Assembly: GCA_964016885.1 (NCBI GenBank)
Contig: OZ024741.1
Span: 306,714,001 to 306,778,000 of the forward strand
Length of the DNA stretch: 64,000 nucleotides
DNA from: Eledone cirrhosa
Lineage: Eukaryota
Direction: 5' to 3'
In this document: positions 1 to 64,000 of the stretch, piece after piece
How the letters are laid out: each line of letters opens with the position of its first letter
Numbering within the stretch: position 1 is the first letter of the stretch
Made by a program: the position numbers and the translations under genes
Notes under the pieces: generated by a model
Database searches by the model: none
What the model was told of the DNA's origin: nothing
The model's input: the letters and a program-made list of their open reading frames with translations, nothing else

Positions 1-2285
1 CTTTTGACAGTAAGGAAGAGCAATTAGAGACGTACAATATAAAGGAGCAGTGGGAATTCTTGAAAGTTAACCTGCTGAAGGTGACAGATGAAATCTGTGG
101 CTGGAGCAGACCTTTAGGGAGGAAGAGAGTAACTTGGTGGTGGAACAGTAGGGTGGAGGAGACAATTAAGGCCAAAATGCATGCTTGGAAAGAATGGCGG
201 GATGGGGGAAATAGAGAACACTATCTGGTGGCTAGGAGAGAAGCTAGGCAACAAGTGTACTTTGCAAGAAGGGAAGCAGAGGATAAAAAGTTCAAGCATG
301 TGAGGTCCAAAAACATTCAAGTTAGTGCTAGTATAGTAAGTAAGGCAATCAAAGATATGAAGATAGGCAAGGCAGCTGGGCATTCGGGGATAGTTGAAAG
401 CATCTGGAATGGTGGGGCATACCATGATAACCCAGATAGTAAACCAAGTAATACAGAATTGTATCATACTAAATGACTGGCATAGCAGCATCATCGTTAA
501 CTGCTAAAAGGGAAAAGGAGGTGCTCTAGAAAGAGAAAACTATAGCGGCATTAAGTTAGTTGACCAGGTCATGAAGGTCACAGAAAAAGTTATAGCATGG
601 CTGATTAGGGACAGAATTGATCTAGAAGAAATGCAGTTTGGGTTTGTGCCAGATAAAAGTACCACAGATGCGCTCTTCCTTGTACAGAAACTACAGAAGT
701 ACCTAGCTGAAAGTAAACCCCTCTACTTAGCTTATGTTGACTTGGAGAAAGCCTTTGACAGAGTCCCCCACTTCCTTATCTGGTGGGCTCTTAGAAAACT
801 AGGAATAGATGAGTGGCTTATGAAAGCTATACAAGCCATGTATAGAGGAACAGTCAGCAAGGTTAGAATTAACAATGAATATAGTGAAGAATTTAGCATA
901 AAAGTAGGTGTTCACCAAGACTCCATCCTTAGCCCCATCTTGTTTATTATTGCCCAACAGGCTATATAAGACTGGCTGCCCATGGGAACTTTTATATGCA
1001 AATGATCTAATTCACATAGCTGAATCTATGGCAGAACTAGAGAAGAAATTCCAAAACTGGAAGCATGACCTAGAATCAAAAGGCCTTAAAGTTAACTTGT
1101 CTAAGACTGAAGTTCTAGTATGTAGAAAAAGTTAACTTATCTAAGACTAAAGTTCTAATGTGTAGAAAGGAAAATAGGGCACAGTTTCCCTCTGGGAAAT
1201 GGCCTTGCTCTGTGTGTAGGAAAGGAGTAGGTAGAAATTATATTCTATGTCCCAAATGCAAGCTATAGGTACATAAAAGATGTAGTGGGATCACAGGCAA
1301 GCTATCAAAGAATGTAGGTTTTATATGTGGCCGATGCTCAGGTGCAATAAGTAGCAAGTGCCCACAGGATACTAGCTCTTTCTACTGCCCAGATGGTTCT
1401 ATAGAAATCGTAGACACTTTCTGTTACCTGGGTGACAAAATCAGCAGTGGAGGAGAGTGTTCTGAAAGTACAGTAGCCAGAATAAGAACAGGATGGAAAA
1501 AGTTCAGAGAGCTAATTCCTCTATTGGCCACAAAAGGTTTCTCTCTAAAAATGAAAAGCAGATTGTATGATGCTTGTATATGAACAGCAATGTTACATGG
1601 CAGTGAGATCTGGGCATTGTGTGCAGAGTGGAAAGAAATTAAGCATGTATGCTCCGATGAATGTGCAATAGTAATATACACAAACAGCAAAGCATAAACG
1701 AACTAAGTGAGAAATTAGGCATAAGAGGGATCAGATGCAGTTTACTAGAGAGGAGATTGCATTGGTATGGTCATGGGATGCATATGAAGGACAACAGCAG
1801 TATGAAAAAGTGCAGACGATCAAAATTGATGGCAGCTAGAGTAGGTAGACCCAGAAAAACCTGGGACAAGGTGATAAAAGCTGACCTTGGACACTTGCAC
1901 CTCTCTAAGACAATAACACAGAATGATATCTTTGGCGCTATGCAGTAATACAGAAGACCTGCCTTCCAATGTGCACGGACTTAAACTTACACTCAGTATA
2001 TATACATCCTACACCTCCCTCCCACTTCCGCCCACCTTACTCTGTAAAGTTATGTTGGTACCACAAAACATCCAGCCCACACTGTAAAGTGGTCATGTAG
2101 GTGTCATGACAAAAAGCACACACTGTAAATGTGGTTTGTGGTTGCTGTTAGGAAGGGCATATAGTCATATAAAACGAGCCAGAAACAGTCCTTTATGAGC
2201 GAGACATGGTCACCCAAACAGACTTGCCTCAAATGGGACAAACTCGTTTAGCGAGGAAGATAAATGTTAAACAATGATGATGATG
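1..2285 (+). mobile_element. Degenerate RTE-clade LINE (RT fragment and 3' end)
   Basis: Broken ORFs 60-1948 with RT motifs ([32 protein letters not shown]), an RTE-type C-terminus (RRLHWYGH...GRPRKTW) and a (GAT)n tail near 2275-2285. Several stops and frameshifts. Confidence 0.9.
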
Positions 2286-2460
2286 AATATATTACACACT
2301 GAATGTTCCCAAACTATTCTTCCCTAAGAACCCCTTTTAATTAAATGAATTTTCCCACAGACTCCTTGCTGCAATTACCCTCCTCCAAAGTTGTTATATG
2401 TTCATAATAACTATCAAAAGAAAGAATGTTTATATTTAAAGAAAAAGAGATGTAATAATT

Positions 2461-2620
2461 GTTTCTACTTTAGGCACAAGGCCAGCAATTACCCAGTGCA
2501 TTACTGGTACTTTATTTTATCGACCCCGTAAGGATGAAAGGCAAAGTTAACCTCGGCGGGATTTGAACTCAGATCGTAAAGGGACGTAACTATGCTGGAA
2601 AGCATGGCGTCCGACCCCTT
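2461..2620 (-). mobile_element. tRNA-derived SINE
   Basis: B-box-like GAGTTCAAATC on the minus strand. The same family recurs at ~15878-16060 and 16081-16248, with fragments at ~3090-3145 and ~16867-16912. Confidence 0.7.
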
Positions 2621-3264
2621 AATAATGTAATGTGTGTATATTATGTTTTTAACAAACTACTTGAAATTGTTATACAGTGAGAATACCAATAAAACGAGAG
2701 AAATGTTTATACTTAGAGAAGGGATACCCAATAGTGTGTATTTATTATGTTTTTTACAAATTACATGATAGTTTGAACAGAGAATAGGAACTGCTGAGGG
2801 TTCACTTTTTACATCTATTTACTTAATTATAAATTTCAAAACATGCTTATTTCTCTCACAAAACCTCTTCTCCAATACCAATAATATTTTCCTAGACCAC
2901 ATACTAAATTTGTTTATATGTTAAGAAAGTAAAAAAAATATATATAAAAAATGTTTTAAATGTTAGTCATATGATTGTTAAATTGTCAGCAATACCATTA
3001 TAATCAAATCTTATGTTACTGAAAAATGTAAATAAAAAATACACACGCAGGACCATTTTATAATTTGTACAGAGTGTATTACTAATAACTGTTTCTACTT
3101 TTAGCACACAAGACCAGCAATTACCAAGTGTGTTACTGGTACTTTACTAATAACACCACAGCACTATAATTATTTTACATTTCATGCTTGATATAAAAAA
3201 AAACAGATTACTCTCATTTATGCATAAACAAAATAATATTTTGGCCTACAAAACAGTTTCAAAA

Positions 3265-3494
3265 TCATCTTTTTGTATCACCTTTGGGTTTAATATCAGC
3301 ATTAGATCCTGTGGATTTAGTATCACCTTTAGATCCTATGGGAAGGCATCTGCTTCCAGTACATTCTACCATTCCTTTCTCCTTGCAACTGCAATTATTA
3401 CATTTATCTGTAGCAGGGAATTGCTGCTCAGTTTTGTACATTTTCCCGTGGTAGAAACATCCCTGGGGCATATTTCTCTTCTGTGTTTGATTTT
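3265..3494 (-). CDS. Probable terminal exon: six-Cys VWC-N/pacifastin-like module plus tail
   Basis: Acceptor taatcttgcag. Encodes [76 protein letters not shown]. Confidence 0.85.
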
Positions 3495-6400
3495 CTGCAA
3501 GATTACAGGAAATGATACTACAAATTTCTAATTTTACATTGATATATGTTGTGACATATGATGTGATTTGTGCATTTTGAAATTGATAGTGCCCATGCAC
3601 AATATTTAAATATATATGAAAATAATAACTATATTTCTTTGATCTAGACATAAACAAATGTCTTTGATATATATAATGGCAATGAAGTAAAAGAACAAAA
3701 TAGTTCGCCATACGTAACTCAACACGTGAAGTCCATAAAGATGTTGAACTTGACGTTGATGAAGGAAATGTGTTTGCTTCAGATACCAATCCTCTTGAGT
3801 TAAAAAAATTAAGGTTAGTTTATAATGAATGTTTATCTTAAACATTTACCACGCTGCTTCATCAGTTCTAACATATTCTTAAATCCACTAGACTCTATCC
3901 ATACCTATTCTGTTCGAATGTTCTCTTAACATAACATCTGCTCCAAGCTCTATTTAAGATTTGTTTACTCTACATTGATGATTTTACGCTTGGATTACCT
4001 GAATACCCAATAGTCAAATATTCTCTCATCCCAAACATTCGCGGCATTAATTCACAGTTTAATACATGATGCTGGGAAGCAGAATATGCTGTTATGATGG
4101 AATACATCCTAGAATGGAAATATAACCACAAATAATAAATGCTATTAATCATTGATAGGAACCTCACAAATATAACGCACCGAAATATACGAGAAGAGCA
4201 AGTGAAAGAAATAAAAATAAAAGGAAACAAAAAAAAAAACACCCAAAACCGACCATCAATTCACTGCCAAATAATTATTTGAATCGGATTAGAAAGAGAG
4301 AAGAAGAAAAAAAAGAACATTTATATGCCTTTGTGCTGCCAAATGATGCCAAAAAGCCATTGACCTGCATCTTTGGTCAAAGAAGGCCATTGGAGCTTCA
4401 CTCACAGAAGCTGATACAGCAGCCAGCTTGACAGCTGATATAGGTAGCAGTTTCAATTACCACCACCATTAACAAGAGGAAGGCAACAACAGCAGCAGTG
4501 ACTATAACAACAATAACATATATGTGTATACACCAATATCTCACCAGCAATCACTACCACTACCATTAACAAGAGGAAGCCAACTCCAGCATCAGTGACA
4601 ATAACAACAACACCAGCAACAACACATATGTTTTCAGGATTGGTAGACTCATCTTTAGCCACATGGTTCTATGAGAAACTGCTAACATGCTCGCATGTGT
4701 GCGTGCTGAACTCTGGGTCTTTCCACTGGGAACAACCCCATGTTTTCTTTTTGTATATTTATTCATTCACTCATTTATTTATTTGCTAACATTCTACCTT
4801 CCCATGTGTCCCCTTCCATGCACCCCCTTCTTTTCTATCTTGTCTTCTGTCATCTCCAGATCTGCTGTAGGTGAGCAGCTACAAGGCTTCACTCATACCA
4901 ACACTTTCCCTTCCACCTACATACAGTTGAGCCCAGCACCCAGGCTGGTGACAACCAACCACTTCCTCGATTGAGAGTGCCCTGGACTCCAATCAAGCCA
5001 GCGACTCTTCTATTTCACCTCATTCACCCTTGACCTCCCCAGCTCTGGCACTGACCGAGGCAGCCTGTTGACAGCAGCCTTTGTCAAGGCCAATGTTTTG
5101 TCCTTTGGGCAAGTGCCCATTCCAAGTATGCTGAAGGACGCCACACACCCTGCTCTCAGACGCCCCCAATCCTCCACCCCGGAGGCCAGTGCCAAGCATT
5201 TGAATGACCTCATAAACACTAAACTAATCATGGGTGATGTGTCAGCCACAGTCAGAGTGGTTGCCTCAGAGGGCACTGTCCTCCAACCCACCGAGGAGGT
5301 ACTGGCTGCCCTGCGATTCAAGCATCCCGCTGGCCTCAGACCCATACCACCACCCGATCCCCATTTGTTCCTTGTGGCTTCCGACGCAGACATCATGTCT
5401 GCCATCAAGTCCTTCCTAGCTAGCAGCAGCGGAGGTATTGATGGTCTCCGACCTGGCCACCTCAAGGACTGCTATCCCCCCCACCTCCACTGAGGTGGGG
5501 TACCGCCTTCTGAGTGCAATTGTGGCACTCACCAATAGGCTTATCCATGGCACCCTGGACCCTCACGCTCGAGGCTTCTTTTATTCGGCTAGCCTGACTA
5601 CTCTCAGGAAGCAGGATGGTGGCATATGCCCCATCGCTCTGGGCAATGTCTTCCGGAGGCTGGCTGCTAAGGTTGTCTGCAGGCACTGGCGGATTGACCT
5701 ATCGGGCAACCGGGCAAATGCCAGAACAGCCGGTGTGCCAGAGGACCGGTGCTGCTGCGAAAATTTTTAACAATATTTTGGTCACTGACACTGCAGCTTG
5801 CAGTGTGGCCGGCCTGCCTGTATGCCAAAGAATGTTAGCACTATGTTGTGTAGCATGGTCATTGGCAGGGCTGGCGCTACTGTTAGGCGAACTAGACGCT
5901 TGCCTAGGGCGCAGGATTTAGAGGGGTGCAAAAAAATACTACAAATGAAAAACGTGTTATGATATAATAATTATTAAAAAGTTATTTACAATAGTTATTT
6001 TTATTAAAAATTATAATAATAACTTATTTTGTTTTAATGTGTAGCGTACATAAATTCCCCCTCGAATTCGTAGAAACTGAATGCTTTCGAATTCTCAGAA
6101 AAAGGTAGCATACATAAATTCTCCCTCGAATTCATAGAAACTGACTACTTGCGAATTCTAGGAATATTGGTTGCTGCTGATTTTCACACTGATTGACCTT
6201 ACTGACCAATCGCAACCAGGCGCGGATCTTCAGTGCAACAGAAAGTCTTAACACTGGAAGACACGCATATTAGTCGTTCCCAACATGTATTTCGTTCAAC
6301 AGATAGTTCTCAAACGAGAACACGGCGTTAATATCAATAGAAAATGAAATAGCTCATCAACTCAACATGGAGGATATTATATCTCAGTTTTCGAAATTAA

Positions 6401-9400
6401 AAGCACACAAAGTTCACATTAAATTCAATTAGTTTTGTCTTTATATTTAGTTTTAAAAATAAATTTCGTTTTAATTACCAGGTTTATTAAATTTTTATTT
6501 AAACTTAATATTAGGGACGCAAATTTGTGTCTATGCCTATAGTGAAATAATAGCTTGCGCCGGCCCTGGTCATTGGTCAGGTCATTGATGAAGTGAAGCA
6601 AGCTTTGCCTGCCTGTCGGCTTGTTATTGTTAATCGATTTTATTCTCACTACCCTCATCTGCCTGTCTGCTTGTCATTTGCTTTCATATAATATAAACAC
6701 GGCCGCTGGCTATCGACATGATTTTTAGTCTTGAGTTTTTGTCTTGACAATAAGGTATGTAGGCCGAAATACTAACTTCATAATGCTATAACGGCGGCGA
6801 AGATTCGAAACCGAATCTGAGCTTTCCCGCTTCTGGGACAAGCCGTGTTAAGTTGTTTATGCTCAAGAGACTAACGCCTTGGGAGAGGCTAAACACAGGT
6901 CAGAGGATATATCCATCTTTCTGACTTGTTTATGCTTGGCAAACTAATCCCTTGGGAGATTCTAACCGAAGTCCAGAGGATATATCTATCCTTCTAACTT
7001 CAACCCTTATAAATACAGGGGTTGTTTACGCCCCGAGAGAAAAGAAGTGATATACAGACAAGACAAGTGGCATTTACAAGCTCTCGTCACAAAATACGAG
7101 TCTGTCACATATTCTCACCTGCCTGGCTGATCGCTGACTCCTACTACTAAAACAAGCAAATATACTGATATGCAAACACGCATTCATAGTAAGTTCACAC
7201 TGTTTGCATCTTCACACGCACCATTTCTGTTTATTTACGTTTGTATCTTTCGGATGCAGTACAAATTATATTATAATCTTATTCAGTGATACTTGTATTT
7301 ACGTGGCTCGAAGACCCACCAAATTATTGTACGAATATTTCGTGTTATTGATTTTATCATTCAATATTCAAATTGAATATTGTTATGATAAAATAAACAT
7401 TGTAACAACACAATCCTGGTATTTTTCTTTACATCAAAACCATCATACCAACAGTTACATCCATCCACTTATCGTTACAACCACACAAATATTCCATTAC
7501 AATGCGTAAAGGTGAATAGGTATTCCATTTCAGAATAGGAAAAAGCAAAAAGGAGGCGCTGAAAAGGAGCGGGAGAAGAAAAGAAAAGCTTTGGTAAGCG
7601 CGGCTGCAACTTCAGCAAAAATTTCTAAGTTTTTTTCGAGTGAAGCACAAACCAGAGCTGCAGGTTCAGAAAGTGATAGCCAATCTGTAGCTGGAATTAC
7701 GACGAGTGATACTAATACCCGACCTGGAGCTGTCAGTGCTACCAAAACTGGAGTTAAAATGATGGTGAGCGATACCCAATTCGGAGCTCAAATTACTGAC
7801 ACTGTAATTAATACTCAAACTCAAGTTGGAATTACTGTAAATGATACTCAATCCGTAGTTGAAAATACTGCTGTGAGTGAGGAAAGAGAACAGTCTCTTG
7901 ATGAGCATTCGGTTGCAACTGTGGATTACTTTGCAGTGCCAAAAACTGCCAGTGACACAAAACGGTTTTTTGCTTACCATCCAGTTCAGCCAAGAAAAAT
8001 TTCAAAGACAAAAGCTAATATCTTTGTGCGACAAAATGGCACTGTTCGTAGTTGGTTGACGTATTCGCAAAGAGAGGAGGCTCTTTTCTGCACTGTGTGC
8101 TTAGCTTATTCCAAAGATACTGAACACAGTTCCTTCATAAATGGAATGAAAGACTGGAGACATGTTCATCAGAGAATTGAGGAACATGAAAAATGCAGGT
8201 ACGACAATGACTGTGCAGAAACTCATTTTATCACTGTCAATGAGAAGGATGTCAGGGTTCAATTATTTGCTAAAGAGAGAAGCCTACGCAAAGAAAAAAT
8301 TCAGAACAACAGGGAAGTAATGCAACGTGTAGTTGACATTGTTAAAGTAATTGGAAAACGGGGTCTTAGCTACCGTGGATCATCTTCTGAATCTGAGTCA
8401 GCATATGGGTTAGATAATCCTATTCCTGATCACGGCACCTTCTTAGAACTGGTTTTGCTTCTCAGTAAGTATGACATCCTCCTAAAAGATCATCTGGAAA
8501 AGGTGATCAAACAGAGTAAGAAAGCACATGACGCAGGCAGTAAAGGTCGTGGTAGCTCTTTGACTCTGATTTCAAAGACAACAGTTAATCTTGTCATTAT
8601 GGCCATTTCTTCCCTGATTAAAAGTGTTATTGTTGATGAAGTTCGACAAGCTGGCATGTTTTCGGTCCAACTGGATACAACCCAAGATGTTTCAGTGAAA
8701 GACCAATGCTCCATAATTCTTCGATACGTCTTTGAAAATCAGATTTATGAACACAGTTGTGAACACCTCGGATTCCACTGGAAAAGGGATGTGCGAACTG
8801 CTGAAAAAGACACTGGAGGAGAATAATATTGGTATTGGGAATTGCGTCTCAAATTCAACTGATGGAGCGTCAAACATGCAAGGCATATATAATGGTTTTA
8901 CAGCTTGGTTGACGAAAGAAGCTCCTGGACAGATTCATACATGGTGCAACGCACATATACTAAATTTGGTCATACATGATGCTACTCAGAATATTCTGGC
9001 TTCGTCGTCACTATTTTCACTGATGAATAAAGTTGCTGTCTTTTTCCGAGAATCGTACAAACGCATGGATATTTGGGAGAACATCAGCAAAAATCTCAGA
9101 AAGAAGCGTCTTCAGATGATCGGAGAAACAAGGTGGTGGGCTAAACATGCTGCTATTTCCAAAGTATTTGGCTGTTTCACAAACGCTAACCCTGATAATA
9201 ATCTTTACGTGTCTATTGAAGAGAATGAACAAGCCCAGCCAGATATATGAGCAAAGGCCAGATCCCTCAACGATTCACTACTGAAGTATGAAACTGTTAT
9301 GACAGCTTTTACGTATCTTAGAATATTTGAATTGACCACACCATTGTCAAAATATCTCCAGACTAGTGGCATGGATGTTCTTAAAGCGCATCAGTTTATA

Positions 9401-12400
9401 ATGAGATCGATAACTGAAGTGCAAAACATACAGAGAGATGTAGAAGGGGTTCATCATGCTGTGTCAGAATTTATTGATTGGACTTCCAAAAAACTGGAAG
9501 AACGTTGTGAAGCTGATGGGATTGAAACTGTTTTGACGCCTCAAGACTCCTTTCCAGAAAAAAGAGAATGCCAGGAGAAAATGGAAAAGACGAACCTATA
9601 GCCGACGCAATGGAAGATTTTACTGTGATTGTACATAATAAGATCACAGATCAAGTAGTCCAAAGCTTGAAATCGAGATTTGAATCGAATGGTTCAATTT
9701 ACAGAGATATGGCATGTTTATCGCCACTGAATTTTAGTGATATAGCCACCTGTCTGCCTCAGGATGCATTGGAAACATTAAGTAGCCTACTTCTTTGTTT
9801 TGAACCGAGTACAACGAAAGAGAACTTACAACTTGAACTGATTAATCTTGCAAAAAATTGGAGCAGCCTTCGCAAAGGACTTCCTGAAGAATATGCCGCT
9901 GCCACTGCCAGACAATATGAGGATGAAGATGAAAGTGAGCAAGTGGTTTCAACGGTTTGTAAGCATTGTAAAAATTGTGCAGTGTGCGTTTATCAGACTC
10001 TGCAGGCTTACAACCTTTTGACTGATGCGTATGGACTAATAGGATTAGCTTATAAATTGATGTTGACTCTATCAACGACGCAAGTTGCCTGTGAAGGTTC
10101 CTTCTCAACTTTGAAGTTTGTGAAGAACCGTCTAAGAAGTACACTAACTGAAAAGCATTTGGATGCTCTCATGCTCATGTGTGTAGAAAAAGATGTGCTT
10201 AGTCAGGTGGACTACCAGGATGTTATTGACAAAGTTGCTGAAAACAGTGACCTACTTAAGAAAAACTTGACTTTTTAACTGCTTTGTGTAAATTGTTTTC
10301 TTTTAAAAAACATTCTTTTTCAAAAAAACATTTATTTAATTTTGTTTATAAGGCCGGTTGCTTTGGATTTGCCAGGGCCGATTTTAAATCCCAATCCGCC
10401 CTTGTCTGCAGGTCCATAACACCTGAACTATGTGAGGAGTTCAGTCCGGTGCAACTGGGTGTCAGCATATCTGGTGGTTGTGAGGGGGCCGCACATGCAA
10501 CCAGGTAGTTCTTCAACAGCTGCCCACCAGGACCGGCATCCAGGGACTCCAGACTCCTCATTGTAAAGCTTGACATGAAGACTGCTTTTAACTGCATATA
10601 CCCGGACCATCTGCTCGATGCCTGCCTCAGCTGAGCCCCCTCTGCCTACACGCTGGCTTACTTGTCATATGGAGCCCCGAGGATGCTCCTTGCTGCTGAT
10701 TACGTCATACCTTCAGCCACTGGAGTCCAACAGGGCGACCCTTTGGGCCCCATCCTGTTTGCCCTTGGTATAGACCACATTGCCTAGAGTATCACAGCCC
10801 CTCTCAACGTTTGGCATCTGGATGATGCTACGTTGGGCGGGCCCGTAGAGACTATCTGACATGACCTACAATCTGTGGTTCCTGCCCTGGCGAGAATTGG
10901 CCTACAGGTCAACTCGTCCAAGTCGGAGGTGGTGAATGTCAGCCACGATGCTGAGATCTTTGCAACCTCCGTCTCAGATGTGCAGTCCATTCTCCACCAG
11001 GTACAGGTGACCTCCAAAGAGGATGTCCTCATCCTCGGGTCACCAATCCATCCGCCGGCCATCCACTCCATCATCACGTCCAGGCTTCAGCAACTCCAGA
11101 CCCTCATGAGCCGACTGGGCTTGATCGACGGCCATCCAGCTCTCTTCCTGTTGAGGACCTGCTTCGCCATGCCGAAGCTCCTCTATACCCTTCACAACGC
11201 TCCATGCTACACCCACGCATCTCTCCTCGCTGACCTCGATACTTGCATCCGAGCAGCAGCCAAGGAGATATACAATGTCAGGTTTGATGACATTGGATGG
11301 CAACAGGCCACTTTACCTCTCAGATATGGCGGCCTTGGCCTCTGGTCCCCAATCTCGCTGGCTTTGCCGGCGTTTCTTTTGTCAGTAACCTCATGCTGCA
11401 TGGGTTCTCCAAAACACAATGGAATCCTCTGTGATTAGGGAATGTGAGGCCACCTGTGAGACGTGAGATCGGCTGGGATTTAGCCCAGTAGACGTCCCTA
11501 CTCCTTCTCCCCCTGCTAACGTCAAGTCCCCCCAAAGCATTTGGGATGCCATCCAGTGTAGCCTGACCTCAGACAGGCTCACGCACCAGCTTGACCAGCA
11601 CCACCTTGCCTGTTTTCGTGTGGCCTCCAAACTCCACAGTGATGCCTGGCTTCATGCCTTGCCCTCCTTCTCCACAGGATAATGATAGCCTACGCATCGG
11701 TGTTTCCTTGAGACTTGGCCCCCGGATCTACGAGCCACACAAATGTCGCTGTGGATCCACCATGGACTCTTTCAGCCTCCACCCGCTTTCCTGTCGCCAC
11801 AGTGCTGGCTTCCCACAATGAGGTCATAAATGGGTGCTGCAGGCTTCCCTTCCCAGCTTGAGCCAGTGGGGCTGGACCGAGGGTATGGCAAAAGGCCAGA
11901 CGGCATGACCATCTTCCCGTTCCGCAGTGGCAAACCCTTGTCTGGGATGCCACTTGCGACACTTTCTCCAGCTGCAACCTGGTGCAGTCTGTGACTAACC
12001 CAGGTTCTGCTGCATGTCTGGCTAAGGAGGTCAAACTCTCCAAGTACCAGTCACTCTCCAGCAGGTTTGCGGTGGAGACTTCTGGTATCCCTCGCCCTAG
12101 GGCTATGCCTTACTCACCACCATAGATGCTGAACTGGCCAGCCGCAGGTGTGAGCCTCGCGAGTTGGAATAGTTCTTCCAGCACATCTCCCTTATCATCC
12201 TCTGGAGAATGCCTTCTCCATTCTGTCTGCCGGGGCTCTGGGGAGACCAGCACGTGGGACCTCATTTGTTCACCTTACGGAGAGATGGGAAGGGCCAGAG
12301 AGATGGAGGCGATGACAGTGGGAGTTCGGTTGTTTTTTCATGTTTGCTTAGGTTACAATTGCATTGTGATATCACCCTTGCTTGCTGACAGATTTGTAAT

Positions 12401-15400
12401 TTATATATGACATATGTATTCTGGTTTTTAGAACAGGTACACTGTGTGTCATAAAAAGAATCTGAAAGGGTTGATGTAAGGAAGAGCATCCAATTGTAGT
12501 ACATTATCTCAAAACATCCTATCCAACCCGTGCCAGCATGGTGATGATGGGAAATCTATATTATAATGGCAGTTATGCAATTCAGCATAACTCATATGAA
12601 AGATATATCACCACTGAAACATATGTAGAAGATATAAAAATATAATAATATAATTTCATCTCTGTTTTTATATCATTATATTTTTGGCAGTATCAGTAGA
12701 GAGTTAGACACCATGCTTTGCAGTATAGAGTTATGTTCTGAGTTCAAATCCCATCTTGGCAGTGTCAAGGTGAGATTCTGTATAGAGAATCTTGCCAAGA
12801 AACATTCTGCTGTCATTCTTAGGAGTCTTCTTCTTTGCCCACTTATTCCTGAGAGGGTCATGGAGGCAGAGTCTTCAAACACTCTTTCCAGCAGGTCCTG
12901 TCAGAAGCAACCATCTCCAGCTGATCCAGCTGGATCTTCAAGTGAGACAAGCCATGCTCATGGATGTTATCCAATAATCTTGCTCAGGGTCTATCTCTGG
13001 GTCTCCTGCCAGTTGGTTTTGCCCATAAAATCTGTCCATTGATTCTTTCCCGAGACATTCTAAACACATGCCCATAGTATTGTAGCTGTGATATCTCAAT
13101 TCGGAGAAGTAGCAGCTCTACCTGGAGTGACTCTCCAAACTATGTACTCTATCGAACAACGTTACTCTTAGGAGTGATAATTATATTTTTGTGCCAATAA
13201 TTTTGACAGAACAACAACAAGGATCAGAGTAAAAACCATGTAGCATTGGTCAGGAGTGGAGCTGAAGATTTTGATTCAGATAAAATCTGAAAACTTAGAC
13301 AATATCCCAGAGCTGATAGATTTCCCAAATGGTGTGCAATTAAACATAATGGTAGAAGGGAAAAGACCCAGATGCTCTAATTGCAGTAGCTCAAACCATA
13401 TGAAAGCTTCCTGTTTTCAATAATGTAGGACAGCTGAAGAAGGGCCTGCTCTGCTACTAATGCTGAAACCTCAACACCAACAGAAACAACAACATTAACA
13501 GCAACAGCTGAAGAATGAGAGACTAACACCACAGTTCCAAAAAAGAAATACCAACTCATCACTATCACCCCCATAAAAAAAAACCCAAAAAACAATGAAA
13601 CCACATCAGAAGGAACAGACCCTTCACATGCTCCCACACTTGTGCCACTTCCCTCAGATACTGACCTCTTGGGTAGTGACACCCCACTGTGCGATGAGGA
13701 GAGATGCCCCCATGAGGCCAGCAATAAAGATTTCAAAACTATCCCAACCAGAGGTTGATCAAGGCTAAAGGTGAACTGGGATCCCCAGCATTTGGCACCA
13801 AATCTTCACCAACACCAAAGCATTCACAAGAAAACCAGCACCCACAAACAACCAACCTGTGACCCCAAAATAAGAGAAAACAAAAAATGTACATGAACAA
13901 CAAAATAATCCTGCATCAACTTCACAGCTGTTCAAAAGAGCAACTGCAAGTACTTAGCCCAGACAAACACTAAAGTATATAGAACATCAAAGTCCAAATT
14001 CTTTCTTTTGGTTTTTCTGAATAATATGGCTACATTCAAAGTAGTGAGTATAAATGTACATGGCCTAGGGTCAGCATAAAAGCAAAGTCACTTGCAGAAT
14101 GATCTCAAGTCACTAGAAATAAATGTGGTTGTTACCAGTGAGATCAGAATTTCTGGAACATGCACTCTTGCCCTCATTTTCAATGACTACAAGGCGTTTG
14201 TATCTTGTGGTCTGTCAAGAGCAGGAGTTTGAGTGGCAGAGTTGCTCCAGTAAAGTCTAGATCTTGGTGTTAGGATGATCTTCTTGGATCTGAAGTATAG
14301 GCTGGTAGTACTGGACGTGAGTGGTAGTGAAGGAGGTGCCTTCAGACTAGTAGCCATCTACGCTCCAACTGGGGCAGGATGTCATGATTTCTTTAGGCAC
14401 CTTGAAGTTTTTTTAAGAATGTACCATTCCCTAGAGCTAGTTGCGGATTTCAAATGCATCTGAGACACCCAATGGGATTGTGTGGGATTAACCCATAAGT
14501 GAAGGAGATGCAACAACCTTGCAAATCTACTCAGATATTTCCAACTGTCTAACAGATACCGACTGAATTTCTACATGTACTAGTGTGGACATAGAGTAAC
14601 CACAGCAGATCCTCCAGCTTGTACCTAGAGTATTCATTAGGCCAGCAGAGGAGAATAGAATAGTGTATGCACAATTTAAACTGGTTGGCTACTCAGATGA
14701 CAAATTTGTAATCTGCATGGTTGACCTAGGTCAAATTCACAGAAAAGTGTCTGGATACTGGAAGCTAAATGCATCTTTCCGGGCACAAAAAGACTACAGA
14801 ACCCAGATTAGCAATTTTGTTAAGCAGCAGTTGACAGGAGCAATTTTCAGCAACATGTGGTTGGGAGGTCTAAAGACAGCCATTAAAGTAGAATCAGTAA
14901 GGTATAGTAAAAATATTAGCAGTAGAGACTAGAGAGGGAATTAATGAATAATCTAGAAGAGGCATTTTAAATGTAAAACATGAAGGTTGCATTGTCAGAG
15001 ACAAGGTTCATGCACTTGCATATGAGAGAATGTAAGCTGTACAGTGGGCACAGCTGAAAGAGGCGTGACATTGTAACAAAGCTATGATTTGATCTTTGAC
15101 GGACCAAGATGGATGTGTGTTACTCAGTCCTCACTGAATGGCTTTACAGTGGCACTTTGTTTGACTGTTACAAGTGACAGGTTATTGGAAATGGTAGCAG
15201 ACTTCAGAGGCTACCTCAGTGAAAGAAGCCACTAACTGTGACAAGTTGATAACTGCTGAGATGCATGAGGTATTGAGCAGGAGCATAAGACACAAGTCAC
15301 CTTCTTTGGGTGGTCTACCCTAAGAATTTTAATGGTTTATGCCAGACATTTTTGGCGACCTCTTGGAAAAGGTTACAAGATCATTTTTTTTATTGTTCTT

Positions 15401-18400
15401 ATATATATTATCTTCCAGTTATTAGACAATAAATGCTGGCATGCAAACATCTGATGAACTAATTGTATTAAAGTCAAGTGACATTACATAATAGTGGATT
15501 ATGTCATATATTTATTATTGGCTTTCAGCTATTCAAGATGTGAAACACATTTCAAGCAAATAAGTTACTGTTAAATTATAATTTCATTTCATTAGGCTGA
15601 CCCGTTCCATCTTCACCTCCAAACATGACAGCATTGAAAACTGGGTGGACCCCACAATAACGCTAGATGTCATTCACAATCCTTATGACCACTATTGCTT
15701 CCCTCCTTCAGCAAGCAACAGGTAGCCTCATCCATGCAAGCATAGAAAATATAATTGAATGGTGATAATTATGTAATAATATATATGAAACTAGATTGCT
15801 CCAGTTTAGTTGGACATGAACAAAATATGATTTTGATACAATGGTAATGAAGTGAAATCTTCTTGTATACACATAAGTGTTTCTACTTTTGGCACAAGGC
15901 CAGCAATTATCCCAGTGCATTACTGGTACTTTATTTTATTAACTCCGTAAGGATGAAAGGCAAAGTTAACCTAGGCGGGATTTGAACTCAGAATGGCAAG
16001 GGCCGTAACTCTACGCATCAAAGCATGGTGTCCAACCCTCTACCGATACTGCCAATTCACTATGAAGTTTAATTAATAATTGTTTCTACTATTGGCACAT
16101 GGCCAGCATATTACCCAGTACATTACTGGTACTTTATTTTATCGACCCTGTAAGAATGAAAGACAAAGTTAATCTCGGCGGGATTTGAATTCAAAATGGC
16201 AAGGGCCGTAACTCTATGCGTCAAAGCATGGCGTCCGACACTCTACCGAAGTTTAATTGATAATGTTCAGTAAATTATTTGAACATTTTGTTTTAGTTTA
16301 ACTTTGTTCTTTTGATTGAGAGCATATCTGTTCATTACACTTATCCATGCTGATATATAATGATTCATAATGTTCAGTAGATTCTGTTGGAAAACAATGT
16401 GTTAGTCTTACCTCGATCTTCTGATGGACGGCAATTATCTCCATTACACCTATCTGATCTCTCAGCTTTGGTTCCTGAAAAATAATTGTTACATCATCAT
16501 CTTTATGTCAACTTTTCCATGCTGGACATTTTTTGATACAATGCTTTACAGTTAGATGCCTTTCATGATGCCAACCCTTTAGTCACCTCTTACAAGGTGT
16601 GTCAGCTGCGATCTCTGTTTATTAGGGAATATGTATATTGTGTGTATGTATGTATGTATCTATAAGATTTACAACTCTCAGAGACAATAAAATGTCAGAA
16701 GAATGAATGCAAATTTGTAATCATACCACCTCTATTCCAAGGATAAGCAGAGTGGTTATATGTCATTGTAAATTATTTGTTTCAATAAAAATACCTTCAC
16801 TACAAATATATAAGATTTCTCAGAAAACAATGAAATAGCACAAACATCACACATGCCTTAAATACTTGTTTCTACTTTAGGCACAAGGCCAGCAATTACC
16901 CAGTGCATTACTGAAATACTGAACCTTATTCAGTTTGCTAAAAAAAAATAAAATGCTGCCAAATCTTCAAAAACCCCATCCAGCAATCTTATGTATGGTG
17001 TCTTTTAACAAAATTTAATAAAAATATTATGTCCTTTTTTATATTAATATATTCACTGTCTTTAAACAATTTTTGTTTCATTCAATATCTTATTAATATT
17101 AGGGAGGTAGGGATTGACCATGAAATGCAGATATTAATTCCACGATTTTTGGAAAATGAGGATATTAATTCCAGTAAATTATTTGAAAATTTTGTTTTAG
17201 TTTAACATTGTTCTTTTGATTGAGAGCATATCTGTTCATTACACTTATCCATGCTGATATATAATGATTTATAATGTTCAGTAGATTCTGTTGGAAAACA
17301 ATGTGTTAGTCTTACCTCGATCTTCTGATGGACGGCAATTATCTCCATTACACCTATCTGATCTCTCAGCTTTGGTTCCTGAAAAATAATTGTTACATCA
17401 TCATCTTTAGGTCAACTTTTCCATGCTGGACATTTTGTGATACAATGCTTTACAGTTAGATGCCTTTCATGATGCCAACCCTTTAGTCACCTCTTACATG
17501 ATGCTAAGATACAGTTTATCTATTAAAAAAAAATGAGATACTGAATTTGAAGATGATCTTTATCCCTCACATAAAAATATGCAGTCTTTTAAATGTACCA
17601 CAAGGAGAGAATATCACATAGACCATTGTCTCCTAGACTGAGAGAAAGTTTAAACACACAAACAAAACTGCTTTTCATAGTTCCGAATCTTTAACAGTGT
17701 CGTATCTTAGTGCCCTAACTGTCAAGTCTATCTATTTTAAGCCAAATATAATACCTCATTACTCTATATTCATTTTTAATCTGTAATATTTGCTCAAGTT
17801 CAAAAGTGTGCCTGGGCTAACAAATTCCTACTCAAACTATATTTGAATAAAATAATTCACAATGACTTTAATTCCTAATTTTTCAAAGAAAATTAAATTT
17901 GTTTCAATTTCATAAATGTTACATGAACAAATATTTCCTCTGTACTGTCTGACTAGAAATTTCAGCCAGTTTATTATAATAAGCTGCTACTATTTTCCAA
18001 AGAAAATATAGCTTTTCTTTCAACATTATAAGTGTTATATGAACAAAATTTATCCTTCATACACTCAAGCCCGAACATTTCATCCAGGTAAAATTAACAA
18101 GCTGTATGATGCAAAAGAGGTGCAAGTGAATATGTTTAAAGTTTGGTTGTGTCAGCTGCAATCTCTCTTTATTAGGGAATATGTATATTGTGTGTATGTA
18201 TGTATGTATCTATAAGATTTACAACTCTCAGAGCCAATAAAATGTCAGAACAATCAATGCAAATTTGTAATCATATCACCTCTATTCGAAGGATAAGCAG
18301 AGTGGTTATATGTCATTGTAAAATATTTGCATCAATAAAAATACCTTCACTACAAATATATAAGATTTCTCAGAAAACAATGACACATGCCTTAAATACT

Positions 18401-20317
18401 GTTCCTTACTCAGTTTGCTAAAAAAAAATAAAATGCTGCCAAATCTCCTTCAAAAACCCCATCCAGCAATCTTATGTATGGTGTCTTTTAACAGATTTCA
18501 ATTAAAATGTTATGTCCTTTTTTATATATATACACTGTCTTGAAACAATTTTTGTTTCATTCAATGTCTTATTAATATTAGGGAGGTGGGGATTGACCAT
18601 GAAATACAGATATTAATTCCGCGAATTTTGGAATATGGAGATATTAATTTATTGAGATAAAAGAACATTACAAATGCCTAAACAACATTATAAATTTCTC
18701 ACAATTCATTCAGGAGAAAATTACAAATATGATGTCGTTAATAAAGACAAATATAAATGCATAAAAGAGAGAGAAAAAAAAAAGAGTATGAAAAAATGGG
18801 GGAGGGGGGATCAAAAACAAAATTTGGAAAGTTGCACAAGGGTTCTGAGACAAAACAGGCTTGGGAAATGCTGCATTAGATAATGTATTCCTACATATGC
18901 CTAAAATTATGAGATTTTCATGGCTGAAGAAGCAATTTATTCACATTGAGGAATTTTTATATTTTCAACTATATAATATGAAGAAGTTTGAAAGTGTTTG
19001 CCCTATACATTCTCTATGTAACATATGGACATATGGACATTTTGCAGCATAAATCATTGGGAAATGAGTTCAGGTATATGTGTCTGGCCAATATCTTTAA
19101 CCCTTTAGTTACCAATCTGGCCAAAATTGGCTCTGGTTCTATGAAATAAAACCACCCATTTTAAAGGTTCAGCTATTCCAGATGTGAAACACATTTTAAG
19201 CAAATAGGTTACTGTTAAATTATAATTTCATTTCATTAGGCTGACCCCTCCATCTTCCCCTCCAAACATGACAGCATTGAAAACTGGGTGCACCCGACAA
19301 TAACGCTAGATGTCATTCACAATCTTTATGACCACTATTGCTTCCCTCCTTCAGCAAGCAACATGTAGCCTACCCTTGCTCTCATACCTCACTCCACTTT
19401 GTATCACTGTTCTTTCCAGTGAGACCAAAGACACCAGTGCCCTAGAGTTGATGTCTGGTATTGCTGGTACCACAATAAATTGCACTTAGCCCACAGTGCA
19501 GGTGATAAAATGCAGAAAGTCCACAATATCAGGTAATAGTGGTGGTACCATAATAAACCACATCCAGTACATTCCTTGAAATAGTTAGCAGTAAGAAGGG
19601 TGTTTAGCCATAGAAACTATGCCTAAATAGAACATATGAATAAGAAACAGTTATCTGACCTGTCGAGATTCAAAACATTTCAACCCATCTCATCCATGCA
19701 AGCATCACCATCATCAGCATCATCGTGTAACGTCCATCTTCAATGCTAGCATGGGTTAGACAGTTTTGTTCCATTTGATGTGGGAATGGTCGGGAGACCA
19801 TGTCTCGCTCACACGAAAGCATCCCTGGCAGGTGTTTTTTACAGCTGGATACCCTTCCTAACACCAACCACATTTACAGTGTGGACTGGGAGCCTTTTCA
19901 CTGTGTCTCGTACACGACCACCTTACAGTGTGGAGTGTTGTGTCATTGACACAGTGGACGAAACAGGAGAGGGACGGTGGGGTAGGGAGTGGCAGTGGGG
20001 TGTACATTGAGTTAAGAGGTGCGTACTGACTGTAGGTTAGTATGCAATGGTAGTCGGGTTTTCTGTACAGCTGTATAGCGCCAAAGGTCTCGATCCAGTG
20101 TCATTGTCTTAGAGATTTGTAGGTGGGCAAGGTCAATCTTTATCACCTTGTCCCAGGTTTTTCTTGCTCTACCCAGTCAACATCTTCCATCACTATACAT
20201 TGCCCTGTACTTATTTATACAGCTGTCGTTCTTCATATGCATCACATGTCCATATCAAGGCAATCTCCTCTCCAGAACACAACATTTGATACCTCTTATG
20301 CTTAGTCTCCCTCTTAG

Positions 20318-20353
<36 letters not shown>

Positions 20354-23300
20354 TGTACACATGTATATATATAGAGATATACATATATACATATATGTGT
20401 GTGTACATAATCATCATCACCTTTTTATCTTTTTTTTACATCTGTTTTCCCTGCTAGTATGGGTTGGAAACATCATCATTGTTCATGACTAACTGATTTG
20501 GGGAACCATATTTTGCTTTCTATGACTACATTCCTCTTCCTATTACTGACAGTGTACTGTTCACATATGTAAAATACTTTTTACAGAAGTACAAATTTAT
20601 GAAAACGTTATAAAATATTCAGTACGATAGAATATTGTCACAAAATAAATAAATGCCAACACAATACTACTGTAAGCCATTTAAGTTTATATAGCGGGTT
20701 TCCCAAAAAATATATACACACCTCAACGGCAGATAACTCAAATGTGTATACACCCATATATATATATATATATTGTGTGTATGTGTGTATATATATATCT
20801 ATATATATATGTATATATATTGTATGGTCACCTGGATAGTAAACAAAGTCATACATAATGGGGTTGTTCCGAAGGACTGGCATAGCAGCATCATCATTAA
20901 CTGCTACAAGGGTAAAGGAGATGCCCTAGATAGGAGTAACTATAGAGGCATTAAATTAATCGACCAGGTCATGAAGGTCACAGAAAAAGTAATAGCGCAA
21001 CTAATCAGAGAGAGAATTGATCTAGATGAAATGCAGTTCGGGTTTGTGTCAGGCAAAAGTACCACAGACGCTCTTTTCATTGTACGACAACTACAGGAGG
21101 AGTACCTAGCTAAAAGTAAACCCCTATACTTAGCTTTTGTCGACTTGGAGAAAGCCTTCGACAGAGTCCCCCGTTTCATTATCTGGTGGGCTCTTAGAAA
21201 ACTAGGTGTTGATGAATGGCTTGTGAGAGCTATAAAAGCCATGTATAAAGAAACAGTCAGCAAGGTTAAAATTAACAACGAATATAGTGAAGAGTTTAGC
21301 GTAAAAGTTGGTGTTTATCAGGGCTCCGTTCTTAGCCCCCTACTATTTATTATTGCCCTTCAGGCTATAATGGTGGAGTTCAAGGCTGGCTGCCTGTGGG
21401 AACTCCTATACGCAGATGATCTAACGCTCATAGCTGAATCAATGGCCAAACTAGAGAAGAAATTCCAAACATGGAAGCATGGCCTTGAATCAAAAGGCCT
21501 TAAAATTAACCTGTATAAGACTAAAGTTCTTGTTTGTAGGAAGGAAAATAGGGCGCCAGTCCCATCCGGGAAATGGCCATGCTCAGTGTGTAGGAAAGGA
21601 GTAGGTAGAAACTCCATTTTATGTCCCAAATGCAAAGTATGGGTGCATAAAAGATGTAGTGGGATCACAGGTAAGCTAACTAAGAACATAGATTTTATAT
21701 GTGGCCGGTGCTCTGGTGCAATAAGTAGCGGCAAGTGCCCACAGAATACTAGCTCATTCCATTCCACAGATGGTTCTATAGAAATAGTGGACACCTTCCG
21801 TTAACTGGTGACAAAATCAGCAGTGGGGGAGGGTGCTCTGAAAGTACAGTAGCTAGAGTCAGAACGGGATGGAAAAAGTTCAGAGAGCTTATACCACTAT
21901 TAGCCGCTAAAGGGTTCTCCCTAAAAATGAAAGGCAGGCTGTATGATGCCTGCATACGAACATCAATGTTGCATGGCAGTGAGACCTGGGCATTGTGTGC
22001 AGAGGATATACGCAGACTGGAGAGGAACGAAGCTTGCATGCTCCGCTGGATGTGTAATAGTAATATACGTGAACGGCAAAGCATAAACGAACTAAGGGAA
22101 TAATTAGAAATAAGAGGGATCAGATGTTGTTTACTCGAGAGAAGGCTACGTTGGTATGGTCACGTGATGCACATGAAAGACGACAGCTGTATAAAAAAGT
22201 GCAGGGCAATAAAAATAGATGGTAGCCACAGAGTAGGCAGACCCAGAAAAACCTGGGCCGACTTGATAAACTCCGACCTCACACACTTACACCTCTCCAA
22301 GACAATGTCACTGGACCGAGAGCTTTGGTGCTACACAGTAATAGAGAAGACACGCCTTACCTAAGTACAAAGTGAAACCTACTACAGACAGTAGGCACCT
22401 CTAACAAAATACATCCCTGTCCTACTACCCCCACCCCATCCACACCACCCCTTTCAATGTAAAGTTATGTTGGTACCACAAGATCGAGCCCGAAACAAAT
22501 GAGGTCGTATAGGTGTCACGACAAAAATAACACACACTCCACGCTGTAATGTGGCCGTGTAGGTAACATGGTAAAAACCTCCCAGTTCCACACTGTAAAT
22601 GTGGTTGGTGTTAGGAAGGGCATCCAGCCGTAGAAAACCCGCCAGACAGTCCTATGCGAGCAAGCAACCACTCTTGCCTCAAGAGGGAAACTCCCTTCCA
22701 AACCCATGCAAGCGTGGAATATGGACATTAAACGATGATGATGATGATGATGTTGATATATATATATATATATAAATATATATATATATTGTGCGTGTGT
22801 GTATAAATATATATATATATATATATTGTATATATATATATATTAACTTTAAATTTGATAAGTTTTAGCCAGTATTGGCCCAGGCCATGCCCAACTTAAT
22901 ACCAGCACCCGGCGAAGTTTTCAAATCAGGATTTGGGCACCATGGCCCACTCAACTAGAGAGCTATTGTTTACGGAAGCATATCTGGGTGTAGGAGTATT
23001 ATCCGGGATTTCTCGAAGGAATTTGTCCAAAGACTCCTTGAATGTGATGGGGGTCTGTTTCTGTTTTAATGTGTTTTGGTGTAATGTTAAAGAGAGTAGG
23101 GCCAATTAAGGTGAAATAATTGTGCCATATTGTCGTTATGAGATGCGAGTGAAATTTTTGTTGTGGGCAGATCGCACAGGACCCAAGCTTTGGGTGTACC
23201 TTAGAGGTGATAATTATGTAATAATATATATGAAATTAGATTGCTCCAATATGATTTTGATACAATGGTCATGAAGTGAAATCTTCTTGCATACATATAA

Positions 23301-26300
23301 TGGTTTATGAAGTTATAATTTATAATGTTCAGTAAATTATTTGAAAATTTTGTTTTAGTTTAACTTTGTTCTTTTGATTGAGAGCATATCTGTTCATTAC
23401 ACTTATCCATGCTGATATATAAGGATTTATAATGTTCAGTACATTCTGTTGGAAAACAATGTTTTAGTCTTACCTCGATCTTCTGATGGACGGCAATTAT
23501 CTCCATTACACCTATCCGAATTCTCAGCTTTGGTTCCTGAAAAATAATTATTACATCATCATCTTTAGGTCAACTTTTCCATGCTGGACTTGTTTTGATA
23601 CAATGCTTTACAGTTGGATGCCTTTCATGGTGCCAACCCTTTAGTCACCTCTTACATGATGCTAAGATACAGTTTATCTATTAAAAAAAAAATGAGATAC
23701 TGAATTTAAAAATGATCTTTATCCATCACATAAAAATGTGCAATCTTTTAAATGTACCACAAGGAGAGAATATCACATAGACCATTGTCTCCAAGACTGA
23801 GAGAAAGTTTAAACACACAAACAAAACTGCTTTTCATAGTTCCGAATCTTTAACAGTGTCAAATCTTAGTGCCCTAACTGTCAAGTCTATCTATTTTAAG
23901 CCAAATATAATACCTCATTACACTATATTCATTTTTAATCTGTAATATTTGCTCAAGTTCAAAAGTGTGCCTGGGCTAACAAATTCCTACTCAAACTATA
24001 TTTGAATAAAATAATTCACAATGACTTTAATTCCTAATTTTCCAAAGAAAATTAAATTTGTTTCAATTTCATAAATGTTACATGAACAAAAATTTCCTCT
24101 CTACTGTCTGACTAGAAATTTCAGCCAGTTAAATATAATAAACTGCTACTATTTTCCAAAGAAAATATAGCTTTTCTTTCAACATTATAAGTGTTATATG
24201 AACAAAATTTATTCCTTCAAACACTCAAGCCCGAACATTTCATCCAGGTAAAATTAACAAGCTGTATGATGCAAAAGAGGTGCAAGTGAATATGTTTAAA
24301 GTTTGGTTGTGTCAGCTGCAATCTCTCTTTATTAGCGAATATGTATATTGTGTGCATGTATGTATGTATCTATAAGATTTACAACACTCAGAGTCAATAA
24401 AATGTCAGAACAATCAATGCAAATTTGTAATCATATCACCTCTATTCCAAGGATAAGCCGAGTGGTTATATGTCATTGTAAAATATTTGCATCAATAAAA
24501 ATACCTTCACTACAAATATATAAGATTTCTCAGAAAACAATGAAATAACACAAACATCACACATGCCTGAAATACTGTTCCTTACTCAGTTTGCTAAAAA
24601 AAAATAAAATGTTGCCAAATCTCATTTAAAAACCCTATCCAGCAATCTTATGTATGGTGTGTTTTAACAAAATTCAATAAAAATGTTATGTCTTTTTTTA
24701 TATTAATATATTCACTGTCTTTAAACAATTTTTGTTTCATTCAATGTCTTATTAATATTAGGGAGGTGGGGATTGACCATGAAATACAGGTATTAATTTC
24801 GCGAATTTTGGAAAAAGGGGATATTAATTTATTGAGTTAAAAGAACATTACAAATGCCTAAACAACGTTATAAATTGCTCACAATTCATTCAGGAGAAAA
24901 TTACAAATATGATGTCATTAATAAAGACAAATATAAATGCATAAAAGAGAGAGAAAAAAAAGATGATATAAAAAAGGGGGAGGGGGATCAAAAACAAAAT
25001 TTGGAAAGTTGCACAAGGGTTCTCAGACAAAACAGGCTTCGGAACAGCTGCATTAGATAATGAAGTCCTACATATGCCTAAACTGATGAGATTTTCATGG
25101 CTGAAGAAGCAATTTCTTCACATTGAGGAATTCTTATATTTTCAACTATATAATATGAAGAAGTTTGAAAGTGTCTGCCTATACATTCTCTATGTAACAT
25201 ATGGACATATGGACATTTTGCAGCATACATAGTTGGTAAATGAGCTCAGGTATATGTGTCTGGCCAATATCTTTAACCCTTTAGTTACCAATCTGGCCAA
25301 AATTGGCTCTGGTTCTATGAAATAAAACCACCCATTTTAAAGGTTCAGCTATTCAAGATGTGAAACACATTTTAAGCAAATAAGTTACTGTTAAATTATA
25401 ATTTCATTTCATTAGGCTGACCCCTTCCATCTTCCCCTCCAAACATGACAGCATTGAAAGCTGGGTGGATCCCACATAATGCTAGATGTCATTCTCAATC
25501 CTTATGACCACTATTGCTTCCCTCCCTCAGCAATCAACAAGTAGCCTACCCTTGCTCTCATACCCCACCCCACTTTATATCACTGTTCTTTCCAGTGAGA
25601 CCAAAGACACAAGTGCCCTAGAGTTGATGTCTGGTATTGCTGGTACCACAATAAATTGCACTTAGCCCACAGTGCAGGTGATAAAATGCAGAAAGTCCAC
25701 AATATCAGGTAATAGTGGTGGTACCATAATAAACCACATCCAGTACATTCCTTGAAATAGTTAGCAGTAAGAAGGGTGTTTAGCCATAGAAACTATGCCT
25801 AAATAGAACATATGAATAAGAAACAGTTATCTGACCTGTCGAGCTTCAAAACATTTCAACCCATCTCATCCATGCAAGCATCACCATCATCATCATCATC
25901 ATCGTGTAACGTCCATCTTCCACGTTAGCATGGGTTAGACAGTTTTGTTCCATTTGATGTTGGAATGGTCGGGAGACCATGTCTCGCTCACACGGAAGCA
26001 ACCCTGGCAGGTTTTTTTACAGCTGGATACCCTACCTAACACCAACCACATTTACAGTGTGGACTGGGAGCCTTTTCACTGTGTCTCGTACACGACCACC
26101 TTACAGTGTGGACTGTTGTGCCATCGACACAGTGGACGGAACGGCAGAGGGATGGTGGGGTAGGGTGTGGCAGTGAGGTGTACATTGAGTTAAGAGGTGC
26201 GTACTGACTGTAGGTTAGTATGCAATGGTAGTCGGGTTTTCTGTACAGCTGTATAGCGCCAAAGGTCTCGATCCAGTGTCATTGTCTTAGAGATTTGTAG

Positions 26301-26495
26301 GTGGGCAAGGTCAATCTTTATCACCTTGTCCCAGGTTTTTCTTGCTCTACCCACTCAACAGCTTCCATCACTTTACATTGCCCTGTACTTTTTTATGCAG
26401 CTGTCGTTCTTCATATGCATCACATGTCCATATCAAGGCAATCTCCTCTCCAGAACACAACATTTGATACCTCTTATGCTTAGTCTCCCTCTTAG

Positions 26496-26529
<34 letters not shown>

Positions 26530-26925
26530 TGTACACATGTATATATATAGAGATATACATATATACATATATGTGTGTGTACATAATCATCATCACCTTT
26601 TTATCTTTTTTTTACATCTGTTTTCCCTGCTAGTATGGGTTGGAAACATCATCATTGTTCATGACTAACTGATTTGGGGAACCATATTTTGCTTTCTATG
26701 ACTACATTCCTCTTCCTATTACTGACAGTGTACTGTTCACATATGTAAAATACTTTTTACAGAAGTACAAATTTATGAAAACGTTATAAAATATTCAGTA
26801 CGATAGAATATTGTCACAAAATAAATAAATGACAACACAATACTACTGTAAGCCATTTAAGTTTATATAGAGGGTTTCCCCATAAATATATACACACATC
26901 AACAGCAGATAATTCAAATGTGTAT

Positions 26926-26964
<39 letters not shown>

Positions 26965-26977
26965 TATATATATATAT

Positions 26978-27052
<75 letters not shown>

Positions 27053-30000
27053 CTTTAACTTTGATAGGTTTTAGCCAGTATTGGCCCAGGCCATGTTTAA
27101 CTTAATAGTACGACCTGGTGAAGTTTTAAAATCAGGATTTGGGCACAATGGCCCACTCAAGTAGAGAGTTATTGTTTACGGAAGCATATCCGGGTGCAGG
27201 AGTTTTATCTGGGATTTCTTGAAGGAATTTGTTCAAAGACACCTTAATGTTAAAGAAAGCAGGGCCAATTGAGGTGAAATAATTGTGCCATAGTGTTGTT
27301 ATGAGATGCGAGTGAAATTTTTGTCATGGGCAGATCGCACATGACCCAATCTTTGGGTGTACCTTAGAGGTGATAATTATGAAATAATATATATGAAATT
27401 AGTTTGCTCCAATTTAGTTGGACATGAACAATATATGATTTTGATACAATGGTAATGAAGTGAAATCTTCTTGCATACATATAATGGTTTATGAAGTTTA
27501 ATTGATAATGTTCAGTAAATTATTTGAAAATTTTGTTTTAGTTTAACATTGTTCTTTTGATTGAGAGCATATCTGTTCATTACACTTATCCATGCTGATA
27601 TATAAGGATTTATAATGTTCAGTAGATTCTGTTGGAAAACAATGCTTTAATCTTACCTCGATCTTCTGATGGACGGCAATTATCTCCATTACACCTATCT
27701 GAACTCTCACCTTTGGTTCCTGAAAAATAATTGTTACATCATCATCTTTATGTCAACTTTTCTATGCTGGACATTTTTTGATACAATGCTTTACAGTTGG
27801 ATGCCTTTCATGATGCCAACCCTTTAGTCACCTCTTACATGATGCTAAGATACAGTTTATCTATTAAAAAAAAAAATGAGATACTGAATTTAAAGATGAT
27901 CTTTATCACTCACATAAGAATATGCAGTCTTTTAAATGTACCACAAGGAGAGAATATCACATAGACCATTGTCTCCAAGACTGAGAGAAAGTTTATACAC
28001 ACAAACAAAACTGCTTTTCATAGTTCCGAATCTTTAACAGTGTCGTATCTTAGTGCCCTAACTGTCAAGTCTATCTATTTTAAGCCAAATATAATACATA
28101 ATTACACTATATTCATTTTTAATCTGTAATATTTGCTCAAGCTCAAAAGTGTGCCTGGGCTAACAAATTCCTACTCAAACTATATTTGAATAAAATAATT
28201 CACAATGACTTTAATTCCTAATTTTCCAAAGAAAATTAACTTTGTTTCAATTTCATAAATGTTACATGAACAAATATTTCCTCTGTACTATATTAATTCC
28301 ACGATTTTTGGAAAATGGGGATATTAATTTATTGAGTTAAAAGAACATTACAAATGCCTAAACAACATTACAAATTTCTCACAATTCAATCAGGAGAAAA
28401 TTACAAATATGATGCCATTAATAAACAAAATTAATAAACACAAATATAAATGCATAAAAGAGAGAAAAAAAAAGATGATGTAAAAAAGGGGGAGGGGGGG
28501 GGATCAAAAACGAAATTTGAAAATTTGGTGACCCCTTCCATCTTCCTCTCCATCATCATCATCATCATCATGTAACGTCCATCTTCCACGCTAGCATGGG
28601 TTAGACAGTTTTGTTCCATTTGATGTGGGAATGGTAGGTAGACCATGTCTCGCTCACACGGAAACAACCCTAGCAGGTTTTTATTACAGCTGGATGCCCT
28701 TCCTAACACCAACCACATTTACAGTGTGAACTGGGAGCCTTTTCACTGTGTCTCCTACATGGCCACCTTACAGTGTGGACTGTTGTGCCATCGACACAGT
28801 GGATGGAACAGGAGAGGGACGGCGTGGTAGGGTGTGGCGGTGGGGTGTACATTGAGTTAAGAGGTGCGTACTGACTGTAGGTTTGTATGCAATGGTAGTC
28901 GGGTTTTCTGTACAACTGCATAGCGCCAAAGGTCTCGATCCAGTGTCATTGTCATAGAGATTTGTAGGTGGGCAAGGTCAATTTTTATCACCTCGTCCCA
29001 GGTTTTTCTTGCTCTACCTACTCCAACAGCTTCCATCACTTTTCATTGCCCTGTACTTTTTTATACAGCTGTCGTTCTTCATATGCATCACATGTCCATA
29101 TCAAGGCAATCTCCTCTCCAGAACACAACATTTGATACCTCTTATGCTTAGTCTCCCTCTTAGTATATATTTTTTTCTATTCTAAGGCGGGTAAAATTCC
29201 CGAGATCCATGGACGACTTCTCTCCAGAGGTCTCTGTCCCTCATTACCGCTGCCATGTCCTGCGTCTCCAACAGACCAGTGTCTGTCCTTAGGGCATCAA
29301 CATACGTTAACCTTGGTCTTCCTCTTCTAGTGTGTCCATGTAGAGGCTCCCAAAGGAACACTGAGTGCAATGTCAACTCTGGATGTCGGTGAGCATGTCC
29401 AGCTAACTTCAGTCTCCTCTGTGTCACTTTTGAGCTGACTTTTGGGATGCTCCCATACAGCTCTGAGTTTTTCATCCTCAGTGTATACTGATTAATGTTC
29501 AGCGCCATCCTCAGCATTCTCGTGTAGCACCCATCCACCATCTGAGTGAGTTTCTTGGTCAGTGTCCAAGTCTCAGACCCATACAGCAGTACAGACTCCA
29601 CTACAGCCATGAAGAGGCGGATATTCCGGTCTCTACGAAGATCCAACTTCCACACTGATCTCAAGCTGTGGCACGCCGCCCAGGCCTTGCTCTTCCTCTC
29701 AACCACAACAAACCGCCGTATTCCCAATCTTTGCTCCCAAATACAGGAAGCCCTCAACCAATTCTAGTGGCTTCCCGCCTACATTAGTGATCCCCTCTGG
29801 CTTCTCAACATTCTCTACCAGATATTTTGTTTTAGTCTCATTCATTCTCAGCCCCACACTCATCGACACAGTCTCAACCTCCCGCATCAAATCCTCTGCC
29901 TCCTTCACTGTATTTGTCACCAAAACTATGTCGTCGGCAAATTCAGCATCTGTTACCTTTTTCGCCCTTACTCTCCTGCTCTGAGCCGGTGCTACAGTAA

Positions 30001-32903
30001 AGCCAGAGTCCTGGTGTTTCTCCAGTGCAAGGCGCATACAATAATCCACTACAATGATAAAAAGGTAGGGAGCCAATGTATCTCCCTGGAGCACTCCAGC
30101 CAGTATCTCAAAGAACTCTGTCATCCCATCAGGTGTAATGACTTGGGCTTTGGTGTTGGTGTAGAGCAGTGATATCAGGTCCACTATCTTCTTGGGGATT
30201 CCATAAGCCTGTAAGATCTTCATCAGGCAGTAATGGTCCACAGAATCAAAGGCCTTCCTAAAGTCAATGAAAACCATGACCGCAGGAAGGAACTTTGCTC
30301 TAGCTCCCTCTCATATCCTCCTCAGCATCAGGATGTGACTGGTGGTTGATCTACCCTCTCTGAAGTCGTTCTGGTTGTCCCTGAGCTTCTTCTCCATCTC
30401 AGGCTGGATCCTGTTAAGAATCATCCTGTTGTGTTGAGGGTCTTTTCAACAAGTGACGTCAGTGAGATCCCCCTGTAGTTGTTGGTGTTAGAGAGATCTC
30501 CCTTCTTTGGCACTGGGACGATGTTACTGATCCTCCACTGATTCGGGGCAACTCCTTTCTCCAGTGCCCCGTTACAGAACCCCAGGATGATATCATCAAA
30601 ATCACACCTCTTCATCATCTCTGATGCCACTCCATCTTCTCCATGAGCCTTGCCCTCCTTGATCCCCTTCTTGGCTCTTTGAAGCTCCTCTCTGGTGAAG
30701 GGCTCTGTCTCAACATCCAGTTCCTCAAACAGCCGCCTGATCTCCCCAGTGCTCTGGGCTGTGGAGGGTGGCTCTCCTAGTAGGGTCCTAAAATGGTCTA
30801 GCCATTTCCTCTTCCTATCCTCGGGCCCCATTCCCTGGATCTGACTCGAACACCTTCTCTTCCTCCCTGTGATCTCGTTGATGATCATCCAGCTCTCCTT
30901 ACATCCAGATCTGTCAACTGCTCTCTCCACACTTCTGATCTTCTCTATCAGTGCCTCCTCTCTGACCTCAGTGTAAGCGGTACAGAGTTCTTCCCTCATC
31001 ACCTCCACAGTCTCCGTCCTCTCCTCCGTAGGATCAGCATAGAATTGGTCCTTGGCAGCTTTCAGGTGTTCTCTGGCTGCACACACTTTAGGGTTTGCAG
31101 AGCTGACGTGCTTCCTTTTGTTCTTTTTCCTTGGCACCAGGGTTTCACTTGCTTCTGCCACTGCATTGGTGAAGTGCCCGTACCTCCTCGTCACACTCTC
31201 CTCAGTCCATCCAATCTCTCTCTCCTCCGACTCTCCACACAGAGCACTAAACCTGTTTCTCACTTCCACTGTGAACCTCTCCTGTAGCTTATCATCTTCC
31301 TTGAAAGCTCCCCAGTCATAGATTGCTCTCCGGAGCCGATCCTTTCTCTTTCTTAAGCTCACCCGGACCTCACTCATAACAAGCCGGTGGTCACTATCCA
31401 GTGTACTGAAATAGTTGTATCGTTCCGTGTTCAGAACACTATTCCACCACTTTTTCCTCACCAGAATGAAATCAATCTAGGACCTGGACAGGTGCATATC
31501 TGAGATGTAGGTCCACATCTTCCCCAGATTCTTCCTAAACCTTAGGTTGGTCACCATCAAGTTCGCCTCCAGCAGGGTGTCACTCAGTAGTCTTCCATTT
31601 CGGTTGGTGTTGTTATGGAAGTACCAGCAAGGATCTTCACTGCCCTCCTTACTCAGATGTGCATTGAAGTCCCCCAAAACAAGCAGGATATTGTGTGCCT
31701 GAGTGGTGTTGACAGCTCTACACACCTCCTCATGAAACTCTTCCGCACTCACATCACTGTCCCCCTCGGCTGGACTATAGGCTGAGATGACTGTCAGTCT
31801 TGGGTTTCCATTGAAGGTCACCCTCAACACTCGCGGGGAGATAGGCATTATTTCCCTCACCAACAGATTGGTTTTGGCACTGAACACAAAACCCACTCCT
31901 CCTACTGCAGCATTTGTTGTGTTCTTCACTGCCGATGCAGTGATGAGCTGGCTCCTCTTCCCGATCATCACACTCCTCACGGGCTCATCGTGTAGGATCC
32001 TGTGTTCTTGGATCGCAAGTATCTATATACCACTCTCCTCGAACAGATGTCCCAACTCCTCTCTCTTCTCCAGCGTCCGAATAGTCCTCAGATTCAAAGT
32101 GCCCATTTTGATGGCTCTTCTGCAGGACAAAACTGCATTCTCTATATTTGTCTCAGAGACAGCTGATCCATCATCCACTGGCCCTCCCTGTGGCTCTAAG
32201 CCAGCAGATTCATAACGACCAGGCCGCTCCTTGACAGTGCAGTTAGGGGCTCTAACATTAGTGCTGTTAGATCGACTCTCCATATTTCTTTTCAATGGCT
32301 GACAATACCTTACCGGCGCCACTCGAATAAGGTAGTTATTTAACCCATAAATGGGCCAGGGCAGACCTGGGAGTCATGACAACTAAGGGGTAACTCCACA
32401 TTCCCCACAACTCCTGAACTCCCGAACTGGAGCCTTGCCACTGGATGTAGTTTAATGTCATACCCAGTATGTGTATATATATATATATATACACACACAC
32501 ACATGTACACATGTATATATATAGAGATATACATATATACATATATGTGTGTGTACATAATCATCATCACCTTTTTATCTTTTTTTTACATCTGTTTTCG
32601 CTGCTAGTATGGGTTGGAAACATCCTCATTGTTCGTGACTAACTGATTTGGGGAACCATATTTTGGTTTCTATGACTACATTCCTCTTCCTATTACTGAC
32701 AGTGTACTGTTCACATATGAAAGATACTTTTTACAGAAGTACAAATTTATGAAAATGTTATAAAATATTCAGTACGATAGAATATTGTCACAAAATAAAT
32801 AAATGCCAACACAATACTAGTGTAAGCCATTTAAGTTTATATAGAGGGTATCCCCAAAAATGAATACACACATCAACAGCAGATAACTCAAATGTGTATA
32901 CAC

Positions 32904-32973
<70 letters not shown>

Positions 32974-33025
32974 CAGTATTTTCCATAGAGTTGTAATATA
33001 AATATTACACACAGTAAATGGAAAG

Positions 33026-33089
<64 letters not shown>

Positions 33090-36000
33090 CTTTGATAGGT
33101 TTTAGCCAGTATTGGCCCAGGCCATGTCTAACTTAATAGCACCACCCGGCGAAGATTTCAAATCAGCATTTGGGCATCATGGCCCACTCAAGTAGAGAGT
33201 TATTGTTTACGGAAGCCTATCTGGGTGTAGGAATTTTATCCGGGATTTCTTGAAGGAATTTGTCCAAAGACTCCTTGAATGTGATGGGGTCTGTTTCCGT
33301 ATTAATGTGTTTTGGTGTAATGTTAAAGAGAGTAGGGCCAATTAAGGTGAAATAATTGTGCCATAGTGTTGTTATGAGATGCGAGTGAAATTTTTGTCAT
33401 GGGCAGATCGCACAGGACCCAAGCTTTGGGTGTACCTTAGAGGTGATAATTATGAAATAATATATATGAAATTAGATTGCTCCAATTTAGTTGGACATGA
33501 ACAAAATATGATTTTGATACAATGGTAATGAAGTGAAATCTTCTTGCATACATATAATGGTTTATGAAGTTTAATTGATAATGTTCAGTAAATTATTTGA
33601 AAATTTTGTTTTAGTTTAACATTGTTCTTTTGATTGAGAGCATATCTGTTCATTACACTTATCCATGCTGATATATAAGGATTTATAATGTTCAGTACAT
33701 TCTGTTGGAAAACAATGTTTTAGTCTTACCTCGATCTTCTGATGGACGGCAATTAACTCCATTACACCTATCCGAACCCTGACCTTTGGTTCCTGAAAAA
33801 TAATTGTTACATCATCATCTTTATGTCAACTTTTCCATGCTGGACATTTTTTGATACAATGCTTTACAGTTAGATGCCTTTCATGATGCCAACCCTTTAG
33901 TCACCTCTTACATGATGCTAAGATACAGTTTATCTATTAAAAAAAAATGAGATACTGAATTTGAAGATGATCTTTATCCATCACATAAAAATATGCAGTC
34001 TTTTAAATGTACCACAAGGAGAGAATATCACATAGACCATTGTCTCCAAGACTGAGAGAAAGTTTATACACACAAACAAAACTGCATTTCATAGTTCCGA
34101 ATCTTTAACAGTGTCAAATCTTAGTGCCCTAACTGTCAAGTCTATCTATTTTAAGCCAAACATCATTACACTATATTCATTTTTAATCTGTAATATTTGC
34201 TCAAGTTCAAAAGTGTGCCTGGGCTAACAAATTCCTACTCAAAATATATTTGAATAAAATAATCCACAATGACTTTAATTCCTAATTTTCAAAAGAAAAT
34301 TAAATTTGTTTCAATTTCATAATGTTACATGAACAAAAATTTCCTCTGTACTGTCTGACTAGAAATTTCAGCCAGTTAAATATAATAAACTGCTACTATT
34401 TTCCAAAGAAAATATAGCTTTTCTTTCAACATTATAAGTGTTATATGAACAAAATATATTCCCTCAAACACTCAAGCCCGAACATTTCATCCAGGTAAAA
34501 TTAACAAGCTGTATGATGCAAAAGAGGTGCAAGTGAATATGTTTAAAGTTTGGTTGTGTCAGCTGCAATCTCTCTTTATTAGGGAATATGTATATTGTGT
34601 GTATGTATGTATGTATCTATAAGATTTACAAAACTCAGAGCCAATAAAATGTCAGAACAATCAATGCAAATTTGTAATCATATCACCTCTATTCGAAGGA
34701 TAAGCAGAGTGGTTATATGTCATTGTAAAATATTTGCATCAATAAAAATACCTTCACTACGAATATATAAGATTTCTCAGAAAACAATGAAATAGCAAAA
34801 ACATCACACATGCCTTAAATACTGTACTTTACTCAGTTTGCTAAAAAAAATAAAATGTTGCCAAATCTCATTCAAAAACCCCATCCAGCAATCTTATGTA
34901 TGGTGTGTTTTAACAAAATTCAATAAAAATGTTATGTCCTTTTTTATATTAATATATTTACTGTCTTGAAACAATTTTCGTTTCATTCAATGTCTTATTA
35001 ATATTAGGGAGGTGGGGATTGACCATGAGATACAGATATTAATTCCACGATTTTTGGAAAATGGGGATATTAATTTATTGAGTTAAAAGAACATTACAAA
35101 TGCCTAAACAACATTACAAATTGCTCACAATTCATTCAGGAGAAAATTACAAATATGATGTCATTAATTAACAAAATTAATAAACACAAATATAAATGCA
35201 TAAAAGAGAGAAAAAAAAAGATGATGTAAAAAAGGGGGAGGGGCGGGGGGAATCAAAAACAAAATTTGGAAATTTGGTGACCCCTTCCATCTTCCTCTCC
35301 ATCATCATCATCATCATCATGTAACGTCCATCTTCCACGCTAGCATGGGTTAGACAGTTTTGTTCCATTTGATGTGGGAATGGTAGGTAGACCATGTCTC
35401 GCTCACACGGAAGCAACCCTAGCAGGTTTTTTTACAGCTGGATACCCTTCCTAACACCAACCACATTTACAGTGTGGACTGGGAGCCTTTTCACTGTGTC
35501 TCCTACATGGCCACCTTACAGTGTGGACTGTTGTGTCATCGACACAGTGGACAGAACAGTGGGGTAGGCCATGTCTAACTTAATAGCACCACCCGGCGAA
35601 GATTTCAAATCAGCATTTGGGCATCATGGCCCACTCAAGTAGAGAGTTATTGTTTACGGAAGCAATCTGGGTGTAGGAGTTTTATCCGGGATTTCTTGAA
35701 GGAATTTGTCCAAAGACTCCTTGAATGTGATGGGGGTCTGTTTCTGTATTAATGTGTTTCTGTGTAATGTTAAAGAGAGTAGGGCCAATTAAGGTGAAAT
35801 AATTGTGCCATAGTGTTGTTATGAGATGCGAGTGAAATTTTTGTCATGGGCAGATCGCACAGGACCCAAGCTTTGGGTGTACCTTAGAGGTGATAATTAT
35901 GAAATAATATATATGAAATTAGATTGCTCCAATTTAGTTGGACATGAACAAAATATGATTTTGATACAATGGTAATGAAGTGAAATCTTCTTGCATACAT

Positions 36001-39000
36001 ATAATGGTTTATGAAGTTTAATTGATAATGTTCAGTAAATTATTTGAAAATTTTGTTTTAGTTTAACATTGTTCTTTTGATTGAGAGCATATCTGTTCAT
36101 TACACTTATCCATGCTGATATGTAACGATTTATAATGTTCAGTACATTCTGTTGGAAAACAATGTTTTAGTCTTACCTCGATCTTCTGATGGATGGCAAT
36201 TAACTCCATTACACCTATCCGAACCCTGACCTTTGGTTCCTGAAAAATAATTTTTACATCATCTTTATGTCAACTTTCCATGCTGGATATTTTTTGATAC
36301 AATGCTTTACAGTTAGATGCCTTTCATGATGCCAACCCTTTTAGTCACCTCTTACAAGATGCTAAGATACAGTTTATCTATTAAAAATAAAAATGAGATA
36401 CTGAATTTAAAGATGATCTTTATCCCTCACATAAAAATATGCAGTCTTTTAAATGTACCACAAGGAGAGAATATCACATAGACCAGTGGTCGCCAACCTT
36501 TCTAAAACCGAGGAACCCTCTAAATATTTTGAATTCTTCACGGAACCTATACAATACAAAACTTTTCAAAATAAATAATAAAGTATTTATTTATTTTAGT
36601 GTTTCATGCGTGTGTATTTAATCGAACACAATGGCTTTACTGCTGCTGCGCCTCATCAGTGAGTTTAGAAAATCGAGCTTCAACACTAGTTAATGCCAGT
36701 TTCATACACTCGTCAATTGCTGACAGTTTATTCCTCTTCTTTGTGCAGATTTCCACCAACTGCGAAAACCCTTTTTCGCACAAATAGCTAGATGGGAATA
36801 AAGTCAAATACTTCAATGCAAGTTGGCTGATTTCATTAAACTCCCCAATCAAGAATAAGTCGATCCATAGTTCTTTCTTTCTGCTTTCGAATATCACTTT
36901 CAGGTCTTCGTTTGAATTCAAATCCATCAACTGATGTAAGCATTGGGCAGGTAGTAAATTTTTACAATTTCCAGCGTCATTTTCTGACACTAACTGCTCG
37001 ATCTCGGTGAACGGGTTTTTTATCCATAAATTTCCGCTAACAATATCTTTTTCCATCAAGTCAAAATAATCTGAAAAACCTGTGGAAAGCACATTTAAAT
37101 GAGAAAGAATAATCTGGAGTCAAAATTTTCTCTCTTTCTTAGCTCTATTTCAAGGTTTAAAAGTAATTGACCGATTCAATTCTTTTTATAAAGATGTTTA
37201 ATTTTGATTGAAAATATGTAATAAAATTGATTGAAGTAAAAATATCTGCATTGTTACCCTGAAGACACTTATTTAGTTTGTTCAGTTCACCAAAAATGTC
37301 TACTAAATAAGCGAGTTGCACATTCCATTCATTGGTTTCTAATACACTTGCTCTTTCATCATTCTGTTTTTTTAGAAAAACTATTATTTCTTCTCTCAGT
37401 TCAAAAACTCTCTTCATAGTATCCCCAAAAGACAGCCAACGCACATCATTGTTCAATAACAATCTATCATAATTACTTCCAGAAGATTCACAAATAGATT
37501 CAAACATTCTAGAATTTTTTGCTCTTGCATGGATCGAATTGATAATTTTGACAATGTCTTTCAGCTGGTCATTTAATATTTGAGCATCTCTGTCTTTGAA
37601 TTTTTTTTAACACAAAACCTCTCAATGAATCATACAATGATTTGAAATACAATTTGGGGTCTGTTCTTTAATTTTTGCAATCAAACCAGAATTTTTACCA
37701 GTCATTGCAGCTGCTCCATCTGTTGTTATTGAAGTCAACTTGCTCCAAGATACACCATTTTTTAAAAAATACTCTTCAATTTTATTGAATATATCTTGAC
37801 CTTTAGTTGTGATGTCTAATGCCAGACAAAACAAATACTCTTCTACTAATTCTTTTTTATCAAGGTCTACAAAGCGTACATAGCAAATTTATTGAGCCTT
37901 GTTATTAATATCCGTAGTTTCGTCCACTTGCAGTCCAAAACATGGGCTTTTCTTTAGTGCAGTTAGTATCTGATTTTCTATATCAGAAGAAATATCAATT
38001 ATCCCTCTTTTTACGGTATTTGCTGACAATGGTAACTGGCTTGATTTTTCTTTGTCCTTAATACTGCAGCTTTCAAAAATATTCTCTGTAGCAATTTTTA
38101 TACTTGGCAGAATTAACTGTTCTCCTAATGTAAATGGTTTCTTGTTTTTACCAATCAAATGTGAAATCTCAAAAGATGTTCTTGTTAAAGCTTTATTTCT
38201 ATCTGACTTTTTACAAAACAAGTCATACATATTAGCTTGTGATTTTTCATGTTGTTTTTCAGCGAAGTAAAGTATTCCAGTGACTTGTTTTTATCATTGG
38301 TGTGATTAGTATCAATGTGTCTTTTAAGTTTTGCAGGATTTAAACAGCTATTTGATAGAACTTTTGAACATAGCAAACACATGGGCTGATCTGGTGTATC
38401 TTTTTTAGTGTATCTTTTTTAGTGTCAGCTTTTTTAAATCCATATCTAACATAATCATCATACTACTATCTAACCTTACTGTTGGTATCTAACTTCAGCT
38501 TCTTTGCAGTAGACATCATATCAATGTTATTTATCTACAGTTAACATTTTTAATATGACAAGAGAAATTAACAGTTTTTTTAATTACAAAAAGTACTTAA
38601 ATTAACTTTAAATTTAGATATTTGGAAAAACTTAACTAGTTTAAAAAAATTTTAATTTTTAAAAATTGAAATTTCTCCATTTTAGGATGGCAAACATATT
38701 ATTTAACGTCTTATAATAATATTAAAATATTAGGGGTTACTGAAAAAGGTACAAATTTATGAACTAGAAGAAATTTTTTTCAGAGTCCAGCACTTCCTGC
38801 ATATACTACTTTAGGGTCGTATTAAATATTATTGGTAATGTAAATATATTTCATCAAATGAATACATAATTGTGTGGCAAAGTTTATAGTGTATGCATGG
38901 AATACAAAATTACCTTTGTTAGTAGTCAAAACTTTACAGGCATTATATTTTCTCTGCAAAGTACAACAGAATGTAACGTGTTCTTATTTAGAATTGTCTG

Positions 39001-41970
39001 TGGAACTGGATGCATGTTGAAAACGACTAGTAAGCGAGTTCACTCAGTGAGGAAACTTTAGACGACTTTAAAGCTTTTGTGAGGGCAGCAGATTAAAACG
39101 TGTTCTCTATTGAAAACATTCTACTGAACTTACGTTGTGAGAACAGCGAACTGACCCTGCCTCTTGGCTGAGAGACCTCGCTGAACTGAAGTTTTCAGTT
39201 TAAAGTTATGCTGTCATCGACCAACATTTACTTGTTCGTGATTGGTCAATTTCTAAGTTCAATTAGTGTATTATCAGTAGTAGTCAAATTCTCGGAATTC
39301 AGAAAACTATGTCTTTCCAAGAATTGATGTGAAATTGAAAGTATTCAATTTCCACGAATCTCAGAACAGTGTTTTTCTGCTAATTCATGTGAGAAACTGA
39401 AAGTAGTGTTTTCCACGAATTGGAGTGGAGAACCTGTGTACACTACAATAGTACTCGTTCATTTATACATTGCTCCTTTGGCATTTTCTTTGCACCTTTG
39501 GCATTTTCTTTGCACCTTATTCAGAAAACCCAAAATATTAATGGTAATGTAAATATTTATTTTTTTAAGGAACCCGGAGTTTGTTTTACGGAACCCCAAG
39601 GTTCCGCGGAACCCATGTTGGCGACCACTGACATAGACCATTGTCTCCTAGACTGAGAGAAAGTTTAAACACACAAACAAAACTGCTTTTCATAGTTCCG
39701 AATCTTTAACAGTGTCGTATCTTAGTGCCCTAACTGTCAAGTCTATCTATTTTAAGCCAAATATAATACATCATTACACTATATTCATTTTTAATCTGTA
39801 ATATTTGCTCAAGTTCAAAAGTGTGCCTGGGCTAACAAATTCCTACTCAAAATATATTTGAATAAAATAATCCACAATGACTTTAATTCCTAATTTTCAA
39901 AAGAAGATTAACTTTGTTTCAATTTCTTAAATGTTACATGAACAAAAATTTCCTCTGTACTGTCTGACTAGAAATTTCAGCCAGTTAAATATAATAAGCT
40001 GCTACTATTTGCCAAAGAAAATATAGCTTTTAATTCAACATTATAAGTGTTATATGAACAAAATGTATTCCCTCAAACACTCAAGCCAGAAAATTCAATC
40101 CAGGTAAAACTAACAAGCTGTATGATGCAAAAGAGCTGCAAGTGAATATGTTTACAGTTTGGTTGTGTCAGCTGCAATCTCTCTTTATTAGGGAATATGT
40201 ATAATGCATGTATGTATGTATCTATAAGATTTACAACTTTGAGAGCCAATAAAATGTCACAACAATCAATGCAAATTTGTAATCATATCACCTCTATTCC
40301 AAAGATAAGCAGAGTGGTTATATGTCATTGTAAAATATTTGCATCAATAAAAATACCTTCACTACAAATATATAAGATTTCTCAGAAAACAATGAAATAG
40401 CACAAACATCACACATGCCTTAAATACTGTACCTTACTCAGTTTGCTAAAAAAAAAAAATGCTGCCAAATCTCATTCAAAAACCCTATCCAGCAATCTTA
40501 TGTATGGTGTCTTTTAACAAAATTCAAGAAAAATGTTATGTCTTTTTTTATATTAATATATTCACTGTCTTGAAACAATTTCTGTTTCATTCAATGTCTT
40601 ATTAATATTAGGGAGGTGGGGATTGACCATGAAATGCAGATATTAATTCCGCGAATTTTGGTAAATGGGGACATTAATTTATTGAGTTAAAAGAACATTA
40701 CAAATGCCTAAACAACATTATAAATTTCTCACAATTCATTCAGGAGAAAATTACAAATATGATGTCGTTAATAAACACAATTAATAAACACAAATATAAA
40801 TGCATAAGAGAGAGAGAAAAAAAGATGATGTAAAAAAAAAGATGATGTAAAAAAGGGGGAGGGCAGATCAAAAACAAAATTTGGAAATTTGTTGACCCCT
40901 TCCATCTTCCTCTCCAAACATGACAGCATTGAAAACTGGATGGATCCCACAATAACGCTAGATGTCATTCACAATCCTTATGACCACTAATGCTTCCCTC
41001 CTTCAGCAAGCAACAAGTAGCCTATCCTTGCTCTCATACCCCACTCCACTTTGTATCACTGTCTTTCCAGTGAGACGAAAGACACCAGTGCCCGAGAGTT
41101 GATGTCTGGTATTGCTGGTGCCACAATAAATTGCACTTAGCCCACAGTGCAGGTGATAAAATGCACAAAGTCCACAATATCAGGTAATAGTGGTGGTACC
41201 ATAATAAACCACATCCAGTACATTCCTTGAAATAGTTAGCAGTAAGAAGGGTGTTTAGCCATAGAAACTATGCCTAAATAGAATATATGAATAAGAAACA
41301 GTTATCTGACCTGTCGACCTTCAAAACATTTCAACCCATCTCATCCATGCAAGCATCACCATCATCATCATCATTATCGTGTAACGTCCATCTTCCACGC
41401 TAGCATGGGTTAGACAGTTTTGTTCCATTTGATGTTGGAATGGTCGGGAGACCATGTCTCGCTCACATGGAAGCAACCCTAGCAGGTTTTTTTGCAGCTG
41501 GATACCCTTCCTAACACCAACCACATTTACAGTGTGAACTGGGAGCCTTTTCACTGTGTCTCCTACATGGCCACCTTACAGTGTGGAGTGTTGTGTCATC
41601 GACACAGTGGATGGAACAGGAGAGGGACGGTGTGGTAGGGTGTGGCGGTGGGGTGTACATTGAGTTAAGAAGTGCGTACTGACTGTAGGTTTGTATGCAA
41701 TGGTAGTCGGGTCTTCTGTACAACTGCATAGCGCCAAAGGTCTCGATCCAGTGTCATTGTCATAGAGATTTGTAGGTGGGCAAGGTCAATTTTTATCACC
41801 TCGTCCCAGGTTTTTCTTGCTCTACCTACTCAACAGCTTCCATCACTTTACATTGCCCTGTACTTTTTTATACAGCTGTCGTTCTTCATATGCATCACAT
41901 GTCCATATCAAGGCAATCTCCTCTCCAGAACACAACATTTGATACCTCTTATGCTTAGTCTCCCTCTTAG

Positions 41971-42004
<34 letters not shown>

Positions 42005-42406
42005 TGTACACATGTATATATATAGAGATATACATATATACATGTATGTGTGTGTACATAATCATCATCATCTTTTTATCTTTTTTTTACATCTGTTTTC
42101 GCTGCTAGTATGGGTTGGAAACATCCTCATTGTTGGTGACTAACTGATTTGGGGAACCATATTTTGGTTTCTATGACTACATTCCTCTTCCTATTACTGA
42201 CAGTGTACTGTTCACATATGAAAGATACTTTTTACAGAAGTACAAATTTATGAAAACGTTATAAAATATTCAGTACGATAGAATATTGTCACAAAATAAT
42301 TAAATGCCAACACAATACTACTGTAAGCCAGTTAAGTTTATATACAGGGTGTCCCCAAAAATATATACACACTTCAACAGTAGATAACTCAAATGTGTAT
42401 ACACCC

Positions 42407-42439
<33 letters not shown>

Positions 42440-45400
42440 TATATATTGTGTGTGTATGTATATATATATATATACACAGAAGTATCTTCGGTTAGTTGTG
42501 GGGTCTAGTTTGCAAGAAGAACTGAATGTAATCCATATGTTGAAAATATTGTAGGTTAAAATAAATCCCGGAAAACAATAAAAGATCAAAAGGAAAACAG
42601 AGTCATGATATAAGTTAAAACAATGAAATAAAAATTCAAGTCATTAGAAATATACTTCACTGCTTTACGATCGTTTGTAGGTGATAATAATACACCCTAC
42701 GCATATTTCGTTATCGATCTATGTAGGGTTAGTTACAAAATATCAAATAAGGAATATATTTAACTACATGTATATCATCACCCATTGTCAAAAGCAATGA
42801 AAATTTATTCACAATCAATAGTAAATTGAGTTCTATGACCTTATTTGGAGGTAGCTGAAGAACAAACCAAAAAATTGTTTTTTGCCATATGGTGTTACGA
42901 TGAAATATAACTCACTTTAGTTGAGGTCATGGCCTTTTGAAAGGAATGGTTGAATGGTGTTAAAAATAGAATTACTATGAAGAACCTATGAAGAAAAGGG
43001 ATTGTTATATTGATAGTGGAATGTAGATGGTGGAGTGAAGTTTAAAAGGAATGTAAAAATTAAATGTTGAGTTGTGTTGTATGGAATTTTTAGGTGAATA
43101 TAAATAAGTAAATATAAAATATACAGAGATACCTGAGATAAATATAGATAGGTAAAGTAATGGTCATAACTAGGAAGGATAGTAGATTAAAAGATGAAAA
43201 TTATAATAAGATAATAAAATATAATAATATAATAATATAATATAATGTAATATAATATAGTATCGTATGGTACATTGTATATAGTATAATATAGCGTATG
43301 ATGTATCATAAAATATAAAATAGTAAATATTTTCAAGTGGGTCAATGTATAAGTAATCAAACTCAGATAAATACATGTTGACATATAGTCAAAACGCATA
43401 ATTTTCTTAGATCACAAAAGTACAAATATTCACTTATATATAGATAGAGGTAAAATTACATTGATACTCCATTAAAAACATACATACGCATACATAGATA
43501 TATACATATACATACACATACATACACGCACACAAGCATATATATATCATCATTCATCATTTTCATTTCATTTTACGTCCGCTTTTTCCCTGCTTGCAAG
43601 GGTGGGTCGGGAACTGATTCTGGCTTGATTTCTACAGCTGGATGCCTTTTCTAACACCAACCTCATTTACAGTGAGCGCTGGGTGCTTTTTTGCGTGGCA
43701 CCTGCACGACCACTTTGCAGTCCCTATCATCTCATTTCTACAGCTGAGTAAACTGGAGCAATGTGAAATAAAGTGTCTTGCTCAAGGAAACAACACAATC
43801 ACCCGGTCTGAGAATTGAACTCACAACCTTTTGATTGCAAGGCCAATGCTCTAACCACTAAGCCATGTGCCTCCATTTATGTGTATATATATATACACAC
43901 ACTTATACATACATATATACATGTACACACACATAGATGTGCATACACATATACACACACATACACATATACACACATATATATATACACACACACTATA
44001 TATATATATATATATATATTCTCTTATCATACATTCATAGATACATGTATACCCATGCAATTTCAGGTGTTTATGTACCTTGATGCCCTTAGTCAGTAAC
44101 GCATGAATCTATGGAAGCTAATAAATTAAAGAATAAACAGGAAGGCATATAATTAGGGGAAAGGGATAATAACAAATGGTACGTCACAGAACTATAGTGA
44201 GTTACTATTTAGAGTGTTTAATTAGGTTTATAGTTCTTAAACTCAGCTTCATTCATACAATTCGACATCGATTCTTACTATTCTTCGATTTCTCCAATTC
44301 TCTTAAACAAAGCACTGATCTTCACCAGTAATAGATCGGATTTATCTACTGAGGAAATCAACATCATAACTCGCGCTAGAAAAACCTTACTAAACTTCCA
44401 AAAAGAACACTGGACAAGAAACACATAACAACTTATTCGATATAACGATGGGATCCATGGACTCTGCTCAAGTTACGGACCTCATTGGACTATTTCTCCT
44501 CTATAATATTCATTCCTCTTTTCCCCACCTCAAAGGTGGTCTTTATCGGGATGATTGTCTATTGATATCTAACAATCTTAGCAATTCTAATATAGAGAAA
44601 AAACAAAAAACAAATTAGAAAATTCCTCAACTACTATTACAACCGTAACATTACCTTTGAAAACACCTCAAAAGTAGCTAACTTCCTTGACGTTACCTTA
44701 GACCTCTCTACGAATATTTATCAACCTTACAACAAACCCAACCAGAACCTACACTATGTACATTCACGCTCTAACCACCCTGGCTCTATACTAAAAAACT
44801 TAGTATATAACATATCTCTTAGACTTTATAAATTATCTTCCAATGAAGATATATTTTATAAAAATGCACCCTTCTACAACGAGGCCCTAACTAGAAGTGG
44901 ATATAAAGAAAACATTTCATATATCCCCAACACTACTATGGACCATACTACAAAACCTAGCAAAAACTACAAACACCAAAAAATACCATCGAAACAAATA
45001 CCTAATGAGGTTATTCCTATCACACCAAACAACCGAAAAACCACAACAACTATTACTACACGATCTATGACCAATGTTAACAACTCACATATGAATACCA
45101 AACATTCAACCTCTCATAATCTACCCAATAATAACACCAAATACAACCACTGCAATTTACCAGATTCCACAAATACAAATACTAACCATAAGATTTCTTC
45201 TAGAACACAGCACATTAATATAAGTGGGAATAAGAACTTAACTAAAAACCGCAAAAGAAACATAACATGGTACAACGCACCCTTCAACCTGCAAAGTATT
45301 GGACAAATCCCCCAAAAATTCTTCGAAATTCTACATAAACATTTTCCACTAAACCACAGATACCACCAAATATTTAACAGATATACTGTTAAATTCTCAT

Positions 45401-48400
45401 ATTCTACATCAAACAATCTCCAGCAAAAAATAAGCAACTACAACATTTATAAATATAAAAATAATATGACCACACCACCAGAACATAATTTAAATAAGAC
45501 TGCACCATTTAAAAGGACAAATAATACAATCCTTCAACCTGGAAAACACAACCACCCAAATCACCAACACAAAAACAACATAACACAAAATCACAATACA
45601 ACCCCAGCACTAAATCACCCACAAAGCAGCACTCATTTTCTCTCTAACATTAATTACAATAAGAATAGCTCAAGGATTAATGAGAATTATGTAGGTACCC
45701 CCAACAACCATCTTACATATGGTTGTAATTGCAGAAATAGAAGCCCTTGCCCCTTAAATAGCAACTGTTTGATTAATAATGTAATATATAAATGCACTGT
45801 GTCTACTACTGACTCCAACAAATCATATATAGGATCTACATCGAACACATTTAAGAAAAGATATTACGCACACTCCAGTAGCTTTAACAATACTAAACTA
45901 GTTAACACCACATCTTTAGCTGAAGCAGTAAATAACTATAAAAAGAAAAAATATATTTCAAGCTATCGTGGGATACCATTCTGCAAAGAACTCCATATAT
46001 TGGAAACAGAAGAGAATGCAGATTATGTTCCGGGGAGATCTTGGAAATTACTAAATCTAAGGACGATTTATTGAATAAAAGACAGGAACTGATTATAGCT
46101 TGTAATCACCGTATACGAAAATAATCTAAGTACTATAAACCTAATTAAACACTCTAAATAGCAACTCAATATAGTTCTATGTGACGTACCATTTGTTAGT
46201 ATCCCTTTCCCCTAATTATATGCCTTCCTGTTTATTCTTTAATTTTTTAACCTTTTTATTTATTAGCTTCCATAGATTCATGCGTTACTGACTAAGGGCA
46301 TCAAAGTACATAACCATCTGTAATTGCATGGGTATACATGTATCTATGTATGTATGATAAGAGAATATATGTATATATAAATATATGTATGTATATATAT
46401 ATGTGTATGTGTGTGTATATGTGTATGCACATTTATGTGTGTACATGTATATATGTATGTATAAGTGTGTATATATATATGTTTGTGTGCGTGTATATAT
46501 GTGTATGTATATGTTTATATCTATGTATGCGTATGTATGTTTTTAATGGAGTATCAATGTAATTATATCTCTATTTATATATGTGAATATTTGTACTTTT
46601 GTGATCTAAGAAAATTATGCGTTTTGACTATATGTCAACATGCATTTATCTGAGTTTGATTACTTATACATTGACCCACTTGAAAATATTTACTATTTTA
46701 TATTTTATGATACATCATACGCTATATTATACTATATACAATGTACCATACGGTACTATATTATATTACATTATATTATATTATTATATTATTATATTTT
46801 ATTATCTTATTATAATTTTCATCTTTTAATATACTATCCTTCCCTTCCTAGTTATGACCATTACTTTACCTATCTATATTTATCCTAAAAATTACCTATC
46901 TATATTCATCTAAAAATTCCATACAACACAACTCAACATTTAATTTTTACATTCCTTTTAAACTTCACTCCACCATCTACATTCCACTATCAATATAACA
47001 ATCCCTTTTCTTCATAGGTTCTTCATAGTAATTCTATTTTTAACACCATTCAACCATTCCTTTCAAAAGGCCATGACCTCAACTAAAGTGAGTTATATTT
47101 CATCGTAACACCATATGGCAAAAAACAATTTGATTGGTTTGTTCTTCAGCTACCTCCAAATAAGGTCATAGAACTCAATTTACTATTGATTTTGAATAAA
47201 TTTTCATTGCTTTTGACAACGGATGATGATATACATGTAGGTAAATATATTCCTTATTTGATATTTTGTAACTAACCCTACATAGATCGATAATGAAATA
47301 TGCGTACGATGTATTATTATTACCTAGAAGCGATCGTAAAGCAGTGAAGTATATTTCTAATTACTTGAATTTTTATTTCATTGTTTTAACTTTATATATA
47401 TATTGTATATCTATATATATACAATGATATTAAATAAATGAAAACTATATTTATAAAACCAGATTTATTTTATTATATATATTTCAAGGGTACCAAGACA
47501 ACATTGTATTTTATCTGATGAAAGCGTACCAATGTTGTCTTGGTACCCTTGAAATATATAATAATAAAATAAATATGGTTTTATAAATATCGTTTCCATT
47601 TATTTAATATCATTGAATATTTACTCCAGTTAACTGTTGAGTGCTCTAAATCAGTTATAAACATTTATATTTGTCGGACTTCCAACAAATTAAATACCCT
47701 TATATATCATCATCATCAGGTTTAGCGTCCGTGTTCCACGCTTGCATGGGTTTGGACGGGGGTTTTCCCACTTGAGGCAAGAGTGGTTGTCTTGCTCGCA
47801 TAGGACTGTCTGGCGGGTTTTCTACAGTTGGATGCCCTTCCTAACACCAACCACATTTACAGTGTGGGGCTGGGAGGTTTTTACCGTGTTGCCTACACGG
47901 CCACATTACAGCGTGGACTGTCTGGCGGGTTTTCTACAGCTGGATGCCCTTCCTAACACCAACCACATTTACAGTGTGGGGCTGGGAGGTTTTTACCGTG
48001 TTGCCTACACGGCCACATTTACAGCGTGGACTGTGTGTTTTTTTGTCGTGACACCTACATGATCTCATTTGTTTCGGCCTGGATGTTGTGGGACCAACAT
48101 AACTGTACATTGAAAGGGGCGGTGTGGATGGGGTGGAGGTGGTGGGACGGGGGGGTGTTTTGATAGAGATGCCTACTGACTGTAGTAGGTTTTTACTTTG
48201 TATTTAGGTAAGGCGGGTCTTCTCTATTACTGAGTACCGCCAAAGGTCTCGGTCCAGTGACATTGTCTTGGAGAGGTGTAAGCGTGTGAGGTCGGAATTT
48301 ATCAGCTCGTCCCATGTTTTTCTGGGTCTGCCTACTCCGTGGCTACCGTCTATCTTTATTGCCCTGCACTTTGTTATACAGCTGTCGTCTTTCATGCGCA

Positions 48401-50115
48401 TCACGTGACCGTACCAACGTAGCCTTCTCTCGAGTAAACAACATCTGATCCCTCTTATTTCTAATTTTTTCCTTAGTTCGTTTATGCTTTGCCGTTCACG
48501 TATATTACTATTGCACATCCAGCGGAGCATGCAAGCTTCGTTCCTCTCTAGTCTGCGTATATCCTCTGCACACAATGCCCAGGTCTCACTGCCATGCAGC
48601 ATTGCTGTTCGTATGCAGGCATCGTATAACCTGCCTTTCATTTTTAGGGAGAACCCTCTAGCGGCTAATAGTGGTATAAGCTCTCTGAACTTTTTCCATC
48701 CAGTTCTGACTCTAGCTACTGTACTTTCAGAGCACCCTCCCCCACTGTCACCCAGGTAACGGAAGCTGTCCACTATTTCTATAGAACCCTCTGCGCAGTT
48801 GAAGGAGCTAGTATTTTGTGGGCACTTGCTGCTACTTATTGCACCAGAGCACCGGCCACATGTAAAATCTATGTTCTTAGTTAGCTTACCTGTGATCCCA
48901 CTACATCTTTTATGCACCCATACTTTGCATTTGGGACATAAAATGGAGTTTCTACCTACGCTTTTCCTACACACTGAGCATGGCCATTTCCCGGATGGGA
49001 CTGCCGCCATATTTTCTTTCCTACAAACTAGAACTTTTGTCTTAGCCAGGTTAATTTTAAGGCCTTTTGATTCTAGGCCGTGCTTCCATGTTTGGAATTT
49101 CTTCTCTAGTTCGGTCATTGATTCAGCTATGAGCGTTAGATCATCTGCGTATAGGAGTTCCCATGGGCAGCCGGTCTTGAACTCCTCTGTTATAGCCTGA
49201 AGGGCAATAATAAATAGTAGGGGGCTAAGAACAGAGCCCTGATGGACACCAACTTTTACGCTAAACTCTTCACTATATTCGTTGTTAATTCTAACCTTGC
49301 TGACTGTTTCTTTATACATGGCTTGTATAGCTCTCACAAGCCATTCGTCAACACCTAGTTTTCTAAGAGACCACCAGATAATGGAACGGGGGACTCTGTC
49401 GAAGGCTTTCTCCAAGTCGACGAAAGCTAAGTATAGGGGTTTACTTTTAGCTAGGTACTTCTCCTGTAGTTGTTGTACAATGAAAAGAGCGTCTGTGGTA
49501 CTTTTGCCTGACACAAATCCGAACTGCATTTCATCTAGATCAATTCTCTCTCTGATTAGTTGCGCTATTACTTTTTCCGTGACCTTCATGACCTGGTCGA
49601 TTAATTTAATGCCTCTATAGTTACTCCTATCTAGGGCATCTCCTTTTCCCTTATAGCAGTTAACGATGATGCTGCTACGCCAGTCCTTCGGAACAACCCC
49701 ATTCTGTATGACTTGGTTAACTATCCGGGTGACCATGGTGTGTCCCACCGAACCAGATGCCTTCAGCATCTCAGCAACTATTTCCGAAGGACCAGCCGCC
49801 TTACCCGTCTTCATATCTTTGATTGCCTTGCTTATTGTACTACCCTGGACTAACACTGCTGGTCCCTCTATTGGGTCGATGTGGGGGAGACTGTCTTTCT
49901 CCCATTTGTTCTCCTCATTTAGAAGCCTTTCGTAGTGACACTTCCAAGCTACCTTCTTATCAGCGTCGGTGATGGCAAGTATGCCATCATCGTTAAGCAC
50001 ACACTTCTCCCCGACAATATCACGGTTTTCCTTGACACATATAAGTATATATATATATAACCCATGCAAGCGTGGAACATGGATGTTAAACGATGATGAT
50101 GATGATGATGATGAT

Positions 50116-50154
<39 letters not shown>

Positions 50155-53100
50155 TGTATATATATATATATTAACTTTGATAACTTTGATAGGTTTTGGC
50201 CAGTATTGGCCCAGGCCATGACTAACTTAATAGCACCACCCGGCGAAGTTTTCAAATCAGGATTTGAGCACCATGGCTCACTCAAGTAGCCCACATATCC
50301 GGATGTAGGGGTTTTATCAGGGATTTCTTGAAGGAATTTGTCCAAAGACTTCTTGAACGTGATGGGGTCTGTTTCTGTTTTAATGTGTTTTGGTGTAATG
50401 TTAGAGAGAGCAGGGCCAATTGAGGTGAAATAATTGTGCCACTTTGTTGTTATGAGATGCGAGTAAAATTTGGGGACCCAAGCTTTGGGTGTACCTTAGA
50501 GGTGATATTTATGTAATAATATATATGAAATTAGATTGCTCCAATTTAGTTAGACATGAAGAAAATTTGATTTTGATACAATGGTAATGAAATGAAATCT
50601 TCTTGCATAGATATAATGGTTTATGAAGTTTAATTGATAATGTTCAGTAAATTATTTGAAAATTTTGTTTTAGTTTAATATTGTTCTTTTGATTGAGAGA
50701 ATATCTGTTCATTACACTTATCCATGCTGATATATAATGATTCATAATGTTCAGTAGATTCTGTTGGAAAACAATGTTTTAATCTTACCTCGATCTTCTG
50801 ATGGACGGCAATTAAATCCATTACACCTATCCGATCTCTCACCTTTGGTTCCTGAAAAATAATTGTTACATCATCATCTTTATGTCAACTTTTCCATGCT
50901 GGACATTTTTTGATACAATGCTTTACAGTTAGATGCCTTTCATGATGCCAACCCTTTTGTCACCTCTTACATGATGCTAAGATACAGTTTATCTATAAAT
51001 AAAAAAAACGAGATACTGAATTTAAAGATGATCTTTATCACTCACATAAGAATATGCAGTCTTTTAAATGTACCACAAGGAGAGAATATCACATAGACCA
51101 TTGTCTCCAAGACTGAGAGAAAGTTTAAACACACAAACAAAATTGCTTTTCATAGTTCCGAATCTTTAACAGTGTCAAATCTTAGTGCCCTAACTGTCAA
51201 GTCTATCTATTTTAAGCCAAATATAATACCTCATTACACTATATTCATTTTTAATCTGTAATATTTGCTCAAGTTCAAAAGTGTGCCTGGGCTAACAAAT
51301 TCCTACTCAAAATATATTTGAATAAAATAATCCACAATGACTTTAATTCCTAATTTTCCAAAGAAGATTAACTTTGTTTCAATTTCATAAATGTTACATG
51401 AACAAAAATTTCCTCTGTACTGTCTGACTAAAAATTTCAGCCAGTTAAATATAATAAACTGCTACTATTTTCCAAAGTAAATATGGCTTTTCTTTCAACA
51501 TTATAAGTGTTATATGAACAAAATATATTCCCTCAAACACTCAAGCCAGAAAATTCAATCCAGGTAAAACTAACAAGCTGTATGATGCAAAAGAGGTGCA
51601 AGTGAATATGTTTAAAGTTTGGTTGTGTCAGCTGCAATCTCTCTTTATTAGGGAATATGTATATTGTGTGTATGTATGTATGTATCTATAAGATTTACAA
51701 CTCTCAGAGCCAATAAAATGTCAGAACAATCAATGCAAATTTGTAATCATACCACCTCTATTCCAAGGATAAGCAGAGTGGTTATATGTCATTGTAAAAT
51801 ATTTGCATCAATAAAAATACCTTCTCTACAAATATATAAGATTTCTCAGAAAACAATGAAATAGCACAAACATCACACATGCCTTAAATACTGAACCTTA
51901 CTCAGCTTGCTGAAAAAAATAAAATGCTGCCAAATCTCCTTCAAAAACCCCATCCAGCAATCTTATGTATGGTGTCTTTTAACAAAATTCAAGAAAAATG
52001 TTATGTCCTTTTTTATATTAATATATTCCCTGTCTTGAAACAATTTCTGTTTCATTCAATATCTTATTAATATTAGGGAGGTGAGGACTGACCATGAAAT
52101 GCAGATATTAATTCCGCGATTTTTGTACAATGGGGATATTAATTTATTGAGTTAAAAGAAAATTAAAAATGCCTAAACAACATTATAAATTGCTCACAAT
52201 TCATTCAGGAGAAAATTACAAATATGATGTCGTTAATAAACACAAATATAAAGGCATAAAAGAGAGAGAAAAAAAAAGATGATGTAAAAAATGTGGGGTG
52301 GGGATCAAAAACAAAATTTGGAAAGTTGCACAAGGGTTCTGAGACAAAACAGGCTTGGGAACTGCTGCGTTAGATAATTTAATCCTACATATGCCTAAAA
52401 TTATGAGATTTTCATGGCTGAAGAAGCAATTTCTTCACATTGAGAAATTTTTATATTTTCAACTATATAATATGAAGAAGTTTGAAAGTGTTTGCCTATA
52501 CATTCTCTATGCAACATATGGACATATGGACATTTTGCAGCATAAATCCTTGGTAAATGAGCTCAGGTACATGTGTCTGGCCAATATCTTTAACCCTTTA
52601 GTTACCAATCTGGTCAAAATTGGCTCTGGTTCTATGAAATAAAACCACCCATTTTAAAGGTTTACAATTTAAATTAAAATCTTCCAGCATAATTTTATAT
52701 AATCACCTTACATTAAGTTACTATCTTAGAATGAAATAATTACTTAATATAAAGCAAATCTCTCAAAATTCTTCATTAATTAATTTAAATAGACTATATT
52801 TAATTAAAAATGTGGTCATGAAAAGGTTAAAAAATTCAAATGAAGCAATGCCATTTTAGTGTTACACTTCATAAATTGTTTTTTTCTCTATTATGTCTGA
52901 AACTGTTAGACTAATTCAATCTTTGCTAACTAGTTGCAAACAAAAGATGCTTCTCAATCTTTTGGCAAAAATCAGTCATTCTTAAGATGAACAATGACTC
53001 AGTAACAGTTGTCTTCACAAGTTTGTATTTCCATAAACAATGGAGCTAAAGGTGAGTGAGGCACTACCCATCGGAGGAGATACAAACTATGGAGTGTGGA

Positions 53101-56100
53101 AATGCCTCAACAGATTAAGATCTGGTGTTGGTTGTGCAAAAGTCAATCTGGCAAAATAGGGATATTTAAAGGATGGGGACGTTGTGTGTGACTATGGCAT
53201 CGAACAACAGACTATGCAGCACCTCCTGATATGCCCCTGCACAGCATTGTTCTTGGCAGAGCTTAATGAGAAAGGACAGCAATGTGTTCACCTGTGGTGG
53301 AATCACATCTATCCAAACTTTGTAGCTGACACTCTTCTGGACATGATAAGAAGAATTTCCATTAAAAAAATTGTTGATTTAGAATGACAAAAAGAATCAC
53401 ACAATATATTAGAGGAGTTCGTTATAAAACCAAAGCACTTGGAATTTATGTTTAAATAAAGCAACTTACTTTTTATTAAAAAAATATGCAGTTTATTTTT
53501 TAATGTACTATTGCAGTGTCTATTATATATACATGTAAATGTGCTGTTGATCCTAGTACAGAATAGCCTTTCAAATCTAAACTATAATAAAGGAAGGTCT
53601 GCGGGATTGCGTACGGTTTATTTTTTTTATCCCATTTGTAAAATAAGTTGGATTACTTTGAATAAATAATGAATGAATATTACATAATTTATCTACTAAA
53701 TTTCGTGGCTGTTCATTAAATATATTTTGTTTATTTAAAGATTCACTTCTTTAAAATTTCTGAAATGTCAACACTTCCGGTGGCGATCGCTTAAATAAAC
53801 ATACTAATTTTCCGTCACTAATTTTCTTCTAATACAGTTTATATATAATATCGTCTTTTTTAATGTATCATGGATTACATTACTGATTGCATAAGACTGT
53901 ATAACGCAGTCTTCGTTCAATTTTTATGTATTTTATATTGTCAATTACAATTTTATTTGATGTATCATATCAACATGTATATATACCTGCGTATAATATC
54001 AATATACACACTAGCAGAAAACCACCCGAAGGGTGATTTTTCTGCTAGTAATTTTAATAAAGAAATGCATTGGACATTAAAGAAGAAAATCTTTCCTATT
54101 AGTTCTCACCACATCAAAGAACTATAGCTTGCTAAATTTGTTTGTTAAATTGATGTGATTATAGATCACATGAGTTTGTACCCCTCACCCCCACCCTCGG
54201 ATTTTGTTTCCTCCCAGTTTTTAAATAGTGCATAGTTTTTAATGAAATTTTGCAGATGCAATTTAGAATATGTAGATTATGATTAGTGGTATACTAGTGA
54301 TAAAGTTGTTGGACTTACAATCATAATGTCATGGGTTCAATTCCTGGCTGGGTTGTGTGTTGTGTTCTTGAGAAAAACACTTGATTTCACATTGCGCCAG
54401 TATACTCAGCTGAAAATGTGTATCAGCAATAGCTGGGGGTTTAACCCTGCGATAGACTGGTGTCCTGACCAGGAGGGAGTCTTGTACTTTCACTTGCTTC
54501 ACTCCACAAAACTGGGATAAGCACCGATCTAATGAGCTGCCAGGCTTGAGACAGACTTTAGAGATTATGATTAAGTTGAGGAAATTAATTTTTATGTATA
54601 TTATACATAGTTGTTGGAATGACATTATATCCCTCTTGTTATGCTTTATAGGTCATCTAAAATAGTCAAAATATTCAAAATATCTACAACAACCTTCAAA
54701 AACTTTGGCTTCTGTTTCAGTTGAATGTAAGACAGTAGGTTAAAAATAGATTGACTGAGTTGTCGATCCTGAAGCCTTGGTGTACTCTCGGGTCCCAAAT
54801 AATGAGGGAGGGAGAGCAATAAGTGAGGAGTTGTAAAATGGGCAATTTTTCTAGGTTGCATCCTTCGATTTTTGATAAAAACCAGAATTAGCTGTTTAGT
54901 TTACATATTGAGACCCCCAACCCATTCAATTTGTGTTAAAATGTATAGGATTTCTTGTAATGTTCATTTTTTGTCATGTATAATGTTTTTTTAATGTATA
55001 AAGAAAATCACTTGTTGCAGAAATGCAACTACTTAAAATAAAATTTTGCCGGAGATAGTTTAGCAAAATTTAATAAGCAGGAAAAGGAGGGGGGTGCTGA
55101 AAAATCAATAAGATTATTTAAGACGATTATTCAAGATTATTCAAGTAGTTGTTTTATTTTAAACATTTCTATGAATAAAGACAAATATTGAAATCAATCT
55201 TCATAAAATAAACCAGTTATCAAGTAATTACAGCATATACACACAGAGATTTTTTCAATTGTAGTTTGATAAAATTGTAGTTAGGTGCTTAAATTATTCT
55301 ATTAACTCCGAAACTCTAAATTGTACATTTGCTAAATTTTACTAAAAATTGTGCTAAGCCTTAGTAAAATGGATGAGCTAGAGTTACCCCTAGTAACAAT
55401 ATACACAATATTAATATGATTTAACAAATGAAGAATGCAGTTTACAAGGAACAACACAAACATCAAATTGTTTGAAAATCATCTTTTAGTTTTACCTTGA
55501 TGTTTTGGTGGAGGGCAATCTGTTTCATTACACTTAGCTGTTTTCCCTGGTATCTTTGCTGAAAGAGATAAGTTTTACATGAATATAAGAATTAACTTTT
55601 TATTTCCATAACTTTAGATACCAAAACATATTTTGGTGTTCACCAAACCTATACCAATATTGTCAATATTATATTTGATATATAAAACTGTTTTAAAATT
55701 GTCTTAGTAATACCTTGAGTTGATGTGGGAGGGCATTTGCTATTGGTACATTCTATTGTTCCTTCCACCCTGCATTTACACATATTACAATTGTCTGCAG
55801 AATTGAATATCTGCCCGCTTATGTATATTTTTCCATTGTAGCGGCATTCTTTAGAAATGAGATTGTTCTCCTTTGTAAGTTCTGGAAGATTACATGAATA
55901 AAATATGAATTTGAAGATCTTCATCATTCACATAAAAGTACTCGGCTAGCCCAGTGAACTTTTATATGTAAGATGAAGAGAGAATTACATATAGTCTTTG
56001 ATACAGTCTAACAAATGTGTAACAGCATACAAATAATTAACAGACTTGATGAATGGAGAGCCAAGATAGCAGGAACGACACACGGCACAGATTTTTAATT

Positions 56101-59100
56101 ATCAATTGATATATATCTTTTACTACATACATTGTTTGAAAATCATATTTTAGTCTTACCTGTATGTTTCGTTGGCTCGCATGACCCATCTTTACACATA
56201 TCCGTGTTCTGTGATGTGTTTCCTTGAAGAGAGAGGTTTTAAATGGATCTAAGAATTAACTTTTCACTTCCATTTTTATAACTTTATATATCAAAACATA
56301 TTTTTATCACCAAACCTATATTCCCATAGCAACATTACCAATATAACATTTGATATATAAAGCTGTTTTAAAATTATTTTTTTAGTATTACCTTGAGTTG
56401 TACTGTTAAGACACATTTTTTTGGTGCAGTCTATACTTCCTTTGTTCTTACATTTGCATTTATTACACTTATCTATTGTAATGAATACTTGTCCAATTAC
56501 AAATATTTTTCCATTGTAGAGACATTCTTTAGGAATGGGAGCTGCTCGGTTTGCAAAATCTGGAATATAAGTTTTACATGAATGAAATATGAATTTGAAG
56601 ATGTACACTATCACTCACATAAAATACTTGGTTAACTCAGTGAGTTTTTATACATACGAGGGTGGGCTGAAAAGTTCATAGGCTGACTATGAAGGAATGA
56701 TGCTAAGGCAGTGAAATCTTACATTCATTAATTTAAACTGTTTTTATTAATAACTGCATTGTTTCTTTTCCAGGTAAACTGACATCTGATTGTTCAAAGA
56801 AGTCTTCAAAAATAACTAGTAGTGATTTATCTTGAAAATGAACAAAATTTGGTTTTGTAGTGTTATCAAGTACCTGCAGAATAAAGGTTTAGCCCCCAAG
56901 AACAATCATGCTGACATGGTAGCTACATTAGGGGAAGACACTCCAGCTTTATCGACAGTGAAAAATGGGCAGTTAAATTTAGGAGGGAAGTGAGAATCTT
57001 GAAGATGGTCCAAGGTCTGGATGCCCTGCAATTGCCGCCAAGAAAAACATTAACCATGTTCATCATATGGTGATGGATGACAAGTGATTGACTATAAATC
57101 AAATAGTCAATGCATATTCCATGAGAGAGTTGAGAATATTCTGCACCATTAACTTGGCATGATGAAGGTTTCTGCTTGGTGGGTGCTATGTCTTCTGACA
57201 CCAGATCAAAAGTGTACCAGGCTGATCACACCATGAGAAAATCTGACATTGTTGGATGTAGATTCAGATGGTTTCCTTGAATGTTTCCTAATCCAGGATG
57301 AGTGTTGGATTCATAACTTTGAGCCAGAGACAAAGAGAGAATCCATGCAGTAGAAACTACCTTCCTCACCTACACCAAAAGAGGTCAAGGTCATTTCATC
57401 TGCAAGAAAGGTGAAGGCCTCAGTTTGTTGAAATGCAAAAGGCATTGTGTTTATTGACTATCTTCAAAAGGGCCACACCATCAATGGAGAGTACTATACC
57501 AATTTGCTGAAGCAGTTATGAAAGGTTTTCGAGACCAAACACCTAAGAAAATTGACGAAAGGGGTTTTGTTTCATCAATGCATAGGTCCTTGGTTTCAAT
57601 GGTTGCTGTGTATGACTGTTGCTTCGAACTGGTTGATCACCCTCCCTATTCTCCTGATTTGGCTTCATTTGACTATCATCTGTTGTTCAATTTGAAAAAG
57701 CACTTGGCCGGTAACCAGTATAGCAGTGAAGATGAAGTCATATCTGCTGTTGATGAAAGCTTCTTCACTGATGGGATACAAGCACAGCAACACCAATGAA
57801 AGAAATGTGTGGACTGAAAAATAAGCCTCATATTGTCAGATTCCTTGAGAGTATCTTGATCAACCTATTAACTTTTTAGCTGACACTTGTAAGATGAAAA
57901 GAGAATTACTTATGGTGCAATAGTCTAAAAGAATGAAAGAAAGTTTAAAAACACAAAATTATTTTTCATAGTTCCAAGTCTTTGATACATTCTAACAAAT
58001 GTGTAACTACTTACAAATAACTAACATGACTTGATGAATGGAGAGCCAAGATATCAGGAACAACACACAGCAAAGATTTTAAATTATCAATTGATATATG
58101 TCTTTGACGTCATACATTGTTTGAAAATCCTATTTTAGTCTTACCTGCACGTTTTGTTGATAGGCATGACAAATCTTTACACATATCCATTTTCTGTGAT
58201 GTGTTTTCTTGATGTGTTTAATGAATCTAAGAATTAACTTTTCATTTCCATTTTTATAACTTTAAATATCAAAACATATTTTTATCACCAAACCTATATC
58301 CCCATAGCAACATTACCAATATTACATGTGCTATATAAAGCTGTTTTTTATATATAAAGCTATTTGTTTAGTATTACCTTGAGTTGTACTGTTAAGACAC
58401 ATTTTTTTGGTGCAGTCTATACTTCCTTTGTTCTTACATTTGCACTTATTACACTTAGCTATTGTAATGAATACTTGTCCAATTACATATATTTTTCCAT
58501 TGTAAAAATCAACATTAATATGAAGACAAGTCCCATCACATTATTTAACTATTTTGAAATTCATGTACAATATGTCACCCCACAAAGAAGTTACTTTCCT
58601 TTAGACCCAAGAAAAACAATGAATTCTAACACATAACATTCAGTACATTCTATTTCAAAATAAAATTTCCATACCAGGTAGTAAATTTTTGAAAATACAT
58701 TTTTTTTTGGTACACTCTATACTTCCATAGGCCTTGCATTTGCACTTATTACAGCCATCTGGAGCACTGAACACCTGTCCAAATATGTATATGTGTCCAT
58801 GGGAGTGACATAAATGGAAATTTACCCTCTGGGGTTCTGAAAGAAAAAATTTTACATGTGTTTCTGATAAAGTAGAATATGTTCTTCATCGATATTTGGT
58901 CAGCTTATTGTGCTGTTTATATTTAAGATGAAATTGTCTCAGAGATCTAGGCAAAAGATAAACAAGTAAATTAAATTGTTTACTTTAGTTCCAATTTTCT
59001 AAGATTATTTAACAGAAGAGACATAATATATGAATCATTAATATGACTCGATGCCATGAGAGTGGAGAGAAATATGTTTATAAGAAGCACTGAAGTCAGA

Positions 59101-59641
59101 CTAAAAATGAACTTGAAGTATACACAAGTAAAACTCTCACGATCACTTTAAATATTAGGCATCACCATTACTGAGAGTCTTACATCAGTTCAGGTTCTTC
59201 CAACTAAATCGTTTCTACTCTTCTCATCACCCTCAATACGACTCATCCCCAACCACACACTCATTATGTTAACAGAATGTCATCTTACTGGAATTACTTC
59301 TACACCCATATTTCCTCTGCATCCATCAACTTGAAGAATGTCTCAGAAGAATGTTTATGACACCAATCTCACCTGTCTTGGAGAGTATGCGAGTGCCATG
59401 TGTTCAACAATTTCTCCAGAGTAAAACTGAACAAACGCTGTACCATATTTTTAAAAAAAACATTGCTTAGTTTTACCTGCAGTTGTAGTTGGAAAACATG
59501 TTTTTTTAGAACATGTCACACTTCCATTGCTATGGCAACGACAGGTATTACACTGGTCATCAGCTGCGAATACCTCTTTAGGTTTGTATTTTCTATCATG
59601 GTAGTGACACCGTATGTCCCTTTTGTTAGACACTAGTGTTT
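3265..59641 (-). CDS. Multi-exon gene (5'-incomplete) for a Cys-rich modular protein: five VWC-N/pacifastin-like modules plus ten CxxxxC microexon modules
   Basis: 15 exons with AG acceptors; the 14 internal ones also have GT donors, are phase 1-1 and have lengths divisible by 3 (63, 162, 165, 168 nt). They join into one open frame ending in TGA at 3265. Joining them into a single gene is inference. Confidence 0.75.
3714..3791 (-). CDS. Possible 78-nt Ser/Thr-rich linker exon
   Basis: Phase 1-1 open frame [26 protein letters not shown] with donor gtatgg, but it needs an unusual GAG acceptor (ttttttaactcaagag). Confidence 0.3.
5866..6568 (+). mobile_element. Non-autonomous hAT element (MITE-like) nested in the larger hAT
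   Basis: TSD gtcattgg at 5858-5865 and 6569-6576. TIRs cagggctggcgc / gcgccggccctg. Remnant transposase C-terminus [30 protein letters not shown] at ~6325-6430. Confidence 0.88.
6787..7501. mobile_element. Probable solo LTR (Gypsy-like, 4-bp TSD)
   Basis: Ends tataacg...cattaca, a degenerate TGTAA..TTACA, flanked by atgc on both sides. Internal ~95-bp direct repeat, TATAAA at ~7008 and AATAAA at ~7392. Confidence 0.6.
7534..10278 (+). pseudogene. hAT transposase pseudogene
   Basis: WLTYS..LFCTVC zinc finger, [32 protein letters not shown] and [18 protein letters not shown] dimerisation motif. Split across four ORFs by frameshifts and a stop. Acceptor ccatttcag at 7533. Confidence 0.9.
13200..15380 (+). 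mobile_element. Highly degenerate L1/Tx1-like LINE (ORF1 remnant plus APE endonuclease)
   Basis: [14 protein letters not shown] at 14027, [13 protein letters not shown] and GYWKLNAS motifs, with many stops. Ends approximate. Confidence 0.7.
16412..16474 (-). CDS. 63-nt microexon A: [21 protein letters not shown]
   Basis: Acceptor ttatttttcag, donor G|gtaaga, phase 1-1, open frame. Confidence 0.85.
17316..17378 (-). CDS. 63-nt microexon B: [21 protein letters not shown]
   Basis: Identical to exon A, 904 bp away, with intact splice sites. Confidence 0.85.
20821..22752 (+). mobile_element. 5'-truncated young RTE LINE inserted in a (TA)n tract
   Basis: RT ORF to 21804 ([15 protein letters not shown]), then a frameshift, the 3' UTR and a (GAT)n tail. 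Absent at the paralogous (TA)n site at ~26930-27050. Confidence 0.93.
23474..23536 (-). CDS. 63-nt microexon C: [21 protein letters not shown]
   Basis: Intact ttttcag acceptor and gtaaga donor; open frame. Confidence 0.85.
27657..27719 (-). CDS. 63-nt microexon D: [21 protein letters not shown]
   Basis: Intact splice sites; open frame. Confidence 0.85.
29171..32468 (-). mobile_element. Near full-length RTEX/RTE-like LINE (APE plus RT), frameshifted
   Basis: [60 protein letters not shown] and GRPRLTY motifs; A-rich tail. Inserted in a (TA)n tract that is empty in the other units. Confidence 0.9.
33730..33792 (-). CDS. 63-nt microexon E: [21 protein letters not shown]
   Basis: Intact splice sites; open frame. 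Confidence 0.85.
36177..36239 (-). CDS. 63-nt microexon F: [21 protein letters not shown]
   Basis: Intact splice sites; open frame. Confidence 0.85.
36484..39630 (-). mobile_element. hAT Buster/Charlie-type transposon with a fragmented ZBED5/SCAND3-like transposase
   Basis: TIRs cagtggtcgccaac / gttggcgaccactg. TSD acaTAgac at 36476-36483 and 39631-39638. Motifs [34 protein letters not shown] and SYLCEKGFS. The empty site is visible in other units. Confidence 0.95.
42480..47395 (+). mobile_element. Penelope-like element (RT plus GIY-YIG), 5'-truncated, flanked by long inverted repeats
   Basis: [41 protein letters not shown] and VIYKC...YIGST motifs at ~44300-46130. The region ~42612-44235 is the reverse complement of ~46132-47392. 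Confidence 0.9.
43548..43872 (-). mobile_element. SINE inserted in the left inverted-repeat arm only
   Basis: tRNA-like head (tagtggttagagc...gtgagttcaattct on the minus strand) and an RTE-like 3' tail. Missing from the right arm. Confidence 0.75.
47507..47571 (+). ncRNA. Candidate minimal type I hammerhead ribozyme (Penelope-associated type)
   Basis: tattttat-CTGATGA-aagcgtacca/tggtaccctt (stem II)-GAAA-tatata-ATA-ataaaata. Stem I is tattttat/ataaaata; stem III is short and palindromic. Confidence 0.65.
47707..50040 (-). mobile_element. Young RTE LINE with an uninterrupted RT-to-stop frame, 5'-truncated
   Basis: The frame from ~50040 to the stop at 48204 carries all RT motifs and a PHD-like CxxC..CxxC..HxxC..CxxC segment. 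(CAT)n tail at 47707. Same family as 20821-22752 but in opposite orientation. Confidence 0.95.
50789..50851 (-). CDS. 63-nt microexon G: [21 protein letters not shown]
   Basis: Intact splice sites; open frame. Confidence 0.85.
53040..53356 (+). mobile_element. 3' fragment of a LINE (C-terminal CCHC region)
   Basis: [12 protein letters not shown]...[17 protein letters not shown] followed by a short (AAG)-like tail. Confidence 0.6.
53576..54048 (+). mobile_element. Non-autonomous Helitron-like element
   Basis: Starts a|TCtaaactataataaag and ends CTAG|t, with a terminal hairpin ctagcagaaaaccaccc-gaa-gggtgatttttctgctag. Confidence 0.55.
55496..55558 (-). CDS. 63-nt divergent microexon: [21 protein letters not shown]
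   Basis: Acceptor ctcttttcag, donor G|gtaaaa, phase 1-1. Confidence 0.85.
55714..55881 (-). CDS. 168-nt six-Cys module exon
   Basis: Acceptor taatcttccag, donor G|gtatta. Encodes [56 protein letters not shown]. Confidence 0.88.
56160..56222 (-). CDS. 63-nt divergent microexon: [21 protein letters not shown]
   Basis: Acceptor ctctctcttcaag, donor G|gtaaga. Confidence 0.8.
56392..56559 (-). CDS. 168-nt six-Cys module exon
   Basis: Acceptor tatattccag, donor G|gtaata. Encodes [56 protein letters not shown]. Confidence 0.88.
56657..57889 (+). mobile_element. Degenerate mariner transposon
   Basis: TA-flanked TIRs cgagggtgggctgaaaagttcatagg / cctattaactttttagctgacacttg. QDECW and [13 protein letters not shown] motifs. 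Paralogous empty site at ~55969. Confidence 0.9.
58145..58207 (-). CDS. 63-nt divergent microexon: [21 protein letters not shown]
   Basis: Paralog of 56160-56222 with donor G|gtaaga. The acceptor cacatcaag has lost its polypyrimidine tract. Confidence 0.6.
58378..58504 (-). pseudogene. 5'-truncated duplicate of the 56392-56559 exon
   Basis: Encodes [42 protein letters not shown] with an intact donor, but has no first Cys and no acceptor. Confidence 0.8.
58675..58836 (-). CDS. 162-nt six-Cys module exon (absent from the ORF track)
   Basis: Acceptor tttttctttcag, donor G|gtatgg. Encodes [54 protein letters not shown]. Confidence 0.88.
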
Positions 59642-59912
59642 CTGAAATAGAAATTTTAGACAGAATTAAGTGAAATTTGAAAGTGCTGTTCCTCAGAAAA
59701 AGAGCAAAATGGTCAACTCATAATGCTTTATATGGAACTAGATGACTACAATGTGAGTCATCCCAACCACACATTCATGATACAAAGTCATTCCACAACA
59801 GAACATCATCTTACGGAAATTCCTTCTATGCCCATATTTCCTCTGCATACATCAACTTGAAGAATGTTTCAGAAGAATGTCTTGGAGATTATGCTAATCC
59901 CATGGGTTCAAC
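59260..59912. repeat. ~150-bp direct repeat on both sides of the 59477 exon
   Basis: actcatccccaaccacac...cccatatttcctctgcat..catcaacttgaagaatgt at ~59260-59410 and ~59755-59912. Confidence 0.75.
59477..59641 (-). CDS. 165-nt six-Cys module exon
   Basis: Acceptor tttctatttcag, donor G|gtaaaa. Encodes [55 protein letters not shown]. Confidence 0.88.
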
Positions 59913-60527
59913 CAGACCAAAACATTATCATCATCATCACTATATATTTATTTTCTCTTATAGTATTGGTTGGATAGGTTAACATGATTTGAGACTAGAT
60001 GGGTTAGGGGACCACAACTTGCTCATATGCCTCAATCTTTGTCATGGTTTCTAAAGCTAGATGCTGGTCTTAATGCCGACCACTATACACTCTACTGGGT
60101 TGGATGGGATGACATAGTCTGAGACTAGATGGGTCAGAGGAAATCTTGCTCATCATTGGCATGGTTTTACAGCTATATGTCCTTCTTAATGTCAACCTCT
60201 TTATAAAGTGTATTGGATTTAATTTATTGTCGCACTAGGACTACTAACCTAGAGAGTGTAGTAAGTGAATTTTATCGCGGAACTAACACAACTATTTTAC
60301 TAATAAAAATCCAGTGACAAATAATATATACATACATACACACACACACATATATATATATGATCATTGCTTAACATCTATATTCCACACTAGCATGGAT
60401 AGGACGGGCTGTCCCTTTGTGAGGAATCATGTCGAGGGACTGTGATTCCCTCACACAGAATTGATTTTGGCTCGCTTACTATGGCTGAATGCTCTTCCTA
60501 ACGCCAACCACATTAACAGTGTATATG

Positions 60528-61410
60528 CAGGGTGCGGACGATATTTGTTCGCAATTTTCAACTGCTAATTTTATGCAATTTTTTGTCACACTTGTCTTCA
60601 TAAAAACAGTTACTATATTTCCATTATTTATTTTCAGAATAATTGATTATGAATAATTTTGAACCTCCAAATTTGTGGAAGAGATACGGAGTTCTTCTTG
60701 GAATCTGTGCCGGGAAGACAAATAAGACCAGAAGATCAACTCCCAGAACAACAGGTGGCTCGCAGTCTCATCCAAAGACATGCCCAGAGTCATGCAGACA
60801 AAGTTTCCAGCGACAACATTGGTCTTAGGTGTCGTCAGCAGTTAAGGTGACGTCATGCCACCTAACTTCTTCCCTGAGGGCCTCAAGCTGAACACCGATG
60901 GCTACTACATCCGCGTTCTGAGAGAGATAGTAAAGCCCTGGATCGACCAGATAGCTGCAGGTAGGCCGTACGTCTGGCAGCAAGACTCAGCACCCTGCCA
61001 TACCAGCCGAAAGACCCAAGCCTGGCTGTCAGAGAACTTCGTCAACCACACTTCACCTGTCATCTAGCCTCCCAGCTTGCCTGACTGAAACCCCCTCGAC
61101 TTCTTTGTGTGGGGCGCAGTGGAATGAGACACCAACAGATCTAGCTGTAATACAAAAGATGATCTGAAGGCCAGGATCACAAGTGCCTTTAGGGGCCTAA
61201 GTCAGGGGACAGTGACGAAGGCTTGTAGCCGGTTCCGAGGCCGCCTTGAGGCCGTCATCAAAGCCAATGGTGGGTTTATCAAGTGAGATCGAAAGAACAA
61301 GTCCTGAAGACAAACTGACCCAAGTTTGATAAATAAATCTTAAAAAATAAAACTACTGTGTTACTTTTTCCTAGACAGTAATCTTGCGAACAGATATCGT
61401 CTGCACTCTG
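60528..61410 (+). mobile_element. Internally deleted Tc1/mariner element, DD37D (maT) type
   Basis: TIRs cagggtgcggacgatatttgttcgcaa / ttgcgaacagatatcgtctgcactctg. 37 residues lie between the D of WQQDSAPCH and the D of NPLD. Confidence 0.88.
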
Positions 61411-61802
61411 TATATATATATATACATACATACACAGACACATACAGTTCAAGAAATTACAAGAAAAACACAGTCTTACTAGTATCATGCTAGGAGGAAG
61501 TAGAAGAGGGTTTGGCATTTTGGACAGAAGTCCTTCCTTCAGGAAATAGAGAATTCAGAGAGAGAAAAGGTTGGAACATCAGAGTTGTGTTTTTCCCATT
61601 TACTTTATATACACGCATACACATCATTCAAAAGAAATCATCAGGGCTTTCCTGATGATTTCTTTTGAATGAAACAGTTCTAGTCATGTAAAAGTCATCT
61701 CTATATTAAACTAGATGTTTACACTCTACTAATGTATTGGGTAGCTTACTAGCTGTGGTTACCTCCAATTAAACCCAGGACTCATACACACACACACATA
61801 TA

Positions 61803-62011
61803 TATAATAAAATAAAACAAGGATGAGTGGTTACCCCTTCATTACTTTTATTGGTTGGTGATGCGTGTTTCGCCACTGATCAGCCGTGGATTACAGAGTC
61901 GGGCTAAATCAATACAGATTGAACCTTCAGCTGATTGGTGGTGAAACGCACGTCACCAACCAACAAAAGTAATGAAGGAGTAACCACTCGTCCTTGTTTT
62001 ATTTTATTATA
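61803..62011. repeat. Inverted repeat with ~75-bp arms carrying hammerhead-like 3' halves
   Basis: taataaaataaaacaaggatgagtggttac...gtttcgccac pairs with gtggtgaaac...gtaaccactcgtccttgttttattttatta. Confidence 0.8.
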
Positions 62012-62111
62012 CTACACTCTGTCTAGCTCTACACCTCGATACAGAAGTGAACCTAAACACCGAGTGCTCACCCAGGTGAGCCTACAGTAACTCCACGTTA
62101 CACTCCCTGGA

Positions 62112-62965
62112 TATCATCATCATCACTGTTTTACGTCCATTCTTCCACACTAGCATGGGTTAGACGGGTTGTCTTGTTGTGGGCAGTGTCCAATCGGCTG
62201 ACCTTGTCTTGTTCATACAGGAACTGATTTTGGCTTGATTTCTACAGCTGGATGCCCTTCCTAACACCAACCTCATTTACAGTGAGTGCTGGGTGCTTTT
62301 TCCATGGCGCCTACACGTCCACTTTACAGTGTAGGCTGGGTGCTTTTTTGCCATGGCACCTCCACGACCACTTTTAAGTGGGAGAGGGTGGGGGCATATT
62401 GTCTACATGCTTTAGCTTCAGCTTGTACCTGTGGGAAGTCGAATCTTCTGTATTACTGTATGACGCCAGCGGTCACAGTCGTGTGTCATCACCCTTGAGA
62501 GGTGCAGTTGGGTTAGATCGGCTTTTATCACCTCATCGCAGGTCTTCTTGGGTCTCCCCACTCCGCGGCTTCCATTGACTTCTAGTGCTCTGCACCTTTT
62601 TATGCAGCTGTCATCCTTCATGCGCATCACATGTCCATACCAACGCACCTTCCTCTCCTGCACATAGAATTTGATTCCTCTTATGCTCAGTCTCTCTCAA
62701 TTCGTTTATGCTTTGCCGTTCGTGTATATTACTATTACACATCCATCAGAGCATGCAAGCTTCATTTCTTTCTAATCTATGCAAGTCTTCAACAGACAGT
62801 GCCCAGGTCTCACTACCATGTAACATTGCTGTTCATATACATCATCATACAGTCTGCCTTTCATTTTGAGGGGAAAGCCTTTTGCAGCTTGCAGTGGCAG
62901 TAGCTCCCTGAACTTCTTCTATCCCATTCTTACCCTAGTTATTGTACTTTCCGAAAACCCATCTC
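62112..62965 (-). mobile_element. RTE LINE 3' fragment
   Basis: [12 protein letters not shown]...GRPKKT motif and a (CAT)n tail at ~62113. Confidence 0.85.
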
Positions 62966-63813
62966 CTCTATACATGGAGGAGATGACCCATAAAAAAAGA
63001 CATGATAATAACTAGAGCTCTAGCCTAATATTGTTCTCCACAATCGCATATCAGATTGATTCTAATGTAGAGAAAATGAAACAAGATTATAGCCATTAGT
63101 CTCTTAATCATTTTGATACAAAACAGCCTGAAACTACCCTGGTTCTATGCTACAAAATTGTTTATTTTAAAGGGTTTATATTTATCTAAAAACCTTCCCC
63201 TATAATTTTCTGTAAGAACATTTGTTAACACTTTTGATACCAAACAACATAATTTTATATATGAGCATTTATTAAGTGATGCTCCTAAAACCAGCTTAAT
63301 AATGAGAAAGTTAGTGATATTACTAAAACCCTGCCTAAATAATAGGCAGTCTTTTATTAGAAATATATTAATGAAAACATTGAGATGTTACACTTCCTAA
63401 TAACCAAATTTATACTATGAAAGATTAATAATTTTGTATTCAATATCATAGTGTGTCATTAACATCACACCCTTTTTTCTATTTTAAATTTTAAGCATAA
63501 CAAAAATAAAAAAACAAAACAAAACAAGTTACACTTAATTTCTAAAGAAATGACGATCATATTTAAGAAACACTAGCAGAAGAAATACTTTTGTTTATAT
63601 TTTTGTGCGAAATAAATACTTTTGTTTATATTTTGCTATTGTGTATGCAAAAATATATGTACACGGATATATAATTATATATATATATATTAAAATAACA
63701 GATTAAAGTTTAAGCAAAGAATCGCTGCTTTCACCCTTAACGGGATCTTCTGAAACTAAAAAAAATCAATCTGTGAACGCAGAAGTAAATATTTCGAAAA
63801 ACGTTACACACTA

Positions 63814-64000
63814 TCATCATCATCATCATCATCATTATCATCGTTTAACGTCCATCTTCCACGCTAGCATGGGTTTGGACGGGAATTGTCCCACTTGAGG
63901 CAAGATTGGTTGTCTTGCTCAGGACTGTCTGGCGGGTTTTCTACGGCTGGATGCCCTTCCTAACGCCAACCACGTTTACAGTGTGGACTGGGAGGTTTTT
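63814..64000 (-). mobile_element. 3' end of an RTE-family element running off the window
   Basis: (CAT)n tail followed by the same 3' UTR as 47707-47860. Confidence 0.8.

What the first reader, a model, noticed from the sequence alone, without database searches (positions are those of the whole stretch)
15524..52662. Hidden array of seven 63-nt disulfide-loop microexons amplified in kilobase tandem units
Seen: what looks like 37 kb of repeats carries a 63-nt phase 1-1 exon in each unit (16412, 17316, 23474, 27657, 33730, 36177, 50789). All have ttttcag acceptors and G|gtaag donors, and all encode GTK[A/G][E/Q][R/N/S/G]SDR-CNG[D/V/F]NC-[R/H]PSEDR. The units have suffered large deletions and multi-kb insertions, yet all seven exons keep their splice sites, frame and both Cys. 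Inference: a recently expanding 21-aa cassette repeat that can be included or skipped in any combination without frameshift, giving variable length or variable cassette content in a probably secreted protein. I do not recognise it as a described system.
Basis: partly seen in the sequence, partly recalled or inferred. Interest (0 to 1): 0.88.

Follow-up and report, generated by a model that had tools for sequence, protein, structure and literature searches.

The report
Cut-down exon repeats in octopod gene
Seven recently copied 63-base exons, each the cut-down tail of a small cysteine-rich module, sit inside a giant octopod gene built from about 80 such modules, and they likely add a variable number of short spacers to a probably secreted protein, although their splicing has not been seen.

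Summary
In detail: seven 63-nt phase 1-1 exons lie on the minus strand, one per 4.2-kb tandem unit, and short-read DNA supports the copies. Their joint survival of deletions, small indels and substitutions has a neutral probability of about 0.005-0.007 (post hoc; no single test is significant). The host is a gene of at least 365 kb with 78 six-cysteine VWC/pacifastin-like module exons, the orthologue of Octopus 'kielin/chordin-like' models. It amplifies exons habitually: another exon is present 45 times. The 63-nt exon is the last third of such a module (Cys5-x4-Cys6 plus linker). Those two cysteines do not pair in the pacifastin fold, so the 'disulfide loop' is unproven, and 63 nt exceeds usual microexon limits. 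Free skipping is a property of the whole gene: 21 O. bimaculoides models toggle four whole modules in combinations, though none has the short cassette. Most likely the seven are optional in-frame spacers in a modular extracellular protein. No RNA was available. This is a new variant of ordinary class 1-1 exon duplication, in a striking and poorly annotated gene.

The parts
15524..52662 (.). Tandem array of 7 units of a 4183-nt intronic repeat, each with one 63-nt exon; 7 inferred large deletions and several insertions
50789..50851 (-). 63-nt cassette exon copy 1 ([20 protein letters not shown])
36177..36239 (-). 63-nt cassette exon copy 2 ([20 protein letters not shown])
33730..33792 (-). 63-nt cassette exon copy 3 ([20 protein letters not shown])
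27657..27719 (-). 63-nt cassette exon copy 4 ([20 protein letters not shown])
23474..23536 (-). 63-nt cassette exon copy 5 ([20 protein letters not shown])
17316..17378 (-). 63-nt cassette exon copy 6 ([20 protein letters not shown])
16412..16474 (-). 63-nt cassette exon copy 7, identical to copy 6, in a unit reduced to about 350 nt around the exon plus 570 nt
16303..16349 (-). Relic of a further short exon (one in each of the 7 units, about 110 nt 3' of the cassette; this is the copy-7 example): no acceptor of its own, weak donor (5 of 9 consensus); donor and one Cys lost in copy 1
55496..55558 (-). Older paralogous 63-nt Cys-x4-Cys exon ([20 protein letters not shown]), intact splice sites
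56160..56222 (-). Older paralogous 63-nt Cys-x4-Cys exon ([20 protein letters not shown]), AAG acceptor
58145..58207 (-). Degenerate 63-nt paralogue: frame open, pyrimidine tract of the acceptor lost
59477..59641 (-). Six-Cys VWC/pacifastin-like module exon, phase 1-1
58674..58836 (-). Six-Cys module exon, phase 1-1 (Pfam Pacifastin_I E 1.3e-6)
58378..58504 (-). Dead module exon: 5' part with first Cys and acceptor missing
56392..56559 (-). Six-Cys module exon, phase 1-1
55714..55881 (-). Six-Cys module exon just upstream of the short exons (Pfam TILa E 1.7e-6, VWC E 4.2e-6)
3327..3494 (-). Six-Cys module exon, first module downstream of the array
20824..22652 (+). LINE-type retrotransposon insertion (RVT_1 E 1e-30)
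29171..32473 (-). 3.3-kb insertion with retrotransposon-like broken ORFs
36497..39630 (.). 3.1-kb insertion about 260 nt upstream of copy 2
42432..50117 (.). 7.7-kb insertion with a 940-nt inverted repeat pair and a LINE (RVT_1 E 1.4e-32)

Best explanation
The seven 63-nt exons are recent tandem copies of the last third of a six-cysteine VWC/pacifastin-like module exon, and they are likely spliced as optional in-frame spacers into a giant, probably secreted, multi-module protein. Shown: the host gene has 78 module exons over 365 kb on the same strand; the short exon aligns to the module tail (Cys5-x4-Cys6, Pro, linker, donor); three older short-exon lineages lie just upstream; one of them was then copied sevenfold inside a 4.2-kb unit. 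Inferred: the copying was by unequal crossing-over with gene conversion; mRNAs carry a variable number (up to 7) of these 21-residue pieces between two folded modules, as is annotated for whole modules of the Octopus orthologue; the effect is to tune the length and spacing of an extracellular matrix or secretion polymer. The two orphaned Cys most likely close on each other (about 55%) or cross-link chains (about 35%); neither pairing is inherited from the parent fold.
For: Host gene: 80 profile hits, i.e. 79 modules of which 78 are on the minus strand, from +116.7 kb to -247.5 kb in window coordinates, in 464 kb scanned; colinear best matches to O. vulgaris CAI9730160.1 and O. bimaculoides models. 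Origin: Cys33, Cys38 and Pro40 of a module align with the cassettes, and a DNA profile of the short exons hits module 3' ends with their donors (E 3.2e-5; E 1.3e-5). Function of the class: three short-exon lineages differing at 37-44% of bases keep length, both splice sites, both Cys and frame (neutral P at most 0.02 for 3 of 5 lineages at 0.2 or more substitutions per site per branch, 0.08 at 0.15). The seven copies: combined neutral P 0.005-0.007; the exon bin is the only 200-nt bin of the unit kept in 7 of 7 units; donors score 7 of 9, like the module exons (6-8 of 9, 24 of 24). Skipping in this gene: 21 O. bimaculoides models give 21 different module strings, with four modules toggled. Extracellular role: VWC-only 'kielin/chordin-like' proteins are the most abundant class in the argonaut eggcase matrix (bioRxiv 10.1101/2021.07.10.451900, section 13), and an Argonauta hians protein has the same module type.
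Against: No transcript or protein containing the cassette was seen. None of the 27 octopod models checked has a Cys-x4-Cys-only piece. Each single test of selection on the seven copies is not significant (0.19-0.29, 0.39, 0.063). The exon is not more conserved than its flank: 9 of 63 sites vary against 21 of 254, and 8 of the 9 changes alter an amino acid. The gene tolerates dead exons: 5 of 78 modules are visibly broken, plus the 58145 exon and the in-unit relic. Selection against frameshifts shows inclusion, not skipping. The O. bimaculoides isoforms are annotation records whose read support I could not inspect, and their near-complete set of combinations may be enumerated by software. No signal peptide was found. 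That the argonaut eggcase proteins come from this gene's orthologue was not tested.
Confidence: 0.45

Rival explanations
1. All seven exons are spliced in constitutively, giving a fixed 147-residue Cys-rich insert; length varies only between alleles or individuals through unequal crossing-over.
For: Uniformly strong splice sites in 7 of 7. Retention of frame and of every exon despite 7 large deletions is what constitutive use predicts. Introns of 841-14549 nt allow inclusion of all copies.
Against: Whole modules of the orthologue are annotated as skipped. Short exons in multi-kb introns are often skipped (general knowledge). The gene carries dead exons that must be skipped.
Confidence: 0.22
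2. The array is a passenger: an intronic 4.2-kb stretch was amplified and carried one once-functional exon along; at most one copy is used and the rest are young pseudo-exons that have not yet decayed.
For: Copies are young (flank diversity 0.032). Amino-acid changes are not suppressed: 8 of 9, P 0.30 against neutral. No single intactness test is significant. Dead exons are common in this gene.
Against: Combined neutral P 0.005-0.007. The neighbouring relic lost its donor and a Cys in 1 of 7 copies while the cassette lost none. Exon diversity is twice that of the flank (0.065 against 0.032), which neutrality does not predict.
Confidence: 0.18
3. The cassettes are a diversifying set of protease bait or decoy loops: the host is a many-headed pacifastin-type inhibitor and each cassette keeps only the reactive-loop segment, varied and mixed by splicing.
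For: The pacifastin reactive site lies between the last two Cys (PMC2689174, passages), which is the part the cassette keeps. The predicted module fold ranks pacifastin inhibitors first. Seven of the 8 amino-acid-changing sites fall at P7-P9 and P1' by that numbering (clustering P 0.02; shared variants 6 of 63 against 8 of 254, P 0.039). In 27 copies of the large module array, P9 and P4 are the most variable codons, with 6 residues each, while all 6 Cys are invariant.
Against: The loop needs the core and the Cys2-Cys6 and Cys3-Cys5 bridges, which the cassette lacks. P1 is an invariant Gly. The fold also matches VWC, VWF E and fibronectin type I modules, with no hit at E 0.001 or better. Cys1-Cys2 spacing is 18, not 9-12. 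The position mapping is post hoc.
Confidence: 0.12
4. The array is an assembly expansion of one or two real copies.
For: Two copies are identical over 63 nt and 98.5% alike over 327 nt. Only one DNA sample, possibly the assembly's own, was available.
Against: Units differ by 2-10% and carry private insertions and deletions. In short-read contigs the exon region has depth 25.3, 27.7 and 46.2 against roughly 9-11, 8-10 and 14-16 for long contigs of unique sequence, matching the 2.0-3.5-fold 31-mer multiplicity expected from 7 copies. 8 of 8 listed variants near the exon are alleles of other assembled copies.
Confidence: 0.03

Closest known systems
Octopus 'kielin/chordin-like' / 'VWFC domain-containing' gene models (O. 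vulgaris CAI9730160.1; O. bimaculoides XP_052827937-9.1, XP_014784907.1 and UniRef A0A0L8H-series isoforms); VWC-only proteins of the argonaut eggcase
   Same: Same six-Cys modules in colinear order; whole modules annotated as skipped in combinations.
   Different: No Cys-x4-Cys-only cassette in any of 27 octopod models checked. An exon that is single in the O. vulgaris model is present 45 times here.
Class 1-1 exon modules and tandem exon duplication in extracellular multidomain proteins
   Same: Phase-symmetric exons duplicated in tandem without frameshift; phase symmetry is a known signature of module exchange (PMC3632108, abstract in search listing).
   Different: The amplified exon is a fragment of a module with two orphaned Cys, not a whole fold.
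Pacifastin precursors, including Trichoplax tapp-1 (42 domains, 88 exons) and insect genes with alternatively spliced domains (PMC2689174, passages; PMC13388995, passages)
   Same: Many six-Cys domains from exon duplication; splice variants that drop a domain; similar predicted fold.
   Different: Cys1-Cys2 spacing 18; each module is one exon rather than two half-domain exons; the cassette has only Cys5 and Cys6; inhibitor activity unknown.
Schistosoma micro-exon genes (MEGs) and SmVAL6 (PMC8293314, passages; PMC4015677, passages)
   Same: Symmetric short exons, probably in a secreted protein, with amino-acid-rich variation.
   Different: MEG exons are 36 bp or shorter and make up most of the coding sequence, with skipping shown by transcripts; here they are 63 nt, 10 short exons against 78 module exons, and skipping is unshown.

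Membership tests
Microexon | Length at most 30 nt or at most 51 nt (abstracts in search listing) | tested here: not met
   63 nt
Schistosome-type micro-exon gene | Symmetric exons | tested here: met
   phase 1-1, 63 nt
Schistosome-type micro-exon gene | Exons of 36 bp or less forming most of the coding sequence | tested here: not met
   10 short exons of 63 nt against 78 module exons
Schistosome-type micro-exon gene | Skipping variants shown in transcripts | not testable with these tools
   no RNA run was listed
Class 1-1 module with tandem exon duplication | Symmetric phase-1 boundaries and adjacent homologous exon copies with homologous intron flanks | tested here: met
   24 of 24 module exons scored have a phase-1 donor of 6 of 9 or better (the scan looked at phase 1 only)
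Pacifastin-like domain (cassette) | Six Cys forming Cys1-4, Cys2-6, Cys3-5 bridges | tested here: not met
   only the Cys5 and Cys6 positions are present
Pacifastin-like domain (host modules) | Cys1-x9-12-Cys2-N-x-Cys3-x-Cys4-x2-3-G-x3-6-Cys5-T-x3-Cys6 | tested here: not met
   six Cys and Gly invariant in 24 of 24, but Cys1-Cys2 spacing is 18; 1 of 3 single exons passes the Pfam cut-off
Pacifastin-like domain (host modules) | Pacifastin fold | tested here: inconclusive
   model pLDDT 87.6; top 6 Foldseek hits are pacifastins (probability 0.91-1.00) but E is 0.09-0.3, and VWC, VWF and FnI domains also match
Pacifastin-like domain (host modules) | Serine protease inhibition | not testable with these tools
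   needs an assay
True kielin / KCP (BMP regulator) | Full ten-Cys VWC repeats followed by a VWD region (architecture recalled, from no call) | tested here: not met
   modules have six Cys; no VWD in the O. vulgaris orthologue
Mutually exclusive exon array (Dscam type) | Exclusion by splice-site proximity | tested here: not met
   introns between copies are 841-14549 nt
Mutually exclusive exon array (Dscam type) | Docking and selector RNA pairing | not tested
   no search for competing RNA structures was run

The most novel reading that the evidence does not exclude
An octopod has cut a pacifastin/VWC module down to its reactive-loop segment, made it a free exon and is amplifying and diversifying it as a splice-mixed set of bait loops, inside one 80-module gene that works as a combinatorial library of protease-binding heads in a secretion such as egg coat, mucus or glue.
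Probability: 0.12. Interest if true: 0.8.

Novelty: new variant of a known kind. Interest (0 to 1): 0.46.

Why it matters
If the exons are used, this is a dated, step-by-step record of how a new protein repeat is born: a domain exon is truncated, the stub survives as an exon, diverges into several lineages and is then multiplied in intronic tandem units. It also exposes a very large octopod gene that public annotation splits into fragments and labels 'kielin/chordin-like', with lineage-specific exon arrays and annotated cassette skipping. Proteins with that label dominate the argonaut eggcase matrix, so the gene is a candidate for a tunable cephalopod structural or protective secretion. One RT-PCR or one long-read cDNA set would settle the splicing.

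Tried and rejected
Expression: the one run search listed 3 holders, none on record as RNA; this is 'no RNA holder listed', not evidence. The three runs are contigs of one sample covering introns and exons alike, so they act as DNA; only window 50250-59900 was laid. Protein searches for the cassette: a single module exon against longer proteins gave 4 candidates and no hit; an alignment of four cassettes with one module tail gave 1 candidate and no hit at E 10; proteins under 78 aa were not searched; both are weak negatives. Pfam found no family for 2 of 2 cassettes. Idea that the 63-nt exon is the second half of a split domain awaiting a first-half exon: rejected, because the flanking module exons are complete with six Cys and no half-module exon was found in the array. 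Signal peptide: no convincing candidate in 170 kb upstream or in the first 7 kb of unplaced contig C1469. The relic's donor was first read as lost in all copies; one search corrected this: GT is kept but weak in 6 of 7. The indel rate was inflated by alignment edges and was replaced. A second fold search (ticket) had not finished after three collections and was not used. Literature: searches for octopus+VWC+pacifastin, cephalopod+tandem exon duplication and cephalopod+VWC+cysteine-rich+egg returned 0 papers; kielin+octopus, kielin+cephalopod and VWC/mollusc/byssus/kielin returned 4, 6 and 8 papers, of which by title and abstract only the argonaut preprint bears on this gene class. Two papers asked for by id were not held. 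The argonaut preprint's supplements (bioRxiv, closed) may hold the sequences needed to test whether its proteins come from this gene. Earlier-finding look-ups near this place, by sequence and in relatives were empty.
Full report
Observation. The seven exons are real and lie on the minus strand at 16412-16474, 17316-17378, 23474-23536, 27657-27719, 33730-33792, 36177-36239 and 50789-50851. All seven have TTTTTCAG acceptors and GAG|GTAAGA donors, are 63 nt and phase 1-1, and encode the stated peptide. Mapping the region on one intact 4183-nt unit gives seven units from 15524 to 52662, with seven inferred large deletions (406, 651, 685, 869, 922, 1944 and 2683 nt; the 869-nt one is shared by two units and counted once) and four multi-kb insertions, two of them with reverse transcriptase domains. 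A genome-wide DNA search found these seven as the only full-length matches among 17 scored candidates. The genome is 3.0 Gb. The protein matches below make it an octopod, but exon identities of about 40-75% to O. vulgaris and O. bimaculoides show it is neither.

Assembly. Short-read contigs of one DNA sample, in three runs, were laid on 50250-59900. The contig over the exon has depth 25.3, 27.7 and 46.2, against roughly 9-11, 8-10 and 14-16 for long contigs of unique sequence. Seven copies with the assembled differences predict a mean 31-mer multiplicity of 2.0-3.5. All 8 listed variants between 50700 and 50842 are alleles of other assembled copies. The sample may be the assembly's own, so this checks the assembly and says nothing about variation between animals.

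Is intactness beyond chance? The exon is not more conserved than its flank. Nine of 63 sites vary against 21 of 254 (P 0.11), diversity is 0.065 against 0.032, and 8 of 9 changes alter an amino acid (P 0.30 against neutral). Under neutrality the chance that substitutions spare both splice sites, both Cys and the frame is 0.19-0.29. The chance of no frameshifting small indel is 0.39, from 45 events in the units, and that all seven large deletions miss the exon 0.063. The product is 0.005-0.007. This assumes independent classes and uniform breakpoints, and the locus was picked for looking intact, so I read it as moderate evidence that several copies are used. The 200-nt bin holding the exon is the only one kept in 7 of 7 units.

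The host gene. Beside the array lie exons of about 165 nt that encode C-x18-C-x2-C-x-C-x3-G-x3-C-x4-C and match Pfam VWC, TILa and Pacifastin_I. Scanning 464 kb gave 80 profile hits: 79 modules, 78 of them on the minus strand, from +116.7 kb to -247.5 kb in window coordinates. Five of the 78 are visibly dead. Forty-five form a second, larger array at -31 to -162 kb. In 27 of its copies pN/pS is 0.99, yet all six Cys are invariant and no frame is broken (P about 4e-4 from flank variability). No module was found in a further 130 kb upstream or 40 kb downstream; five more lie on unplaced contig C1469 and match the 5' modules of O. bimaculoides. A profile search of 1.84 billion proteins ranked O. 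bimaculoides A0A0L8H6G5 and O. vulgaris CAI9730160.1 first, and the downstream exons match the latter in order, with the 45-copy array mapping to a single module. The database label is 'kielin/chordin-like', but the modules have six Cys and the O. vulgaris model has no VWD domain, so it is not true kielin (architecture recalled).

Origin of the cassette. The cassette aligns to the module tail with Cys33, Cys38 and Pro40 invariant, and a DNA profile of the short exons finds module 3' ends with their donors. Three older 63-nt paralogues lie at 55496, 56160 and 58145, the last with a damaged acceptor, and each unit holds a relic of a fifth. The three intact lineages differ at 37-44% of bases yet keep length, splice sites, both Cys and frame. 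The neutral chance of 3 of 5 surviving is 0.018 at 0.2 and 0.0013 at 0.3 substitutions per site per branch, but 0.077 at 0.15 (indels not counted). So short Cys-x4-Cys exons were probably functional before the sevenfold amplification. Variant sharing among the seven copies does not fit one tree, as expected from unequal crossing-over and conversion (inference).

The disulfide. The predicted module (pLDDT 87.6) matches pacifastin inhibitors best, then VWC, VWF E and fibronectin type I modules, none at E 0.001 or better. In pacifastins the bridges are Cys1-4, Cys2-6 and Cys3-5, and the reactive site lies between the last two Cys (PMC2689174, passages; PMC13388995, passages). The cassette's two Cys therefore do not pair in the parent fold and have lost their partners. 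A new loop between them is plausible but unshown; inter-chain cross-links are the alternative. By pacifastin numbering, 5 of the 8 amino-acid-changing sites fall at P7-P9, 2 at P1' and 1 at P4'. That is the basis of the bait-loop reading; it is post hoc, and P1 is an invariant Gly.

Splicing. No RNA run was listed, so use of these exons is untested. Their donors score 7 of 9 consensus matches, like the module exons (6-8 of 9 in 24 of 24), and the relic scores 5. Introns of 841-14549 nt do not force mutual exclusion. The best indirect evidence is the orthologue. Twenty-one O. bimaculoides models of the 5' part (19 UniRef, 2 RefSeq; of one 19-member cluster only 15 were listed) give 21 different module strings: modules 7 and 25 are each present or absent, and 17 and 18 appear singly or together. 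I could not see their read support, and 11 of 12 possible combinations for one start suggests enumeration by software, though the local skips likely rest on junctions. None of 27 octopod models checked contains a Cys-x4-Cys-only piece. So in-frame skipping appears to be a property of this gene rather than a speciality of the seven exons.

Function. VWC-only kielin/chordin-like proteins are the most abundant class in the argonaut eggcase matrix (bioRxiv 10.1101/2021.07.10.451900, passages and section 13), and Argonauta hians GAB1609735.1 has the same module type; identity of the eggcase proteins with this gene was not tested. I take the host to be an extracellular polymer of small disulfide-rich modules, and the cassettes to be optional spacers that change its length and cross-linking (0.45). 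Rivals: constitutive insert (0.22), young pseudo-exons (0.18), protease bait library (0.12), assembly artefact (0.03).

Comparison and verdict. It works like class 1-1 exon duplication with cassette skipping, known from pacifastin precursors and many extracellular proteins, and resembles schistosome micro-exon genes in logic but fails their size and proportion criteria. It is not a microexon by the limits of 30 or 51 nt (abstracts). I found no description of this gene's exon arrays in six literature searches. The new element is a module stub with orphaned cysteines amplified as its own exon. New variant of a known kind; interest 0.46.

Noticed in passing
G000:C2 about 306,552,000-306,682,400 (L024-L037), minus strand: A 45-copy array, spacing mostly about 2.3 kb, of one six-Cys module exon that is single in the O. 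vulgaris model; in 27 copies pN/pS is 0.99 with all Cys invariant, and the most variable codons lie near the would-be reactive loop. Larger and arguably more interesting than the 63-nt array.
   Followed up: partly
O. bimaculoides proteins P0001, P0176-P0194, P0198: 21 annotated models differ by whole modules in combinations and by two alternative starts; adjacent RefSeq models XP_052827937-9.1 look like fragments of one gene.
   Followed up: partly
L051:6994-9670 and L052:6-5220 (contig C1469, + strand): Five module exons matching the 5' modules of the O. bimaculoides gene sit on a 52-kb unplaced contig, so the gene's start may be unplaced or a paralogue exists.
   Followed up: partly
window 3282-3341, minus strand: A short internal repeat gives the 3494 exon two in-frame donors, AAG|GTGATA at 3327 and at 3282, 45 nt apart.
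   Followed up: no
window 16303-16383 and the same place in each unit: An AG 28 nt after each cassette donor is in frame with the relic and would define an 81-nt open exon with a weak donor; it could only be used if the cassette is skipped (read).
   Followed up: no
L011:4437-4571, L012 about 2622, L016:2609-2761, L033 about 256, window 58378-58504: Five dead module exons (stop codon, lost Cys or lost 5' end), which must be skipped if the gene is translated.
   Followed up: partly
L041 about 5077 (+) and L042 about 9452 (-): An inverted near-identical copy of one module exon inside the gene.
   Followed up: no
window 42608-43547 and 46471-47397, with ORF 44596-46074: A 94% inverted repeat pair of 940 nt around a 492-aa frame with no Pfam match, inside the largest insertion; probably a transposable element.
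   Followed up: partly
proteins P0015, P0017, P0018: Proteins with runs of very similar six-Cys modules rank high in the profile search; two of these three clusters carry Myxococcales labels.
   Followed up: no

Follow-up and report, generated by a model that had tools for sequence, protein, structure and literature searches.

Candidate two-cysteine mini-exons among the six-cysteine module exons of an Eledone cirrhosa gene

Described module genes and the Eledone host gene

The six cysteines of pacifastin domains have been described to pair as C1-4, C2-6 and C3-5, C2-C6 thus being a native pair (PMC2689174, PMC13388995). 'Ancestral' pacifastin-like domains (PF05375), described as matrix-associated, share with the large modules of the gene analysed here six cysteines, an Asn after C2, an N-terminal hairpin of the extended Gly/aromatic type, a Gly in the loop from C4 to C5 and a P1 that is K or E, whereas the small exons reported below have two cysteines and neither core nor hairpin; the available part of the source makes no mention of truncated or degenerate modules (PMC13388995). 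Trichoplax tapp-1 and the insect multi-domain pacifastin precursors resemble the Eledone gene in having acquired dozens of modules by exon duplication, and multi-domain pacifastin genes also in having splice variants that drop whole modules, although a Trichoplax module is split over two three-Cys exons (PMC2689174), whereas each Eledone module occupies one symmetric exon and is accompanied by a putatively deletion-derived two-Cys exon. In the argonaut eggcase matrix, kielin/chordin-like proteins with VWC domains only were reported as the most abundant (10.1101/2021.07.10.451900). Sepia egg-case proteins (SepECP) were considered as relatives and rejected, their described Cys motif being different (PMC4500399).

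The host gene comprises about 78 pacifastin/VWC-type modules, one module per exon, and extends far past the window (the whole 64-kb stretch of DNA analysed). The same 38-residue six-Cys tandem module is found in Octopus 'kielin/chordin-like' or 'VWFC domain-containing' proteins (XP_014784907.1, XP_052827939.1, CAI9730160.1), of which the host gene is, judging from sequence, the orthologue; modules downstream of the window follow modules 17-21 of one Octopus protein (P0035) in near-collinear order, with 24-29 of 38 residues identical. The O. bimaculoides entries differ from one another by whole modules, as expected of cassette exons. No signal peptide was identified for the host gene.

The large module exons lie on the minus strand and encode the motif C-x18-C-x2-C-x-C-x7-C-x4-C, with all six cysteines present in 42 of the 46 modules in the first 264 kb. 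They carry the six-Cys pacifastin signature (C2-Asn-x-C3-x-C4 with a Gly in the C4-C5 loop), N following C2 and G standing at C4+4 in 26 of 27 modules each, and K occupies P1 in 13/27. Their C1-C2 spacing of x18 lies outside the conventional arthropod class (C1-x9-12-C2) and fits the extended 'ancestral' class of PMC13388995. When the relationship to pacifastin and VWC proposed in the earlier note was checked with Pfam profiles, the former held for most exons and the latter did not: four of six large exons in the window reached the curated Pacifastin_I cut-off (28.3-33.3 bits against 27.9) and two fell below it, whereas all five VWC (PF00093) hits were under the cut-off (22.5-27.5 bits against 27.6) and covered profile positions 1-39 of 57 only. 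AlphaFold2 modelled the large exon at 55714..55881 as a beta-strand module (pLDDT 78), for which fold searches gave weak matches (Foldseek E 0.04 and Z 4.8 at best), the top ones being VWC/fibronectin type I-like modules (mucins, VWF, collagen IIA, CCN3) and others pacifastin chains (E 0.15-0.48, Z 3.1). The top PDB sequence hits were MUC5AC (E 1e-4). VWC domains have ten cysteines, whereas the Eledone modules stop after six. Two broken large exons were also observed upstream of the window.

Candidate mini-exons, their copies and their flanks

Among the six-Cys exons we identified ten candidate mini-exons (minis; Table 1, exons being named by their higher coordinate), each minus-strand, 63 nt long, stop-free, in phase 1-1 and bordered by AG and GT. 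The earlier note had reported that most large exons end in C-x4-C-x6-G directly before the donor gt and that every small exon keeps this register; we found the ending in five of the six large exons in the window (that at 58836-58675 has x7), in 16 of the 27 nearest large exons and in 10/10 minis. With two cysteines each, all ten lack the six-Cys pacifastin scaffold and its C3-C5 loop anchor. Nine of the ten contain, among 20 residues, 2-5 K/R, 2-5 D/E and 0-2 hydrophobic residues. Microexons are usually taken as exons of at most 51 nt, so that at 63 nt these small exon candidates exceed the limit for the name which the note had given them.

Table 1. Predicted exons, decayed copies and homologous intron blocks in the window.
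Position	Strand	Feature	Remarks
59477..59641	-	Large six-Cys module exon, 165 nt, phase 1-1	Predicted; Pacifastin_I 33.3 bits
58675..58836	-	Large six-Cys module exon, 162 nt, 7-codon tail	Predicted; Pacifastin_I 28.3 bits
58633..58661	-	Intron block after 58675 donor	Homologous to block after array donors
58378..58504	-	5'-truncated copy of 56559 exon	Without acceptor and C1; likely skipped
58145..58207	-	Mini-exon, 63 nt, two Cys	Weak acceptor (AAG, poor pyrimidine tract)
56581..56624	-	Acceptor-flank block common to array units	84% over 45 nt
56392..56559	-	Large six-Cys module exon, 168 nt	Predicted; Pacifastin_I 30.3 bits
56160..56222	-	Mini-exon, 63 nt, two Cys	
55897..55940	-	Acceptor-flank block common to array units	Within 102-column alignment with 17378 flank
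55714..55881	-	Large six-Cys module exon, 168 nt	Predicted; folded by AlphaFold2, weak VWC/FnI/pacifastin fold matches
55496..55558	-	Mini-exon, 63 nt, two Cys	
50789..50851	-	Array mini-exon 1	
50680..50725	-	Decayed second mini copy	5' part and acceptor missing; second Cys and GT lost
36177..36239	-	Array mini-exon 2	
36068..36113	-	Decayed second mini copy	
33730..33792	-	Array mini-exon 3	
33621..33666	-	Decayed second mini copy	
27657..27719	-	Array mini-exon 4	
27548..27593	-	Decayed second mini copy	
23474..23536	-	Array mini-exon 5	
23365..23410	-	Decayed second mini copy	
17532..17576	-	Array copy of large-exon acceptor-flank block	About 150 nt including insert before acceptor
17316..17378	-	Array mini-exon 6	
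17207..17252	-	Decayed second mini copy	82% over 73 nt to mini 55558 and its donor flank
16412..16474	-	Array mini-exon 7	Sequence identical to array mini-exon 6
16303..16348	-	Decayed second mini copy	
3327..3494	-	Large six-Cys module exon, 168 nt	Predicted; second in-frame donor at 3282

Seven of the minis form an array lying in segmental duplications that are about 89-98% identical, with units of several kb consisting mostly of repeats, and the amplification suggested in the earlier note is thereby supported. Each array mini has an acceptor of CAG with a pyrimidine tract and the donor GTAAGA (7/7), and is followed by a decayed second mini copy, which the earlier note did not list. The insert before the array acceptors resembled a decayed repeat, but a BLAST search of the region found just the seven array copies. 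Contigs assembled from three read runs, all of one sample, matched 55300-59800 with few differences, and as the runs cover introns they behave as DNA. These contigs contained array variants at 16438-16463 whose summed depth exceeded that of single-copy parts. This speaks against an assembly artefact, although the reads may come from the window's own sample.

DNA searches of the genome returned nothing beyond the three and seven copies in the window. An nhmmer scan that covered 200 kb of sequence flanking the window, another 160 kb downstream and 40 of the 52 kb of contig C1469 likewise yielded no intact mini. The two-Cys mini occurs in none of 27 Octopus entries (57 distinct modules), these being gene models that may miss 63-nt exons, and at the comparable place they have full modules only. 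Among 179 related proteins there were 24 isolated C-x4-C motifs and none with D-x-C-[N/K]; a search of shorter proteins gave 13 hits, and the five single-exon ORFs inspected encode a full module and no mini. A single-exon homologue search gave no match, the scores of an Atlas search were all below 0.8 (VWC2L-like, pacifastin), and we found no description of two-Cys exons of this type in the available parts of the literature searched. The minis are, from the predicted exon structures, a real and apparently lineage-restricted twist on module evolution by exon duplication.

The donor and acceptor flank blocks that the note had described as common to array and large exons were both found. The donor block adjoins all seven array donors and recurs beside the 58675 donor, and the acceptor block in its strict form occurs at 17543, 33957, 55907 and 56591. 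We compared the flanks of five minis with the best of 27 large exons against 300 dinucleotide shuffles. Among the acceptor flanks, those of 50851 and 17378 reached the lowest value that 300 shuffles allow (p = 0.003), and those of 55558, 56222 and 58207 had p = 0.08, 0.23 and 0.87; for the donor flanks the test gave p = 0.004-0.006 for 56222, 50851 and 17378, and p = 0.12 and 0.17 for 55558 and 58207. Flank similarity beyond shuffles was thus borne out for the array minis and for the donor flank of 56222 (5/10 tests below 0.01, including two array copies that are not independent) and failed for both flanks of 55558 and 58207 and for the acceptor flank of 56222. A cruder, pairwise comparison gave little signal (z > 3 for 4/108 donor and 2/108 acceptor pairs).

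Origin of the two cysteines

The derivation of the minis from a large exon by internal deletion, followed by segmental duplication, is supported, because the acceptor flank, the linker start, the post-C6 tail and the donor flank are all homologous; in this the note appears to have been right. Two other histories were rejected, namely a new acceptor within a large exon with no internal deletion (15-20 bits against 41-47 for the best model) and an origin of the first mini Cys from C1 (24-27 bits against the same 41-47), and a second Cys derived from C4 with C3 mutated was disfavoured at 5-10 bits below the best junction.

The note had held that the minis are 'loop only', with C5 and C6 deprived of their partners. 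This is doubtful, as the codons of the first Cys match C2, which in pacifastins is the native partner of C6. Its context, D-x-C-N, is that of C2: in 83 modules (27 from the Eledone genome and 56 from Octopus), D at -2 together with N at +1 occurs at C2 in 74/83 and at C1, C3, C4 and C5 in 0/83, whereas V/I at -2 marks C5 in 81/83. The minis have D at -2 in 9/10, N at +1 in 8/10 and V/I in 0/10. Over 12 nt, the first-Cys codons show 0-2 mismatches to the nearest C2 and 4-5 to the nearest C5, and the C2 context of large exon 56559 equals that of the decayed mini at 12/12 nt. In a sliding profile scan, mini codons -3..+1 scored highest at C2, and codons +5..+11 at C6, in 5/5 lineages. Profile likelihood placed the junctions after linker codon 6 and after C2-N. 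Under this model a mini would consist of the acceptor, about six linker codons, D-K-C2-N, three codons in the P1-P1'-P2' register, C6, the tail and the donor; two in-frame deletions, of 22 and 13 codons from a 168-nt exon, would be needed, and C1, C3, C4 and C5 would be lost with them, which make up two complete pairs in pacifastins. The cysteines of disulfide-rich domains are expected to come and go in pairs.

Alternatively, one deletion could have joined linker codon 8 to C5, the mini cysteines then being C5 and C6 and D-x-C-N the product of two or three later substitutions; without C3 and C2 these cysteines would ring-close or cross-link chains, and the exon would be a spacer or a cross-linking site. 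We judge this history unlikely, although it takes one event rather than two, inherits the x4 spacing directly and fits the three codons before the second Cys, which suit the post-C5 register under both models. Its best single parent, exon 3494, differs from mini 58207 at 5/17 sites in linker codons 1-5 and from the minis at 5-6/15 in codons -3..+1, against 2-5 under C2; as few as five mismatches for all lineages were reached with just 1 of 19 parents, and no mini has the V/I or T/S typical of C5. The marginal log2 Bayes factor in favour of two deletions rather than one was 0.1-5.7 across 12 root/branch settings and at least 1.8 in ten of them, so that C2 was favoured in all 12, barely in two; the root was not placed on the arm with the lowest values (short tree, weak support). 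With single extant parents it stayed near zero (-1.3 to +1.9, 10 parents), and with 56559/55881 parents it was 1.6-9.7, the share of support on C2 ranging from 0.01 to 0.85. By a modest preference, the first mini Cys is probably C2 rather than C5.

Splicing, constraint and possible role

Four of the five mini lineages keep AG, GT, both cysteines and an open frame despite differing at 35/67 sites (placement P = 0.0016; simulation P = 0.0004 at the exon rate and 0.012 at the intron rate), a test from which the fifth lineage, the decayed copies, was left out. Mini-exons diverged faster than neighbouring introns (12/63 vs 28/328, p = 0.02; 25/63 vs 26/182, p = 5e-5), as did the large exon pair 56559/55881 (42/133); conversion of the introns could be an alternative cause. 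Within the array no sign of constraint was seen: 9/63 exon columns vary against 31/254 flank columns, eight of the nine lying in residue-changing codons. It may be that the minis, and in particular the seven copies of the array, are silent exon-like relics, skipped in the mRNA and carried along in segmental duplications of intron DNA. Array copies that vary like their flanks within largely repetitive units would agree with this, as would the other dead exons at the locus (58504-58378, the two broken large exons and the seven decayed minis), the weak acceptor of mini 58207 and the lack of minis in the Octopus proteins. However, lineages about 19-43% apart have kept frame, length, cysteines and splice dinucleotides, and the array minis have the acceptors and donors given above in 7/7. 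We regard silent relics as unlikely.

An inhibitor role, as proposed for the minis in the earlier note, is unlikely, because P1 is G, E or D in 10/10, P2 Thr is missing and the C3-C5 anchor is gone; a stand-alone protease-binding loop, that is, a naturally minimised pacifastin inhibitor, appears very improbable. The P1-P1'-P2'-C6 register is probably kept, the large modules have the Pacifastin_I matches and the P1 Lys given above, and pacifastins have been reported in octopus posterior salivary glands (PMC7693380). However, the P1 position is G in 7/10, D in 2/10 and E in 1/10, P2 is Thr in 0/10, and the first Cys is followed by N or K in 10/10, in place of C5-Thr with a P1 of the K/R/F/L type. 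In pacifastins, two disulfides are described as tying the loop to a core (PMC2689174), which the minis have lost. Bowman-Birk loop peptides and SFTI-1 likewise close a short loop with one disulfide, but their loop, which is known to work alone, has nine residues, Cys inclusive, with Thr-P1-Ser and Pro-Pro (PMC7760496), whereas the minis, of unrelated origin, have C-x4-C in 10/10, a ring of six, and this P3-P3' ring would put a bend into a loop that has to stay extended.

Our preferred reading, held tentatively, is that the ten candidates descend from one six-Cys exon by in-frame deletion, likely with C2 and C6 kept, and that, if spliced, they would be short, charged spacers, each closed by a disulfide, in a matrix protein that is likely secreted, and not inhibitors. 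C2 and C6 would bond to each other as a six-residue ring, leaving no free thiol, and the phase 1-1 cassette would allow inclusion or skipping of a mini without change of frame. Up to seven 21-residue copies would provide a flexible hydrophilic segment that separates blocks of folded modules and tunes their spacing. A fuller history seems rather unlikely to us, in which a new module is caught at birth: two in-frame deletions would have taken two of three disulfide pairs and left C2-C6 as the ring, with its cysteines under selection, and the exon, evolving faster than introns, would have been amplified into an alternatively spliced array tuning an octopod matrix protein.

If the minis are not spliced, the finding shrinks to ordinary exon-duplication debris. 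The steps by which disulfide-rich domains gain and lose cysteines are seldom visible; at this locus, a stretch of 60 kb contains the parent exons, the derived ones, their decayed copies and the flanks, so that the birth of a minimal module would be traceable base by base. The locus also draws attention to an octopod gene that has been little studied, has about 78 modules and varies in exon content from species to species, and such genes may, by analogy with the argonaut eggcase, be candidates for matrix materials.

Full modules and two-cysteine exon candidates of the host gene

The host gene occupies the minus strand of the window (G000:C2:306714001-306778000 within the 3.0-Gb genome), and the best protein relatives of the window were Octopus 'kielin/chordin-like' proteins, which points to an octopod as the source animal. 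Scanning 264 kb with a profile (the window plus flanks of 120 kb upstream and 80 kb downstream) gave 46 C-x18-C-x2-C-x-C-x7-C-x4-C modules, 42 of them with all six cysteines (C1-C6 in order) and four broken or altered; the next 160 kb downstream contain 27 further modules. Five modules on an unplaced contig match the N-terminal modules of an O. bimaculoides protein, and by this sequence match are likely the 5' part of the gene. The total is thus about 78 modules, each with its own predicted phase 1-1 exon, and we infer that all are part of one gene. The Pfam Pacifastin_I cut-off was reached by four of six window modules and the VWC cut-off by none of the six. Sequence matches in the PDB were MUC5AC and locust-type pacifastins, and the fold of a module modelled with AlphaFold2 (pLDDT 78) weakly matched chains of VWC, fibronectin type I and pacifastin; the large modules fit the 'ancestral' pacifastin-like class as outlined in PMC13388995. 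The O. bimaculoides entries vary from each other by whole modules, which is what cassette exons would give.

Ten 63-nt exon candidates (minis, named like the large exons by their start) are bounded by AG and GT, phase 1-1, stop-free and of the form C-x4-C-x6-G. Genome-wide DNA searches with the minis found nothing beyond the three single and seven array copies. The decayed second copy beside each array mini is nearest to mini 55558 (82% over 73 nt).

Features of the host gene and related loci (window positions unless a contig, G000:C2, G000:C1, C1469, C440 or C451, is named)
Feature	Position	Strand	Remarks
Minis 58207, 56222, 55558	58207; 56222; 55558	minus	each after a large exon or a truncated one
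Seven array minis	16.2-52.7 kb (50851 to 16474)	minus	one per segmental-duplication unit; units ~89-98% identical
Decayed second mini copies	~60 nt downstream of each array mini		without 5' part and acceptor
Eighth, partial array unit	39631-42474		without mini
Inverted duplication	42608-43547 / 46471-47397		94% over 947 nt
Second inverted pair	43887-44239 / 46127-46480
High-copy insertion	56650-57880		separates exon 56559 from the 58207 unit; contig depth greatly exceeds that of the flanks; one frame reads like a mariner transposase C-terminal motif
27-nt duplication ending exon 3494	3281-3341		two in-frame donors, 3327 and 3282, 15 codons apart; second donor flank resembles that of mini 55558 (6 mismatches in 30)
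Five N-terminal modules	G000:C1469:6994-15220		unplaced 52-kb contig
Second recent expansion (L062-L055, L021-L025)	G000:C2 ~306552000-306683000		host gene; ~44 closely similar full modules, spacing 1.4-7 kb; in 19 counted, P2 mostly Q/H and P1 mostly E, unlike canonical inhibitors
Three altered large modules upstream	G000:C2 ~306782500, 306790600, 306830700		a stop at C5 in one; C2, C6 and acceptor absent from another; Tyr replacing C1 in the third, so that C4 would be unpaired
Other six-Cys clusters	G000:C1 207.6 and 217.3-217.7 Mb; C440; C451		long open frames (340-2200 codons), often identical copies; probably separate multi-module genes

Origin of the minis and identity of their cysteines

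The earlier note regarded the minis as remnants of the C5-C6 loop with related flanks, and both flank blocks that it named exist. With shuffle p-values corrected for the best of 27 large-exon targets, five of ten flank tests reached p<0.01, namely those of the array acceptor flank with exons 55881 and 56559 and those of the donor flanks of the array and of 56222; the remaining five stayed above it, and a pairwise test without anchoring gave weak results (z>3 in 6 of 216). Scored with the large-exon donor profile, splice consensus excluded, the minis were in the top 0.2-9% of 2321 GT[AG]A sites. The flank tests and the donor profile together thus reveal similarity beyond shuffled sequence, and on these comparisons homology of the minis to the large exons holds for both flanks.

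The tail past the second mini cysteine scored best at C6 in all five lineages (58207, 56222, 55558, the array and the decayed copies), and the first five codons, in a summed scan, at the start of the 11-codon linker. The context of the first cysteine resembles C2: 74 of 83 modules carry D at -2 together with N at +1 at C2, a pair found at no other cysteine, C5 is preceded by V/I at -2 in 81 of 83, and the minis have D in 9/10, N in 8/10 and V/I in 0/10. The 12 nt around it differ from the nearest C2 at 0-2 positions and from the nearest C5 at 4-5. By tree-based profile likelihood, the best composition was linker codons 1-6, D-K-C2-N, three codons in post-C5 register, C6 and the tail, scoring 8-12 bits over the top single-deletion model when no penalty is applied. 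With breakpoints and offsets averaged, the log2 Bayes factor was 0.1-5.7 across 12 settings, lowest with the root beside 56222/58207, a placement that the weakly supported 77-nt tree does not favour. The earlier reading, a single deletion with C5 as the first cysteine, draws support from single-parent models (log2 Bayes factor -1.3 to +1.9 over 10 parents), which count against C2, and from exon 3494, which is similar to the minis in its linker and second donor and which as parent needs one deletion and only 5-6 changes in 15 nt, versus 2-5 under C2. We consider C2 somewhat the more probable identity, and C5 correspondingly the less probable one. Given the pacifastin bridges C1-4, C2-6 and C3-5 described in PMC2689174 and PMC13388995, the C2 identity would make the two mini cysteines native partners rather than residues with lost partners, and the removed C1, C3, C4 and C5 two complete pairs. 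Since three of the 15 possible cysteine pairs are native, this outcome is suggestive of selection for the native C2-C6 pair, not proof of it.

Constraint and proposed role

Four lineages, compared without the decayed fifth, differ at 35 of 67 sites yet all keep AG, GT, both cysteine codons, length and open frame (P=0.0016 for random placement; by simulation, P=0.0004 at the exon rate and 0.012 at the intron rate). The minis diverge more than the adjoining introns (p=0.02 and 5e-5); in most comparisons between lineages pN is higher than pS, with very small counts. The large pair 56559/55881 is likewise more diverged than its intron, so that intron conversion is a rival cause of the exon excess. 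Variation within the array is like that of the flanks (9/63 exon versus 31/254 flank columns), and no selection of their own is visible in the recent copies. Among gene models, minis were found in 0 of 27 Octopus entries and an isolated D-x-C-[N/K]-x3-C in 0 of 179 relatives; judged from these models, the mini is either confined to this lineage or missed by annotation elsewhere.

If included, each mini would contribute 21 residues, hydrophilic and for the most part charged, with a C-x4-C ring, and may be a flexible spacer whose cysteines close on each other; seven in series, if included, would add ~147 residues between folded blocks. The protease binding proposed earlier is unlikely, because P1 is G, E or D, P2 is never Thr, the pacifastin loop requires two disulfides to a core (PMC2689174), and a loop described as functional alone is longer, with nine residues (PMC7760496). 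Pacifastins, not tied to the host gene, are reported from octopus salivary glands (PMC7693380). The host protein may be secreted and of matrix type, because ancestral pacifastin-like domains are described as matrix-associated (PMC13388995) and proteins named kielin/chordin-like top the argonaut eggcase proteome (10.1101/2021.07.10.451900).

Pacifastin genes are already known to grow by exon duplication and to have module-skipping splice variants (PMC2689174), and our literature searches gave no description of a two-Cys exon produced by deletion in this family. The probable origin of the mini from a large exon by deletion can be traced in detail, with its splicing, pairing and function as predictions.
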